This document shows positions 1 to 64,000 of a stretch of DNA of 64,000 nt, piece by piece; within the stretch, counting starts at the first letter, position 1; each line of letters starts with the position of its first letter. The DNA is from an uncultured Methanoregulaceae archaeon. GTDB lineage: Archaea; Halobacteriota; Methanomicrobia; Methanomicrobiales; Methanospirillaceae. A program made the position numbers and the translations under genes. The notes under the pieces were generated by a model that worked only from the letters and a program-made list of their open reading frames with translations, did no database searches and was not told the origin of the DNA. The DNA lies in the NCBI GenBank assembly GCA_963717525.1, contig OY970343.1:1696001-1760000 (forward strand), given 5' to 3'.

Positions 1-320
1 AGATGACCTTTTTTCACATGCTTTTCGAGTACCTTCATCCCCTTCGTTTTTGCGATCCAGTAATTGACCGAATCCCCTAGCACCGCGGCAGCACAGAGTG
101 TGATGATCAGGATCTCAACATTTAAAGAACCTGAGCTCGCAAACGCCCCTGCAATAAAGAGAAGCGAATCCCCGGGAAGAAAGGGAAATATCACAAAGCC
201 CGTTTCGGAAAAGATGAGCACAAAAAGGATCAGGTACGTCCAGAACCCATAGGTCTGGATAATACCCGGCAGGTACTTATCGATGTGAATAATGAGATAA
301 AAAAGAGTGGAGAGATCCAT
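1..320 (-). CDS. dedA: DedA/VTT-domain membrane protein (5' part; runs off window start)
   Basis: Manual translation from ATG at 320: MDLSTLFYLIIHIDKYLPGIIQTYGFWTYLILFVLIFSETGFVIFPFLPGDSLLFIAGA; contains the DedA signature 'FxETG...PFLPGDSLLF'. Confidence 0.9.
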   Translation of the reverse strand, partial: MDLSTLFYLIIHIDKYLPGIIQTYGFWTYLILFVLIFSETGFVIFPFLPGDSLLFIAGAFASSGSLNVEILIITLCAAAVLGDSVNYWIAKTKGMKVLEKHVKKGH

Positions 321-368
321 GGATAGTAACGATATACCTATCCGATAAATATAAGATTATCGCAACAA

Positions 369-447
369 GGTGCTGTTACATCTGCGGTTGGTGGCAGATA
401 TTACAAGTCTTAAGAATTTGTGTATCGACAGTAGACACACCAGAACC
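369..447. repeat. 79-bp inverted-repeat element, copy A (IS6-like ends, MITE-like)
   Basis: ggtgctgttacatctgcggttg...gtagacacaccagaacc; 60/79 ungapped identity to the copy at 11435 (hand count). Confidence 0.85.
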
Positions 448-471
448 GAAAAATAAAAAAGAGGATTTTAT

Positions 472-888
472 TTATATGGCTTTTTCGTGATTTGCATAGT
501 GAAGATCTTTACAATAATCATGTAAGTATCCGCCACAATACTTACACGTGCACACGACCTCATTTGTCAGATTATCAATAAGGCGCGTGTTGGATGATCC
601 CGTATGTTTGAGTAATTTATCCCCGCATTCAACGCAGCATATATCTTTTTCAGATATTCCTCCCTCCTCGAGATTCTTGAGATAACGACTGTATGCGGAA
701 CTCCCCAGTCCATCTTTATGTTTCTCGTTGTGCACTGCGGCACAAGCATCGTGAATAAACCCTCCACAAAACGGGCATATCCTTCTCTCTTTTTTGGATG
801 AACCAGGTTTATGGGGTACTATTTTACCGCCACATTCACCACAAAAAGCATTCAACCCGCTATCTGGCATCAACGTTTCTCTTGTCAT
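472..888 (-). CDS. Cys/His-rich protein with two tandem putative binuclear Zn-finger (B-box/AN1-like) motifs
   Basis: Two copies of C-x2-C-xn-C-x2-CGG-x2-H-x2-C-x3-H-x3-H. Confidence 0.7.
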   Translation of the reverse strand: MTRETLMPDSGLNAFCGECGGKIVPHKPGSSKKERRICPFCGGFIHDACAAVHNEKHKDGLGSSAYSRYLKNLEEGGISEKDICCVECGDKLLKHTGSSNTRLIDNLTNEVVCTCKYCGGYLHDYCKDLHYANHEKAI

Positions 889-935
889 ACAATCGGGACT
901 TTGTATTTTCTTAAGACATATAGTTTATTAAAACA

Positions 936-1015
936 GGGTCTGTTAACCTGTTAGGGAATTATCAAATTTCCAATGCCTGATAAACTATCCGATCCCACGT
1001 CAGGTTAACAGAACC
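936..1015. repeat. 80-bp inverted-repeat element, copy B (same termini, different core)
   Basis: gggtctgttaacctg...caggttaacagaacc, near-perfect 15-bp terminal IR. Confidence 0.75.
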
Positions 1016-1080
1016 AAAAAAAAGCAACCTTAAAATATCCCATGAGCAGAATTCACGTATAAACCCTGAGGTAGATTAGT

Positions 1081-1695
1081 ATGCCTGAAACAACTGCTTC
1101 TCCGCAACCTTCTGCAGATGTGGAATTGGAAAAGGAACTGGAAGAATTACGTTGGTTTACCAATCCCGGACTCCATCCCTGGTGGGTCGTCCTTCTGTGG
1201 GGGATCCTTGCCGTTATCATCGGTATTATGTTCCTCGCATCTCCGGGCATTACAACGCTCGTCTTTGCCACATTCCTTGGTGCCTACTGGCTTGTCAGTG
1301 GTATCTTCTCGCTCATCAGTCTTGCCTTCGACAGGAGCCATATGGGATGGAAGATTTTTCTGGCAGTTCTCAACCTCATCGCGGGTCTCATCATCCTCTG
1401 TTACCCGCTGGTCTCCACCATCTTCCTGCTTCTGTTCTTTGTGGTCTTCATCGGGGTATGGGCGCTCTTTATCGGTGGTGCTCACCTCTATCATGCCTTT
1501 ACCTTTAAGGATGCGGGAAACGGCATCCTGGGAATCATCAGTATTATTTTCGGTCTCCTGCTCCTTCTCTACCCGCTGGTCTCAGCCGCGCTCGTTCCTT
1601 TCATTGCCGGGATCTTCGCTATTGTAATTGGTATCATTGCCATGGTGGCCTCGTTCAAGGTAAAGGGGACACCCTCCCCTCAGGCGACTGCCTGA
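1081..1695 (+). CDS. HdeD/DUF308 family membrane protein
   Basis: About six TM segments with repeated 'GILAVIIG...P' pattern typical of HdeD/DUF308. Confidence 0.85.
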   Translation: MPETTASPQPSADVELEKELEELRWFTNPGLHPWWVVLLWGILAVIIGIMFLASPGITTLVFATFLGAYWLVSGIFSLISLAFDRSHMGWKIFLAVLNLIAGLIILCYPLVSTIFLLLFFVVFIGVWALFIGGAHLYHAFTFKDAGNGILGIISIIFGLLLLLYPLVSAALVPFIAGIFAIVIGIIAMVASFKVKGTPSPQATA

Positions 1696-1884
1696 TACTC
1701 ATCTTTTTTTATTGCCTGTTCATAGCATGGGACGATTGCCAGACAGGGAAAAAACTGGATTCTACGATCAGGGTTCAGAAAACCCGCCTCTTTCCCCACC
1801 CTCTATTTTTGGTTCAGTCACGGCTAAGTATCCCCGCTCCCAATCCTCTTTCACCCAACGGCGCCCGAGGGTGGAGTAAAAGAA

Positions 1885-2388
1885 ATGACTGACTTTGTTC
1901 AGACAAGCGAAATCAAGCATGCGGTTCGGAAACTTTCGAACCCGATCGAGGATGCGGTGACGTTCAATAACGTCGTCCAGTCCGTGATCGCTGCGAACCC
2001 CTTCGGGTGTGTATCGTATATGACCGCCGGCGAGAACCATCCCGCCGTGGAAAAGACCAGGGAAGCGTATACCGCGAAGATCGTCTACCAGGACAACGAC
2101 GCCAGGATCTGCGGCACGGGCACGCACCGGTTCATGAGCCTCGGCGGCTATAACAACGGCTCAGCCGCCATTCTCGCAAATGCTGCCCTCTCAACCGCAC
2201 ACGGGGGCATAGCCGCCCACGACTTCGACAGCGACACCTGGTCCGCGAACCTCAAGTGTCACGATCCCAACGGCGAGATCTACAATGTCGTGCTCTCCCG
2301 GGACCAGGTTATCCTGACATCCTATGAATCCGAGGATATCCGCACAAAGGTTGAGACCTGGGCCGACAGCGTGCCGGAACTGGCCTGA
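1885..2388 (+). CDS. Hypothetical protein (167 aa), first gene of a 4-gene module
   Basis: Clean ORF with GGAG upstream and strong codon bias; no recognisable motif. Confidence 0.8.
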   Translation: MTDFVQTSEIKHAVRKLSNPIEDAVTFNNVVQSVIAANPFGCVSYMTAGENHPAVEKTREAYTAKIVYQDNDARICGTGTHRFMSLGGYNNGSAAILANAALSTAHGGIAAHDFDSDTWSANLKCHDPNGEIYNVVLSRDQVILTSYESEDIRTKVETWADSVPELA

Positions 2389-2398
2389 ATTATCGACG

Positions 2399-2447
2399 AA
2401 ACGGCAGGAGACCGGGACCTTTCCGGTCAACCCTCTCCCTGCCGTTT
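2399..2447 (+). other. Intergenic nested stem-loop followed by T-run (terminator/attenuator or RNA-stability element)
   Basis: aaacggcagg (2399-2408) pairs with cctgccgttt (2438-2447); inner gaccgg/ccggtc stem. Confidence 0.55.
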
Positions 2448-2466
2448 TTCGCGGAGGGCCTCAAGA

Positions 2467-2628
2467 ATGGATATCGAATTTTCAATTATTGCCGGGCTCG
2501 TCCTCCCACTCTATCCCCTGCTGTTTGCCATCTACCAGAAAATTGGCAGGTACGATGAGATCGTCGAGGAGTTCAAGAAACTCCGGGACGAGCACCAGAA
2601 TTACCGGGAGAAGTACCATGGAACGTAA
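2467..2628 (+). CDS. Small membrane-anchored coiled-coil protein (53 aa; not in ORF track)
   Basis: MDIEFSIIAGLVLPLYPLLFAIYQKIGRYDEIVEEFKKLRDEHQNYREKYHGT; GGAGG upstream; overlaps next ATG. Confidence 0.7.
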   Translation: MDIEFSIIAGLVLPLYPLLFAIYQKIGRYDEIVEEFKKLRDEHQNYREKYHGT

Positions 2629-3118
2629 AATTGATACTGCACCAGAGGAGGACCGGGCACCTCGTCCGGTCGCCCGGGTCACCGGCCTGTACCGGGGCAC
2701 ATTCGCCGGGCTTGTCCCGCTCACCGTAAAAACCCCGCTGACACCGGACCAGGTGCGCCGGAACCCGATCTTCTACGAACTCGACCTGAACCACGAGTAT
2801 GCGGACGAGAACCTCATTATCGACCTCGTGTACGACAACCTTTCACCGCGCCGGCTGCCGGACCTTTTCCGGGGAACCGACATCCCCCGGGGCATCCGGT
2901 TCTGGCCGGACTGGTTTACCATCCCGCCCTATGACGAGATGCACGACCTCGACGGCCGCCGGGTATATCCCAGAGCGCCCGGCATCCACACCGTGCAGGT
3001 CCGGACTGCCTGCCGGAAGTTTGCACAGATAGGAAGGAGCCGGGATTTCTCACCGGAGAATGGCGGCTCCACGAGCCCGGTCTTCGAGATTATGATCGCC
3101 GGTGACGATCATGTTTGA
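2618..3118 (+). CDS. Hypothetical protein (166 aa from MERKID...)
   Basis: 3' part of ORF 2324..3118; overlaps both neighbours, consistent with translational coupling. Confidence 0.7.
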   Translation: MERKIDTAPEEDRAPRPVARVTGLYRGTFAGLVPLTVKTPLTPDQVRRNPIFYELDLNHEYADENLIIDLVYDNLSPRRLPDLFRGTDIPRGIRFWPDWFTIPPYDEMHDLDGRRVYPRAPGIHTVQVRTACRKFAQIGRSRDFSPENGGSTSPVFEIMIAGDDHV

Positions 3119-3695
3119 GAACGAGACACAGACCCGGTGCGCCATCTGCGGCACCGGGGTCCTCCTCGGCGCAATCTTTCTTTTTGCACATTTCCCGGTC
3201 ATCCTGCTGGTGGTGCCGGTCGCGGTGCTCTTCCTCGGTCTTGTTGCCGACCCGGAGGAGACCCACGCGGTCTGGTACGGGATGCTTTCCACGATCGGCA
3301 TCTTTGACCTGTCCGCACTGACGGATGCAGAGCGGTCGTACTACGCTGAGAAACGGCATTATTTCTGGTTCGGCGAGGTCGCGATGGCCTCAGTGCTGGC
3401 CGATATGTTTGCCATCCCGGCCGGGATCTTCCTTGCGGGCCGGGCGGAGATGACCCTTGCATTCATCGGAGCGACGGTCCTCTTCCTGCCGCTCTTCGTG
3501 TTCCTGCCGAAGCTGATCCAGAGAGCGATGAAAGCGGACGTGGATGCCGCGATCAAGACATTCGGCAAGAACGAACAGGTGAAAAAGGTATTCTGGACTA
3601 TGTTCGTCGCTATGGCCGGACTGATGCTCGCCCGGGTCCTGGATCCGGCAACGGCGCAGCAGGTCGTGGGGGTGATCATGGGAATGGGTGGGTAA
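3111..3695 (+). CDS. Hypothetical multi-pass membrane protein
   Basis: Several hydrophobic segments; followed by a poly-T tract at about 3699-3708. Confidence 0.75.
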   Translation: MFENETQTRCAICGTGVLLGAIFLFAHFPVILLVVPVAVLFLGLVADPEETHAVWYGMLSTIGIFDLSALTDAERSYYAEKRHYFWFGEVAMASVLADMFAIPAGIFLAGRAEMTLAFIGATVLFLPLFVFLPKLIQRAMKADVDAAIKTFGKNEQVKKVFWTMFVAMAGLMLARVLDPATAQQVVGVIMGMGG

Positions 3696-3754
3696 ATTCT
3701 TTTTTTTTACACGATTCCCCTTTTCATCGTTACGAAAACTTTACCGATGAGGGG

Positions 3755-4228
3755 TTATGAAAAATCTGTTTTCATCTGGTGACCCGCTTCACCAGATTGA
3801 GAGAAGCTCGAGTTCATACAGTATCTCTGGTTAGTCGGCGGCGGGCCGTCATTGAAAACATGCCCCAGGTGAGCTTCGCACCGGGCGCACAGGACTTCTA
3901 CGCGGTGCATTCCGAACTTATGGTCTTCTGATGTTGTCACATTCTCCTTGGCTATCGGCGCTGAGAAACTTGGCCAGCCCGTCCCGGACTCAAACTTGTC
4001 CCGGGAATCAAAGAGATCTGTCCCGCAGCACGCACACTGGAAGATGCCGTCATCATGGGTGTCATGATATGCACCGGTGAATGCGGGTTCTGTACCTTGT
4101 CTGCGTGCGACTTCAAAGATCTGGGCAGGGAGAATCGATCTCCACTCTTCTTCAGTCTTCTTAATGGGCTCGACAAATTCAACCTTTCCGGTCGCAGCTG
4201 AGTAAATGGGGATTTTTCCGTTTGTCAT
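3755..4228 (-). CDS. msrB: Peptide-methionine (R)-S-oxide reductase MsrB (apparent 1-bp frameshift near C-term)
   Basis: GTEPAFTG, CACC, KFESGTGWPSF, HLGHVFNDGP, RYCMNS motifs; the alternative frame continues ...NSASLNLVKRVTR*. Confidence 0.95.
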   Translation of the reverse strand: MTNGKIPIYSAATGKVEFVEPIKKTEEEWRSILPAQIFEVARRQGTEPAFTGAYHDTHDDGIFQCACCGTDLFDSRDKFESGTGWPSFSAPIAKENVTTSEDHKFGMHRVEVLCARCEAHLGHVFNDGPPPTNQRYCMNSSFSQSGEAGHQMKTDFS

Positions 4229-4331
4229 AATCGCTCCAGCATGAATCTTGTAAGGGTAGCACCGGGAGATAAATCCTGTGGTGGCTATTCGCCAGTTCCC
4301 GGTGAAAGTACAGGCTCCCGGTGACCGCCTT

Positions 4332-5105
4332 TCACTTCCCGGGGATAATTTTCAGCAGGGTCTCCATTTTCTTTCGGTCAAACCCGATGATGAACTCGTT
4401 CCCGATCTGGACGACCGGTGATCCGATATGACCAGTTTTCTCAATGACGAGGTTTCTAGCCTCTTCATCCGCAGCCATATTAATCTCAACAAATTTTACA
4501 TTCTTACTGGTGAGATACTCTTTAACCGCTCGGCAACCGGAGCATCCCGGTGTTGCATAGACCCGCACCTCTTGTGATTCGTCCCACGTTTTGTCAATGA
4601 AACCTTCGCGGCCGGAAAGGATCTTGTATTCCTTGTATCGTCCCGGATTTTTCCTGTCGTAATCCTGGTGGTAATCCTCAGCAGGGTAGAATGTTGTGTA
4701 TTGCCGGATTTCCGTTGCCACCGGTTTGTTGAATTTGCCGGAATCATTCAGCTTTTTCTTCGAATTTTCCGCGATTCGCTTCTGCTCCTCATCGTGGTAG
4801 AAAATGGCTGTATGGTACTGGGATCCCTTGTCAGCAAACTGGCCATCGGAATCAGTAGGGTCGATCTGGCGCCAGAATACATCGAGGAGTTTCTCGTATG
4901 TGACTTTCTCCGGGTTGTACGTTACCTGCACTGCCTCAAGGTATCCTGTCGAACCTGACGAGACTTCATCGTAGGTCGGGTTCGGTTTCGTGCCGCCGGC
5001 ATACCCGGCGACCGAGTCAATTACTCCATCTGTCATCCTGAACGGGGGCTGCATACACCAGAAGCAGCCACCGGCAAATGTTGCCTTCATCTGTTTGTTG
5101 TCCAT
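4332..5105 (-). CDS. msrA: MsrA fused to a C-terminal glutaredoxin/NrdH-like domain
   Basis: FAGGCFWC active site, AEDYHQDY; C-terminal YATPGCSGC...GSPVV...IIGFD. Confidence 0.95.
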   Translation of the reverse strand: MDNKQMKATFAGGCFWCMQPPFRMTDGVIDSVAGYAGGTKPNPTYDEVSSGSTGYLEAVQVTYNPEKVTYEKLLDVFWRQIDPTDSDGQFADKGSQYHTAIFYHDEEQKRIAENSKKKLNDSGKFNKPVATEIRQYTTFYPAEDYHQDYDRKNPGRYKEYKILSGREGFIDKTWDESQEVRVYATPGCSGCRAVKEYLTSKNVKFVEINMAADEEARNLVIEKTGHIGSPVVQIGNEFIIGFDRKKMETLLKIIPGK

Positions 5106-5205
5106 GATATCATCCTCGATTATTAACCAAATGTTAATGCAAATGCCAGGAATCCCGGCAGCGGAATGTCCAGCTCCAGCATATGTTCTCCATAGTCAGT
5201 CCCTG

Positions 5206-5847
5206 CTATGTCGCCGTCGTATTAGTGGTGTTGGTCTGTGTCTCCAGTACCTCAGCCCGCTCTTTCAGAAGATCCTGAATCTTCGCCTCGGTCGTATCAT
5301 AGTTTCCCGCACCGAAATTGTGGTAGACGATGAAACCATTGACATCGATAAGGTAATCCGCAGGCCAGTACTCATTGCCGTAAGATCCCCATGTTGCGTA
5401 ATCATTGTCGAGCACGACCGGGTATTTTATACCATATTTCTCTACAGCCTGCCGGACATTGCTGATGTCATGCTCGAACGGAGTTTCCGGGGTATGGATA
5501 CCGATGATCTCAAGACCCTGGTCATGGTACTTGTCGTACCACGTGTTCAGGTACGGGATCTCCATTTGGCAATCGATGCAGTTGAACGTCCAGAAGTGAA
5601 CGAGGATAACTTTCTTCCCGATCAGGCTCCCGATAGTGATGTTGTCAACATTCACGAATCCCGACGGTTCGGCGATTTCCTGTGCGGACGGGTATATCAT
5701 AGCCTCCGCCGGATTGCTTGAAATGTTTACCTCTGGAATGACCGGCGTACCGGTGTACGATTTTGAAGGAGTGAACCGCCCGAAGAATACGATGGCCGCT
5801 GCAATGAAAATCAGCGCTGCGATGAGTGCAATGGTTCGTTCTTCCAT
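5206..5847 (-). CDS. Membrane-anchored TlpA/DipZ-type redoxin
   Basis: N-terminal TM, FWTFNCIDC, GIHTPE, YWPA motifs; paralog of the upstream gene's N-terminal domain. Confidence 0.9.
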   Translation of the reverse strand: MEERTIALIAALIFIAAAIVFFGRFTPSKSYTGTPVIPEVNISSNPAEAMIYPSAQEIAEPSGFVNVDNITIGSLIGKKVILVHFWTFNCIDCQMEIPYLNTWYDKYHDQGLEIIGIHTPETPFEHDISNVRQAVEKYGIKYPVVLDNDYATWGSYGNEYWPADYLIDVNGFIVYHNFGAGNYDTTEAKIQDLLKERAEVLETQTNTTNTTAT

Positions 5848-5849
5848 GA

Positions 5850-6950
5850 TTATCCAAAGGTAAACGTATACGCCTGCAGTCCCGGCTGTGGGATGTCCAG
5901 CTCCAGCGTGTGCACTCCGTAGTCCGTACCTGCTACGAGCTGGTACAGCCGCTCGTCACTGATCGTTGCAACCCCCCCGGTGACATCCGGCCCACCGATA
6001 GCAACAGCAGGTTTGCCGTCAACCACGACGCTTACTTTCGTGGCATTGCTTGCGCTCGCGACGAAATAGACGTTCTTTGCATGGTACTGGAAGACAACGC
6101 TATTATTTCCTGTTGTCTCGGCATACTGGTCGCTAAAGTTCCAGGTCCCTCCCAGGTAAAGTGTATTCGAGGAGATCGAACCGGGCAGCACCAGTGTCTG
6201 CATGCCGTTCACCGATTGGTTTCCATTCCCCAGGTACTGGTTCTGTGCAGATCCAAAGTAGGTCTCCGGACTGCTGACCTTAGAGAAATCCACACTGACG
6301 GCATTCGCAGGTACCGATGTCGTGTTGGAGATGTTGACCTGGATCCCGAGTGCCTGTGCCCGCTCCCGTAAGAGATTCTGGATCTCCATTTCCGTTGTGT
6401 TGTAGTTACCCTCACCAATGTTGCGGTCGACAATAAATCCATCAATGTCGATAAGGTAGTCCTCAGGCCAGTACTGGTTCCCGTAGGAATCCCATGTCGC
6501 GTAATTGTTGTCGAGAACGACCGGATATTTGATACCGAATTTCTGGACCGCCATCCGGACATTGTTGATATCGTGCTCGAACTGGAACTCCGGAGTATGG
6601 ACTCCTATAATCTCAAGGCCCTGGTCATGGTATTCTGAGTACCATGTGTTCAGGTACGGGATCGTGCGTTCGCAGTTGATGCAGCTGTATGTCCAGAAAT
6701 CCACCAGGATGACATCTTTGCCTATCAGGCTCCCGATAGTGATGTTATCCACATTCACGAACCCTGAAGGATCTGCGATCTCTTTTGCGTACGGGTAGAG
6801 TTTCGCCTTTTCAGCATTGATTGCAGTCCGGTTACCCGGTGCCACCGAAGTTCCTGTATAGGATCTGTTCGGACTGAACTGTTGGACGTACACAATAGTC
6901 CCTGCTATCAGGATCAACACGATTATCAGTACAATTGTCCTTTTTTCCAT
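5850..6950 (-). CDS. DipZ-like membrane-anchored redoxin with C-terminal beta domain
   Basis: FWTYSCINC, GVHTPEF, SPETYFG, terminal 'YTFTFG' typical of DipZ. Confidence 0.9.
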   Translation of the reverse strand: MEKRTIVLIIVLILIAGTIVYVQQFSPNRSYTGTSVAPGNRTAINAEKAKLYPYAKEIADPSGFVNVDNITIGSLIGKDVILVDFWTYSCINCERTIPYLNTWYSEYHDQGLEIIGVHTPEFQFEHDINNVRMAVQKFGIKYPVVLDNNYATWDSYGNQYWPEDYLIDIDGFIVDRNIGEGNYNTTEMEIQNLLRERAQALGIQVNISNTTSVPANAVSVDFSKVSSPETYFGSAQNQYLGNGNQSVNGMQTLVLPGSISSNTLYLGGTWNFSDQYAETTGNNSVVFQYHAKNVYFVASASNATKVSVVVDGKPAVAIGGPDVTGGVATISDERLYQLVAGTDYGVHTLELDIPQPGLQAYTFTFG

Positions 6951-6954
6951 CAGG

Positions 6955-7663
6955 TCAGCTCCCTAAAATGTATCCGTTGATCATGGTCAGATCAGCGATG
7001 AGTCCGAGCGTTTGTGTGAAGATCAGGATACCGAGAACGATCAGGAGAGCCCCAAAGATGATGTTGATGTATCCCAGGACCCGGGAATATTTGTTAATCC
7101 ACACGACTGCCTGGGATGCAAAAAGCCCGGTGATGATGAAGGGCAGGCCGAGACCGAGCGAGTATGCCAGCAAGAGTGTGAATGCGAGTGACGGCTGCGA
7201 CGCTGCAAGCCCGAGAATTGCCCCCAGTGCCGCTCCGACACAAGGCGTCCATCCGACAGCGAATGCAACACCGAAGAGAAATGCAGTGACATATTTCGAT
7301 TTGATCCCGGTCACCCGGAATTTATATTCCTTCTCAAGCCAGCTGACCCGGATCAGCCCCATAAGGTACAGGCCGAAGAAGATGATGATCAGCCCTCCCG
7401 CCCGGGACAGCCAGACCTGAACGTCAGAAGCGACTGATGTCAGGATCGTATTGAGCAGGACACCGAGGATAGCGAAAACAACCGAGAACCCGACAACAAA
7501 GAGAATGCTCGCGATAAGGATGTCCCACCGTTTCGCGGCGCCTTCCCGGACTGTAGGTACCGGCAAGATAGACGAGGAAACCCGGCACCAGCGGGAGGAC
7601 ACATGGAGCGAGGAACGAGACGATTCCGGCACCGAATGCAACAAGATAGGATACTTCAACCAT
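6955..7663 (-). CDS. ccdA: CcdA/DsbD-beta thiol-disulfide transporter (frameshift near 7560)
   Basis: N-term AFGAGIVSFLAPCVLPLVP (ORF 7424..7663) joins GWTPCVG...YSLGLGLPF (ORF 6955..7659). Confidence 0.9.
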
Positions 7664-8023
7664 AAATCAACTCAGGTAAAGGAGAAACGGCAAGATTAAC
7701 CGGACTTATTCTCCTGTATTTTTACAAGTTCCATCGGTTCGTTATGACAGATGAGTTCCCCGCCCCCTGACTCTTTTACAACCACAACGTTCCCACAAAT
7801 ATTGCACCGATATACTTCTCCAGCTTTATCGACGTTTACCACGTGTTTGCCTCCGAATGCCCTTAGGGTGAAAATTCATAAGTGGAATATACTATTTATA
7901 TCCTAGGATACAGCTATTCCCTCAGCAGAGAGAGGAGCGCTAGCGGCGGTGCATGACAACACGGCATTAAAATTTAATTCGCTACCCGGAATTCAGAGGA
8001 CTATCCTAAACAATCCAGACTTT

Positions 8024-8773
8024 TCAAACTGAAAGCACCCTGTATAGCTCCACAATCGCGACCATTGTCTTGTATCCTTTGTCTGTGATGATGTAATCGC
8101 CACGCTCGTGGCGTTGGAGGATCATACCGGATTCCGTCAGTTTCCTGATGTGGAAGAGAAGGTTCCCACCTTTGAGGCCGGTCAACTGGGAGATCTCCGA
8201 GAAGGTCCGGGTCCCGGTTATAAGCGCCTTTACGATCTGGAACCGCTGGGCATTTGCAACAGGTTCAAGGATGTCATTTACCACAGCCTCATCAGGTATT
8301 TCAGCGACTAAATCCGCTGTATCGGGACTTTTTTGGTAGATTCCGAGTGTCTTCATCAATGAGACCTGCTTTTCGAAAAGTCGGCTAACTTCAGTAAAAC
8401 AGGTATCACACCGATCGTACGGCCCCTTCTTCCGGAGTGTCTTCATCTTTCCCCGGTACGACTGGATCAGCTCGTCAGAGATATTCCCCTCTGTGATATG
8501 CCGGGCAGAATTCTCCAAAAACTCCATGAATACCTCGTAACAGGTCTTCCGCATAGCACAATCCTCTACCATGCGGGCAGATAGATCGGCCTTCGCAGTA
8601 CCAATCTGGTTATCCGCGAACACTCCGGCATACTCTTTCTTAACATCTCCGAGTACTGCGTCCAGGTGCTGTTGGTTTGCCCGCTCGACAAACCGCTTCA
8701 AATCAGTGCGCAGACCTGTGATCTCCGTCTTTAGCTCGCGAATCTCGGTCATTGTCCCCAGTACTGCTCCCAT
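8024..8773 (-). CDS. Winged-helix (ArsR-like) regulator with N-terminal Cys-containing domain
   Basis: C-terminal EPVANAQRFQIVKAL...FSEISQLTGLKGGNLLFHIRKL...YIITDKG; CAMRKTC and CDTC; start uncertain. Confidence 0.8.
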   Translation of the reverse strand: MGAVLGTMTEIRELKTEITGLRTDLKRFVERANQQHLDAVLGDVKKEYAGVFADNQIGTAKADLSARMVEDCAMRKTCYEVFMEFLENSARHITEGNISDELIQSYRGKMKTLRKKGPYDRCDTCFTEVSRLFEKQVSLMKTLGIYQKSPDTADLVAEIPDEAVVNDILEPVANAQRFQIVKALITGTRTFSEISQLTGLKGGNLLFHIRKLTESGMILQRHERGDYIITDKGYKTMVAIVELYRVLSV

Positions 8774-8906
8774 ACTCTCCTCTCGTGTTTGATTGGAATG
8801 CTTATGACCATGCGGGTCATTTTTCTGTATCAAAGATACTTTGTGTATTTTTATGACCCTTATCTATATATTAACGACCCTGCAATGGATACCCGGTGAA
8901 AAAATT

Positions 8907-9152
8907 ATGACCAAATCAGTTAAGGAACAAATCCATGCACAGATCACAGGAGCACTCAAGGGAGCCAAATTCCCGGTAGCAACGCCAAAAGACCTGATTG
9001 CAGCATTCCCGAATGGTGCAGATACGACCTGCCAGGTCGGGGACCTGAAGATGACTGCCGGCGAGGCAGGAAAACTCCTGAAGGCATCGGACTTCCCGTT
9101 CAAGAGTGCAAAGGCTGTTGCTGACGTTATCGTCGAACGTGCAGGGTTGTAA
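8907..9152 (+). CDS. MTH865 family protein
   Basis: GAKFPV.TP..L..AFPNGADTTC...DFPFKS pattern. Confidence 0.85.
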   Translation: MTKSVKEQIHAQITGALKGAKFPVATPKDLIAAFPNGADTTCQVGDLKMTAGEAGKLLKASDFPFKSAKAVADVIVERAGL

Positions 9153-9188
9153 TCCCTTGGACAATCGCTCATTACCGGTGAATTTACT

Positions 9189-9593
9189 ATGGCAAAATTA
9201 ACCGCAGAGATGAAAGAAGCGTTTGGTAAGATGAAGATCTTCCCGGTTGCGACTGCATCAAAAGACGGTACTCCAAACGTGGTTCCTATCGGGGTCGTCG
9301 AACTCGTCAGCGATGATACGATCTGGATCACGGACAACTTCATGCACAAGTCGCTTGAGAACCTTGCGGCTAACCCGAAGATTGCGCTCTATATCTGGGG
9401 CCCGGAGATCAAGGGCTGCTTCCAGATCAAGGGTCATGCGACGGTCAAGACCAGCGGCAAGGATTTCGACGAAATGAAGGTAAAGATGAACAAAAAGAAT
9501 CCCGCTATGCCCGCACGTTCCCTTATCATTGTAAAGATCACCGATGTATTCGAATGCCAGCCGGGACAAAACGCAGGAAAGAAACTCCTTTAA
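9189..9593 (+). CDS. Pyridoxamine 5'-phosphate oxidase-like FMN-binding protein
   Basis: ATASKDGTPNVVP, NPKIAL, FQIKG, PG.NAGKKL motifs. Confidence 0.9.
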   Translation: MAKLTAEMKEAFGKMKIFPVATASKDGTPNVVPIGVVELVSDDTIWITDNFMHKSLENLAANPKIALYIWGPEIKGCFQIKGHATVKTSGKDFDEMKVKMNKKNPAMPARSLIIVKITDVFECQPGQNAGKKLL

Positions 9594-9614
9594 AGCATAT
9601 GAGGAAAAACGAAC

Positions 9615-10278
9615 ATGCCGGTAATTGGTATTTCAGGATCTCCTGTCCCGAACAGTAATACTGATCGGGCACTACGCATTGCTCTTGACGCAACCGGAGA
9701 GGAAACAGAGTTCATCAAATTATCCGATTATTCCTACCAACCGTGCAGGGCATGTCTTGGATGTGAAGAGACAAACGTCTGCGTCCTTAAGGATGATGCT
9801 ACTGCCCTGGCACAAAAAATCCGGTATGCCGATGCCCTCATTGTCGCCGGTTATCCACCATACGGATATCTTGATGGACGGACGAAATCCTTTCTCGAAA
9901 GGTTATGGTGCCTGAGGCACAAACATGGGTTCTTGAGGGGTAAGCCCGCTGGGATTATTATTACAAGTGCTCATCCTCCGGAAAATGACGTGCTGTCCCC
10001 GTCGATGGAACATGCAATCTCTTCGGTAAAACATTTTATGAATATAGAAGGCATGGATGTTGTCGGTGCTGTCGGGGTTGTGGGAAATGTGCCCTGTCTC
10101 CTGTGCGGTCCCGGGGAACATTGCGCCCTGAGCGGGGTCAAAAAATTTTTCGGGCCGGATGTCGTACGTGCCTCAATAAAAATTCAGAAGCTTGAGGACC
10201 AGAAGGATGTGATCGCAGACTTTAGTAACCATGGGCACGGAAATTGGGAAGCGTGTCCGGAATTCTAAGAGGAAATAG
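9615..10278 (+). CDS. Iron-sulfur flavoprotein / multimeric flavodoxin (frameshift near 10222)
   Basis: GISGSP..SNT, CxxCxxCx5C...DD, PPYG...K.F.ER; corrected frame ends ...GTEIGKRVRNSKRK*. Confidence 0.85.
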
Positions 10279-10300
10279 CTGCTCATTTATCGCTACCTTT

Positions 10301-10416
10301 AGGTAAAGATCAACAAAAAGAACCCGGCCATGCCTGCACATTCCCTTATCATCGTGAAGATCGCCGATGTTTTCGAATGCCAGCCGGGCCCGAATGCCGG
10401 CAAAAAAATCCTCTGA
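10301..10416 (+). pseudogene. Duplicated 3' fragment of the PNPOx-like gene (direct repeat of 9478-9593)
   Basis: Translates VKINKKNPAMPAHSLIIVKIADVFECQPGPNAGKKIL* versus VKMNKKNPAMPARSLIIVKITDVFECQPGQNAGKKLL*. Confidence 0.9.
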
Positions 10417-10584
10417 TCCTCTCCATTTTTCATAATCATACGATTGTGATGTGCCACTCCGGTTGGTGTGTCTACTACGGGATCAAAAGACTACAAAATT
10501 TTTGTAAGGGTTGCCCGGCTGGGTGGAGAGAGGCATTTGATAAGGCAGCCCTCTAAAAAAATCAGGACACCCTTGAGCACGCTT

Positions 10585-11310
10585 TCAATCTGTTTTCCGA
10601 AGGAGTTCTTCAATAAATTCGAGTTGAAAACTCTGAAATTCCATGAGTTTTTGTGCCTGATTCGTCGCAAGATAATCAATTTTCTTATGAAGCCGGTGAA
10701 TTTCGGAGTCCGTATGGATGCTCACCTCGAAATCACGTTCGGCGTGGAGACGGTCCCTCACTTCCTGGCGGTTCTGGCTCATGATAATGATGGGGGCCTG
10801 GATCGCAGCGACTACTGACAGGACGAGGTTAAGCAGGATATAGGGATAGGGATCGAATGCCCGGGAGAGTAAAATAGTGGAGTTCAAGATAACCCACAAG
10901 AAAAGCATGGCGGTAAAAACCCCGATAAACGTCCAGCTCCCGGCGAATTCGGCGAGTCTGTCGGAGACGCGTTCGCCAAAGGTCATCCTCTTTTCATATT
11001 CAATATTGTCATTTTTAGGGAGATGATTCTCCACTGTCGTGTCATCACTGACTGTCCCTTTGAACGAGGCATATTCATTTTTTTCCTTCTCCGCTACATC
11101 ACGGATATAATGTATCCTGAACCGGTTGAGATCAGACTTACAGATGTATCCTTCGGGTGACCACGCTGGATGTTCCTTTGTGACGATATCAACGATCGAT
11201 GCAGGAACCAGCTCCGCAGGCACCAGGTCGTTTTTCCTCTTATGTATCCCGCAAATCTGGCAGGAGAATGTTCCCTGATCCGCCATCTCTTTTCCTCTCA
11301 CAACCACCAA
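10585..11310 (-). CDS. DUF1003 domain membrane protein
   Basis: TFGERVSD...FAGSW, FDPYPYILLNLVLS, IIMSQNRQ. Confidence 0.9.
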   Translation of the reverse strand: MVVVRGKEMADQGTFSCQICGIHKRKNDLVPAELVPASIVDIVTKEHPAWSPEGYICKSDLNRFRIHYIRDVAEKEKNEYASFKGTVSDDTTVENHLPKNDNIEYEKRMTFGERVSDRLAEFAGSWTFIGVFTAMLFLWVILNSTILLSRAFDPYPYILLNLVLSVVAAIQAPIIIMSQNRQEVRDRLHAERDFEVSIHTDSEIHRLHKKIDYLATNQAQKLMEFQSFQLEFIEELLRKTD

Positions 11311-11434
11311 TGGGTCTTTACATTCTAATTAATTATCGGGACGGGGATAACTCCGGTATACCATTAATTTGTGAAAATTCGCATTTGTCCTGATTTATTT
11401 CCCAATGTTACATCAAACTATCAGAAACATCAAA

Positions 11435-11513
11435 GATGCTGTTGCATCTACGGTTGATGGCAGATCTTTCACTTCGCGATAATTTGAGTATCAGCCACAG
11501 ACGCACCAGAACC
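11435..11513. repeat. 79-bp inverted-repeat element, copy C
   Basis: gatgctgttgcatctacggttgat...acagacgcaccagaacc. Confidence 0.85.
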
Positions 11514-11580
11514 CAATAATGGAAAATTAACAATCATTTTTAGCGACTGTTTTATGAGAAGAAAGATACTATGACTCTTC

Positions 11581-12279
11581 GTGGCGAATGAAATGGACTA
11601 TGGAACCATGATCGGGAATTCTTTTACCTATGTAAAAGAGGGTATAATCGACAAAGTGAACACGTGGCTGCTCTTGATTATCGCCACACTTATTCTGGCA
11701 ATACCCCTGATGGGGTATATCATGAGCGTATACCGGGGTACCAAACCTGCACCCGAAGTGGATGGCTGGAGCACGTTATTTGTTGATGGAATTCTCCTGT
11801 TGATTGTCGGATTTATCTATGCGATCCCCATTCTTATATTAGAATTCCTTGTGATTGGTGCAACGTTTGTAACCCAAATGGGGAGTAACCCAACCGCAGC
11901 AATGACAGGTCTTGCCGGTGCCGGGATCCTTGCAGTTATCCTGATCATAGTCGCAATCATCATTGCCATTGTCGCGCCCATCGGAATTATCCGCTTTGCA
12001 CGAACCGGGAGCTTCGGCGAGGCTTTTAATTTTGGTGAAATTTTTGCCACCATAAAAAAGATCGGATGGCTCTCGTATATCCTTGCACTCATTATCGTTG
12101 CCATCGTAGTCGGTATCCCGGTTCTCATTCTCTGGGCCATCCTTATGGCACTGATCATTGCCCTGCCAATTGTCGGACTGGTTATTGCAGTAATTATCTT
12201 CCTCATAGTCCTCCCGATCATCGAGGTCTTCGAGGCACGGTTTCTTACTCAGGTGTACCAGACTGCCGGAACCACATAA
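11581..12279 (+). CDS. DUF4013 domain membrane protein
   Basis: LMGY...PAPEVDGW..LFVDG; RFARTGSFGEAFNFGEI. Confidence 0.9.
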   Translation: MANEMDYGTMIGNSFTYVKEGIIDKVNTWLLLIIATLILAIPLMGYIMSVYRGTKPAPEVDGWSTLFVDGILLLIVGFIYAIPILILEFLVIGATFVTQMGSNPTAAMTGLAGAGILAVILIIVAIIIAIVAPIGIIRFARTGSFGEAFNFGEIFATIKKIGWLSYILALIIVAIVVGIPVLILWAILMALIIALPIVGLVIAVIIFLIVLPIIEVFEARFLTQVYQTAGTT

Positions 12280-12304
12280 TCCCTTTTTAGATTATTCAAA
12301 GACA

Positions 12305-12396
12305 GGTGCTGTTGCGTTGTCGGGATCTTTAGATAGTCAATTTTGCTGGATCACGACGAAATCATTTTCATAAAGTCCCGTTAAAGCAACAGAACC
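12305..12396. repeat. 92-bp inverted-repeat element, copy D (same termini, different core)
   Basis: ggtgctgttgc...gcaacagaacc with inner cgggatcttt/aaagtcccg stem. Confidence 0.75.
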
Positions 12397-12449
12397 GGAT
12401 TGGGATACCGTGACTCCCGCCGCCCAAGGGGTCACGCGTGCGCACACGT

Positions 12450-12801
12450 TCATCCCGGGTTGCCGGCCATCACCTGTTTGATCATCTCCATCGCTTCCTG
12501 GATGGTCTCCCGTGCATCCTCCCGCTCGATCCGGTAGAGTTTCTGCAGGGGACCAAGAGCCCGGGGATCCCCGAGCATGCCCAATGCGTAGGCGGCTTTC
12601 AGCCGCACCCGTGCATCGTCATCCCACAGGGTGTCGATCAACGGCTCCACGGCCCGGGGATCTCCCAGTCGTCCCAGCGATTCCGCCGCCTGCCACCGCG
12701 TCCCTTCATTGTCATCGGAGAGCCTTTCAATTAACCCTTCAAGAGTATTGGCCGTTCTCTATCACCTTCACCAAGCAGTCGGTTGTTCCTGTCTGGGGCA
12801 T
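12450..12801 (-). CDS. Short HEAT/PBS-lyase repeat protein (5' frameshift)
   Basis: TRWQAAESLGRLGDPRAVEPLIDTLWDDDARVRLKAAYALGMLGDPRALGPL. Confidence 0.75.
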
Positions 12802-12913
12802 GGCAGGAATCCTCTACGATCCCGTATGCACCAGGGGGTGCTTTATTTTTCCCGTTCAGGGGGATAGGGTGGTGATCCGGGTATACCGGCGATCCCTCTT
12901 TTACGCTATTGAA

Positions 12914-14325
12914 TTATCCACCCGACTGCCGGTACGTCCCTTTGGGTACGGTCAGTGCAAACCGGGCGCCATTTCCGGGCTCGCTTGTTTCATTCAGGGA
13001 AATTTTTGTTATGGAGAGGATCTCGCGGGAGAGGAACAGGCCAAGACCGGTATTTTTCCCGAACCCCCGCTCGAACAGGTGTTTTTTATCCTCCACGCCG
13101 ATCCCGGCCCCGTCGTCCTCGCAGGTAAGGACAAGCCCATTATTTGTTTCTGACGCGAAAAACCGGATTTTTGTCATCGCGCTGCCCCCGTATCGCAGGG
13201 CATTGTCAATCAGGTTGTAGAAGACCTTCTGGACAAGCGGGTCGGCGAATAGTTCAGTCCCGGAAGGAATATCGTTTACCACCACGGCTTTCCCGGCGGA
13301 GACCTGCGCTGTTGCGGTATCCACGAGCGAATAGCAGTCCTGCCAGGCCGGTGCCCTGACGCCGATCTCTTCGTACTCCCTGGTAAACTGGATGATTGCC
13401 ATTATGCGCTGCAAGGCGGCTTTGATCTTCAGGGAATACTCGTCGCGTGCGGGCCCGGGGGGTTCCTGTTCCTGGAAGACCTGGTACACCTGGAGCGCCG
13501 ACAGCAAGTTGATGATATCGTGCCTTGTTATCCCCGAGAGAAGGTTAAGTTTTTTGTTCGCCTGGCTGACTGCCTCCTCGGCACGTTTCCGTTCGGTAAT
13601 ATCGTGGACCACCACGCAGGCAAGCGGCGGTGCTCCCTCGCGGGGGATGATGCGGGACGTAAGGTCGGCATACCTGAGGGACCCGTCCCGGTGCCGGAGC
13701 TGCACTTCCCCGGACCAGCCATCCGGGGCAAAGAGGTTCCCGCCCCCCGCCCCCCCGGTATCCCGTCCCAGGATATAAAGTCGCCGGGATTCATACCGGT
13801 CAGTTCGTTGCCGGTGTACCCGAACACGCGGGCCGATGCCGGGTTTGCTTCGAGGATCGTCTTTGTATCACCTGAGACAAGAAGGATCCCCTCTGCAGCA
13901 TTGTCGACTATCGCCTGGTAGCGCTGCATGGTCTCCCGGAGCTGTCGGTCGACGGCGTGCCGGTGGAGGGCAAGATCCACGGTAAAGACCAGCTCCCGTT
14001 CGTTGAATGGCTTGACAAGGTAATGGTACGGCGAGGTCTCTTTTGCCCGGGCGAGCCGGTTAGTATCGGAATATGCAGTCAGGTATATGATGGGGATGTC
14101 GGCGTGCTCATGAATCTGCCGGGCGGTTTCGATCCCGTCGATCTTTCCCATCAGCCCGATATCCATGCAGATAAGGTCCGGCGGGTCTTTTGTTGCCATC
14201 GCCACGGCTTCCTCGCCGAATGCCGTTGTGCCGGCGATCCGGTACCCGTTCTTTTCGAGCAGTTCCGCTATCTGGAGCGCGATAATCCCGTTATCCTCCA
14301 CGACAAGGATCGATTCGCCGGCCAT
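12914..14325 (-). CDS. Hybrid receiver-PAS-histidine kinase (frameshift in the C-run near 13745)
   Basis: REC (ILVVEDN...DLICMDI...KPF), PAS, ITRHDI H-box, NLIDNA, DDG.G, GLGL. Confidence 0.9.
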
Positions 14326-14471
14326 ACATCAGTTCCTTTGGATCCGGGACAGGTGTTTGTCCGGGCCGGGATTCCTGCCAATGCTTTCGGGAACAGCGAC
14401 ACCACTGCCTCTTCTCCCCGGCACGCGAAGAGAGGGACCAAAACTCACGTCCGTGTCTTTTGCCATCGTCC

Positions 14472-14753
14472 TCAACGGTTCTTTTCGGGGATAAACTGGA
14501 TCCCCTCGTACACAGGCCCGAAAAAATCCTCGTTGCCAACACCGATGTTCAGTTTTCCCATCAGGATGTCGTTAAACTGGTCCTCCAGTATGGAGCGGGG
14601 GAAAGCATTTGTCTGTTTCAGGCAGAAACGGACCCATTCCGACCAGAGCAGCATGCGCTGGACGCTCATGATCCGGTTGCGCCGGACATGCAGGGATAAG
14701 AATTCGCGAAACAGTGCGGTTTCATCCGGTTCTTCTCCGGCCGTTTCTGGCAT
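14472..14753 (-). CDS. Hypothetical protein, possible stand-alone winged helix
   Basis: F...LWSEWVRFC...QF...YEGIQF pattern. Confidence 0.55.
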   Translation of the reverse strand: MPETAGEEPDETALFREFLSLHVRRNRIMSVQRMLLWSEWVRFCLKQTNAFPRSILEDQFNDILMGKLNIGVGNEDFFGPVYEGIQFIPEKNR

Positions 14754-15342
14754 TCCGTAGCGTGCGCCGGAGGGATTCCGGCCGGGGTTTCGATCGAGGA
14801 GATAATGGTAATCACCTGCAGAGGATTCAGACTCCCTTTTAATAGATTTTTGTCTGAGTATCAGATTTTATCACATATTTTGAAAATGAACGAAATCTAT
14901 AACTGTCCCTTTATCGTTCCAACGGGACTAAAGCGCTGTAAAGGTACAGGAAACACCGGGGGGCAATCGGGCAGTAAACGCCGGAGAGAACCGGTGAGAT
15001 AGAGCGGTGCACGATATGCGAAAAATCTCGTCAGGGTAAAAAAACCGGCGGCGGGGAAATCACCTGCCACATGAGCCTATGCACTTGGGAGAACCGGGGA
15101 AAAGCACCGGCGGGTAGATGGACGAAAAAAGTACCGATCGTTCTCAAGGGCGGCAGTGCAGCAGGTGGTGGGGGTGATTACCGGGATGGGAGGATAAATT
15201 TTTTTAAAGCACCTCAAAGTAAAATCTTCTAAAATGTGTCTTTTTTTCGTTAACGTCTGAAAAGTGCGCATAAAAAAAAGATTTTAATGTATTTTTCTGG
15301 TTCAGGCATGGCCCATTGTTGTCAGGAGTGGTAAAATGAGGA

Positions 15343-15579
15343 TTACCACCTGACCTGGGCACCTGCACGTTGATACCGGGGAACCCAGAACGCTACGAAT
15401 AGGACCATGTACACAATCTCAAAGAGGGTTACGACAAGAACCGTGCTGAATGGTATGTTGTAGGTATAATAAAATACACCAAAGTTCATGACGATCAAGA
15501 GTGTCACTGCGTATATGACTAATCTTTTCACAAAGGTAATTGGTAAGATTCTGCCAATTGCATCTTTTTGTTCATCCAT
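15343..15579 (-). CDS. Small 2-TM membrane protein
   Basis: GGAGG upstream; two hydrophobic segments. Confidence 0.65.
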   Translation of the reverse strand: MDEQKDAIGRILPITFVKRLVIYAVTLLIVMNFGVFYYTYNIPFSTVLVVTLFEIVYMVLFVAFWVPRYQRAGAQVRW

Positions 15580-16678
15580 CGTACATCCTCCGGTTGTTGT
15601 ACATCCCGTAAAATCCTGATCCGTGACAGTCTGCGATTATAATTACCATCCATCCAAATCTCATTTTTTTGTACCCGTGGGACCGGTTTTGTCATACCCG
15701 AGTGGGCAGTTGGTGACCCGGGATAATTCTCTCTGCATCATGAGACACTTTGCAAAAGACCCTCCCAAGGAAGGAGTGTATTGATCGCAGTGGTTGTGCT
15801 CGCAGAACTCCTCAAGCATATACCCACATGAAACGAATGAGGGGTTAAAGCTGATGCCTGAGGTACAACTGAGCTCTGCCCCATTCCCGGGAGTCTCTTA
15901 TGGCCGACAGGCAGATTATACCGGAACCTGTTTCAGGGTTTCCTGGTGGGGAGAGCAGGTTCCCGCCACGCAAAGCCCGGCCAGCGAAGGAGATATCCGA
16001 AGGTCCGGGTTCCCGGTTGCAGCCAACGTGCATCAATAACCCGGCCGGCATATCTGTCCGTGCATACCCTCCTGTGAACCGCGGACGAAAAAGAGGGGCC
16101 GGATGGAGGATGAGTGGAGGACTGGTTATTTCAGGACAGGTGCGGACGGGGTTTTCACACCGGCCCCTGCTTTTGGATGGTCCTTCCGGTACTCGTCCTT
16201 GTGCGACCCACGTATTAACGCTTTCACGTGTTTTGCAAAGTGGGAGATCACTTTCGGTACCACCGTGGACGGGTGCGCACTCGTGCCAGATCCGGATTTT
16301 TGGGGGGCGGTTTCCTGCATTTTTGTATCGGTCATTGTTGTATCGTGTGTTGTTGTATTCTTCATATATGTTCAACTCCTTTTCATAATTCAAAAGCTGA
16401 TATGATGATTTTCATGAGGTTTTTTTAGGAAAATCGTCCTGATAACCCGTTCGAGTGTTATTTCATACCAAACCGGGTGAATACATGGCGTGTGAGTATA
16501 GAGACTTGCCTGTTGTTTATAGGATCTGCTTTTCATGTTCTTTTTTTTAAGATACACTGTTGACAGTGTGTTATTTTTGATTAGAAATTTGAGAATTCTT
16601 TACGTTTCTATTATCTTATTTGTTATGTTGGGGAATATTTTTCTGATCCGGTCGGCCCGGAGATCCGGATTTTCCGGT

Positions 16679-18100
16679 TTATCGGGTCCATTTTCTTATC
16701 GCAAGTATTGCTGCTATTGCACCGACGCCGGATATTATTCCAAATCCCGGGGTATTCGTGGGTACTTGATTTGCTGTTGCATTTGTTGAATTTCTTTGGG
16801 TGACTGGGACAGACAGGGACCCGGATGTACTCGGCGATATTGTTTCACTTGCAGTAATTATATCCGATACCATAGTTGTCGTGACCGGCACAACGGTACT
16901 ATTCATCATAGGAGTTGTTGTTGCAGGATTAGGCGTACTTGTAGCAAGCGGAATCTGGGCTGCAACGGGAACCTCCGAGAACAATGGGTTGGGTAATTCA
17001 CCGCGCCATACGTCATTAAAATGATTGGCAATATTCGAACCCCCCATCAATACAATACTTCCATCCGGCATCGCTAAACTACTCTGGCCGTATCGTGGCG
17101 ACCACGCAGCATTTGCAGTTATTTCAGTCCACGTTTTGCCACCATCTGTAGAACGCCATACATCATTTAGGAGAACGGTACTATTGTAGGGGGGAATATA
17201 ACTCAGGCCGCCTATAATCACGATACTGCCATCGGGCATTACAACCATGCTCTGACCGTATCTACCTGGCCACCCGGCATCAGGTGTGACCAGCTTCCAC
17301 GTTGCCCCCTCATCTGTCGAACTCCACACGTCATTAAGACCGATACCACTGTTGCCCAATCCCCCCATGAGCAGGATACTCCCATCTGGCATCAGTCCGA
17401 CACTGGGGTACGATCGTGGCGACCATTCTGCATTTGACGTAACCTGAATCCATCGAATACCATTGTCTACTGAACGCCAAACGTCGTTGTAATTAGTATC
17501 AGGGTTACTGCTGAGGACATTGATATTGGTTCCACCTATAAGCAGGATACTCCCATCGGGCATGACAAGAGAACTGAAATCTCCTCGTGGCGACCATTCT
17601 GCGTTTGCGGTCATCTGCGTCCATGAAGCTCCATAATCTTGTGACCACCAAACGTCATTGAGGAAGTTGCTACCGGTCCAGCCTCCCATAAGCACGATAC
17701 TTCCATCCGGTAACGCTACACTGTCAAATCGATTTCTCGCTGACCATGGAGCATTCTCAGTTATCTCAGACCATGTGGCACCGGCATCAGTCGAACGCCA
17801 CACATCATTGGAACCACCGCCCATAATCACGATACTACCATCGGACATCACCAGACTGCTAAAAAATGCTCGTGGCGACCACGGGGCGTTAGCGTTTATC
17901 TCCGTCCAGGGACCCGTCGGAGTTGGGGTTGGTGTCGGGGTAGCAAGTGCTATTGGATACGATCTGTACCCAAGTGTCGTGGTTGGCGTAACTGTAGGAA
18001 CAGGGGTAATTACTGATATTGGATTATACTGATAATTTATTGCCGCGACAGGTAACACGAGTACGAGGCACACAAAGAGAAGCAGGAATTTCTCTCTCAT
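16679..18100 (-). CDS. Secreted Kelch/Asp-box beta-propeller surface protein with PGF-CTERM
   Basis: Signal peptide; about six repeats WSPR...MPDGSI..MGG...NDVWRSTDxGxTW; Thr-rich linker; TPGF-TM-basic tail. Confidence 0.9.
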   Translation of the reverse strand: MREKFLLLFVCLVLVLPVAAINYQYNPISVITPVPTVTPTTTLGYRSYPIALATPTPTPTPTGPWTEINANAPWSPRAFFSSLVMSDGSIVIMGGGSNDVWRSTDAGATWSEITENAPWSARNRFDSVALPDGSIVLMGGWTGSNFLNDVWWSQDYGASWTQMTANAEWSPRGDFSSLVMPDGSILLIGGTNINVLSSNPDTNYNDVWRSVDNGIRWIQVTSNAEWSPRSYPSVGLMPDGSILLMGGLGNSGIGLNDVWSSTDEGATWKLVTPDAGWPGRYGQSMVVMPDGSIVIIGGLSYIPPYNSTVLLNDVWRSTDGGKTWTEITANAAWSPRYGQSSLAMPDGSIVLMGGSNIANHFNDVWRGELPNPLFSEVPVAAQIPLATSTPNPATTTPMMNSTVVPVTTTMVSDIITASETISPSTSGSLSVPVTQRNSTNATANQVPTNTPGFGIISGVGAIAAILAIRKWTR

Positions 18101-18229
18101 AAGACCCTAATTCCCCCTCTCCAAGTTTAATAGTTTGGATAGTTCATAGCTTTTATCAGGTTCACCTTGGCAACGCTATTCATTTAATAGGAATAAAAAA
18201 GAAAAACAAAAAAATGGAGTTGGAGGATT

Positions 18230-18901
18230 ATGGAGATAGTACCGGGAATTCACCAGGTCGATGGTGTAAAGGGTAATTGTTTTATTATTGTTCGGGACGA
18301 TCTGACACTTATCGATACGGGAATGCCCAAAAACAGCGCAAAAATAGTACAATATATTCAGGATGTTCTTAAACGCAAACCTTCAGACATCAAAACGATC
18401 GTCCTGACACACTTTCATGTTGATCACGTGGGTGACGCTTTCGATCTCAAAAAACTGAGCGGTGCGAAGGTGGCCATTCATGAAGCGGATGCGGACTACG
18501 TTTCCGGTAGAAAAACCCCGCCTGTGCCGAAAGGTGTTATGGGAATGATCTTTAAAGTCCTCATGCCCTTGTTTTTCAGATCAAAGCCTGTTGAACCGGA
18601 TATAAAGCTCAACGACGGTGACACCATCGCTGGTCTTGCCACCATTCATACACCCGGACATACACCGGGAAGTATTTGTCTTTTTGATCCGGCATCAAAA
18701 ATTCTGTTTGCAGGGGATCTCTTGAGGTATGACGGCATTAACATCAAAACGGGACCATTAGCATTAGACACACATGAGGTACAGCAATCAATCAATAAAA
18801 TCGCCGCACTTGATTTCGCTATCATGCTGCCGGGACATGGAATACCTCTCAGACCCGATGCATCGGTAAAGGTCCGGGAGTTCGCAACGTCATTACCCTG
18901 A
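18230..18901 (+). CDS. Metallo-beta-lactamase-fold hydrolase
   Basis: IDTG, THFHVDHVG, TPGHTPG, AGD, PGHG. Confidence 0.95.
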   Translation: MEIVPGIHQVDGVKGNCFIIVRDDLTLIDTGMPKNSAKIVQYIQDVLKRKPSDIKTIVLTHFHVDHVGDAFDLKKLSGAKVAIHEADADYVSGRKTPPVPKGVMGMIFKVLMPLFFRSKPVEPDIKLNDGDTIAGLATIHTPGHTPGSICLFDPASKILFAGDLLRYDGINIKTGPLALDTHEVQQSINKIAALDFAIMLPGHGIPLRPDASVKVREFATSLP

Positions 18902-19869
18902 GTTCGAAAAGAGGTAACCGGGAAATTTCATTACATTTTATTTTTTCATTTTTAACCGTTGGTTATGAGTTATTTATAAAAAAAGTGGGGGGTGAGACAG
19001 GAAGCGATTATTACCCCCTGCGCCTGGATGTGCCCTGACTGCGGACACAGGGTAAGGGATTGACAAAAACAGTAAAATCGTACAAAGTGCAGACATACGA
19101 AATGAGATAATGAAAAAGTTTGGGTGACCACTATGGCAAACGACTTTTATAATACAAAATTTACCGGGCGCAGAATCAACATAGATTTTATGAGATGCTT
19201 TGGTTCTACGCCGATGTTTGAACATACAGGAGGATTACAAAGAAACTGGCGTAGCTGCTGGAATATTCATTTTCCGTTATCTGGAAGAACTCATGCGTTT
19301 GTTGCCGGAAAATGGTTTCTGATGTATATTATCGAAAGTTATCAGTAACATTCTTTTTTCTTATAAAATTATTATTGGTTTTGGTTCCGCAAATCCCGGC
19401 ATTGTTCCAACGGTCATGGGGCCATGCACCGCGCACACATCAAGACCGCAAAGGAAGGCAAGCAAGCTTAGAGCGCGATCCCGTGTCAGGTACTGCCCGG
19501 AATGTAAGATGATGCTGCCGGATGAGGATGTACCAGGAATATGAACAGATGCAAAGGTCCTAGAAAAGAAACCCCACATTGGCCTTTGCCATGCCTTTCT
19601 GTTGGCAGATAATGAGCTGGACGCAGGAAACATCGTTGAAAGTGGAAAAAGGTTAATTGTGGACGGTCACAAAACCGGGGTAAGTTTTTTGCCAATTGTC
19701 ATTCATGACGGAATCATAAACGTGATACCCGGCAGGATATCCGTATCCTGTGAGGACAACCTGATCCGCATTCATTATAACGGTCCCATAAGGGGATGAA
19801 GTACCAATGACATGGAAACTTACCCAATCACCCGGCTCTAACGCGCTATATGCCTGCCATGGTACGAAA

Positions 19870-20178
19870 TCAGTACCTCCCGGTCTGGTAGGTGTTGATC
19901 TGAGAACTCCCGCTGCCTGTGGTCATAGATTGAATCTCCTGTGGACCTGTCCAAAAATCCTGGAATCCTGCCGGCGCCGGGGCAGGTATCGCGGTTGGTT
20001 GGGCGATCACTGTTGCCACAGGTGCGGATGCCGCAGTTTGTGCTGTTGCGGCATCTGCCCAGCCTTTGTCATACAGCGTTATCCCTGCGATGATTATTAT
20101 GGCAATAACTACGATGATCGCTAAAGGAACACGGATCTCGCTCCATATCTTATCCGTATCAATAACGACTTGACTCAT
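19870..20178 (-). CDS. Small membrane-anchored hypothetical protein
   Basis: GGAGG upstream; one TM followed by an Ala/Pro/Thr-rich segment. Confidence 0.65.
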   Translation of the reverse strand: MSQVVIDTDKIWSEIRVPLAIIVVIAIIIIAGITLYDKGWADAATAQTAASAPVATVIAQPTAIPAPAPAGFQDFWTGPQEIQSMTTGSGSSQINTYQTGRY

Positions 20179-20284
20179 CTTCTCATTCCTCCATGTTTAC
20201 CATTGACTTTCTAAGTACACATAGTTTAAAAGGTTTACCAAGTTAAATAAAGGATATAGGGAACAAACGGTAAACAATCCTGAA

Positions 20285-20431
20285 ATGGTGACGGAACCTC
20301 CAAAAATGGTTAAGATATCGCAGCGAAATTATGAACGCCTGCAAAAGTTCGGATGTGCCGGTGAATCATTGAATACAGCTTTGGATCGTGCACTTGATCT
20401 CGCTGAAAAGAAAAACGGAAACTCCCGATAA
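20285..20431 (+). CDS. Small ribbon-helix-helix/antitoxin-like DNA-binding protein (48 aa; not in ORF track)
   Basis: MVTEPPKMVKISQRNYERLQKFGCAGESLNTALDRALDLAEKKNGNSR fits the archaeal RHH pattern 'xKIS...YERL...G..GES....LDR.L'. Confidence 0.65.
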   Translation: MVTEPPKMVKISQRNYERLQKFGCAGESLNTALDRALDLAEKKNGNSR

Positions 20432-20636
20432 CAATTTTAACAATATGACCTTGGATCGAAGGCATGGAGCGCGATCCATTGGCAATTTTGTGACAAGTGC
20501 GGGAAATGATGTTAGAATACATCAGATCCCGAAGACATTACAGAACTGCATACGGCATACTAGGGAAGGCATATATTGTCACCCTGACAAGAGACCACGA
20601 CAAGTCTGATGAATACACCATATAAGGAGATCGAAT

Positions 20637-20855
20637 ATGAGCGCATACCATTTTTGTACAGGTTGTGAATACATCAAAACCAGGACGGTCCCGGGACCTG
20701 ATAAATCGACGGCAAGCCAATGGTCATGCCCGGCCCGGTTCAACCCGAGGGAAGGGAAATGGCCTTCAATAGATGGGGTGAACCCGCACGAATGCCCGCG
20801 GAACGAGCAGTTTATGACTCTTCAGAAACAGAGTGGCGACCGCAAACTCCGGTGA
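20637..20855 (+). CDS. Small Cys-rich hypothetical protein
   Basis: AGGAG upstream; CTGC...CP...CP. Confidence 0.55.
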   Translation: MSAYHFCTGCEYIKTRTVPGPDKSTASQWSCPARFNPREGKWPSIDGVNPHECPRNEQFMTLQKQSGDRKLR

Positions 20856-21257
20856 AACCCCTGTCTTTCCTGATACCGGGGCTGTATTTTCATCTTCTTA
20901 ATCTCCGTCGCACTGCTGCATGCAGCGCCAGCATCGCCGGCAGGGAAGCGAACGAGGGGTTAAACCTGATGCCGGGGTAAAACGGGGCTCCTGGCCCACA
21001 GGACCGGCAAACGTGTCCAGGGACCCGTTCCATACGGCCTTTGCCATACCGGGGCTGTCACCGGCGGGAATACCAGCATGCCGCAGGGTACGGGTATCCG
21101 GGAGCCCGGCTAGTGCAGCCAACACATCACCGCTCCACTCCGTGATCTCTCCCGCAATGACTATTTTTATGTAATTATATTTTTTTCCCATATTCCCGGA
21201 AAAGATATTTATTGATCTGAAAAGAATAGGAAAACGTACATCCGGTCACTCATCGTT

Positions 21258-22343
21258 ATGGGATTCATATTTTTGGGGAAGAAGACGTCTTCCCTTAACC
21301 TGGAAAATGCTCTCAAGGAATCCGAACTGAAATACCGTCGCCTTTTTGAAACTGCACAGGATGCCATTCTCATCCTCGATGGAGACTCCGGTGAAGTCAC
21401 GGATGCAAATACCTTCATTCTTGACCTGCTGGGGTATCCACGGGAGTATTTTGTCGGTAAACATCTCTGGGAACTCGGATTTATCAAGGACCAATCCCTT
21501 GCCCAACATGCATTCACCGAGCTGAAAACCAAGGGGTATATCCGGTACGAAGATCTGCCCCTGCAAAAAAAAGACGGGCAGGGCATGGACGTTGAGTTTA
21601 TCAGCAATGTCTACCTTGTGGGCGATAAGAAAATTATACAATGCAACATCCGGGATATCACGGAGCGCAGGCACATTGAAAATACACTCGCTCTTGCCAG
21701 CAGGAAGCTGAACCTGCTTTCCGGTATTACCCGGCACGACATCAACAACGAGATAACCGTGCTTTTGGGGAATCTCGAATTCCTTGAAAAAGAGTGCCCT
21801 GATCCGTCACAAAATGAATATATCCACAAGGCTTCAGCTGCTGCGTATCGCATTTTATCCATAATCCGTTCTGCCAAGGAATATGAATCACTGGGTATTA
21901 ACGAAGCAGCCTGGCAGAACTGTCGTACGCTTGTCGATACTGCGGCAAAACAAATCCTGCTGGGAAAGGTTATGGTGAAAAACGATCTCCCCGAAGATTC
22001 AGAAGTTTTTGCCGACCCGCTCATTGTCAGGGTCTTTTACAACCTGATGGATAATGCAGTGAAGTATGGCGGGAAGATCACGACCATCCGTTTCTCTCTG
22101 GAAGATCGTGATGATGTCCATGTCATCAGGTGCGAAGATGACGGCGTGGGGGTATCGCCGGAAGAGAAAGAGCAGATCTTCAAGCGTGGATTCGGGAAAC
22201 ATACCGGGCTTGGTTTAACCATTTCGCGTGAGATCCTTGATATTACGGGTATTACGATACAGGAGAATGGCAGATTCGGTGCCGGCGCACGCTTTGAGAT
22301 GACCGTCCCGAAAACGGCATACCGGCTGGCAGGTAATGGCTGA
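21258..22343 (+). CDS. PAS-domain sensor histidine kinase
   Basis: YRRLFETAQD PAS, ITRHDI, NLMDNA, DDGVG, GLGL. Confidence 0.92.
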   Translation: MGFIFLGKKTSSLNLENALKESELKYRRLFETAQDAILILDGDSGEVTDANTFILDLLGYPREYFVGKHLWELGFIKDQSLAQHAFTELKTKGYIRYEDLPLQKKDGQGMDVEFISNVYLVGDKKIIQCNIRDITERRHIENTLALASRKLNLLSGITRHDINNEITVLLGNLEFLEKECPDPSQNEYIHKASAAAYRILSIIRSAKEYESLGINEAAWQNCRTLVDTAAKQILLGKVMVKNDLPEDSEVFADPLIVRVFYNLMDNAVKYGGKITTIRFSLEDRDDVHVIRCEDDGVGVSPEEKEQIFKRGFGKHTGLGLTISREILDITGITIQENGRFGAGARFEMTVPKTAYRLAGNG

Positions 22344-22484
22344 TCTTTTTTCACAAAGGTAACGCCAAAGATTCTGGCGGACTTAAGATAACAGAACCAC
22401 CAGTGCAGACGTGCTGAGAGCGAGAATTTGGCTTTTTTAAAAGGAACGCAGGGTGGCAAAAGTGGAGTGGATCGATGAGGAGGG

Positions 22485-22563
22485 GGTTCTGTTGCACCCG
22501 CTGTTGACAGGTAAATTTATCCGAAGTGAAAAATCCGCTACCCACCGCAGATGCAACAGCACC
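22485..22563. repeat. 79-bp inverted-repeat element, copy E (core reversed relative to A/C)
   Basis: ggttctgttgca...ccgcagatgcaacagcacc; reverse complement is 57/79 identical to copy C. Confidence 0.85.
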
Positions 22564-22613
22564 CCCTGGAATAAGGAGATTCATATGGCATGCGTGGATA
22601 TTGTTGATATGTC

Positions 22614-23270
22614 GTGCTTCCGATCATTGCAGCTATGCTGCCTCTTACCAGCCTCTCCACCCCGGGCCCGCTCCTGCAGTACGGGATATGGGTATACCTG
22701 CTGGTCTTCATCGTCATAACGCTCGCTTCAACTATCGTCGGCGGACTGATTCCCGACAACACGTTCCTGTTCCTTACCGGGGCGGTAGCCATTGGCAATG
22801 GGTTATCTATACTGTGGCTGTTCGTCATAGCGGTCGGTGGCGGGTTTGCGGGCTATGAGATCAACTACTGGAGCGGGAGGATTTTCGGGCTGGCCATCTG
22901 CCGGGGGATATGCCCGACAGTCCTCAACAACAGCAATGTCCAAAAGGCCCTCAATGTGATGGACCGGTTCGGTCTGGCCACTATGGTCTTTTCCCGATTT
23001 ATGCCAGTCCTGAACCTGCCATCATTTATCGCGGGAGTGAACGTGATGGAGTACCGCAGGTACTTTGGGTTTAATCTCATCAGTTCGATACTCTGGTGTG
23101 GGTCTCTCCTGATGCTTGGGTATTATATCGGGAGCATATCATTTGTAAGCGATTTCCTCAACAACCTCATGGACCTTTTCCTAGTCATCCTGGTAGTGGC
23201 GATAATCATCGCGATAGTTATGTTTGCCCGTGATTACGTGAAACGAAAAGGCAGCTGTTCTCCTGAATAA
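22614..23270 (+). CDS. DedA family membrane protein (divergent)
   Basis: IPDNTFLFLTGA, INYWSGR, SRFMP, AG..M.Y.RY...N. Confidence 0.85.
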   Translation: MLPIIAAMLPLTSLSTPGPLLQYGIWVYLLVFIVITLASTIVGGLIPDNTFLFLTGAVAIGNGLSILWLFVIAVGGGFAGYEINYWSGRIFGLAICRGICPTVLNNSNVQKALNVMDRFGLATMVFSRFMPVLNLPSFIAGVNVMEYRRYFGFNLISSILWCGSLLMLGYYIGSISFVSDFLNNLMDLFLVILVVAIIIAIVMFARDYVKRKGSCSPE

Positions 23271-23281
23271 AAAAAGTCCGG

Positions 23282-23360
23282 TGTTCTGGTGCATTGGCGG
23301 GTGGTGACGACTTTTTCACCTCATTAAAATAATCAGGTAAACCTTCAATGTAACAGCACC
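23282..23360. repeat. 79-bp inverted-repeat element, copy F
   Basis: tgttctggtgcattggcgggtgg...tttttcacctcattaaaata...aatgtaacagcacc; directly abuts the usp stop codon. Confidence 0.8.
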
Positions 23361-23798
23361 TTATTTGCTTTTCACCACGAGAACCATACATTCCGCCGTC
23401 CGTATAATGCTCTCGGCGACACTGCCCAAAAGCAGTCTTTCGAGGCCGCTCTTCCCCTGCGAGCCGACAACGATCAGGTCGACCTTGTTTTTTACGGCAA
23501 ACTTAGTGATTGCATGCGCAGGTCTGCCAGACAGAATGAAGGTCTCTAATTTTACCCCGTCTGCGATTTTTTTCACCTGTTCAATGGCCTTTTCTCCCTC
23601 GTCCTTTAATTTCAGATAAACCTCATCCGTCAGTACCTCCACCTGCGAAGATGTAAAAGGCGTTTCGTCGATTACATAGACGACATAGGTTGTAGATCCA
23701 AGTTCACGGGCCAGCTCTAAGCCTTTCTTCACGACAGGCTGGTTTTTCACCGATCCATCCGTTGTTATCAGAATTTTCTCAAATATCTTCGTCATCAT
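23361..23798 (-). CDS. Universal stress protein
   Basis: KILITTDGS, DLIVVGSQG, LLGSVAE, VLVVK. Confidence 0.95.
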   Translation of the reverse strand: MMTKIFEKILITTDGSVKNQPVVKKGLELARELGSTTYVVYVIDETPFTSSQVEVLTDEVYLKLKDEGEKAIEQVKKIADGVKLETFILSGRPAHAITKFAVKNKVDLIVVGSQGKSGLERLLLGSVAESIIRTAECMVLVVKSK

Positions 23799-23830
23799 TT
23801 CACCCTTTACCCTTCCGGGAATAAACCTTC

Positions 23831-25607
23831 TCATTCAGACATATCATAATAAGATTCACTTTCCGGCTCCGGTGTTTCTGCCGGATTTTCGGACTTCTTT
23901 TCATCGGTTTCGTACACATACCTCGATCCCCGCAGTGCGCATAACACTGCTGCAACAAAACAGATTGCTGCACCGATATAGAAGGAGATCCTGAGGGAAG
24001 GCATGAATGCCTGCGCAAGGGTGACCGGGAACCATGTTATGCCGGTCAGTGTTGTTATCGTTGCCGGGCTCAATGCAGCAACGACAGACTGTGGTACCGC
24101 AGCGAGGATGACGCGAACCGGATTATACCCCAGAAATGCTGCAAACAACGAACCCGTCGGGGGGAGGGCACTCATAGGTGCAATGAGACCTGGTGCCCCG
24201 GCACTCGTAAGTGATACAGCGAGAACGGGTGGAAAGGTCTGGGTCAGGCTGACGAGGATAATAGTAAAAAACATTCCCATGGAGATGACCATGCCGCTGT
24301 TTTGCAGCATTGTCCTCATTCCTGATGCAACACCCCTGTCTTCACTGGGCACTGCATTCATAATGGCCGCAATGTTCGGTGCCCCGAACATGCCATTCCC
24401 AAGCCCCATGATCAGGAGTGCAATCGCGAAGATCCAATAATCAAAGTTATATGGCAACACCGCAAGCATCAGGAAAGAAACGGCGGTTAAGACCATCCCA
24501 CCCGTCGCGAACAACCGGGACCCGTATTTATCAGAGAGCCAGCCGGAAAGGGGCCCCATGATCAGAAATCCGGCGGTGAGCGGCAGCATAAACACGCCGG
24601 CCCAGAAGGGTGTTGACTCGTAACTATAACCTTGGAGCGGCAGCCAGATGCCCTGAAGAAGGAGGATCAGCATGAACATCATCCCGCCCCGGGCAATTGC
24701 GCTCAGGAATCCGGCGATATTTGCAAGGGAGAAAATACGGTTCCTGAAAAGGCTTAATTTAAACATCGGGTCCTCGACACGGTTCTCGATAAACGGGAAT
24801 GCAACCAGTAAAATGACGCCGGCGACTATCGAAGCGATGACCCATGGACTGCCCCATCCCATCGGGTCGTTCCCGAAGGGAAGCAGTCCGTACGTGATCC
24901 CGATCAACAAGAGGGTCAGGCCGGCAAAGAACGTGAGGTTCCCCCATATATCGATCTTCCGGGCCCGTCTGGGTAACGGGGACTCTTTGAGTTTCAGGTA
25001 TGCCCATATCGTCCCAAGAATCCCGACCGGCACGCTGACGAGAAATACGTACCGCCAGTTGTAGAACGCAAGAATTCCTCCAAGGATAAGACCAATGAAC
25101 TGGCCCGACAGGAATGCAATCTGGTTGAGACCCAGCGCCTTGCCCCGTTCATTGGGAGGGAATGCATCGGTGAGAATTGCGGCGCTGTTCGAGAAGGTAA
25201 ACGAAGCCCCTACGGCCTGGACGAGGCGGAAGACGATAATCTCGATGGCACCGGTGTCACCGGTGCCGGGCGTGAGAAAAAGCAGGATGGATCCGAAGGT
25301 GAAAATCGCAAAGCCGATATTGTAGAGTTTCACCCGGCCGTACATGTCCGAGAGCCGGCCGCAGGAAAGGAGCAGGGTCGCGGTGACGAGGCTGTATCCC
25401 ATCAGCACCCAGATCAGGGTACTGGAACGAGGTGAACGGATCGATATTGATTCCGTTGAATATCGCAGGGAGCGAGATGAGGGTAATGCTGCCGTTCACG
25501 GATACCATGAACATCTCGATGGTCGTAATCGAGAGTACGATCCACTTGTAGTCGATGCCCTTTTTTACAGACCCTGTTCCAATGCCTGTAGGTTCGCTGT
25601 TTTCCAT
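23831..25607 (-). CDS. MFS transporter, DHA2/EmrB-like 14-TM (frameshift near 25420)
   Basis: [27 protein letters not shown]-terminus in ORF 25257..25607. Confidence 0.9.
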
Positions 25608-25872
25608 GAGATCGGGCTACCCCCGGAGTTATACGGGCATTCTCCTGAACCTATAATTTACAGGATAAGATCTTTTCAGACAATAATGTTTTTCAGAATT
25701 CCTGCAGAAGATCGATTGCATGACTCCATCAAGGTTGACTATTCAAACGTCACGCAGACGCGTCAGTGCCTAATCATATCGCAACCGGTTTGGTATGAGG
25801 CCGGCCATAATAGATCGTATCTCAATTTCCCCAATCCGTACATTTATACGATCATGGATGAGAATGGCTTCC

Positions 25873-26288
25873 ATGCCACTCAAAGAGCAGATCATGGAAG
25901 TCATCAGTGGTCCCCATGTTGCAGCGGTTGCAACACTGGACGGCAAGCTCCCGGCGGTCCGATTCATGGTGCTTGCCCGGCCTACCAGACATGACCCTTG
26001 TCGGGGCAACGATGAAATCCTCGAAAAAGGTCGAACAGCTGAAGAAAAACCCTGACACGGCTCTTGCCATCTGGTCGGGAAAGGAATATTCCGACCCATA
26101 TGTCGAGATCAGGGCAAAGGGCAAGGTCCACGAAGATATTGCCACGAAGAAAAAGTACCTGGAACCCGATGCTCGAACAGCACTTCAAAACGCCGGAGAA
26201 TCCGGATTTTGTCGTGATCGTGTTCACCGCAGGCGAGATTGCGTATCACGGGAAGAATATGTCAAGCATGGAGATCTGGAAACGCTAA
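25873..26288 (+). CDS. PNPOx-like / general stress protein 26 family (two frameshifts)
   Basis: VATLDGKLPAVRFM, SKKVEQLKKNP, W...HFKTPENPDFVVI pieces spread over three frames. Confidence 0.75.
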
Positions 26289-26398
26289 AAAAGATTCCGG
26301 TTTTGCCGGCAGGAAGTGCATCGTTGGCGGAATGCCTGTTCCTCCCGGACTTTCCCAAAAGGGAAACCACCTCTTTTTAGGTACTCTTCGGGAAGGTA

Positions 26399-27376
26399 TC
26401 AGAGTCGCAGGAGGCGTTCCGCGTTTCCGTGCGCTATCCTGTTCTTATCCGCACGGCTCACCGGGAGGTTTTCGAGGAAGGTGCGTGCTTCCGCCATGGA
26501 ACTGTACGGGTAGTCGGCAGAGAACAGGATCCGGTCGGCCCCGACCTGAAGATACAGGTTGAGGAAGGTCTGGATAAAGTTGAAACCGCTGAACGAATAG
26601 TCCACATTCTCCCGGAGGTAGTCTGCGACAGGATGCTCAAGCTTCGTAACGTTCGTGGACAGACCTTTGTCGAGCCGGGGCATCATGAAAGGAAGAGCCT
26701 CCCCCATGTGGCCGATCACGATCTGGAGATCCGGGAACTGGTCGAACGCTCCACCGAGGATGAGGCGGAGGACATGGACTGCAGTCTCGATATGCCAGCC
26801 CCACCCGTGCCGGGAGAACCCGTTTACTACCTCGGGTGAGAAGCCTGAATAGTACGCCTCAATCACCGGCGCCGGTGGTGGTGTCGGGTGGATGCAGAGG
26901 GGAACTTTGAGCGCATCGGCACGCTCTAAGATCGGCCAGAAGAATTTGTCATCGAGGTAGCAGCCCCGGGTGTGTCCGTTGATCCATCCTCCTTTGAAGC
27001 CATGTTCTTTGACCATACGTTCCAGCTCATCAGCAGCAATGTCGGGAGCGGCGGTTGGCAGTGTGGCAAATCCGGCGAACCGCCGGGGATACCGCCGTAC
27101 CGCCTCCGCAAGATAGTCATTCGCTTCGCGGGCCAGTTTTACGGCCCCGGCCGCGTCGAGTTGCTGCACCGAGGGGTCGGTCAGCGACAATACCTGCACG
27201 TCGATACCTGCGGCATCCATTTCAGCGATTCTCTTCTCACCGAGATCCAGCAAATCTTCGGCCATACTCCCGGAACCGATGCGACCTGTCATCCTTGGCT
27301 GGTCTTTGAGTCTTTGTCCCGGGCCGTCCAGAAATGCAGGGCTCGCATAGTGCTCTTCAAGGGTGATCGTCCGCGT
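26399..27376 (-). CDS. Amidohydrolase-2 family metal-dependent decarboxylase/hydrolase
   Basis: In-frame upstream RTITLEEHY; MDAAGIDVQVLS, IHP, GHMGE, FSADYPY, GNAERLL; expected start codon reads ACG. Confidence 0.88.
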   Translation of the reverse strand, partial: TRTITLEEHYASPAFLDGPGQRLKDQPRMTGRIGSGSMAEDLLDLGEKRIAEMDAAGIDVQVLSLTDPSVQQLDAAGAVKLAREANDYLAEAVRRYPRRFAGFATLPTAAPDIAADELERMVKEHGFKGGWINGHTRGCYLDDKFFWPILERADALKVPLCIHPTPPPAPVIEAYYSGFSPEVVNGFSRHGWGWHIETAVHVLRLILGGAFDQFPDLQIVIGHMGEALPFMMPRLDKGLSTNVTKLEHPVADYLRENVDYSFSGFNFIQTFLNLYLQVGADRILFSADYPYSSMAEARTFLENLPVSRADKNRIAHGNAERLLRL

Positions 27377-27503
27377 GATTTCGCGATCTCCGGGGTGAGA
27401 TAATGGTACAGGGGGCCTTCCTTGCCATAATCCACATTCAGAGGCATGTCCTAAAATAAATTCTCATAGATCATAATTCAGGTAAAAAGGGAACGTGAGG
27501 ATC

Positions 27504-28172
27504 ATGAAACTCAATTTTGAAAAAGCAGTTTCCTATATTGATACCTTATATGAAAATGATGAAGCGTTCAAAAAAAAGTATGTTGAATCCACTGGCCTGA
27601 AAAACTTCGGAACCGTAGTGGATAGCGACGTTTCAAGAATGATGCAGATAGTGATACATCTGGTACGACCGCAAAAAATCTTAGAAATCGGGACAAGTAT
27701 CGGCTATTCAACAGTATCAATGGCAAAAGTTGCTCAGGGATACGGCGGCACAATTACCACGATTGAGTACGATGAGCAGTCAGCACAGCAGGCAATAAAA
27801 AATTTCAGGTATAGCGGTGTTGCCGAATGTATCGAGGTAATAATCGGGGATGCAAAGGAAATAATTCCGACTCTCGACGAAAGGTATGATTTGATATTCC
27901 AGGATGTCGGGGATAAAACCCTGTATCCTGTTTTGTTTGACCGTTTGGTTGCCCTGCTGAAACCCGGTGGCGTGTTCATGGCTGAAGATTCCCTTTTTCC
28001 GGTTATGGACGCGGATATATCCAAACCCGCAGACGTTGATCGAATGAAAAGGATGAAAAGATCCTTTGAATCACTTGAAGAATTCAACAGGATGGTTGCT
28101 CATAATCCCTGTTTAAGGAGCACAATACTTCCTATCGGCGACGGGTTAACTATCGGCATAAAAACAGGTTAA
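27504..28172 (+). CDS. SAM-dependent O-methyltransferase
   Basis: ILEIGTSIGYST, DLIFQD, LKPGG, PIGDG. Confidence 0.92.
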   Translation: MKLNFEKAVSYIDTLYENDEAFKKKYVESTGLKNFGTVVDSDVSRMMQIVIHLVRPQKILEIGTSIGYSTVSMAKVAQGYGGTITTIEYDEQSAQQAIKNFRYSGVAECIEVIIGDAKEIIPTLDERYDLIFQDVGDKTLYPVLFDRLVALLKPGGVFMAEDSLFPVMDADISKPADVDRMKRMKRSFESLEEFNRMVAHNPCLRSTILPIGDGLTIGIKTG

Positions 28173-28183
28173 TATGAGGGGAG

Positions 28184-28262
28184 CCTGCTGAGGCGTTTAT
28201 GGTTGGCAACCAGTAATTCAGCTCGTTAAAATATTCACATCAAAAGTGAACGCACCAGCACC
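28184..28262. repeat. 79-bp element, degenerate copy G
   Basis: cctgctgaggcgtttatggttgg...ttaaaata...aacgcaccagcacc in the same 79-bp register. Confidence 0.7.
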
Positions 28263-28285
28263 TTTGGGAATGGCTGCTCCTTGGA

Positions 28286-28885
28286 TTACCGGGACAATTC
28301 CTTTTTCATCCTTGCATGGACCTCTTCAAGGTTCAGCGGGTTGAGCGGTTTACAGAGGATCTCATGGACCCGGAGGTTTTTCAGGTGCTGCGAGGATGCG
28401 GCCTGCATGACCAGTGCCGTATCCGATCCTCTTCCTGTGCCGGCGATGGCAATGATCTTCTCACCGCTCTTTACGTGACCGCCATCTGTCGCCATGAGCA
28501 CAATTTCAAAACAGACCTTGAACCCCTGGCAGAAGCAGCGCAGCAGGTTTGCCATCACGACAGGTGTTGTCGATTCATAGAGGTCGGTGGTGTGAAAAAG
28601 CATCGTGCCAAAATGAACCACATGTCCCGCTTCCCTCAATGTCTTTGCCAGATTCTCGGGAAACGCATTGATCTCGCGGTGAAAGTCCCATTGATGAGGA
28701 ATAACGATCAGCTGTATACCGTCGTTTTTGAAATACTCCATTGCTTTCTTCGCAGTAGCACCGCTCGTAGACGCGATCACTATCTTCCTGATTTCGAGCT
28801 GATGAGCACGTTCGCGTGCTAACCGAAACGTGATGTCCGTGTTCTCCGGATCGAGTGTTTCAAAATATGTTACCAGATGTTCCAT
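28286..28885 (-). CDS. MTH1675-like pyruvate-kinase C-terminal-domain protein
   Basis: IVIASTSGATA, LRCFCQGFKVCFEI..MATD, IAGTGRGSDTA. Confidence 0.85.
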   Translation of the reverse strand: MEHLVTYFETLDPENTDITFRLARERAHQLEIRKIVIASTSGATAKKAMEYFKNDGIQLIVIPHQWDFHREINAFPENLAKTLREAGHVVHFGTMLFHTTDLYESTTPVVMANLLRCFCQGFKVCFEIVLMATDGGHVKSGEKIIAIAGTGRGSDTALVMQAASSQHLKNLRVHEILCKPLNPLNLEEVHARMKKELSR

Positions 28886-29102
28886 GATCGGAACTATGGC
28901 AGGAGTTGTTGATAAGGTGTTTGATCTGGCAAAATACCAAAAGTCAGGGCCAGGGTGGGACGTCGGGAAACTTCTGCAGGTTTCTCCGTTTGTGAAAATG
29001 TATAATTCACCTGATTTCTCTGTGAGGTCCCGTCAACCTGTCGGAACCCTCCAAAGATACCTTTAAACTCCGCCTGTGCAAACATCAGCGAAGAGGGAAA
29101 TC

Positions 29103-29663
29103 ATGGACAAAATCACGCTCGGCCCGATGCCGTATATGAGTGTCATGCCCACGGTGCTCGTGGGAGCAAACGTGAACGGAAAAGCAAACTATATGACCGC
29201 CGGGGCAGCAACGGTCGCCTGCGTGGCTCCACCGATGGTCTGCGTTGCGCTCAACAAGGCCCGGTACACGGTTAAGGGAATCGGGGAGAACAAGACGTTC
29301 AGCCTGAATATACCGTCCGCAAGACTGGTAGTCGAGGCCGACCACTGCGGTATTGTATCAGGGGCGCAGGAGGACAAGTCCGGGGTCTTCAAATCATTCT
29401 ACGGCACACTGAAGACCGCTCCCATGGCAGAGGAATGCCCGGTCAATATCGAGTGCAAACTCTTCAAAGCCGTTGACTGCGGGAGCCACCTGCTGCATAT
29501 TGGCGAGGTTATCGGGGTCTACGCTGACAAGGGTTGCATAACTGACGGAAAACCGGATGTCACGAAGGTAAACCCGATCGTACTCGCCCAGGCCACCTAT
29601 TTCAATATCGGAAAAAACGTTGAAAAGGCGTTCTCGGCCGGAAAGAAATACCGGAAAAAGTAA
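29103..29663 (+). CDS. Flavoredoxin / flavin reductase family protein
   Basis: PTVLVGANVNGKANYM, FSLNIPS, CGIVSG..DKS, ECPVNIEC, IGEV. Confidence 0.92.
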   Translation: MDKITLGPMPYMSVMPTVLVGANVNGKANYMTAGAATVACVAPPMVCVALNKARYTVKGIGENKTFSLNIPSARLVVEADHCGIVSGAQEDKSGVFKSFYGTLKTAPMAEECPVNIECKLFKAVDCGSHLLHIGEVIGVYADKGCITDGKPDVTKVNPIVLAQATYFNIGKNVEKAFSAGKKYRKK

Positions 29664-29748
29664 GAGCGGGATTATCCCCCCATTTCCGTAATCACCCCCA
29701 CCACCTGCCCTGCGACCTTGTACAGGGCTAAAACCGGAAAAGGATCAC

Positions 29749-30135
29749 TCATCCGGTAAATTCCCGGCCCGTCTCTGTCAACGAGTAATAAATCCAGTTC
29801 CCCCGGTACTCTCCTTCAATAAGTCCACTCTCTTTAAGAACCGTCAGGTGATAGGAGAGTTTCGGGCCGGAGATATGCATGAATTGGTTGATGACGCAGA
29901 CACAGAGTGGCTGGTCTTTGAGGAGGTAAAGAATGGTAAGGCGAAGAGGATCGGAGAGTGCGTGATACTTCCGGCTCTGTAAACCGAGCTCCTTTTCTTC
30001 CGGAATGTGCCGGGAGAGGGCCTCAACTCCTCCCAGATGTTCGACGGCCTCACGGCCCGCATCGGGATCAGGGGCTGCCCTCTTTCCGGGCCCGGGTTTT
30101 CGCGGGCTGCAACAGGACCACGGATAGGTTTTCAT
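29749..30135 (-). CDS. arsR: ArsR/SmtB family regulator
   Basis: ALSDPLRL.IL, LCVCVI (CxC metal site), SYHL..LK..GLI; N-terminal SCC; divergent from hgcA. Confidence 0.9.
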   Translation of the reverse strand: MKTYPWSCCSPRKPGPGKRAAPDPDAGREAVEHLGGVEALSRHIPEEKELGLQSRKYHALSDPLRLTILYLLKDQPLCVCVINQFMHISGPKLSYHLTVLKESGLIEGEYRGNWIYYSLTETGREFTG

Positions 30136-30205
30136 TTCAAAATAATATGAAATGCCAAAGTATATACGTTTCACGCCCGGATAAAATTTCAACAAAATTT
30201 GAAAT
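30133..30205. promoter_or_regulatory. Divergent promoter: two ATTTCA-N8-TGAAAT palindromes flanking a central TATA-like GTATATAC
   Basis: catttcaaaataatatgaaatg (30133-30154), gtatatac (30160-30167), atttcaacaaaatttgaaat (30186-30205). Confidence 0.7.
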
Positions 30206-30216
30206 GGATGGACTCC

Positions 30217-31248
30217 ATGGCAGCACAACAATGCGCATGCACCTGCTCACCGCCGGTTCCCCGGGCGGCACAGGAATTCATGTACGCGAGCCCTGCGATC
30301 ACCTTTGCCGACCGGTGGGATCATTTCCTCGCCCGGTGGGGCGTAAACCGGATGGGCCATGTAGTACAGCCCGGGCTGTACAAACTGGGCCTTGCCATCC
30401 CGGAATCACCGGTCTTTGCGTCCGCGAACTACACGCTGAGCTTTGATGCGCTCCGTTCGGCGCTTGCCGGCATCGACGCGTATATCCTCGTGCTGGACAC
30501 CAGAGGTATCAACATCTGGTGCGCCGCGGGCAAAGGCACGTTCGGCACCGATGAACTGGTCCGGCGCATTGATGCGACCGGGCTCTCCGGCATCGTATCG
30601 CACCGCAGGATCATCCTCCCCCAGCTCGGGGCGCCGGGCGTTTCTGCGCATGAAGTATCACGCAGGTCCGGCTTCTCGGTCGAGTACAGCCCAGTCCGGG
30701 CCCGGGATCTGCCTGCCTACCTCGCCACGCACACGGCAACAAGGGAGATGCGTACCGTCCGGTTTACCCTTGCCGACCGGCTCGTCCTTGCTCCCGTGGA
30801 ACTGGTGCATATCCTCCTGCCAATGATAGCAGCGGCAGTTGTGCTGTACTTCCTCGCCGGCCCGGTCGCAGCGCTTGCAGCGGTTTCCGCAGTCTTTGCA
30901 GGAACCATCCTCTTCCCGGCCCTGCTGCCGGTCATCCCAACCCGGGACTTTTCCACGAAAGGATTTATCCTCGGCGCAATTGTCGCGATCCCGTTTGCGG
31001 CCACTTATGCCTTGACCCCCGGACTTTCCGGCATTGGACTGATCATCACCGTGCTTGTCCCGCTTCTGATCATGCCGGCCGTGACAGCATACCTTGCCCT
31101 CAACTTCACAGGTTCGACTACGTTCACGTCACGTACTGGTGTAAAAAAGGAGATCTTCCGGTACGTGCCGGTGATGGTGATAATGGCTGGCGCCGGGACC
31201 CTCCTCGGGATCGCACTGGGCGTCCTCCATCTCATGGGAGTGGCCTGA
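30217..31248 (+). CDS. hgcA: Mercury methylation corrinoid protein HgcA
   Basis: Cap-helix NIWCAAGKGTFG, ANYTLSFD, LPQLGA, C-terminal TM domain with NFTGSTTFTS.TGV. Confidence 0.97.
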   Translation: MAAQQCACTCSPPVPRAAQEFMYASPAITFADRWDHFLARWGVNRMGHVVQPGLYKLGLAIPESPVFASANYTLSFDALRSALAGIDAYILVLDTRGINIWCAAGKGTFGTDELVRRIDATGLSGIVSHRRIILPQLGAPGVSAHEVSRRSGFSVEYSPVRARDLPAYLATHTATREMRTVRFTLADRLVLAPVELVHILLPMIAAAVVLYFLAGPVAALAAVSAVFAGTILFPALLPVIPTRDFSTKGFILGAIVAIPFAATYALTPGLSGIGLIITVLVPLLIMPAVTAYLALNFTGSTTFTSRTGVKKEIFRYVPVMVIMAGAGTLLGIALGVLHLMGVA

Positions 31249-31622
31249 TGTTTGATTCCTACGCGAAGAACACGCTCCGGTATTTCCCGGAAAAGTGCAT
31301 CAACTGCCGGCGCTGCACGCAGGTCTGCCCCCATGGCGTTTTCGCCGAAGGGGAAGACCGGGCTGAACTCGTCCGCCCTTCAGGATGCATGGAGTGCGGC
31401 GCATGTGCTCTCAACTGTCCGGTACAGGCAATTGAGGTGCAGAGCGGTGTCGGGTGCGCATGGGCCATGATCGGTGCTGCACTCAGGGGAAAGGACATGG
31501 ACAGCTGCGAATGCAGCTGCGGGGGGCCGGAGAGTTCCTGCTGCGGCGGCGAAACAAAAGAAGAACCGTGTTCGTGCGGGACTGAGGAAGGGGGTGTAAT
31601 TGCGGACCATGAAATCAGATGA
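31248..31622 (+). CDS. hgcB: Mercury methylation ferredoxin HgcB with extended Cys-rich tail
   Basis: CINCRRCTQVCPH, CMECGACALNCP, GVGCA; tail CECSC...CC...CSC. Confidence 0.95.
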   Translation: MFDSYAKNTLRYFPEKCINCRRCTQVCPHGVFAEGEDRAELVRPSGCMECGACALNCPVQAIEVQSGVGCAWAMIGAALRGKDMDSCECSCGGPESSCCGGETKEEPCSCGTEEGGVIADHEIR

Positions 31623-32041
31623 AGCATATGCCACATTTATGAGAGGTTTCTCCTGCTCGGCGGCAGGTACTCAGCAGTTTTGCTGAAGAACTCGGTCTTG
31701 ACAAAGAAACGGCGTACAAAATTGCCTGCGGGTTTGGCTCCGGGCTTTCCCGGACCGATAATATCTGCGGTGCGGTGTCCGGGGCAATTATGGTCATCGG
31801 GCTCAAATACGGCAAGGTAATGCCGAAGGATAACGCCGCAAGGGATAAAACTCAGATGCTCGTGCAGCAGTTCCTCCAGGAATTTACCGTAAAGAACGGC
31901 TCGGTCAACTGCACAGACCTGCTGGGATATAACCTTGGCAATCAGGAAGAATACGTCACGGCACGCGACAAGAAACTCTTTGTCACAAAATGCCCGGCGC
32001 TTGTGCGGGATGCCACGGATATTCTCGAGAAAATACTTTGA
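31609..32041 (+). CDS. C-GCAxxG-C-C family putative redox protein (frameshift near 31666)
   Basis: GFSCSAA..., GFGSG, ICGAVSGA, GSVNCTDLLG, KC..LV. Confidence 0.85.
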
Positions 32042-32061
32042 GTGGACACCGGTGAACGCAT

Positions 32062-33141
32062 ATGGATAACCCCACGAGGCATCTCTCCGTAATCGATCGG
32101 TACCTCACGCTCTGGATCTTCCTTGCGATGGCAGCGGGAATTGCCATCGGGTACTTCTCGCCCGCAGTGCCCGCAATGATCACCGGCCTCTCGGTCGGGA
32201 CGACATCGATCCCCATCGCGATCGGGCTCATCCTCATGATGTACCCGCCGCTCGCAAAAGTGCGGTACGAAGAGCTCCACAACGTTTTCAGGGACACGAA
32301 GGTCCTCGGCCTGTCGCTTGTCCAGAACTGGATCGTCGGCCCGGTCCTGATGTTTGTCCTTGCCGTCGTTTTTCTCCGCGACCAACCGTTCCTGATGTAC
32401 GGTCTGATCCTGGTCGGGATTGCCCGTTGCATCGCGATGGTGATTGTCTGGAACGATCTCGCGCTCGGGGATTGCGAGTACTGCGCCGCCATCGTGGGCC
32501 TGAACTCGATCTTCCAGGTATTCTTTTACTCCGTCTATGCATGGTTCTTCATCACGTACCTGCCTCCCATGCTCGGCATTGGGGCCGGTTCTGCGGTTTC
32601 CATCACGATAACCCAGATCGCCGGGAGCGTCTTTGTCTACCTTGGCATCCCGTTCATAGCGGGGATGGTCACCCGGTATGCCCTGCTCCGCGTGAAGTCG
32701 AAAGCATGGTACGAGCAGGTTTTCATCCCGAAGATCTCGCCGGTTACCCTTATCGCCCTGCTCTTTACGATCATAGTGATGTTCTCCCTGAAGGGCAGTT
32801 ATATCGTCAATGTACCGTTCGATGTCGTGCGGGTCGCGATCCCGCTGCTCTGCTACTTCGTCATCATGTTCTTTGCGAGCTTCTGGATGGCCTACCGTCT
32901 CGGGGTCGATTACCAGAAGTCCGCCACTCTCTCATTTACCGCAGCGTCCAATAATTTCGAGCTTGCGATTGCAGTTGCCGTCGCAGTCTTTGGCATCGAA
33001 TCACTGGCGGCATTTGCCACCGTGATAGGGCCGCTCGTAGAAGTGCCGGTGCTTATTGGCCTTGTGAACGTTGCGCTCTGGATTAAGGAGAAATGGTATG
33101 GCAATCAGGAAAACAATACGTGCAGCCCTTCGCTGCGATGA
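32062..33141 (+). CDS. acr3: Acr3 family arsenite efflux pump
   Basis: [49 protein letters not shown]. Confidence 0.97.
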
Positions 33142-33159
33142 AGAGAGAATGGTGACATC

Positions 33160-33579
33160 ATGAAAAAGAAGGTCCTGTTTATCTGCACCCACAATTCCGC
33201 CCGGTCCCAGATGGCGGAAGGGTACATGAACGCAAAATATGGAGGCCGTTACGAGGTATTCAGCGGCGGGACCGAACCGGGGCAGGTGCACCCGCTGGCA
33301 ATCGCCGTGATGAAAGAGATCGGTATCGATATCTCCGGACACCGGTCGAAACTCATCGATGAGTTCTTCGGGAAGGGTATTGAGACCGTGGTCACGGTCT
33401 GCGATTCCGCACAGAAAGCATGCCCGTTCTTCCCGGGGGCAACAGAGGAGATCCACCAGGGTTTCCCTGATCCTGCTGCGTTCACCGGGACCGATGAGGA
33501 GATCCGGGCCGGGTTTCGTCGCGTGAGGGATGAGATTACCCCGTGGATTGACAAAACATTTGGAAGCGAGTCTCCATAA
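33160..33579 (+). CDS. arsC: Arsenate reductase ArsC (LMW-PTP type)
   Basis: VLFICTHNSARSQMAEG, VTVCD..CPFFPG, DPA, FRRVRDEI. Confidence 0.95.
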   Translation: MKKKVLFICTHNSARSQMAEGYMNAKYGGRYEVFSGGTEPGQVHPLAIAVMKEIGIDISGHRSKLIDEFFGKGIETVVTVCDSAQKACPFFPGATEEIHQGFPDPAAFTGTDEEIRAGFRRVRDEITPWIDKTFGSESP

Positions 33580-33757
33580 AGCCCGGCGTTTGCCCGTGGT
33601 ATCATCCATGATGCAGGCCGGCCATATTTTTTCCGCACCCGTTCCGGGTAACGGATGGGGAAGATGATTCCGGCTGCGAGGACGACATAGGTAAGCACCT
33701 GTGCGATGCTCCCGGCCGGCCCTGGTCTCTCGAACGTGATGGCGGCCAGCTACTCAG

Positions 33758-34663
33758 TTACCGGGACCCTTTTCTCGTACTTCCAAAGAATAGGAGTACC
33801 AGAGCAAATCCGATTATTGTTATTGAAGACGTAAAGCCCGGGATTGATGGCGGTTGGCTTTCAGCATAAATGGTGGTATTGAAAAGACTGGTGCCGCTAA
33901 AATGCCATTCCGCCTTGTTGCCATTTACCGTTGTCGCGGTGGTATTGACAATGTTTCCCGGCATCTCAAGGTAATAATCCACCGTGATCCCGGAAAGCAT
34001 CGTCTGCATCATTTCCTGCTCTTCTGCTGCGCTGAACAACGGGGCGAACGGCGTCGGGGTTACTTCAACCTGTTCGTAATTCTGAAGCGTTGTATTGTAT
34101 ACCCACTTCGTCGGTATTGGGGTAGGAATTACTATAATCTCCTGGTAGCCCTGCAAAGTCGCATTCCACACTACCATCGGCGTAGGAGCCGGCGTTGGGA
34201 CCGGCATCGCAAACGTTGGTGCGGTTCCTATCGCTGCAAAAGCCTGCGATGCCTGTGGTGAATTAAAGGAATTATCCTGGAAAACGATATTATCGCCATC
34301 TTTCTGGATGCTTATTTTGGAATCCGCAGGGGGGGAATATGTATCCGTCCTGGTAAGCGAGATCGTTACCGTCTTGTTCTGGGTATTTACTATTTCATTG
34401 TAGACTACATTCTCTGTGCCAAGAGACTTTGAGAGATTTGCTTCGATGGCATCTTTTACCGAATCAAACCCCTGGTGTTGGACTCCCATTTCGAGAAGAT
34501 CGTACGTCTGACAATCCATGGTCAGGTCATATTCGGCACTGGAAATCTGTGCATCCTTGTTAACGGTGAATTTATTGGTGATCGCAAGGTTCAGGCACCC
34601 GGCCGTGAGGACAAAAACGAGGATGATACACACAAGGATAAAAATAATTTTCATTTTTTTCAT
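33758..34663 (-). CDS. Secreted/lipoprotein with PGF-CTERM (LppM-like)
   Basis: Lipobox-like LTAGC; Pro/Thr repeats; IPGF-TM-basic tail. Confidence 0.75.
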   Translation of the reverse strand: MKKMKIIFILVCIILVFVLTAGCLNLAITNKFTVNKDAQISSAEYDLTMDCQTYDLLEMGVQHQGFDSVKDAIEANLSKSLGTENVVYNEIVNTQNKTVTISLTRTDTYSPPADSKISIQKDGDNIVFQDNSFNSPQASQAFAAIGTAPTFAMPVPTPAPTPMVVWNATLQGYQEIIVIPTPIPTKWVYNTTLQNYEQVEVTPTPFAPLFSAAEEQEMMQTMLSGITVDYYLEMPGNIVNTTATTVNGNKAEWHFSGTSLFNTTIYAESQPPSIPGFTSSITIIGFALVLLFFGSTRKGSR

Positions 34664-34949
34664 AAAATAATAATTTATTTAAGCCAAAATAAACATTCCT
34701 AAATGAATGTCCGGGGAGCATCGTCCCTGCCGGGATACTGTGCCGGATGCCGGTGTGACCTCATATCCGGCAGGCCCAGAAGCCCACGCGGCGTTTGAGT
34801 GTCCTCTCCCTTACCGGTCATACGGTCACTGCCACCGATACTTCCACAAGAAATACCAGTCCATACAAAATTTGAGCCATTTGTGGACAGGGGGGTGATC
34901 CACCCCCGCAAACGCACCAGAACCGTTTACCTCCTGCATATGCAGGATG

Positions 34950-36170
34950 TTAACCGGGAGCTCCGGATGCGGAATTCATTTCCATCTTCATCATCGTGGT
35001 CGTGTACGGGACCCACACGGAAAGCGTGAAATGCAGTTCATGACCGTCCGGGCCAAAATCCCCGGGTATCAGGTAGCCGCCATAACACGCTTCCCACCCG
35101 GTCTGCATCCATGAGGGGCGGCCGGTGGGGGTCTCGCACGGATCGAATCCTGCAACTTTCGTGAAGGGTCCGTAGGGAGCATCCGCAGAATAGAGAAGGA
35201 AGAGGTCCTGCCTGTAATCCTTGAAGAAAAGTAAGTATGTGCTGAGCGGAGCATCATAGATCAGGGATAATTCTCCCACCCTAAGATCTTCGAAACCGGG
35301 TATGGGTTCGGCCTGGGAGATGTCAGATGTCCAGTGCGGAAAACTATCAGGGCCATAGCCGGTCAGGTAGTGGTATTGTGCCGGGTCCCCGATGCCAGAG
35401 GGGAGCACATACGCCAGGTACACCGGGGAATCCCGGTATTTTCCTGACATGGCCATGAATACCGCAGGGGTTCCGTCAGGAAGAGCGCCCAGCACGGGTG
35501 CAGTATTGACATGTACCTGGTCTGCCCCCCAGTTTGCTGTTTGTGTAAACGAACCATCAGTTTCCTGCCGGAAAAGAACACCATACCCGGAGACCGACGG
35601 GTCGCTCGCGGTTCCCCAATGCGTCACACGCATTGCATACAGGTAGATGGTGCCGTCGAGCGTTATCGCCCCGGCCGGGACCGTAGATTCGTCCACACCT
35701 GCTATCCTCTTCGAAGTCAGGGGCTGGAAGTACGATGCCCCCGAGGTCACCCAGGAGAAACGGGAGCAGCTGAACGGGATGCTGGATTGTATCACCGAGC
35801 TTCCTCCGGCAGCACCACCGGGACCCGCCATTGAGGTTGAGGATGTCCCCATGGTATCCCCGAATATGAGCCATTGGGAAGAACCCTCCACTATGGGTAC
35901 TCCAAGATCTGCACCGGCAATCCCAAGAGACCTGGGGGGATTTTCAAAGAGATTACATTCAAAGATGGGGCCTTGTGCTAGGGAGATCTGCGATGTCTGC
36001 CCGGGGTTTGAAGACTGGTTTGAAGTGGATTTCGGATTGTTAGAATTTTGTTGTGTCTGCCCCGGTGGCAATTGAGGCGTTGTGGCAGGATTTGAACCTG
36101 AAGGTGATGGCGTAACGCAGCCGGCAAGAATAATGAGCAGCGCAATGAACAGAAAACCCAGGTACCTCAT
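34950..36170 (-). CDS. DUF4185-like lipoprotein (beta-propeller)
   Basis: LAGC lipobox; GADLGVP...IFGDT, VGELS..Y, PYGPF, YGGY, SVW.PY motifs. Confidence 0.75.
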   Translation of the reverse strand: MRYLGFLFIALLIILAGCVTPSPSGSNPATTPQLPPGQTQQNSNNPKSTSNQSSNPGQTSQISLAQGPIFECNLFENPPRSLGIAGADLGVPIVEGSSQWLIFGDTMGTSSTSMAGPGGAAGGSSVIQSSIPFSCSRFSWVTSGASYFQPLTSKRIAGVDESTVPAGAITLDGTIYLYAMRVTHWGTASDPSVSGYGVLFRQETDGSFTQTANWGADQVHVNTAPVLGALPDGTPAVFMAMSGKYRDSPVYLAYVLPSGIGDPAQYHYLTGYGPDSFPHWTSDISQAEPIPGFEDLRVGELSLIYDAPLSTYLLFFKDYRQDLFLLYSADAPYGPFTKVAGFDPCETPTGRPSWMQTGWEACYGGYLIPGDFGPDGHELHFTLSVWVPYTTTMMKMEMNSASGAPG

Positions 36171-36373
36171 GATACTTATTTCTCCTCAGGTATAGCAACT
36201 CTCTAAAACCCTGCATCGTCATAACCCTTTCCCCTGCATGAAGGGAATGAAACGGGGAATAGCAGGACGACGACCGCAGGAGAATCAGGATCCCCTTGTA
36301 CCAGCTCCCCCGGCTGTGGATGAAAAATGCACGCCGACAGGGGTTCTCTCTGTGCCCCTGTTTGTGGTTGTAC

Positions 36374-36829
36374 TCAATGGGTAAAGATCATCGAATCCGG
36401 CAGGGCACCATAGTGGGCAAGTACTTCCTTGAGCGTCTTTGAGGCAAGCATCTCTGCCATAATGATAGACCCCAGGGAAACCCCGCGTTCCTTTGCGAGA
36501 GGGTCTTCGGGATCGACGTTACCCAGTTCACCCGACATGGCCTGGTCGAACACCTTTTTTATAATGTGGTTCTGGACAAAGGTCAGTTCGGTCATAAATT
36601 CCTGGCCAGGCATTCTGGCTGCAGCAAAGGATAAACGGATCGTATCTTCGAGCTGGTGGGACCCCCCTTCCGAAGAAAGTCTTAGAATACAGGTTATCTC
36701 GTAGTTCTTCATTTCCTCCTTTTTGAGCGCAGAATGTTCGATACCGAGCATCAACACCCGTTTTACGGGAACCAGGTGGATATGGTGATCCACGTCAAGC
36801 ATTGCAATACTTTCTTCTGCCACAGCCAT
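36374..36829 (-). CDS. Hypothetical protein
   Basis: AGGAG upstream; clean 151-aa ORF. Confidence 0.65.
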   Translation of the reverse strand: MAVAEESIAMLDVDHHIHLVPVKRVLMLGIEHSALKKEEMKNYEITCILRLSSEGGSHQLEDTIRLSFAAARMPGQEFMTELTFVQNHIIKKVFDQAMSGELGNVDPEDPLAKERGVSLGSIIMAEMLASKTLKEVLAHYGALPDSMIFTH

Positions 36830-36976
36830 ACTCCTTTACTGGATGATTCTTCAACCCGGGATAAAGTGTTTGTGCCTTTTGATTGATGTATCCGAAGATG
36901 AGGCATGAGAAAAGGGTTCCAACGAATCCTGCACACTTCTCCGTGGATGGTTCGCAAAAAAGATTTTTATGGGAGG

Positions 36977-37168
36977 TTATGTGCGTTTTTTGGCATTTAT
37001 TCTTCTTGTGATGTAACCGGCGACGCGGTTCCGGACACGCTTGCTGTCGATAACTGCTGACGATGCCAGCTGTTTCTTGTTCTCATCGAAGTTGTTCGTA
37101 AAGTTCTCCCGCTGCTTCGCCAGAAGTGCGGTACCGAGATTTTTAATGTATGACGGTTTGATTCCCAT
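36977..37168 (-). CDS. rps17e: 30S ribosomal protein S17e
   Basis: MGIKPSYIK...F..NK...SKRVRNRVAGYITR. Confidence 0.97.
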   Translation of the reverse strand: MGIKPSYIKNLGTALLAKQRENFTNNFDENKKQLASSAVIDSKRVRNRVAGYITRRINAKKRT

Positions 37169-37354
37169 GGACAATCCCTCAGGGTTGTTGTTCTCTCAAC
37201 GCGACGAGAAGGGATAATGCTATGGTTTGCGGAAACGCCGGGCCGGATCCTGCCCTGACGTCGGGATTGAATTTTTCTTCATGCCCCAGGGGCACCATGA
37301 TGCTGACCTTTTCCCCCGGTTCGGACACTGGGGATAATGATTTTTCGAGAGTGA

Positions 37355-37546
37355 TCAATCAGCCGTTGTTCCTTTCGGCGTTCCCCTTTTCGGAGATGAA
37401 CATAATTCTTTTGCGATACTGATTACGGCGCAATGATTGTCAAAAAACCATGCACACTCTTTCCCGTTGCACGGGACTTCGATAAGCAATCCCTCGGTAT
37501 TGACTGCCGTTCCGAATTTCAGCGGACAAGACTTCTGTGGTGGCAT
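37355..37546 (-). CDS. Small Cys-rich hypothetical protein
   Basis: CP...C....CAW.....CAV..IA. Confidence 0.55.
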   Translation of the reverse strand: MPPQKSCPLKFGTAVNTEGLLIEVPCNGKECAWFFDNHCAVISIAKELCSSPKRGTPKGTTAD

Positions 37547-37593
37547 AAAGAAGAATCGGTTTTGACCTGATGAACTTTTCTTATGTCCCGGAA

Positions 37594-37672
37594 AAAGGGT
37601 TTGCGTCAGCGGTTGGTAACTCCTGTCTCACTTCATTACGATTATTCAATCAACCGCCAACGCACCAGTATT
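37594..37672. repeat. 79-bp element, degenerate copy H (eroded termini)
   Basis: ttgcgtcagcggttggt...tcacttcatta...atcaaccgccaacgcaccag in the same register. Confidence 0.65.
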
Positions 37673-37691
37673 ATTATTACATTTCTCGCAT

Positions 37692-39286
37692 CTATCCCGC
37701 TGCGGGATTCTTGGACTGCGTGACCATCATATCATCGATACGGATGAGCATGATCGCGGTCTCGGATGCGCTCTGGATGGACTGGCGCTTGGACCGGAGC
37801 GGCTCAAGCACTCCCTCGCCGAGCATATCGATAACATCACCAGTGTAGACGTTGAGGCCGGCCGTCTTCTCCCCTTTCGCGTGGGCGTTCTTGAGGGCGA
37901 CCAGCTTATCGATCGAATTGTACCGGAGTTCTCCGCAAGAGTGCGGGGGATGATCTCAAAAGCCGTCGCGTATCCCTCGATTGCCATCTGTACCCGTCCC
38001 CCGACCGTCTCAGCGTAATTCCGGAGCTTCATCAGGAGCTCGGTCTCCACTGCACCGCCACCGGCCACGTACGTACCGTCTTCGATTGCGTCCATAACCA
38101 CGCGGGTGCCGTCAACAACCGCACGCTCCAGCTCGTCAAGAAGATAGTCACTCGTGCCCCGGAGGAGGATGCTGACGGTCTTGGGGTTCCTGCACCCGGA
38201 TATCCGGGTGATTTCCATATCGTCGTCCTCGTCGACAACCTCGGCAATTCCGAGGTCCTTTGCCGTCAGGTCTTCCGGCTTATTGACAATATTTGCATTC
38301 AGCGCACGTGCTGCGTACTTGAGGTCCTTTTCAGGAACGTCCTCAACTGCGTATACGCCGTACTTTGCAAGGAAGAACTGGACCGGGTCTGCAATGCCTT
38401 TCTGGCAGAGCACGACATTTGCGCCCGAGCTGATCACGGAATCGGCCAGTTTTCTTAAGGCAGCCCGCTCCTGTTCGGAGAATGCGGAGATCTGCTCAGC
38501 GGTCGTAATCTTGATCTTCGCCTTCACTTGGGTCTTGGTGATCTCTAGGGGCATGGCGATAAGTGCGACTTTTGCCCCATTAACCTTCTTTGGCATACCT
38601 TCGGTTACCCGTGTCTTGTCCAGGATAATACCGCGGATGAGCTCGGAGTCATCGATTGACTTGCCCTTCTTCTTCCTGATCAGCAGGTCATCTTCGTCGG
38701 CACTGTATTTCCCATCGGTCTTTTCTGCGATGGCCATGACCGCATCCACGATGATCCCGTCCAGTTTCTCCTTGACCGATTCGATCGATTTCCCCGTGAT
38801 TGCGGTGTCGGCGACCTTGATGAGCGTCTTTCTGTCAGCCGGGTCGACCTTAAACGAAAGGGAGCTGGCGATTTCAAGGCCTTTTTCCATACCCAGGCGG
38901 TATCCTTCGGAGATAACGGTAGGGTGGATCCCCATTTCGAGCAGTTTTTCCGCCTGCTCCATCAGGGCACCGGCGATGACAACTGCGGTCGTGGTCCCGT
39001 CCCCGACCTGATCGTCCTGCGTCCTTGCGACTTCGACCATCATCTTTGCGCCGGGGTGCTGGACCGAGAGCTCATTTAAAATTGTAGCACCATCGTTGGT
39101 GATGACAATATCCCCCGTTGAGCTGACAAGCATCTTGTCCATGCCCCGGGGACCAAGGGTGGTCCGGACTGCGCCGGCGATTGCCTTTGCAGCCATAATA
39201 TTCGAGTGCTGGGCTTCCTCGCCCCGGTTCCGTGTTGTTCCCTGCCTGAGAATGATAATTGGCTGTCCGCCAAGCTGTTGTGACAT
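37692..39286 (-). CDS. ths: Thermosome (group II chaperonin) subunit (frameshift near 37920)
   Basis: [32 protein letters not shown]-terminus in alternative frame ...[17 protein letters not shown]. Confidence 0.95.
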
Positions 39287-39879
39287 TGCTAACCTCACTG
39301 TTTTTATTTTTGTTCCTGGTATTCCGGCAAAGCCGCTCGTACTCCCGGCCTGCTGTACCGGGTGTTGTGCACTCATGAACAGGGATTATAATCTCTCCCC
39401 GTCACGGTTTATCAGGAAGGGATATCGCTCCCGAAACCGGTGACACCGATTCCCTTGTGCACCTGTAACGGGCAAGAGTTGCTTCGCGGGCTCATATGTC
39501 TATGGGTCGCCCGGGTCAGGAGGATCTTTGCGCACCACAGCAGCTCAAAATCGATAATTTCACGTCGTAATCAATAAGCCGATGCGTTGAGGACTCATCA
39601 TCCGTAAAAAAGCAAAAACCGGATCCTGCAGTGCCGAAAATCCGGCGATTGTAATACATCTCTTTATCGTATCACTCGCCAATTAAGCAACCTCCCTATG
39701 CAACAGACTAAAAAGATACAATGAGTCCATAACAGGTTAAGCAGAAGGGGTATCGGGGAAAAAGGCCCTTCGCGATGCAGCCATCCTCACGTTGCAGAGC
39801 ATCAATACGTCCGGCAACCTGTCCGGTCCCAGAGATATCGTATTAAACTATCAGGATCTCGTGAGAGAAGGTGAATAGT

Positions 39880-40146
39880 GTGCAAAAAGAAGAGTTACTG
39901 CATCTCCACATGCTGATGTCCCTTATCAGGACGTATTGCAGAGACGTCATCCATGATGAAATCCTCACGGAGAGGTACGATTCCCTTGGAATCTCTCCTT
40001 CCTATATTCATAAAGATAAAATTGCCCACAGGGAGGCTCTCTTCACCCTCGGGGATGAGATCGTTTCCCATATCCACGGCCGGAAAGTGCCGGTGATGAA
40101 CTATTCCCAATGGACTGCACCACCCCAGGCTGCTGTCGAAAATTAA
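39880..40146 (+). CDS. UPF0058 family protein
   Basis: KEELLHLH...YDSLGISP..IHK.K..H..A.F.LG. Confidence 0.85.
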   Translation: MQKEELLHLHMLMSLIRTYCRDVIHDEILTERYDSLGISPSYIHKDKIAHREALFTLGDEIVSHIHGRKVPVMNYSQWTAPPQAAVEN

Positions 40147-40225
40147 CTTTTTTAGTGATCTGCAGAAAACGGATGTGCACTCTTGAGCAACGGCGACTTA
40201 CCCCGCGCTGTCAAACATACCATTA

Positions 40226-40522
40226 TCAGCGGTTCCCGCCTTCTTTAAATTCAATTTTTACATCGCCCGATATTTCAACCGGATTTTCACGTTCAGCGTC
40301 AGTAAATTCTTCAAGTTTAAGAGCAATTTTTCTCCCGCTTCTTAAGGTCAGGACCGCAATTTTATCACCCGTGTTTATGGGGGATAATTTTATCGGAACC
40401 GATTTCCCGTCACGTGTTGGAATTGCCACAACGCGATCCCCTTTTTTAACAGGAGTAAGTTTTACACCAGCGTGTTTCCCGGATGCCGGGAGAATAAGAA
40501 CCCTCTCATCTTTTTTTAACAT
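40226..40522 (-). CDS. Hypothetical protein with three internal ~24-aa repeats
   Basis: KKDERVLILPASGKHAGVKLTP / KKGDRVVAIPTRDGKSVPIKLSP / NTGDKIAVLTLRSGRKIALKL. Confidence 0.6.
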   Translation of the reverse strand: MLKKDERVLILPASGKHAGVKLTPVKKGDRVVAIPTRDGKSVPIKLSPINTGDKIAVLTLRSGRKIALKLEEFTDAERENPVEISGDVKIEFKEGGNR

Positions 40523-40768
40523 AATCCGCACTATGATAACTCCAGCGATAAACTTACTCATCAGGTGAAAATGTTATGACATTTGGCAAACGATCTGCGC
40601 CCGATCACCTTCAGCACCACCCGCTGCGTGAGCGGTTGATCCACGGCAGGTGCACCAGGACCACATCTCCGGTCACCTGCCAGTTTTTTTACAGGAGGAT
40701 TTTCGGGAACCCCGGACTGCCGGCACCGTGACAGAACCGGCACGATGCCATTTTACACCACACTCCAA

Positions 40769-41593
40769 TCACTGCGGTTTCTGCTCGGTCTCCGGTTGCA
40801 TCTTCTGTTCCTGTGCAAGCGTTTTTGCAAGTGCAATGGTGCCTGTCGTATCCCCAAGCGTCATTGTCTGGAGAGCGGTTGACGGGACAATAACAATGGT
40901 GGCATGGCCTCCCTTCAACCCGTCGTACAGCATGTTCATCGCCCGAAGGTGAAGGGCGGTCGGGTTGTTCTCGTAACTCTTCGCTGCAAGTTCAAACTTC
41001 TCGGCGATCTGCCGTTCGGAATCCCCGAGAATGACCCGTGCCTGCCGCTCTCGTTCGGCCTGCGCCTGCATGGACATGGCGTCCTGGAGGGCACCGGGGA
41101 TGACCACGTCGCGGATCTCAACGGAAAGTACCTTGATGCCCCACCCGCTTACGCGGTTCCCGATCAACCGCTGGAGTTCAGCGTCAATTATTTCCCTCCC
41201 GGTAAGCATATCGGAAAGGATCGTCTTTCCTATAACATCCCGGAGTGCGGTCTGCGATGCCAGGGAAACAGAACCCTTGTAATCCTTGACTTCAAGCGCC
41301 GCTTTCTCCACGTCGATAACCTGCCAGAACAATACCGCATCAACGTTGACCGGAACGGTATCTTTTGTCAGGGTCTGCTCGGCATTGAACGACGTCGTGA
41401 GAACCCGGATATCGATCAGGAACGCGACCCGGTTCAGGATGGGGATAATAAAGAACAACCCTGGTCCCCTGATCCCGACGAATCTTCCCAGGTACAGTAC
41501 GACGACCCGTTCCCACTGGTTGGCAATCCGTATCGACATGGCGAGAAGTACTAAAATGACAATCAGAATTATCGCAACAAGAAACATATCCAT
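40769..41593 (-). CDS. SPFH/stomatin (slipin) family protein
   Basis: GPGLFFIIP, LTKDTVPVNVDAV, QTALRDVIG, QAQAERERQA. Confidence 0.95.
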   Translation of the reverse strand: MDMFLVAIILIVILVLLAMSIRIANQWERVVVLYLGRFVGIRGPGLFFIIPILNRVAFLIDIRVLTTSFNAEQTLTKDTVPVNVDAVLFWQVIDVEKAALEVKDYKGSVSLASQTALRDVIGKTILSDMLTGREIIDAELQRLIGNRVSGWGIKVLSVEIRDVVIPGALQDAMSMQAQAERERQARVILGDSERQIAEKFELAAKSYENNPTALHLRAMNMLYDGLKGGHATIVIVPSTALQTMTLGDTTGTIALAKTLAQEQKMQPETEQKPQ

Positions 41594-41729
41594 TTTTTAT
41601 CATCCCTGCTCTGGTTATCGGATGGTAGTCATCCCGTGAATGAAAGAGGGTACCCGCAAAAGTATATAGTTATGGTGATACTTTTCACCGGAAAACCCGT
41701 GTTTCATCTGCGGGAAGAAGGGTGAAGGC

Positions 41730-42440
41730 TCACTCTTCCTTTTTGTACACGGCCTGCCCCACGACACCGGCGAACTTGTCCAGGGACTCGTTCCACCCGG
41801 CCCGTGTCATATCGAGGCTATCGCCGGCGGGAATGCCGTCATGCCGCAGGGTAAGCCGTGTCCTGCCTGCCTGTACTTCGAAGGTCACGGTCAGGAGCAT
41901 TTCAGCAGGGAAGTCCGGGCTCATGCCGTAAGAGGTCGCCGGCACCACGTTCCCTTTTTCATCGGCAAAACTGTCCGTGCAGACAATTTTTTTCGGTCTG
42001 TCAATTTCCCGGAACACACCGGTACTCCAGTAGTCCTTTCCCTCCGGGGATCGCATGCAGTAAAGGTAGGATCCGCCCACCCTGAGATCGATCCGGCACG
42101 AGGGGGATGTGAAGTTTTTCGGTCCCCACCACCGCACAACAAACCCGGGGTCCGTCCATACCTTCCAGACGAGTTCACGCGGGGCATCGAAGAGGCGGGA
42201 GATGATGAGTTCCCCGCCGCATGCATCCGTATTGTAACCGCATCCTGCGACGGACGATTCAATCTTGTGGCTCACGGTATTCACCCGGTAGAGCCGCGGG
42301 TTGTTCAGTAAATCCAGTGCATTGATCTTCTGGTCAACGAGATCTTCGTAGGAGAAGAAATCATTGACCTCATTTCCCGCATCCGGCCAGAAAACCTGGA
42401 TACCGTTTGCGTATTTTTTACTGCTGGTAATCTGCTTCAT
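41730..42440 (-). CDS. SRPBCC/AHSA1 domain protein with an extra N-terminal domain
   Basis: SRLFDAPRELVWKVWTDP...WWGP...DLRVGG...GWNESLDK; about 70-aa N-terminal extension. Confidence 0.88.
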   Translation of the reverse strand: MKQITSSKKYANGIQVFWPDAGNEVNDFFSYEDLVDQKINALDLLNNPRLYRVNTVSHKIESSVAGCGYNTDACGGELIISRLFDAPRELVWKVWTDPGFVVRWWGPKNFTSPSCRIDLRVGGSYLYCMRSPEGKDYWSTGVFREIDRPKKIVCTDSFADEKGNVVPATSYGMSPDFPAEMLLTVTFEVQAGRTRLTLRHDGIPAGDSLDMTRAGWNESLDKFAGVVGQAVYKKEE

Positions 42441-42958
42441 GGTTTTCCTCCCTTTTCATTGCTCCGTCTGTCACAAGACTGCGGTCCGGATAGTTATCAC
42501 CAGAGATCGATCTCACTCGTGGTTCGGATTAACGGTTGGCATATGATAGGCTCTTGTGCCAAAATCAGATTTTGAAACAAAATTTGAGACACCAACGGTA
42601 AACCTTTTCGTGCCCCCGGCACACCATGCAACCGGTATGAACCGGCTGATCGTTCTCTTTTGATGGTACTAACCTGCAGGTTCAATCATCTCACACGGGC
42701 CATCTGGGGAATATATAGGTTAATGCCGGAAAACTACATGCCACAGGAGTTCTTCTCATATGAATGAACTGGTAAAGAACGAGTTCGAGATAATCTTTGG
42801 AGGTGCGGTATGGTTCGCGATGCTCCTTGCCGGTTTTTCCTTTTTGACGGTGATCGGGGGTTGTCTTTATCTCGGGTTTCTGGGAAGCAAGATGTATTAC
42901 TAGACCTGCGCTAGGAAATCTTTCTTTACCTGCATGCATGACGACGTCAACATGAACC

Positions 42959-43558
42959 TTATTTTTTCTCAAAATCGTAATATTTCCGTAAAAATTTCCT
43001 GACCTTTTCCGATTCCAGGTACCTGTCGTCAAGCTGGTCAAGGATTACTTCAATGGTTTTCACCTGGTCAGAGATGAGGACATTGGTGTTTTCATCAAGC
43101 ACCGATGCATCCAGCAAAATAGCCTGTAAGGGGTTCCTGATCTGGTCATTGAGGATCAGCAGTTGTTCCATATTGTCCTCAATCTGCTGGAAGGCCTCCT
43201 TCTTGAGATGTTCAACCTGATTTTTTCTCAGTTTCGAAATTTCCGCAAAATGCGAGATCACAACCCCAAGAGAGACAAATACAAAAAACCATGCCGTGTG
43301 AACCGCGATCATCATGGCCGAAAGTGTCCCGAACACCCATACCAAGACGAAGTAAATCCCGGCGAGGGTGATGGTGACCAGGACTGCCCGTTCAGGAAAG
43401 GCATATGCCGCAAGGATCACCGGGACTAGGAGAAAATAGGGGAATATATCGTTGATGCCATGGGTGAGGCTGAATATGGCCATCAGTATCACGACAAGCG
43501 AGGTGGCAATGATGAGGCATGTCCAGATACTGTCATCGTGGATGGAATTACGGGGCAT
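42959..43558 (-). CDS. Membrane protein with a His-kinase dimerisation-like helix but no ATPase domain
   Basis: 4 TM then QIEDNMEQLLILNDQIRNPLQAI...ESEKVRKFLRKY. Confidence 0.75.
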   Translation of the reverse strand: MPRNSIHDDSIWTCLIIATSLVVILMAIFSLTHGINDIFPYFLLVPVILAAYAFPERAVLVTITLAGIYFVLVWVFGTLSAMMIAVHTAWFFVFVSLGVVISHFAEISKLRKNQVEHLKKEAFQQIEDNMEQLLILNDQIRNPLQAILLDASVLDENTNVLISDQVKTIEVILDQLDDRYLESEKVRKFLRKYYDFEKK

Positions 43559-43972
43559 TTCACCTTTCCACCCGGTGAAGTAGCTTTAAGATTTATTATA
43601 TTTTGTGTTTGGATATAATTCGCCGGGAGGATACTGTTTTAAGCCCCCTGGTGAAGGCCGGTGTTGGTTCCCGCTGTTGGATTCTTGGGGCATTTCTCAT
43701 GCCCGATCGAAATCCTCTGACTGGACCGACCCCTTTCTTTGATATTGCGTGAGCGCCAAATGTGATCATATCCCAGACCGGATGTCCCGGTTCCCGGGTG
43801 GAAGCTAGAGATTTCTCAAACAGCCATAATGGAGATCTTGATCGTGAAGAAGACACGTGCACAGCTTATCATTCTCCTCCTTATTGCGCTGATCGTAATC
43901 CCTGTTGCAGCGGGCAGCGATAATACGACAAATTCAACGACGGTTCCGACACCGACGGAAACCAACCTTACA

Positions 43973-44994
43973 TGTAGAGTGCCACAATTAATGTCCGATT
44001 TGTTGACAGAGTTTATGTCCGCTTGATAGACATTTTCTGTTTTTATTAAAATTAATTTCGTTGTGATAGACTGATGTCGGAGTCATCCAGTTCAGGATCT
44101 CCTGCTTTCTCCAGTTGTTGTACTGGTGGTCGAAGGACCAGAGTTCCCGTTTGAAGTGGCTTAACGAATAGAATTCCTTGAGGGCAATGAGTTCCTGATA
44201 GAGAGTCTTGTGATACCGTTCAATCTTGCCACGGCCACGCGGGTTGTACGGCCGGCCGAAGATCAGTTTGATACCGTTTTTCTGTGCTTCAGCTTTGAAG
44301 ACTTTTGAGACAAACTGTTTCCCATTATCGAGATAAATTTCACGAGGGATTCGTCCGGTGCGGAGCGCCCAGCGAAGAGCGTTGACCGCTGATGCAGCAT
44401 CTTTGTGAAGATAGACCTTGCTTTTCACCCGATACCGGGAGCAGTCATCAGTAAAACCGGTGACATAGACCTTGCCGACACCCCGGATACGAAACTGGAA
44501 CGTATCACCCTGCCACATGCTGTCAACGTGACGACGTTGGAATCGTTTGCCGGCTGGCTGAGGTTTTGCTTTGACACGAATGAGAAGTCCATGCTTTTTG
44601 AGGATACGATGGACTGTCCTCCAGGAACAGGCCAGATCAAACTGGTACTTGATACGACGGGCGCCCCATGCAGGATATTTCTCTTTGAGCCGGATAATTC
44701 GTCGTTCCAGTGACGGAGATATTGCCCGAGGGGATCGTTTCGGCCCGGTCTTTTTGGGTCGCAACCCATCCACCAGGTCTTCACGATGGGCCTTGGCCCA
44801 GCGTCTCACCGTCCTTTCGGAGATGCTATACGTCTCTCCGATCTCTCGTGCGCTTCGTATTCCTTCTTCATAGAATACGACTGATTTGGTTCTGATTTCC
44901 ATGGTCGCTTTCACCCGCAAGCACCTCTTCGGTGCTCTTGAAAGCGGACATAAATACTGTCACTGTTTTAGGACAGAAACTCTGGCACTATACA
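43973..44994 (-). mobile_element. IS481-family insertion sequence (1022 bp) with 6-bp TSD CTTACA
   Basis: TGT...ACA ends; imperfect TIR tgtagagtgccacaattaatgtcc / tgtatagtgccagagtttctgtcc; TSD at 43967-43972 and 44995-45000. Confidence 0.93.
43988..44902 (-). CDS. IS481-family DDE transposase
   Basis: HTH, WGARRI, WQGD, DDCSR, DNGKQF, GKIER.HKT. Confidence 0.95.
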   Translation of the reverse strand: MEIRTKSVVFYEEGIRSAREIGETYSISERTVRRWAKAHREDLVDGLRPKKTGPKRSPRAISPSLERRIIRLKEKYPAWGARRIKYQFDLACSWRTVHRILKKHGLLIRVKAKPQPAGKRFQRRHVDSMWQGDTFQFRIRGVGKVYVTGFTDDCSRYRVKSKVYLHKDAASAVNALRWALRTGRIPREIYLDNGKQFVSKVFKAEAQKNGIKLIFGRPYNPRGRGKIERYHKTLYQELIALKEFYSLSHFKRELWSFDHQYNNWRKQEILNWMTPTSVYHNEINFNKNRKCLSSGHKLCQQIGH

Positions 44995-45582
44995 CTTACA
45001 ACGATAACCACGACATTCCCGGCAAACGTTACCATCACAGAGATCCCGACCAATGCAACGACCGAGCAGGCAGCAGCAAACGCGACGGAGGAAAATACCA
45101 CGGTAACGACTGCTGTACCCACGGGTACCCCAACGGCCCCGACGACAGGGAATATTACCGTGGCATCATCTCCGCTGGGGGCAAGCGTACTCCTTGACGG
45201 GGTCCTCTCCGGGAGCACGCCGGAGAATCTTACCGGCATTGCAGCGGGAAACCACATTATTAGGCTGACCCTGAGCGGGTACTACGATTACGAGGGGACC
45301 ATTTATGTCGTTCCCGGCCGGGACACTGACGTATTCGGGACGCTCCCTCCCTTAAGTTCTTCTTCCGGGTCAGTCATGGTAGTGGTGACCCAGGCGGCGA
45401 CTGCTACCCCTTCACCGGTTGTTACGGTGTTGCCCACGGCGACTGCCTCGGGAGGGCTGCTGGAAAATCCGACTATTGTTGCATCCGTCCTCGGGATTGT
45501 TGCAGCAAGTATCGGCGCAGTCGCAGCGATATTTCCGCACCTGTCGAAATTCAAGAAATAAAAGCGTTACCGGGACCAGAGC

Positions 45583-46794
45583 TCATTCTTTTTTGTCCCC
45601 TTCTTTCAGAACACCCGGTGCAGGAGACCCTGTTTTCGTGTTCATGGGGATGACGGCAATCGTATTGCCGCTCTCCCGGCAGTAGGTCTTAACCCGCCGG
45701 AACACATGCGGCACCATCGACGCCGGCGTGAGGAGGACCGAACACTCGCCAACGAGTGCCCGCAGGATGCCCTTGTCGATCACGCCGTACGTGAAATCGA
45801 GCACGATCGATTCGCGCTCGGCAAGGTTCTTTGCCCGGGTTCCCATTGCCCCGCACCTGGTCCCCTGGTGCCCGGCCAGCCACGCCGTGATTTCATCAAC
45901 GCCGGTTGCATCCACGTTGCAGACCGTGATGGTCCCAAGGGCCCTGTCCGGCCGTGGTATACTCATGCCCTGTTCGAGCGAACTGACCAGCTGCAGGACG
46001 GACTTAGGCGACTGCGTTTTTTCCACCATCTGCCGCGAGACGAGCTCCGTGTAGAGTTCCAGCACTGCAGGCATCCGGAGGTTCGAGGAGGTGACAAGCG
46101 CGGGGTCTGTAAAGACTTCCTCGGGAGTACCCACGTGAAGAATGGTCCCTTTGTTCATGAGGATGATCTGGTCCGCCCAGAGGTAGGCGAGCTCCACGTC
46201 ATGCGTGGAGATAATGATCGTCGTTCCCTTCGCATTCAGCTCGTCGAGCAGTTCCATAAGGTCCGCGGCACCGGCGGGGTCGAGCGAGCTGGTTGGTTCA
46301 TCAAAGACGAGGATCTCCGGCTCCATCGCAAGGGTCCCGGCGATTGCGGCCCGTTTCTTTTCACCGCCGCTCAACTGGTGGGGCGGCCGTTTCTCGTAAC
46401 CGGTAAGCCCAACCGCTGCAAGCGATCTCGCGACCGCTGACTGGATCTCCTCCTGTGTCATACCGAGATTAAGGGGGCCAAATGCAACGTCCTGGTACAC
46501 TGTTGGCGCGAAAAGCTGCATATCCGAGTTCTGGAATACCAGCCCGACCTTCTTTCGCACCTCACGCAGCGAGCGGCTGTCATACGCGAGGGGTTTACCA
46601 TCGAGAAGCACCCGCCCCTTCGAGGGCTCAAGAACCCCGTTGCACATCAGGAGCAGGGTGGTCTTCCCGGCACCATTGGGGCCGACCAGGGCGACTCTGG
46701 CTCCTTTTTTTATCGAGAAGGTGACACCGGAAAGTGACTCCCGGCAGTTCGGGTAGGCATAATGAATATCATCAAATTCGAGCAGGTTTGTCAT
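45583..46794 (-). CDS. cbiO: Cobalt ECF transporter ATPase with C-terminal extension
   Basis: GPNGAGKT, FQN, LSGGEKKR, DEPT, STHD. Confidence 0.92.
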   Translation of the reverse strand: MTNLLEFDDIHYAYPNCRESLSGVTFSIKKGARVALVGPNGAGKTTLLLMCNGVLEPSKGRVLLDGKPLAYDSRSLREVRKKVGLVFQNSDMQLFAPTVYQDVAFGPLNLGMTQEEIQSAVARSLAAVGLTGYEKRPPHQLSGGEKKRAAIAGTLAMEPEILVFDEPTSSLDPAGAADLMELLDELNAKGTTIIISTHDVELAYLWADQIILMNKGTILHVGTPEEVFTDPALVTSSNLRMPAVLELYTELVSRQMVEKTQSPKSVLQLVSSLEQGMSIPRPDRALGTITVCNVDATGVDEITAWLAGHQGTRCGAMGTRAKNLAERESIVLDFTYGVIDKGILRALVGECSVLLTPASMVPHVFRRVKTYCRESGNTIAVIPMNTKTGSPAPGVLKEGDKKE

Positions 46795-46797
46795 CGT

Positions 46798-47592
46798 TCA
46801 CCTGAAAGGCACAATCGTGCTTGTCATAATTGCAACGGTAATGCAGAGCCCCAGGTAGACTGCGATAGACGCGATTGCCACCGGTTTTGGGGGGTTCTGC
46901 TGGCCGGGCAGTTCCAGTTTGCCGTCATAGCACCGCGAGTCCATCGCGATGATCAGGTCTTCAGCCTCCTTCCATGCACGGATAAAGAGCATGGCGCCAA
47001 GCATTGCCATCGAGTTGATCGATCGTTTAAATGTGGTGTACCCATGCCGGATAGTCTGGGCATTGTGGATGGCGATTGCCTGGCCAATAAAAACGAAGAT
47101 GAAATGGTAGATCAGCATGGAAAGATCAATAAGCACCGGTGGGACGCGCAGCCCATGCATAACAGAAAAGATCTCGATCATGGGGGTTGTCAGGGCAATA
47201 AAGAAGAGCCCGCACATCCCGCCAAAGGTCCGGACCAGTACAAGGAATCCGAGGTTTGCAGAGCCGGACGTGACTGTCAACGGGACGTTAGCGATGGAAA
47301 ACGTCAGGATTGGCTCGCCGCCACCGCTCAGGAAGAGAATTACAATTACGGATAAGACTGCAAATGTCAGCGGGATCAAGAGGAGTTCTGCGTACACCCC
47401 CACCGGTATTTTTGCGAATACCAGCGTGATCGCTGAAAGGGTAAAGAGGATAAACAGGGGGGCGACCGGGCCCGGGGAGACAACACAGATCAGTATCGCC
47501 CCAATTCCAAGGATAAATTTGAGATAGCTGTTAACGTCCCGTAAGGCATTTGCCTGTGCATAGTAATCCAGGTTGTCCTCCAGAATTTTCAT
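46798..47592 (-). CDS. cbiQ: Cobalt ECF transporter T component
   Basis: LTTP, AQTIRHGY, AMDSRCYDG. Confidence 0.92.
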   Translation of the reverse strand: MKILEDNLDYYAQANALRDVNSYLKFILGIGAILICVVSPGPVAPLFILFTLSAITLVFAKIPVGVYAELLLIPLTFAVLSVIVILFLSGGGEPILTFSIANVPLTVTSGSANLGFLVLVRTFGGMCGLFFIALTTPMIEIFSVMHGLRVPPVLIDLSMLIYHFIFVFIGQAIAIHNAQTIRHGYTTFKRSINSMAMLGAMLFIRAWKEAEDLIIAMDSRCYDGKLELPGQQNPPKPVAIASIAVYLGLCITVAIMTSTIVPFR

Positions 47593-47639
47593 AAGGAATC
47601 CATATCGTGGATCAAAGATGTCAATAAATGAAAGAGAGG

Positions 47640-47966
47640 TTATGCAGCTTTCGCGCTATCCCGTTTGCCCCGGTAATAGCCAAAGAAGTACCCGATCACG
47701 AGCGCCCCGAGGCCGGACTGGATGCTGAAAAGCAGGGATTCGACCTCAGTGCTGGGGGGTGTCCAGAGAGGCTGTATCCATGGAGTATAGCCCGTGGCCT
47801 CAATTGCAGCGCTGCCCATATCATCAGAACCCTGCCAGGTCTCCTGTCCGGGTTTGGCGTTTGCCTGGATGTTGGCATTCTGGATGAGAAAGACTGCAGC
47901 AAAGACGATGACGACAACCGCAAAGATGATCTCAAGTTTGTACTTCATGAAAAATGTGAGGGTCAT
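47640..47966 (-). CDS. cbiN: Cobalt transport protein CbiN
   Basis: WQGSDD, YTPWIQPLWTPPSTEVESLLFSIQ...IGYFFG. Confidence 0.93.
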   Translation of the reverse strand: MTLTFFMKYKLEIIFAVVVIVFAAVFLIQNANIQANAKPGQETWQGSDDMGSAAIEATGYTPWIQPLWTPPSTEVESLLFSIQSGLGALVIGYFFGYYRGKRDSAKAA

Positions 47967-48662
47967 TTGAAACTCTCCATGATTTTAGTAACCTGCTCCG
48001 GTGTGAGTACTTTGAGTTTGACGAGGATATCACCCCGGCTCTGGACAATGTCACTTGAACACGAGGGCAATGAGTACGCCTTCAAGGATCGCTAAGGGGA
48101 TCTGCGTTACTGCATAGATGGCAAAGAAGGTCTCCCACGAGACCATAAAGCCGCCGTGCGTTGCCGGGAATGCTGCAGCGAGCTCGATCGACGTAATAAC
48201 ATACGTGAAGAGGTCCGCGACTGCCGTGACGAGGAACACATTGATGAATATGTTTAGGTTCACCGCTTTTCCCAGCCGGTACACGGCATACCCGAGAAGC
48301 GGCCCGGCAATCCCCATCGAGAAGACATTCGCGCCAAGCGTGGTGATCCCGCCGTGGGCCATGAAAAGTGCCTGGAATATGAGCACGATCAGGCTGAGCA
48401 CACAGGTGATGATAGGGCCGAACAAAACGGTCGAAAGCCCGGTGCCCGTGGGATGTGAGCAGCTCCCTACCACGGGAGATGGCATCTTCAGCGACGACAG
48501 GAGGAAGATGAAGGCACCCGACACTGCCAGAAGCGAAAGTGTTTCACGTTGTGCTTTAACCTGGCGATTCAGCAGATAAATCCCATAGATAATGAACGGG
48601 GCTGATACAAGGTACCAGAAGACGCACCATTGCCAGGGTAAGAATCCTTCCATAATGTGCAT
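47963..48662 (-). CDS. cbiM: Cobalt transport S component CbiM (frameshift near 48051)
   Basis: MHIMEGFLP N-terminus, SCSHPTG, AHGGITTLGAN, TQIPLAI.EG. Confidence 0.95.
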
Positions 48663-48837
48663 TGTACACAAGTGTGATTGCTTTAACTTAATAAAATTTT
48701 GTTAAATGGTCCTGGGGAAGTTCCCCGACTTACCAAGATGGCTAAAAGGAACTCTCATTACATTTTATGGAACAATAGTTGATTCCCCTGCAAACCATTA
48801 AGATACCTTTCAGATGATTATGAGATGAGGAACTGCA

Positions 48838-49236
48838 ATGGTTAAGCTCACCGATGAGATCAAGGAATCGCTTGCTGCAACAAAGATCGCATACTTTGCC
48901 ACGGCAGCAAAAGACGGCACCCCGAATGCTGTCCCGATCGGGGCATTCAAGATCCTGGACGACGAGACGATGCTCATCTCGAACCAGTACTTCAGTAAGA
49001 CGCTCGCAAACATGAAGGAGAACCCGAAAGTCGCCCTCACGTTCTGGGGAGAGAAAGGCGGCTTCCAGATCAAAGGCACGGTGACCATTCACACGAGCGG
49101 CAAGATCTTTACTGATGATGTCGCCTGGGTCAAATCGCTCAAGCCCACGCTCGTCCCGAAATCTGCAATCGTCATGAAGATCACCGGGGTATACATCATC
49201 AAGCCCGGCGCTGACGCGGGAAAGAAGATCCTCTAA
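48838..49236 (+). CDS. PNPOx-like FMN-binding protein (paralog of 9189..9593)
   Basis: ATAAKDGTPNAVP, NPKVAL, FQIKG, PGADAGKKIL. Confidence 0.9.
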   Translation: MVKLTDEIKESLAATKIAYFATAAKDGTPNAVPIGAFKILDDETMLISNQYFSKTLANMKENPKVALTFWGEKGGFQIKGTVTIHTSGKIFTDDVAWVKSLKPTLVPKSAIVMKITGVYIIKPGADAGKKIL

Positions 49237-49365
49237 GGCCTTCGGCCATCCCTTTTTACCCGGTATATTTCCCCGGACCCGGCAGTTCAACCGCAGGTTC
49301 AAGCAGGCCCGGGCCCGCCGGCTGCGTCCGCATGATTCAGGGCCGGTCTCCGGGGCGATCCCTTT

Positions 49366-50325
49366 TTAGAAATCGGGCATTTTCTTTGCAAGGTACCAGG
49401 CGTGGACGGCGAGGAGGACGTACAGGGGAAAGAGCAGGCCGTACGTGTCTCCCTGTCCCTCGTACTTATAGAGCCAGACGGTGGCAGTGACATCGATCTG
49501 GAAGATCATGATCCCCCACCATTTCCCGATGTACCCGTAGCCGAGCCCCGGCAGGAGGAAATTCATGATCGCAGCAATAAACGGGTTTTTTGCCGTCCGC
49601 GGCCGGCGGGAGATCCCCCGGGGGATGAACAGAGGATCGATCCCGCACCGGGGTGCGGCAAGGACGGCCTGCCACCGCACCTCGCTGTTGCTGTCAGCAA
49701 GTCCCTGCATGAGGGCGGGGATGGCCTTTTCGCTCCCGATCGATCCGAGGAGCTCAATGGCCTTCTGGCGCACCCCCGCATCCCGGTCTGACAGGACACC
49801 GGAGAGCGCCGGAATGGCCTCGGGGCCGATCCATTCGAGTGCCTTCCATTCCTGCATCCCGACAAAATAAAATGCCCGCTCCTCTGCAGTTTCGGGTTTC
49901 CAGCCGAGCTTTGCAAGCGCAAATGCCGAACCGTACCGCACGTACTTGTCCGGGTCCCGGAGCGCTGCAACGAGCGGCCCGATGGCCCGGGCATCGCCGA
50001 TCTCCCCGAGCGCAAACGCGGCCTGCCACCGCACCTCGCTGTGGGTATCCCTGAGTGCAGCAATAAGGGGATCAACTGAACGGGGGTCGCGGATGACCGC
50101 AAGCGCCCCGATCACCCCGAGCCGGACGTCCTTGTGCTTCTTTTTCAGGGCCCGGATGAGATCGTCCCTCGAGGCCGCCCCGAGCGTGCCTAAGGCCCGG
50201 GCAGCTTCTGTCTGGACGGAAAAGTCCGGCGACCGGAGGGCACGGATCAGCCCCGGGATATCCCGCCGCTCCTTCATAACTGGGATATCCTGGGGTTTTA
50301 CGGCAAACAGGTGGGGAAGGTTCAT
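49366..50325 (-). CDS. HEAT-repeat protein with C-terminal membrane domain
   Basis: VRWQAAFALGEIGDARA repeats; KNPFIAA..NFLLPGLGYGY.GKWWG TM domain. Confidence 0.85.
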   Translation of the reverse strand: MNLPHLFAVKPQDIPVMKERRDIPGLIRALRSPDFSVQTEAARALGTLGAASRDDLIRALKKKHKDVRLGVIGALAVIRDPRSVDPLIAALRDTHSEVRWQAAFALGEIGDARAIGPLVAALRDPDKYVRYGSAFALAKLGWKPETAEERAFYFVGMQEWKALEWIGPEAIPALSGVLSDRDAGVRQKAIELLGSIGSEKAIPALMQGLADSNSEVRWQAVLAAPRCGIDPLFIPRGISRRPRTAKNPFIAAIMNFLLPGLGYGYIGKWWGIMIFQIDVTATVWLYKYEGQGDTYGLLFPLYVLLAVHAWYLAKKMPDF

Positions 50326-50339
50326 CAGGCGTTTTCACC

Positions 50340-51301
50340 TCACAGGTCGTTCATCTTTTTTGCGACGTAGAAAGTCTGGACGGCAAAGAGGGCCGTGATC
50401 GGGTAGGCGATGAGGTACGGCAGGAACGGGCCGGCTTCGAGCTGGGCAAGCACGAGAATGCTCGTGTAACTCATGAAGACCAGAAAACCCCACCAGTAGC
50501 CAAGGTAGTTGTAGCCAAGGCCGATGAAGAGGAAGTTGAGGATAGCGGCTGCCCACGGGTTCTGCCCGGTCCGCCGTCGCTTGGAGATCCCCCATGGAAT
50601 CTGGGCAACCGGGACCCGGCATTTTTTTGCCGTAATGACGGACGCCCACCGCACCTGATCGTCAGGATCCTTTAACCCGGCCTCGCAGGCCTGCTGCGCA
50701 AGAGGATCGCCGATCACCCCGAGAAGATCGATAATGAGCGCCCGGGTCTTTGGGTCAGGGTCGGAGAGCCGTTCGATCAGCGGCGAAGTCGCCGCGGTCC
50801 CCAGCTGTTTTACCGCGTCCCAGTCCTGCAGGGCAATGGCCCGGTACGCGGCTTCGGTCTCGTTTGCGGGTGTCCATCCGAGCCGGTCGAGCGATGTTGC
50901 TGCACTGGAACGGATGTACCGTTCGCGGTCCCGGAGGGCGGAAAGGAGGGGGGGATCGCCCGGGGATCGCCAATGTTCCCCAGCGCCAATGCGGCAACCC
51001 AGCGCACCTCGATATTATGGTCGTGCTCCATCACGTCAACGAGATGGGGAACCACCCGCCAATCGCGTATGGCGCCGAGCGCCTCGACGGCCCCGATCCG
51101 GGCGGCCACGTGCCGGCTGTCCAGCTCACGTACCAGCAGGGGGATGGCCGGGGTTCCGAGCGACCCCAAGGCATCGGCTGCCTGCCACTGGATTTTAGGG
51201 TCCCGGTCGTGCAGGAGCCGGATAAGGCCGGGCAGATCCCCTGCTTCTTTCAGTGCGGCGACGTCCGCTTGCCTGATCGAGGGGAACTGCAGGAGGGGCA
51301 T
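50340..51301 (-). CDS. HEAT-repeat protein with C-terminal membrane domain (tandem paralog; frameshift near 50950)
   Basis: HEAT repeats in ORF 50810..51301; QNPWAAAILNFLFIGLGYNY.GYWWG in ORF 50340..50717. Confidence 0.8.
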
Positions 51302-51655
51302 ACAGGGCGAAAAATAATTAAAGCTTGCATGGAGGCGGGCGATATATTAATGTTGTGAAATACGTGGACAACATGAGAATCTGGTCTTTCAAAGAATGTT
51401 CTATACGACGGATTGTATCATTATATTTGTAGTTTATTAAAGATTTTTTTTTCAGAGGAAAAATAAATATACTGACGAGCGTCTTTACACTGTTATAATA
51501 AATAAATTTATAAATTCTTTGAAGTTGTTTCGAAAGACCAAGGATTGTGTGCTATGGCAGGAAAGAAGATGGTGCAAACTGATGGTGACGCAGGAAAATA
51601 CCGGGAGCCGGGCCGGGAATGTATCGGAAAAATATTCGGGCGCTGGTGAGAGAGG

Positions 51656-52870
51656 ATGGTGGCGTACGGCAATTATCCCCAAGGACAACTTTTTTCCCCG
51701 GCTTTTAACACCAATGTAACCCCTCCAACCCCGGCGAACGCCTATCCAAGTTATCCCACACCAACACAGGGTGAGTCACTCTGTAACTGCCCGCTTATTG
51801 CGGGCCTGGCCTCCATTGCATGGGTGAACCGGCAGTTTATTCTCCATAACATCGCTCCCGCAGGTATCGCCGGGAATTATTCCGTGACATTCTGGGATTA
51901 TCCTGCCGCTGCCTATCCCCCGCCGGTTCCGGTGCCCGGTCAGGGTGCCGGCTGCCAGCTGAACGGTTTATTAGGAGCCGCAGTGGCAGTACCCGTAACG
52001 GTCAGTGGGACCATCCCGCTACTCAATGCCAGTCCCGTTGATCCCGCAACAGGTATGACATGTGGTGCCGGTTCATCTAATGTCAATGAAATATGGCCGG
52101 CGCTGTACGAAAAGGCCTATGCTAAATTCATGATGTACAAGGCCCAGATACCCTCTCATGAGAAATTGAATGCAGCGGGCAATCCATCACCTTTGCAGAT
52201 CGGCGACCTTGCGAATCCGGCCATGGATCCTAACTTCGGCGAGGTCCAAAATCTGACTCAGGTCCAGTGGGGTGGAAATGCCGGCGTGGGTCTCTTGTAC
52301 CTTACCGGGCTGCCCTGCTATGCCTATAATCTGAATTCAGCTGCATTCACGCCCACGGGTCATATTAATGTAGCTACTCCAAGTGTTTTTACGTTTATCA
52401 GAAATGGATTTTGTCGCAATACAGCAGTAGCTCCCTATGGCCTGAACAAAACACTGTACCCCTTGGTGGCATGGACATATCTAGATGGAACCCAGCCTGC
52501 GGGGGTTGCCTATAACAATGGTATCATAGCAGGTCACTGTTATGCCATTCTCGGGATTATGACGGTGGGTGCTTCAAATTACATCATTCTCCGTACAACC
52601 TATGGGACAGGGGGTATCGCGGTAGCCGCTCCCAACCCCAACCCGCTTAACCTCCAGCCCCTTGTGGTGGCACCCGCAATGACCTGTTATGATGCACTAT
52701 TCACCATCGGAGCGCTTGCACCATTCTATCCCCCAACATTATTACCCCACCCCAACAACATCCCAATCAATTTAACGAACGGGATCTTTGGTATTGAGGC
52801 AAGTATCTCCTGTACGAACAATTTAACTACATTCCAGAATTATTTTTCGACGATTGGCTGGGCTGATTAA
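51656..52870 (+). CDS. Calpain-like (peptidase C2/CysPc) cysteine protease
   Basis: QG...NCPLIAGLASIA, EIWPALYEKAYAK, GG, GHCYAILG, YIILRTTYG. Confidence 0.75.
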   Translation: MVAYGNYPQGQLFSPAFNTNVTPPTPANAYPSYPTPTQGESLCNCPLIAGLASIAWVNRQFILHNIAPAGIAGNYSVTFWDYPAAAYPPPVPVPGQGAGCQLNGLLGAAVAVPVTVSGTIPLLNASPVDPATGMTCGAGSSNVNEIWPALYEKAYAKFMMYKAQIPSHEKLNAAGNPSPLQIGDLANPAMDPNFGEVQNLTQVQWGGNAGVGLLYLTGLPCYAYNLNSAAFTPTGHINVATPSVFTFIRNGFCRNTAVAPYGLNKTLYPLVAWTYLDGTQPAGVAYNNGIIAGHCYAILGIMTVGASNYIILRTTYGTGGIAVAAPNPNPLNLQPLVVAPAMTCYDALFTIGALAPFYPPTLLPHPNNIPINLTNGIFGIEASISCTNNLTTFQNYFSTIGWAD

Positions 52871-52894
52871 CGGTGATATGGATCTGGTGAGGAC

Positions 52895-55546
52895 ATGCAA
52901 AGAGGCCGGAAGAAAATTATTGCTTTGCTGTGCGTCCTTGCCACGGTTTTCCTTTGTATCGATATAAGTACAGCAGCCGGAACAGAAACCATCATTACCG
53001 CGGGGAACAGCAGCTGGTATCCCCAGCTGCCCAGGATTTCCAGTGACCGTATTGTCTGGCAGGAAGTTGACACTGCTACTGGCAACTACGGTGTTATCTT
53101 CCTGTACAATATCACTTCAGGAGTTGAGACCCAGGTGACCGATGCTTCCGGTTTTAAGACAAACCCTGCGATTGACGGGAACCTAGTTGCATTCACCGAC
53201 TGCGGGCCAGATCCATTTTGTAATTCCCCGTCTGCCATTTACGAATATAACATAGCATCGGGAACAACAACAAGGGTATCCTCGCTCTCAAATTACTTCG
53301 ATTTCTCCCAGGTGTCAAGCAGGTACCTGTCGTATGGATGAACAATGGCGGTGTAGGCAATTCCCAGATCTTTGTCAACGGAACAGTACCCGGGAACGGA
53401 AAGTCCGGTTTCACCTTCGGCAACATACCAAAATACTCCGGCCATTTATGGAAGCCTCGTCGCATGGCAGGAAAGCCGCTATGGGTCCCCGGATATCTTT
53501 CTCTATAACCTTACTGCCCACCAGGAAATTCAAATCACCAACAACACAGCATGGAATGAAGCAACCCCAGCAATCTATGGCAACCGGATCGTCTGGTGGG
53601 ACACCAGGAACGGGGACTATGAGATCTTTATCAACGGGACGACTCCGGGAGGGGAGTACAGTGTTTCGCCAGGCATGGGGGCGTACAACCCGGTGTCACC
53701 TGCAATCTCCGGCAGCTGGGTTGCCTGGTCACAAAATAATCCAACTACGCTGGGAAATTCAGATATTTTCGTGAACAATACCAGTTCGGCGCAGACCACC
53801 CCTGTTATCCTGAACCGGTTTAACCTTGGAGGAGATCTTTCTCCTTCTATCTCATATTCTCCGGCTCAGTCCTTGTACCGGATTGTCTGGAACGAACAGG
53901 TTACAGGAGGCAACAATGTCCATCTTTATACCAGCGGCACGGCCCAGACCTGCCCGGTGGCAAATTTCACAAACGATTTTGCCGGCGGGGGTACACCGAT
54001 CACGGTCCATTTCTCGGACAGCTCCAGCCAGGATTCTGCAATCAACCACTGGTACTGGGACTTCGGTGATGGGTCCACGTCAACCATTCAGAACCCGGCG
54101 CACACCTATTCTGCCAACGGTGGATATACCGTATCGCTCACAGTAAGCGACCCCTACTGCCGGAACACAACGACCATCACGAATGATATCATTGTGGGCG
54201 CGCCAGTTGCTGGTTTTACAGCATCTCCCCTCACTGCCGTTGTGAACGTCCCTGTTTCGTTCACCGATACATCTCTCGGAAGTCCAAGCCAGTGGAACTG
54301 GAGCTGGGGCGATGGGAACTGGACAAACGGAACCACACCGCTCCAGCAGAACCCGTCGTATACCTATTCATCACCCCGTGTGTACACGGTTGCACTGACG
54401 GTAACAAATTCCTGGGGAAGCACTACCATAACAAAGAACAATTACATTACCATCCTTGCCGGTACCAACGTTAACGCAAATACCGCTATCAACGGTATCA
54501 TTATCCAGAACCCGTTAGGCCAGCAGTTCCTAGTCTATAATTATACTACGCTTCCTCTCTGGACATTTAACCCGAACTCTTCGGTACTCGATTTCGAACC
54601 TCTGAGCAGCGGGTTTCACAACATCAGTATCACGACCTCCGACCCCGGGGGGTTCCACGTATTCCCCGTGAACACGACAATAGCCGGCACAATCAGCCAC
54701 GTCCACCTGCAGACAAATGAAATAATCCCCACCGGATTTTCTGCATCAACCGGAGGGCCGTTCAGCTCAGTGAATTATTCAATTGATCTATCATCCTACC
54801 CAATGAACGCAGCACTAAACACGCAGATATGGGAAGGGGCGACTGCATCAGACGCAATTAATTTTAACAATATCGCATCAGGAAGCCATTTTGCGGGAAC
54901 AAATGGTACCGCCTATACCACAAAGATCATCAAGACAAATTTCCCGATGGGGGGAACGGCCATCCTGCACATGAGCCTGAACGCCTCGTGGGTGGCTTCA
55001 AAACCGTTGGGAAGGAACGAGGTCTTTGTCGAGCGGATTGATGACAGCGGCGCGTACGGACAGGTGCTGGGAACTCATTTCCTGTACTATAATTCAACAA
55101 GCAACCTTGACTATTTCGAGGCAGATTCACCTAACGGGTTGTCAACGTTCGGCCTCTCGTTCCTTGAAGGAGCCGGCAACCTTTTCCAGCTTATCACTCT
55201 GACAGTGAGCAACCAGGTACAGAATCAGGTTCATTATGCTGGCAGTGGCAGCTGGAGCCAGCAAGGGAATGCTCCTGATACATACTCCCCCACAGCAGTT
55301 CAGACACAGGTCGTGCCTCAGGCGACGCAGTCTCCCTCCCAGACAGCGGCAGTACCCCCCAGTGCGCCCCCTAACGCCGGGGCATCACCTCCGGCACCTA
55401 CAGCAGTGAGCACAGATGTAGGAATCATCGGCTGGCTTGCAGAAACCTTCGGCGGACACATCTACCTTGTTGCAGCAGTAGCGATCGTTGTCGTTTCGCT
55501 GCTGTATATACGACAGCGAAGACGCCGGTTTGACCCCCTGGGGTAA
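52895..55546 (+). CDS. Cell-surface protein: beta-propeller repeats, two PKD domains, C-terminal TM (frameshifts near 53320-53380)
   Basis: PAIYG..VWxD..G..DI repeats; WDFGDG..QNP.HTY PKD motifs; TM followed by RRRR tail. Confidence 0.85.
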
Positions 55547-55549
55547 AAT

Positions 55550-55875
55550 TCACTTCGGGACCGGCGTTCACGGAGCCGGGCCGGCCCGCCCGAGCGGTCT
55601 CCCCACTGGGCCGGCAGGTTGGGGTCCTGGACCCGGATCTCGTACTCGTCGTTTGTAAACGATTTCATGGCCGGGACGATGAAGGCGGCCGTGGACATGC
55701 CAAAATAGGTCTGGCCCCGGGCTTTCCTTGCACCTTTGTCGAGGTTCGTGTCGACCATGGGCGGGATCAGCTCAAAAACTTTGACCGGGATACTTTCCAG
55801 CTGCTGTCGGAGTGCCAGACTGAACGTGTGGACGGCTGCCTTTGTAGCACAGTAGACCGGGAGCGGGGCCATCGG
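55550..55875 (-). pseudogene. C-terminal remnant of a short-chain dehydrogenase (DltE-like)
   Basis: PVYCATKAAVHTFSLALRQQL...KVFELIPPMVDT; the Rossmann N-terminus is absent. Confidence 0.75.
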
Positions 55876-55953
55876 GTGGAGGGGCCGGGCTGCATGCAAG
55901 AATTTATACCATACCTCACCAGCAATCCGGATCATGGACAGTGGTGACAGACC

Positions 55954-57096
55954 ATGCTTTACAGGACCATGAAAAAAGCCGATCCCAAACTCTCGATCCT
56001 CGGGTTCGGGTGCATGCGGCTCCCGGTGACGGCAGACGGGCTGATTGACGAGAAACTGGCGACCGAAATGATCAGGTACGCGATAGACCATGGCGTGAAT
56101 TATATCGATACCGCATATCCCTACCATAATGGTGCAAGTGAACCTTTCGTCGGGCAGGCACTTTCCGGGGGATACCGTGAAAAGGTAAACCTCGCGACCA
56201 AGCTCCCGAGCTGGCTGGTCACATCCCGCGAAGACATGGACAAATACCTCAATGAGCAGCTCACCCGGCTCAGGACCGACCATATCGATTTCTACCTCGT
56301 ACACGGGCTCAATGACCCGTTCTGGAAGAACCTCTCGGCACTTAAGGTCACGGAGTTTCTCGACGATGCAATTGCAGACGGCAGGATCCGGTACGCCGGT
56401 TTCTCGTTCCATGATAACACGGCGCTCTTTAAGGAGATCGTTGATAGCTACGACTGGACCTTTGCCCAGATGCAGTACAACTTCATGGACGAGCAGTACC
56501 AGGCTGGCACGGAGGGGCTGAGATATGCGGCAAAAAAAGGGTTGGGAATCGTCGTCATGGAGCCGGTCCGCGGCGGACTGCTGGCGCGGGATCTCAAGGG
56601 GGTCGCGGAGATCTGGCAGACGGCAGAAACCCGCCATGATCCCGCTGAATGGGCACTCCGCTGGGTCTGGAACCACCCGGAGGTGACCGTCGTCCTCTCC
56701 GGCATGTCAACGATGGAGCAGGTCAGGCAGAACGTGGCCCTCGCAAAAACTGGGGTACCCGACTCGCTTTCCAAAAAAGAGATCGCACTGTTTGGGAAAG
56801 TTAAAAAAGAACTGAAAAAGCGGATCATTATCCCCTGCACCGGCTGCAGGTACTGCGTGCCCTGCCCGAACGGGGTGAGCATCCCGGAGTGCTTCGAGAT
56901 GTTCAACCGCGGGCACATTTACGAGGACGAGGAGGATGCACGGCAGCATTATACGATGTTCCTCGGCGGTTTCTTCGATGGCATACCCCATTACGCCTCC
57001 TGCTGCCAGGAGTGCGGGGAGTGCGAGGAGAAGTGCCCCCAGGCTCTCCCGATCCGCGAAAACCTCAAAAAAGTGGCGGACTATTTCGGGAAATAA
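55954..57096 (+). CDS. Aldo/keto reductase with C-terminal Fe-S domain
   Basis: LGFGCMRLP, DTAYPY, ATKLP, GFSFHD, CTGCRYC.PCP, CQECGECEEKCPQ. Confidence 0.95.
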   Translation: MLYRTMKKADPKLSILGFGCMRLPVTADGLIDEKLATEMIRYAIDHGVNYIDTAYPYHNGASEPFVGQALSGGYREKVNLATKLPSWLVTSREDMDKYLNEQLTRLRTDHIDFYLVHGLNDPFWKNLSALKVTEFLDDAIADGRIRYAGFSFHDNTALFKEIVDSYDWTFAQMQYNFMDEQYQAGTEGLRYAAKKGLGIVVMEPVRGGLLARDLKGVAEIWQTAETRHDPAEWALRWVWNHPEVTVVLSGMSTMEQVRQNVALAKTGVPDSLSKKEIALFGKVKKELKKRIIIPCTGCRYCVPCPNGVSIPECFEMFNRGHIYEDEEDARQHYTMFLGGFFDGIPHYASCCQECGECEEKCPQALPIRENLKKVADYFGK

Positions 57097-57175
57097 AAAG
57101 ATCGAATAGGACAGCCGTCCGGCGTAAGTAAAACTGCTAGATTCAGGAGAAGAAAAAGATTCGAATGCGGGATCA

Positions 57176-58153
57176 TCAGGACAGATCCCCGGGTTTCCCG
57201 GCGGATGGAACGCTCTCCCCGACAAGCCGGATGAGATTCTCCCGCCCTTTTTTTATTTTCTGGATGATCCCCCGCTGGTGGAGATCATTGAGCGTGGAAC
57301 TAACCGTGGATTTGGGCAAGCCCAGTTCTTTGACGATCTCGGACTGGAACCGCTCGCCGCCATGTGCCTTGAGCAGCCGGGTGACCTTTTCTTCGAGTGT
57401 GGCGAGGTCTGCCTCGGAGAGGGCGGGCGATGGCTCCTCAGGTTCCCCGGGCTCACCCTCTGGCACGGGCAGCTGTCTCCTCTTCCGGTAAACCATAAAC
57501 CCGGCTGTGGTGATAATGGCAACGACAATAACGATGACAAGCGGCAGTACCGGCAATGATGGTCCCGCAAGAACAACCTGCGGTTCCCCGGGGTCAAATG
57601 TCCGCTGGCCGTACCAGACAAGGCTGGTGCCCGATTGCTGGTCGGGAGCCGGGTCTGCGGACGTAACCGTATAGCCGTTCGGGTACCGGACGATCAGCGT
57701 CGAATCTTCGTCAAGGTACAGGCCGCCGGCAAATGCATCACCGGCGGTAAGACCCCCGTCGGGAACGGAGAAGTTCGTCCATGTAAACGTGTACGTCACC
57801 ACGCCGAATTCCCCGGTGGGGGACATCTGGGTGACGGCGTTCCCGGAAAAATTGTCCACCGACATCGGCCGGGACGTACCGGAGGCTGCCTGTGCGGCGG
57901 AATTCTGCATCAGGGCCTCAAACTGCGGAAGATAGACAGAACTGATATCAGCCGAGTAGTTCTGGAAATTTGCAAGATCGTCATTGGTGACAAGCGGGGT
58001 ACGGTACTCCACGGACCAGAGCGCCGCACCGTCCGGCTGCAGGTTGATCGTGTAGGTGGTGGCGTACCCCGGGGTGGATGCAGCCCCCGCAAGCGGCATG
58101 ATGCAGAGCAGAAGAAGGCCGATGATTAACACGTACCATTTTACCGTATCCAT
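57176..58153 (-). CDS. Membrane-spanning regulator: extracellular domain, TM, cytoplasmic wHTH
   Basis: Signal peptide, TM, GGERFQSEIVKELGLPKSTVS...L...GIIQKIKKGRENLIRL. Confidence 0.85.
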   Translation of the reverse strand: MDTVKWYVLIIGLLLLCIMPLAGAASTPGYATTYTINLQPDGAALWSVEYRTPLVTNDDLANFQNYSADISSVYLPQFEALMQNSAAQAASGTSRPMSVDNFSGNAVTQMSPTGEFGVVTYTFTWTNFSVPDGGLTAGDAFAGGLYLDEDSTLIVRYPNGYTVTSADPAPDQQSGTSLVWYGQRTFDPGEPQVVLAGPSLPVLPLVIVIVVAIITTAGFMVYRKRRQLPVPEGEPGEPEEPSPALSEADLATLEEKVTRLLKAHGGERFQSEIVKELGLPKSTVSSTLNDLHQRGIIQKIKKGRENLIRLVGESVPSAGKPGDLS

Positions 58154-58243
58154 GATGCACCCGTTTGTTGATCGTTATCCTGTACCCTATAAAAAATACG
58201 CAGCCGGTGATGAGTACCGGTGTGCGGATCCAGAATGGAAGCC

Positions 58244-59299
58244 TTACTGGTTATGGAACCGGGTATCCCGGTAGCTGTTCCCGTTGGGATACCCATTATT
58301 ATTGGCATTGCCGCTGTCGTTTCCGTTGCTGTTCCCGTACCTGTTCCCCTGCCCGTTGGATGGGTACTGGCCATGGTCCGGGTTTTCCTGGACATCCTGC
58401 CGGTGCTGGTCCTGCCAGGACTGGTTTACCTGCCCGGGATACTGCCCGTTCCCCGTGTTCGCGCCGTTGTTCTGCGTCTGGTTCCATGTCTGGTTCCATA
58501 CTCCCTGAACAAACCTGTCCGGTACAGTGCCGGTCTGGTTCCAGGAATATGCCGGGACGCTCCGGTTCTGTGCGGCGGCATTCATTAACTGCGGCTGAAA
58601 CACCAACCTGTTCTCCGCATCACGGTGGAGATCGAACTGCAACCGGGTCTTGTCCTCAAACCTCTGCTCCAAGTCCAAGCTGTTGTTGTATGCCCGGGCG
58701 AGGCCCGGGTTCCCGGGGTGAGTGGAGAGGAGGTTTTCAAGGACGTTCTGGTGCACGAGGATCATCTGTTGTGCATGGATAAGGCCTGTGTCCGTGGTTG
58801 CCGGAGTGTATCCGGTCCCGTTGAACCTGTCAGTGTACCCGGTGCCGGTATAATTCCCGCCGGACCATGGCGTGTAATTGGCACCGGTATAGTTTGCGCT
58901 AAACATTGGCAGGGAGCCGGTATCATTCAGCTGCGAAAGGGTCTGTTGGGTCTGGTTCATATCCTGCCAGGTACCTGGTCCAGTGCCCGGTCAGCCGCAT
59001 CGGTCTGGTTTGCGGCCAGCGCACTTTCCAGTTCGGCAATACGGTTGTCAGAGTGGTCGATCTCTTTTTCAAGCCTCTCGGTCTGGTTAAAAGTGAAGGA
59101 GTCATCAAGATTCTCAAATGCAAGTTTGAGGCCGTAGAGTGAGCTGTTCCGGGCCGATAGGTCCGTTATATGGCTGGATATCGTTTGCGTACTGCATTCC
59201 CGGAATGCTCGTATTGTCTGCTGCTGCAGGCCCGATGGCGCAGAGCAGCCCCAGCGCCACCAGCGCGAGAAGCACGCCAATTTTTGTATTCATCATCAT
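58244..59299 (-). CDS. Secreted DUF5667-like protein with N/Q/G-rich tail (frameshifts)
   Basis: Signal peptide; P.SSLYGLKLAFENLD..FTFN...RIAE motif; low-complexity tail. Confidence 0.7.
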
Positions 59300-59637
59300 T
59301 TTCCCCTTTTCCGGCGTGAGCCGTTTTAACTGATTGTTCCCGCCCGGCTCACATAAGGGTCGTTACCGTCCAGATAAATTCCGGTCGTCCCTGCGGTTGA
59401 GTTTTACCGTGCAATCGTTCCGGACCGTCCCGTCTGCCAATCGGAGCGGTTTTTACGCGGAGAAAAATCCGGCGATTTTAATGACCGATTCTGTTTTCGA
59501 CCGAAGCCGGATCGACCGAGCGCGCGAAAAAAAGTCGGGAGGGGCGCCACATGAACCGGCTGGTCCGCAGGTCCCGGGTACATCTGGGTCCCGGCTAAAT
59601 CCATTACCTTTGCGGGATAATGAGAAACCGGCATTTC

Positions 59638-60395
59638 ATGAAAACCGAACGCTTCACCACCCAGTATCCGTACCTCAGTGCCAGACCGGTTTCCTCGTGA
59701 TCGTTGTGTGCGTGGTCCTTGGAATCGGCGCAATCAACGAAGTCTTCCTGATGGGAAGTCTCGTGCAGGTAGCAGTCGTCGATTCTGTCCTTGCCCTCAC
59801 CGGGATCTTCCTTGTTTCGCGTCTTGGCTGGTGGGAAAAGGCTGGTTACACGACGGGGATCCAGTGGGCAGACGTTCCCCTCTTTATTCTTCCCGGGGTA
59901 GTGGCCCTGCTCTCGCTCTCCGGGGGCTCCCAGGTAACCGCACCGGTCACCATCCTCGCGTTTGCTGCCCTGACCCTTGTGGTCGGGTTTGCGGAGGAGA
60001 CGTATTTCCGCGGACTGATCCTCACCTCGCTTCTCCCGACCGGTGTGATCCGTGCGGCGATGGTCAGCTCCTTTTTATTTGCTGCACCTCACCTGCTCAA
60101 CAGTCTCGGCGGTACATGGGACCCGGCATTCACGGTTGTTGACACCATCGCCGCGTTCGGTCTTGGCCTCACCTTTGCCGCACTCCGCATAAGGGCGGGA
60201 AGCATCTGGCCCCTTGTTGGCATTCACGCCCTCTTTGATTTTACCTCGCTCGTTGCGCTCGGGGGAGTCGAGGTGCATGCGCAGTCCTCCGAGGTCCTGC
60301 TCTCATCGGTGATCGTCGGCATGGCCTTTGTGGCGTACGGCCTGTTCCTGCTCCGGGGCGTGAAGAACAATGTGCCGGAACAACCGGCTTCCTGA
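59638..60395 (+). CDS. CPBP/Abi (CAAX) intramembrane metalloprotease (5' frameshift)
   Basis: EETYFRG, SSFLFAAPH, GSIWP..GIHALFD. Confidence 0.9.
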
Positions 60396-60467
60396 ATGGG
60401 GAAAGCCGGAAGTGGGCAGTTGGTTTCAGGAACAGTCCTCCATTAAGGGCATAAAAAGACCTGCGTT

Positions 60468-61833
60468 TTACCGTTTTTTCCCGAGCAGCGAGAGGAAGAG
60501 GGCCTGCGCTATGATGGTTCGTTCCAGGTCGCCGAGATCCACACTTTCGTTTGTACCGTGGATGCGCGAACCTGATGCGTCCTCGGCCCCCCACAGGACA
60601 AATTCAGCATGCGGTACAGCGTCGTGAAGCGTACGCAGCAGGGGAATCGAGCCTCCGGTTCCTTTTTCAAGGACCGGCTGGCCAAAGGCGGTTGCCAGTG
60701 CGCTTTTTGCCGCTGTATACCCGGGACCACCGGTCGGGCAGGAAAAACCCGGTGAATGGCCCACTTCCCTCACCTCAACGTGGGCGTTCCACGGTGCAGC
60801 GGCACGGAGGTGATCCATCAGGACCAGAAGCTCATGCCCCGCATCCGCATCAGGGGCGATACGCATACTGATTTTTGCGGCGGCCCGGGGAATCAGGATG
60901 TTTGCAGCCGTTTTTAGAGAAGGGGCGTCGATCCCGATAACGGTCACGGACGGCCGGGACCACAAGCGGTCGCCGAGCGGGCCGGTGCCGATGAGATCAA
61001 CGCCATCAAGCACCCCCGCACTCTCCCGGTATCTGTTGACGGGATACTCACCATCCCCCGGGGCATCCGACCGGAGACCCTGCACGGCAACATTGCCCCG
61101 GGCATCGTGAAGCGTGGCAAGGATCCTGATCAGGGCAACCAGTGCATCGGGTGCGGCACCCCCGAACATGCCCGAGTGCACCGCGTGGTCGAGAGTCGAA
61201 ACCTCGACGATACAGGACGCCTCCCCCCGCAGGGTGGTCGTAAGTGCCGGTTCGTCCACGGAGAGGTTGCCATTATCGGCGATGATGATCGCATCACACG
61301 AAAAGAGGTCCGGGCGTGCAGCGACGAGCTCTTCGATGTGGCTGGTCGTCTCCTCCTCGCCCTCGATAAGTACCTTTCACCCCCACAGGGGGTTTTCCTT
61401 CGAAGATCCGGAGGGATGCGGCGATAAGAAGGATTCCCGATTTGTCATCGGCGCTTCCACGGCCGTAGAGACGCCCGATCTTCTCTACCGGCTCCCAGGG
61501 ATGTGTCTCCCACCCGTCCTCTTTTTGTGCCGGCTGGACATCGTAATGGGCATACATCAGGACGGTCGGCTTGCCGGGCGGGGCCGGGATCTCGCCGTAC
61601 ACCGCAGGGTATCCTCCCGGGATCTCGATATGGTGGGCATCAGGAATCCCATACTCCCTGAGCACCGCGACCGTGGCATCCGCCATTGCAAGGACCGGTT
61701 TCTTTGGGTAGCCGGGGAAGGCTACGGACGGGTACCGGATAAGACTTTTGAGATCCTGCACAACGCCGGGCATCAGGGCCCGGGTCTTTGAGAGGATCTC
61801 TTCGAACGTGAGCTCACCGGCTATAGTTCTCAC
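60468..61833 (-). CDS. M20 family dipeptidase (frameshift near 61380)
   Basis: YAHYDVQP, LYGRGSADDK, HSGMFGG, GGSIP, IHGTNE. Confidence 0.92.
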
Positions 61834-62460
61834 CCCATAACTTCATGGGTATAACGCCGGTTCCTCTCTCATCCTGATAGGTTATAGGACTTGCGCAACG
61901 GCATTTGGCTCGACAGAGGGCCACAATATCTGGATCCGTTCCCACGATGTATGGCCATCTGTGAATCGGTGCCGGATATCTTTTTTACTCAGGAGCCGGT
62001 CACCACAAACGGGGCGCAGGAAAACATGCCGGTCACCGGCTTCCCTTTGCGTCCACCGCACCGGTGCAAACCAGGAGAAGGATACGGACGTACACCTCAC
62101 GCTCGTGAGTGGTGGGCGGGCATCGGGGATCGCACAGGGCAATCTCCACCTGCCGGACAACATCACCGAGATTGGTCATGGGAGGGGGAGTCTCCTGCCT
62201 TGAGTGGCGTTATTTCGTTGAGGCGATTCAGGCACGATCATCAGGTCAACCGGGCTTGGGTATATATTGCCAAAATGGTCCGGGTTCGAGGATGGAACCG
62301 GGAAGTTAGCTGAAGAGATCCCAAAACCTTTCAAAAAGTCCGGGTGGGTTAAAAATCCCCATTCACCACATGAGGGAATACAGGTTCTCGCGGATCCTGG
62401 CAGCCCCGAACTGCTCACGACGTGCCTCTTTATCTGGTATTCCAGAGATAACCACTACGT

Positions 62461-63672
62461 ATGAAATGGCCCCCGTGGTTGAACAACACGGTCCTTGGGG
62501 CCGGCCTTGCAAGTTTTTTTGGGGATCTTGGCTATGAGACCGTCACCGTGCTCCTTCCCTCGTTTTTGATCATCCTCGGCGCACCGGTGTACGCCCTTGG
62601 GGTCATCGAAGGGCTGAGTGATGGTGCATCCAGTTTCGTGAAACTGTTCTCAGGGTACTTTGCGGACAAATTTGGCAGGCGCCGCGAGTTTGCCCTTGCC
62701 GGGTCCATCGCCACCGCGATCTTTCCCGCGTTTATCGCTGCAGCTGCCTCGTGGCTGGTTGTCCTCGCGGGCAGGATTACCGGCTGGATCGGCAAAGGAA
62801 TCCGTGCGCCGGCCCGGGATGCAATCATTGCCAACTCTGTCGAGAAAAAAGATCTCGGCAAGGCATTCGGGTTCCACCGGGCCGGCGATACGCTGGGGGC
62901 GATTGCCGGCCCCGCGATCGCGCTGGTGTTGGTCTCAACGGTCGCGATCCGGACGATCTTCTGGTTAGCCGTGATCCCGGGATGCCTGGCATTTATCACT
63001 CTCTGGCTGTTTTTAAAAGAGAGGAATCCTGCGCCGCAGGATCATCCCCGGGAACTGATTCCTTCGCTCCGCGGCCTGCCGTCGCGGTTCAAGGCGTTTC
63101 TTGCTGCCGTGCTGGTTTTTGGGATCGCGGATTTCTCCCAGACACTCCTCATCGCGTTTGTGATCGTCGCACTCACCCCATCGCTGGGATTTGTGGTGGC
63201 GACAGCGGCGGGTGCAGGCCTGTACCTCATCCGCAACATCGTCTACGCGGCAGCGTCTTACCCTCTCGGCTGGATGGGTGACCGCATCGGCCGGCGTCCG
63301 GTGCTCGTTTTCGGCTATGCCATTGCGGCTGTGACGTTCATCGGCTTTGTCCTTGCACCGCCAGATATTATTGCCTATGGGGTCCTGTTCGCGATGTGCG
63401 GCTTCTTCATTGCGGCGGAGGATGCGCTCGAAGCGGCACTCTCGGGGGAGATGGTGGGGGAAGCGTCCCGCGGGCTCGGCTATGGAGCGCTTGCAGCCAT
63501 GAACGGAGTAGGGGATCTGGTGTCGAGCGTCATGATCGGCTTTGTCTGGACGTTTATCGGATACAGCGCAGGGTTCATGATAGCAGCGGTAATAGCGGCG
63601 GCGGGGACTATCCTTCTTATCTGGACAACACGGGCGGTAAAACCGGGACGAGTTACCGGATCCGGAGTGTAA
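62461..63672 (+). CDS. MFS transporter
   Basis: SGYFADKFGRR, GKGIRAPARDA, GKAFGFHRAGDT, GDRIGRR. Confidence 0.92.
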   Translation: MKWPPWLNNTVLGAGLASFFGDLGYETVTVLLPSFLIILGAPVYALGVIEGLSDGASSFVKLFSGYFADKFGRRREFALAGSIATAIFPAFIAAAASWLVVLAGRITGWIGKGIRAPARDAIIANSVEKKDLGKAFGFHRAGDTLGAIAGPAIALVLVSTVAIRTIFWLAVIPGCLAFITLWLFLKERNPAPQDHPRELIPSLRGLPSRFKAFLAAVLVFGIADFSQTLLIAFVIVALTPSLGFVVATAAGAGLYLIRNIVYAAASYPLGWMGDRIGRRPVLVFGYAIAAVTFIGFVLAPPDIIAYGVLFAMCGFFIAAEDALEAALSGEMVGEASRGLGYGALAAMNGVGDLVSSVMIGFVWTFIGYSAGFMIAAVIAAAGTILLIWTTRAVKPGRVTGSGV

Positions 63673-63769
63673 AACCCTGTCGCTGGCGTAGGGAAAGAAC
63701 CTCCTCGTTTTTTTCCGGTTACCTCAGAAGAGATGAATTTTTTCCGGCAATGGGCGGACAGATCCGGGA

Positions 63770-63932
63770 CTGTTAACCAGGACAGCATACGGCTGTGCAA
63801 CTTTGACCTCAGAGAATGCGTTCCCGGCGCATTTTGCCTTCGCACAGACTGCATATCCAGAGAAATTAATCGCTCTTTGATGATCTGCCGGAGTACCGTA
63901 TCATCTTCGAGGATGAGGATCTTTTTATCCAT
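63770..63932 (-). pseudogene. Degenerate response-regulator receiver fragment
   Basis: MDKKILILEDD...L..LGY.V (after a frameshift), then loss of similarity. Confidence 0.5.
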
Positions 63933-64000
63933 CTTCTGTTTTTACCTATCACTTTTCGTTATAAAATAATTCGATCACCTGTGCCAAAGGTGTGCGGCAC

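Follow-up and report, generated by a model that had tools for sequence, protein, structure and literature searches.

Short fixed-length repeats in a methanogen genome are probable miniatures of an IS6-like cargo transposon

The 79–92-bp inverted repeats in a 64-kb window from an uncultured Methanoregulaceae archaeon (the window being the whole stretch of DNA that was analysed) are probably gene-less miniatures of a cargo transposon with a SWIM-DDE, IS6-like transposase. In this reading, which we favour with some reservation, the transposase likely mobilises the mini-elements in trans through replicative and end-targeted reactions of the IS26 type, and the joints left around captured genes have no footprint. 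Because they carry no insertion footprint and border accessory genes, the mini-elements probably serve as clips by which such genes are captured and reshuffled.

Six family I copies of 79 bp align without gaps in the window, with pairwise identities of 43–60/79. Copies A (369–447), B (11435–11513) and D (23282–23360) on the forward strand and C (22485–22563) on the reverse strand were recovered both by ungapped alignment and with family profiles. So were copy E (28184–28262, forward), whose right end and flank are conserved in another genome, G028, and copy F (37594–37672, forward), which has a degenerate left end; an extra thermosome copy has its 3' end 54 bp away from F. A sequence-only reading had placed six ungapped 79-bp copies at the same positions, and its identities of 60/79 and 57/79 were found for A/B and B/C, which are its pairs A/C and C/E if all eight elements are lettered in order. 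Two further elements that it had listed as having common termini are members of other families: G (936–1015, reverse) is an 80-bp element of family III and H (12305–12396, reverse) a 92-bp element of family IV, both identified with family profiles. Its half copies fared unevenly. One is a solo end at 34901–34924 (reverse; end profile and end pattern) and another is half of a family IV element at 25715–25770 (forward), at the end of a 1.7-kb segment that has a second copy at another place in the genome, but the one at 22390–22398 matches over only 9–10 bp, and no profile detected the one at 10464–10476. Further solo ends lie at 40717–40738 (reverse, family II-like) and, weakly, at 29025–29048 (reverse; score 15.7, the control giving 2 hits at a score of at least 15). 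An end-pattern search of the window returned 11 matches against 0.33 expected, a number reached in none of 100 shuffles.

Contigs of another study that span window positions 71–2580, including A and G, show zero differences, which indicates that the repeats are not an assembly artefact; contig joints near B and G were left out of this check for their short sides. As had been claimed, there is no cognate transposase among the 42 window open reading frames scanned. The only transposase is an rve-type protein (43988–44920), and no mini-type ends were found in its flanks.

A scan of the whole genome revealed many more copies, as the sequence-only reading had anticipated: 63 in all, in five fixed-length families of 79–80 bp or about 92 bp, concentrated in low-GC accessory regions. 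They have the general traits of MITEs, being short, non-coding and multicopy with terminal inverted repeats. Mini-elements were detected in 49 of 108 genus genomes, and none were found in the other 59. The copies are thus patchy and not fixed across the genus; fixation at orthologous positions across genera had been named as the outcome that would point to regulatory or terminator motifs. The patchy distribution tracks the transposase, with mini-elements in 20 of 22 other genus genomes that have a transposase match and in 28 of 85 that have none; the latter 28 genomes count against the preferred reading. At loci of relatives, orthologous genes are mini-free in 16 of 17 and 12 of 13 cases. Some copies have been passed on stably, occupying orthologous sites in different genomes, which indicates that most events are old and also counts against that reading. 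A plasmid collection yielded just two partial matches, both by chance, and in viral contigs the two-ended pattern was absent, with one chance match in a phage tail gene.

All copies are intergenic, many at most 40 bp from a stop codon, and their arm complementarity is 0.575 compared with 0.557 in half-swapped controls (p 0.03). Both observations would suit host regulatory palindromes, terminators or structured RNA. This explanation is nevertheless very improbable and already largely refuted: the proposed check for stem covariation found no support, as RNAalifold gave 0 pairs and no consensus fold for 22 copies, an Rfam search matched nothing, and the mini-free genomes and orthologous loci described above also speak against it. 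Single-strand DNA folds of the mini-elements are weak (−7 to −16 kcal/mol). REP/REPIN elements are recognised by a conserved hairpin and an HUH (Y1) TnpA-REP partner; as to the hairpin, the RNAalifold run on the mini-elements gave no common fold. Mini-elements show no strand bias relative to genes and no orientation rule, and enrichment was seen neither near tRNAs nor near heat-shock promoters (10% within 25 kb, 12% expected).

The partner in this genome consists of two cargo transposons with a SWIM-zinc-ribbon-DDE, IS6-like transposase of 394–398 aa; full-size elements of this type span 2.3–11 kb and comprise the transposase plus cargo genes. One of them, Tn1 (genome positions 2070743–2077067), has an exact 8-bp target-site duplication (TSD) and an open 394-aa transposase frame with D220, D284 and E323. 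The sequence-only reading had suggested looking for an IS6 transposase with matching terminal repeats, and Tn1 has such ends together with an IS6-like enzyme. Each mini family matches one class of full-size ends at 21–24 of 24 bases: the family I right end matches the Tn1 end at 21, the family IIb end an end at locus L033 at 22, the family III left end the full-size ends of a distant transposase clade (L255) at 23, and the family IV end that of L030 at all 24. The IS1595 transposase locus L014 was rejected as a partner, no such ends being seen. Full-size elements have ends of about 62 bp with a second internal repeat, carry an 8-bp duplication at 53 of 61 loci, of which 49 are exact, and have their insertion point 13 bp upstream of the TATA boxes of heat-shock promoters. 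The transposase scores above the cut-off for PF13610 and at 113.6 bits against the NCBIfam IS6 model, for which the cut-off is 125. Its alignment-based structure model has a pLDDT of 91 (33 for the single-sequence model), and the best matches of the predicted fold, ISCth4 and integrases at a TM of about 0.35, suggest only a generic DDE fold.

According to the accessible part of PMC6807381, IS6 terminal repeats start with GG and have G at position 7, as do those of the partner. The 8-bp target repeat and PF13610 DDE domain of the autonomous element and the existence of gene-less derivatives are further likenesses to IS6/IS26. The partner differs, as far as the accessible parts of the sources go, in its 394-aa transposase with N-terminal SWIM and zinc-ribbon, its cargo, its long ends with an internal repeat and its promoter targeting; plain IS6 elements are about 800 bp with a single ORF of 213–254 aa, and the partner fits neither. 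IS6-family MITEs include MITEBth2 and MITEHarch3, and sizes of 227 and 336 bp are given in ISfinder (PMC7986276 and PMC6807381, accessible parts), whereas the mini-elements measure 79–92 bp and none carries a TSD. The origin that had been proposed, an IS6-derived MITE family, is upheld by the additional copies, the matching-end transposon with its 8-bp duplication and the patchy distribution. A plain 800-bp IS6 is not what the partner turned out to be, however, and the mini-elements fail the TSD test even when well preserved. Neither these repeats nor promoter targeting is described in the literature searched, which comprised sources other than subscription journals, ISfinder itself and supplements. 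Yeast Ty3 inserts at TFIIIB-bound promoters. The full-size partner resembles Ty3 in its fixed distance from the TATA box, in having no cut-site sequence consensus and in piling up in tandem at one site, and differs in being an archaeal DNA transposon at heat-shock regulon promoters. Ty3 is also named in e1-8553166.

None of 74 mini-elements reached 6 of 8 matching positions for an 8-bp TSD, nor did any of 59 held-out copies or of 28 copies with both ends high-scoring, and the absence of such duplications around A–F was confirmed. TSDs are still absent where the flanks are 85–95% conserved between genomes. No clean empty site was found for a mini-element, the mini-free orthologous genes sitting in other contexts, and no direct movement was observed; both points weigh against the preferred reading. 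The Sulfolobus SM1 MITE, of about 79–80 bp, has its own partner IS and carries target repeats. It is similar to the mini-elements in size, archaeal host and non-autonomous structure with terminal inverted repeats, and is set apart by its different partner and by those target repeats.

The absence of TSDs bears on a second possibility, that the mini-elements are merely old MITEs of this transposon, of the ordinary kind, which entered one at a time with 8-bp TSDs that have since eroded, and that they bracket genes only because intergenic insertions in accessory regions are tolerated. We consider this conceivable, though unlikely. Mean pairwise identity of only 65%, one weak copy (L094) with a 6/8 match and flank identity slightly above chance in two sets (p 0.02–0.03; not in the held-out set) are consistent with great age, and the accessible part of PMC10969869 describes MITE direct repeats as waning with age. 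However, the failure of all 28 copies with two high-scoring ends, the conserved flanks and the length, kept at 78–80 bp by 54 of the 57 family I copies in the held-out set, argue against erosion, which also leaves family swaps at one junction and 18–19-bp nesting unexplained. Since TSDs are missing even from well-preserved copies, the fixed-length recombination site that the sequence-only reading had offered as its other option describes part of the behaviour, but the likely enzyme is a transposase and not a site-specific recombinase.

The segment between A and G (448–935, reverse) holds a single 138-aa ORF (472–888) with no Pfam match; in G113 it adjoins a family IV mini-element at the matching junction, with the neighbour inverted. 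Between B and H lies a DUF4013 gene segment (11514–12304, forward), whose second copy in the genome is 96% identical, the match beginning at the base after B. C and D enclose a VTT/DedA-domain gene segment (22564–23281, forward; ORF 22614–23270). A TATA-like box (348–355, reverse) occupies outward positions 14–21 from the left end of A, ahead of a 217-aa ORF located just beyond the window, and this geometry equals that of full-size transposon targets. TATA boxes occur at outward position 14 of 10 in 189 mini ends (background 0.6 per offset) and of 4 in 117 held-out ends (background 0.3), where position 16 is equally high.

Exactly one gene is present in 14 of 35 short intervals between mini-elements, and the genes between them include defence-type and stress genes. 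Ends of shared blocks are located at a mini-element in 12 of 32 cases, compared with about 15% expected. In at least five segments, a different element is found at the same gene junction in different genomes. Shared flanks are offset instead of flush in 11 of 20 pairs, and 3 of 126 mini flanks cut into a gene. Eight element ends are truncated at 18–19 bp by the next element in nested stacks, and the gap between facing ends is exactly 8 bp in 29 of 34 cases, two of which involve mini-elements. Loci L137 and L138 share 99.96% identity across 4454 bp, yet in the next array slot, after an 8-bp spacer, one has a mini-element where the other has a full transposon.

Such junctions could also arise in a maintained cassette system, a DDE-based analogue of integrons in which the mini-elements would be exchange sites kept by selection, and gene cassettes would be cut out, turned round or inserted there by the transposase. 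The flush junction swaps, a tandem mini-plus-gene unit of 819 bp and the defence-type and stress genes fit this idea, as do the common length of 79–80 bp in four families with different ends and transposase clades only about 37% identical, and the in-register alignment of some mini cores (families II/III, p<0.002). It is improbable in our judgement: junction offsets and cut genes indicate that the events are imprecise, there is no orientation rule, and no circles were observed.

Nine matches to tyrosine integrases were found, and an integrase gene is present within 25 kb for 38% of copies (18% expected, p 0.087). With the lack of TSDs and the cassette-like layout, this could suggest that the mini-elements resemble attC, res or dif and serve a tyrosine recombinase encoded by neighbouring genomic islands. 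Integron attC sites have the core motifs RYYYAAC...GTTRRRY. Like attC arrays, the mini-elements are short imperfect palindromes between single accessory genes, but the core pair is present in 0 of 63 copies, there is no common orientation, strand bias or placement downstream of co-oriented genes, and promoters are partly included. The ends are of DDE type, match transposon ends family by family and track the transposase, which leaves recombinase sites a slight probability.

IS26 provides a precedent, since the accessible part of PMC7986276 describes for it the loss of TSDs, arrays and a resolution step that depends on RecA. Its pseudo-compound transposons, translocatable units and targeted conservative integration resemble the present case in TSD-free arrays of element-bounded gene segments, in deletions and inversions at element ends and in end-to-end targeting. 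In contrast, the boundary elements here are transposase-free, of several families, in both orientations and only about 65% alike; neighbouring mini-elements share family and orientation in only 6 of 35 pairs, unlike in IS26 pseudo-compound transposons. End targeting by IS26 is reported in that part of the source to require identical ends, whereas swaps between mini-elements cross families, which counts against the preferred reading. So does the absence of marks expected from fresh copy-in events: an outer TSD was found in 0 of 125 composite units, and split TSD halves showed no enrichment, with 5 pairs where 2.3 were expected and the maximum was 8. The offset shared flanks, the raised flank identity in two sets and the equally high held-out TATA signal at position 16 weigh against it as well. 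A BLAST search for mini-bracketed segments of this genome as cargo in TSD-bounded transposons of other genomes gave no match near a mini-element.

For the preferred reading, miniatures moved in trans, we infer the following IS26-like route. The transposase would bind the mini ends and copy the mini-element to a new site, in a minority of insertions measuring from a TATA box like the full-size element. Host recombination, which turns IS6 cointegrates into clean insertions flanked by a TSD, probably cannot use a repeat of only 79–92 bp, so that each copy would retain an old flank on one side and a new one on the other. Adjoining DNA may be deleted or inverted by intramolecular events, and ends attacking other ends would produce the 8-bp-spaced stacks, the nested ends and the family swaps. 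Selection would retain events that spare a whole gene, and arrays of bracketed accessory genes would accumulate as a result.

A more far-reaching proposal, which we put forward as speculative and rather unlikely, is a two-tier gene-capture system in methanogens built on one TATA-measuring transposase family. Full-size elements would dock cargo ahead of heat-shock promoters, and the 79–92-bp mini-elements would be kept as sites of exchange, clipping entire transcription units at their TATA boxes, to be shuffled as cassettes in a DDE-based integron analogue.

The repeats are linked to a transposon with protein-ruled, promoter-anchored targeting, of which no archaeal description was found in the literature searched. 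They offer a natural experiment on how IS26-type arrays arise without target duplications, and substrates of 79 bp lend themselves to testing. For delivering genes to chosen sites in archaea, a minimal pair of ends, 79 bp long, with a TATA-measuring transposase would be a candidate tool. For the organisms themselves, the mini-elements suggest concretely how methanogens of peat and sediment may build accessory islands of stress, signalling and defence-type genes.

The six intergenic copies that the sequence-only reading had placed at window positions 369 (A), 11435 (B), 22485 (C), 23282 (D), 28184 (E) and 37594 (F) are correctly located, and all measure 79 bp, with ungapped pairwise identities of 43–60 of 79 positions. 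Two of its four half copies were confirmed, at 34901–34924 and 25715–25770, and two were not (22390–22398 and 10464–10476). Further elements are G (936–1015) and H (12305–12396). These gene-less mini-elements are real: their end pattern matches 11 times in the window, compared with 0.33 expected, and positions 71–2580 are reproduced exactly by contigs from another study. Additional copies do occur genome-wide, as a scan of the 2.29-Mb genome with iterated profiles identified 63 elements at E < 0.01 (best E in the reversed genome, used as control, 0.22). They comprise family I (79 bp, 27 copies), family II (79–80 bp, 8 copies), family IIb (79–80 bp, 4 copies), family III (80 bp, 4 copies) and family IV (about 92 bp, 20 copies). 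Despite the narrow length range, pairwise identity averages 65%; among 57 held-out family I copies, 42 are exactly 79 bp and 54 are 78–80 bp long. The elements are clustered, with a median neighbour distance of 1.4 kb compared with 12 kb under random intergenic placement, and their flanking genes have a GC content of 49%, against 56%. The family I model matches 49 of 108 genomes of the genus, with 1–30 matches each (both strands may count), and 2 of 24 genomes from other families of the order. A separate 37-bp motif occurs three times in the window (3659–3695, 15161–15197 and 29672–29708; 84–89% identity), two copies being direct and one inverted.

A transposase with matching ends, which the sequence-only reading had proposed to look for, is present. 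A search with PF13610 revealed two genes in the genome, inside the cargo transposons Tn1 (G000:C1:2070743-2077067; L012 2744-9068) and Tn2 (G000:C1:1834962-1838924; L013 4963-8925), each with inverted ends of 25 bp and an exact target-site duplication (TSD) of 8 bp. Both are inserted 13 bp ahead of the TATA box of a thermosome gene, and an HNH nuclease and an N6/N4 methylase are among the Tn1 cargo. The transposases (394 and 398 residues) consist of SWIM, zinc-ribbon and DDE parts, where Asp-220 and Glu-323 are invariant and Asp-284 is near-invariant. The partner is IS6-like, strict IS6 membership being only putative (compare PMC6807381). Relatives with the partner are mostly labelled Methanoregula or Methanoregulaceae. 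Full-size elements span 2.3–11 kb with cargo; counting Tn1, Tn2 and related loci with inward-facing ends, 53 of 61 have a TSD with at most one mismatch (49 exact), and tandem pile-ups share a single TSD. The rve-type transposase with HTH domains at window 43988–44920 is unrelated to the mini-element ends.

Sequence comparison shows, as a new point, that every mini-element family pairs with one class of full-size end: family I with Tn1 (21/24), II (21/24) and IIb (22/24) with their full-size ends, III with locus L255 (23/24) and IV with locus L030 (24/24). Families II, IIb and III are paired with a transposase clade only about 37% identical to the Tn1 enzyme. Among the other genomes, 22 have a transposase hit (fragments counted) and 20 of these contain mini-elements, compared with 28 of the 85 that lack a hit. 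Since kin genomes are not independent, a Fisher p of 1e-6 is too strong a figure for this association.

On one side of full-size elements, a TATA box occupies outward positions 14–21, and 34 of 40 distinct TSD sites are a thermosome promoter or carry a CTAAC-type operator at 31–33, which resembles the HSR1 motif CTAAC-N5-GTTAG (PMC9133787). Target genes include hsp20, a Phr-like repressor, clpB, grpE and cdc48, and both orientations are found (17 and 15). At distant transposase loci from other families of the phylum (L240–L259), TSD-bounded elements occur in 14 of 20, 12 of these at 35–38% identity; 12 of the 14 adjoin a heat-shock gene, with the same geometry as closer homologues. Elsewhere in the genome, a transposase-free element at the clpB promoter (G000:C1:520460-526280; TSD with one mismatch) carries LigD-type end-joining genes between two mini-elements, a solo full-size end lies at a heat-shock repressor promoter (G000:C1:414303), and a short stretch near cdc48 (G000:C1:536020-536294) resembling part of a transposon interior is probably a decayed transposase. 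An extra thermosome copy (window 37727–39286) is 83% identical to the one beside Tn1; its frame change near 37922 relative to that copy may be an assembly indel, since single-base differences from this assembly occur in other runs.

Signs of transposase action are also found on the mini-elements. Loci L137 and L138 are 99.96% identical across a transposon, and the slot after an 8-bp spacer is occupied by a family I mini-element at one locus but by a full element at its counterpart; at L177 two mini-elements lie face to face, 8 bp apart. A TATA box lies at position 14 of 10 of 189 mini-element ends, compared with 0.6 per offset (eight independent, copy A included). For held-out ends the count is 4 of 117, compared with 0.3, and position 16 adds another 4. 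The operator is missing from most of these promoters, and proximity of mini-elements to heat-shock genes was not found. Among nested ends, eight are cut at 18–19 bp by the next element, other offsets being seen once or twice.

The absence of an 8-bp TSD, reported earlier for A–F, holds generally: among 45 genome copies whose ends are recognisable, 74 copies with two ends (an overlapping set) and 59 held-out copies, not one shows a match of at least 6/8. A weak copy at L094 did show one. On average, flanks match slightly better than chance in the sets of 45 and 74, and as expected by chance among the held-out copies. No outer TSD surrounds any of 125 end pairs that include a mini-element, and split TSD halves are not enriched. 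Age alone explains this poorly, because flanks kept at 85–95% between genomes still show no TSD.

Several signs suggest that mini-elements bound mobile segments. Exactly one gene lies in 14 of 35 inter-element intervals below 4 kb, and likewise in A–G, B–H and C–D in the window. The DUF4013 gene lying between B and H is free of adjoining mini-elements at 16 of 17 loci in relatives, and 14 of these have a common neighbourhood; it is mini-flanked and detached in this genome (two copies) and in one relative, G025. The A–G segment is 90% identical in the relative G113, where the junction of A is taken by a family IV element and the neighbouring DNA is inverted. For one segment, the same base is adjoined by a family I element, by a second type of end and by an end of full-size type. 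A block of 11.8 kb in common with the relative G088 stops 18 bp inside a family I element here, and there in an element with a family I tip and a family IV body. Block ends coincide with a mini-element in 12 of 32 cases, compared with about 15% expected (p 0.0015), in regions picked because they contain mini-elements. Not all junctions are precise: an offset is seen in 11 of 20 pairs of homologous flanks, and a gene is cut at 3 of 126 flanks. Other arrangements were also observed: a tandem 819-bp unit of one mini-element and one gene (L068/L082; copies 81% alike) is shaped like an amplified translocatable unit, and low-GC genes of the SIR2-STAND and TIR-STAND types, with a likely anti-phage role, lie between mini-type elements (G000:C1:1286763-1289966 and 1122780-1125293).

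Readings of the mini-elements as structured RNA, terminators or attC sites, the last judged by the attC core motifs, each failed their tests and were rejected, and proximity to integrase genes is not significant. Comparable systems are the Sulfolobus SM1 MITE for the mini-elements and yeast Ty3 for their partner. Origin from the partner transposon is very probable. IS6 elements transpose replicatively and require RecA for cointegrate resolution, events within one molecule cause deletion or inversion of the neighbouring DNA with loss of repeats, and resident IS26 copies can be targeted without duplication (PMC7986276). For long elements, resolution would leave clean insertions flanked by a TSD, whereas the 79–92-bp elements would fail to resolve and persist as joints linking DNA from different sources. 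Ends attacking other ends would in addition produce stacks and swaps, and events that leave genes whole would be kept by selection. We moderately favour this proposed mechanism. What speaks against a process identical to that of IS26 and active today is that composite TSDs are missing, families are mixed and several copies are inherited stably.

The proposal of an IS6-derived MITE stands for the IS6-like partner and the MITE-like behaviour and falls on the TSD. The mini-elements work like MITEs yet lack their TSD, and like IS26 array boundaries yet lack their direct repeats; known IS6 MITEs measure 227 and 336 bp (PMC7986276), compared with 79–92 bp here. Literature searches found no published account of these repeats. 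What is surprising is the combination of footprint-free, fixed-length clips of several families with a TATA-measuring partner, which is open to direct test.
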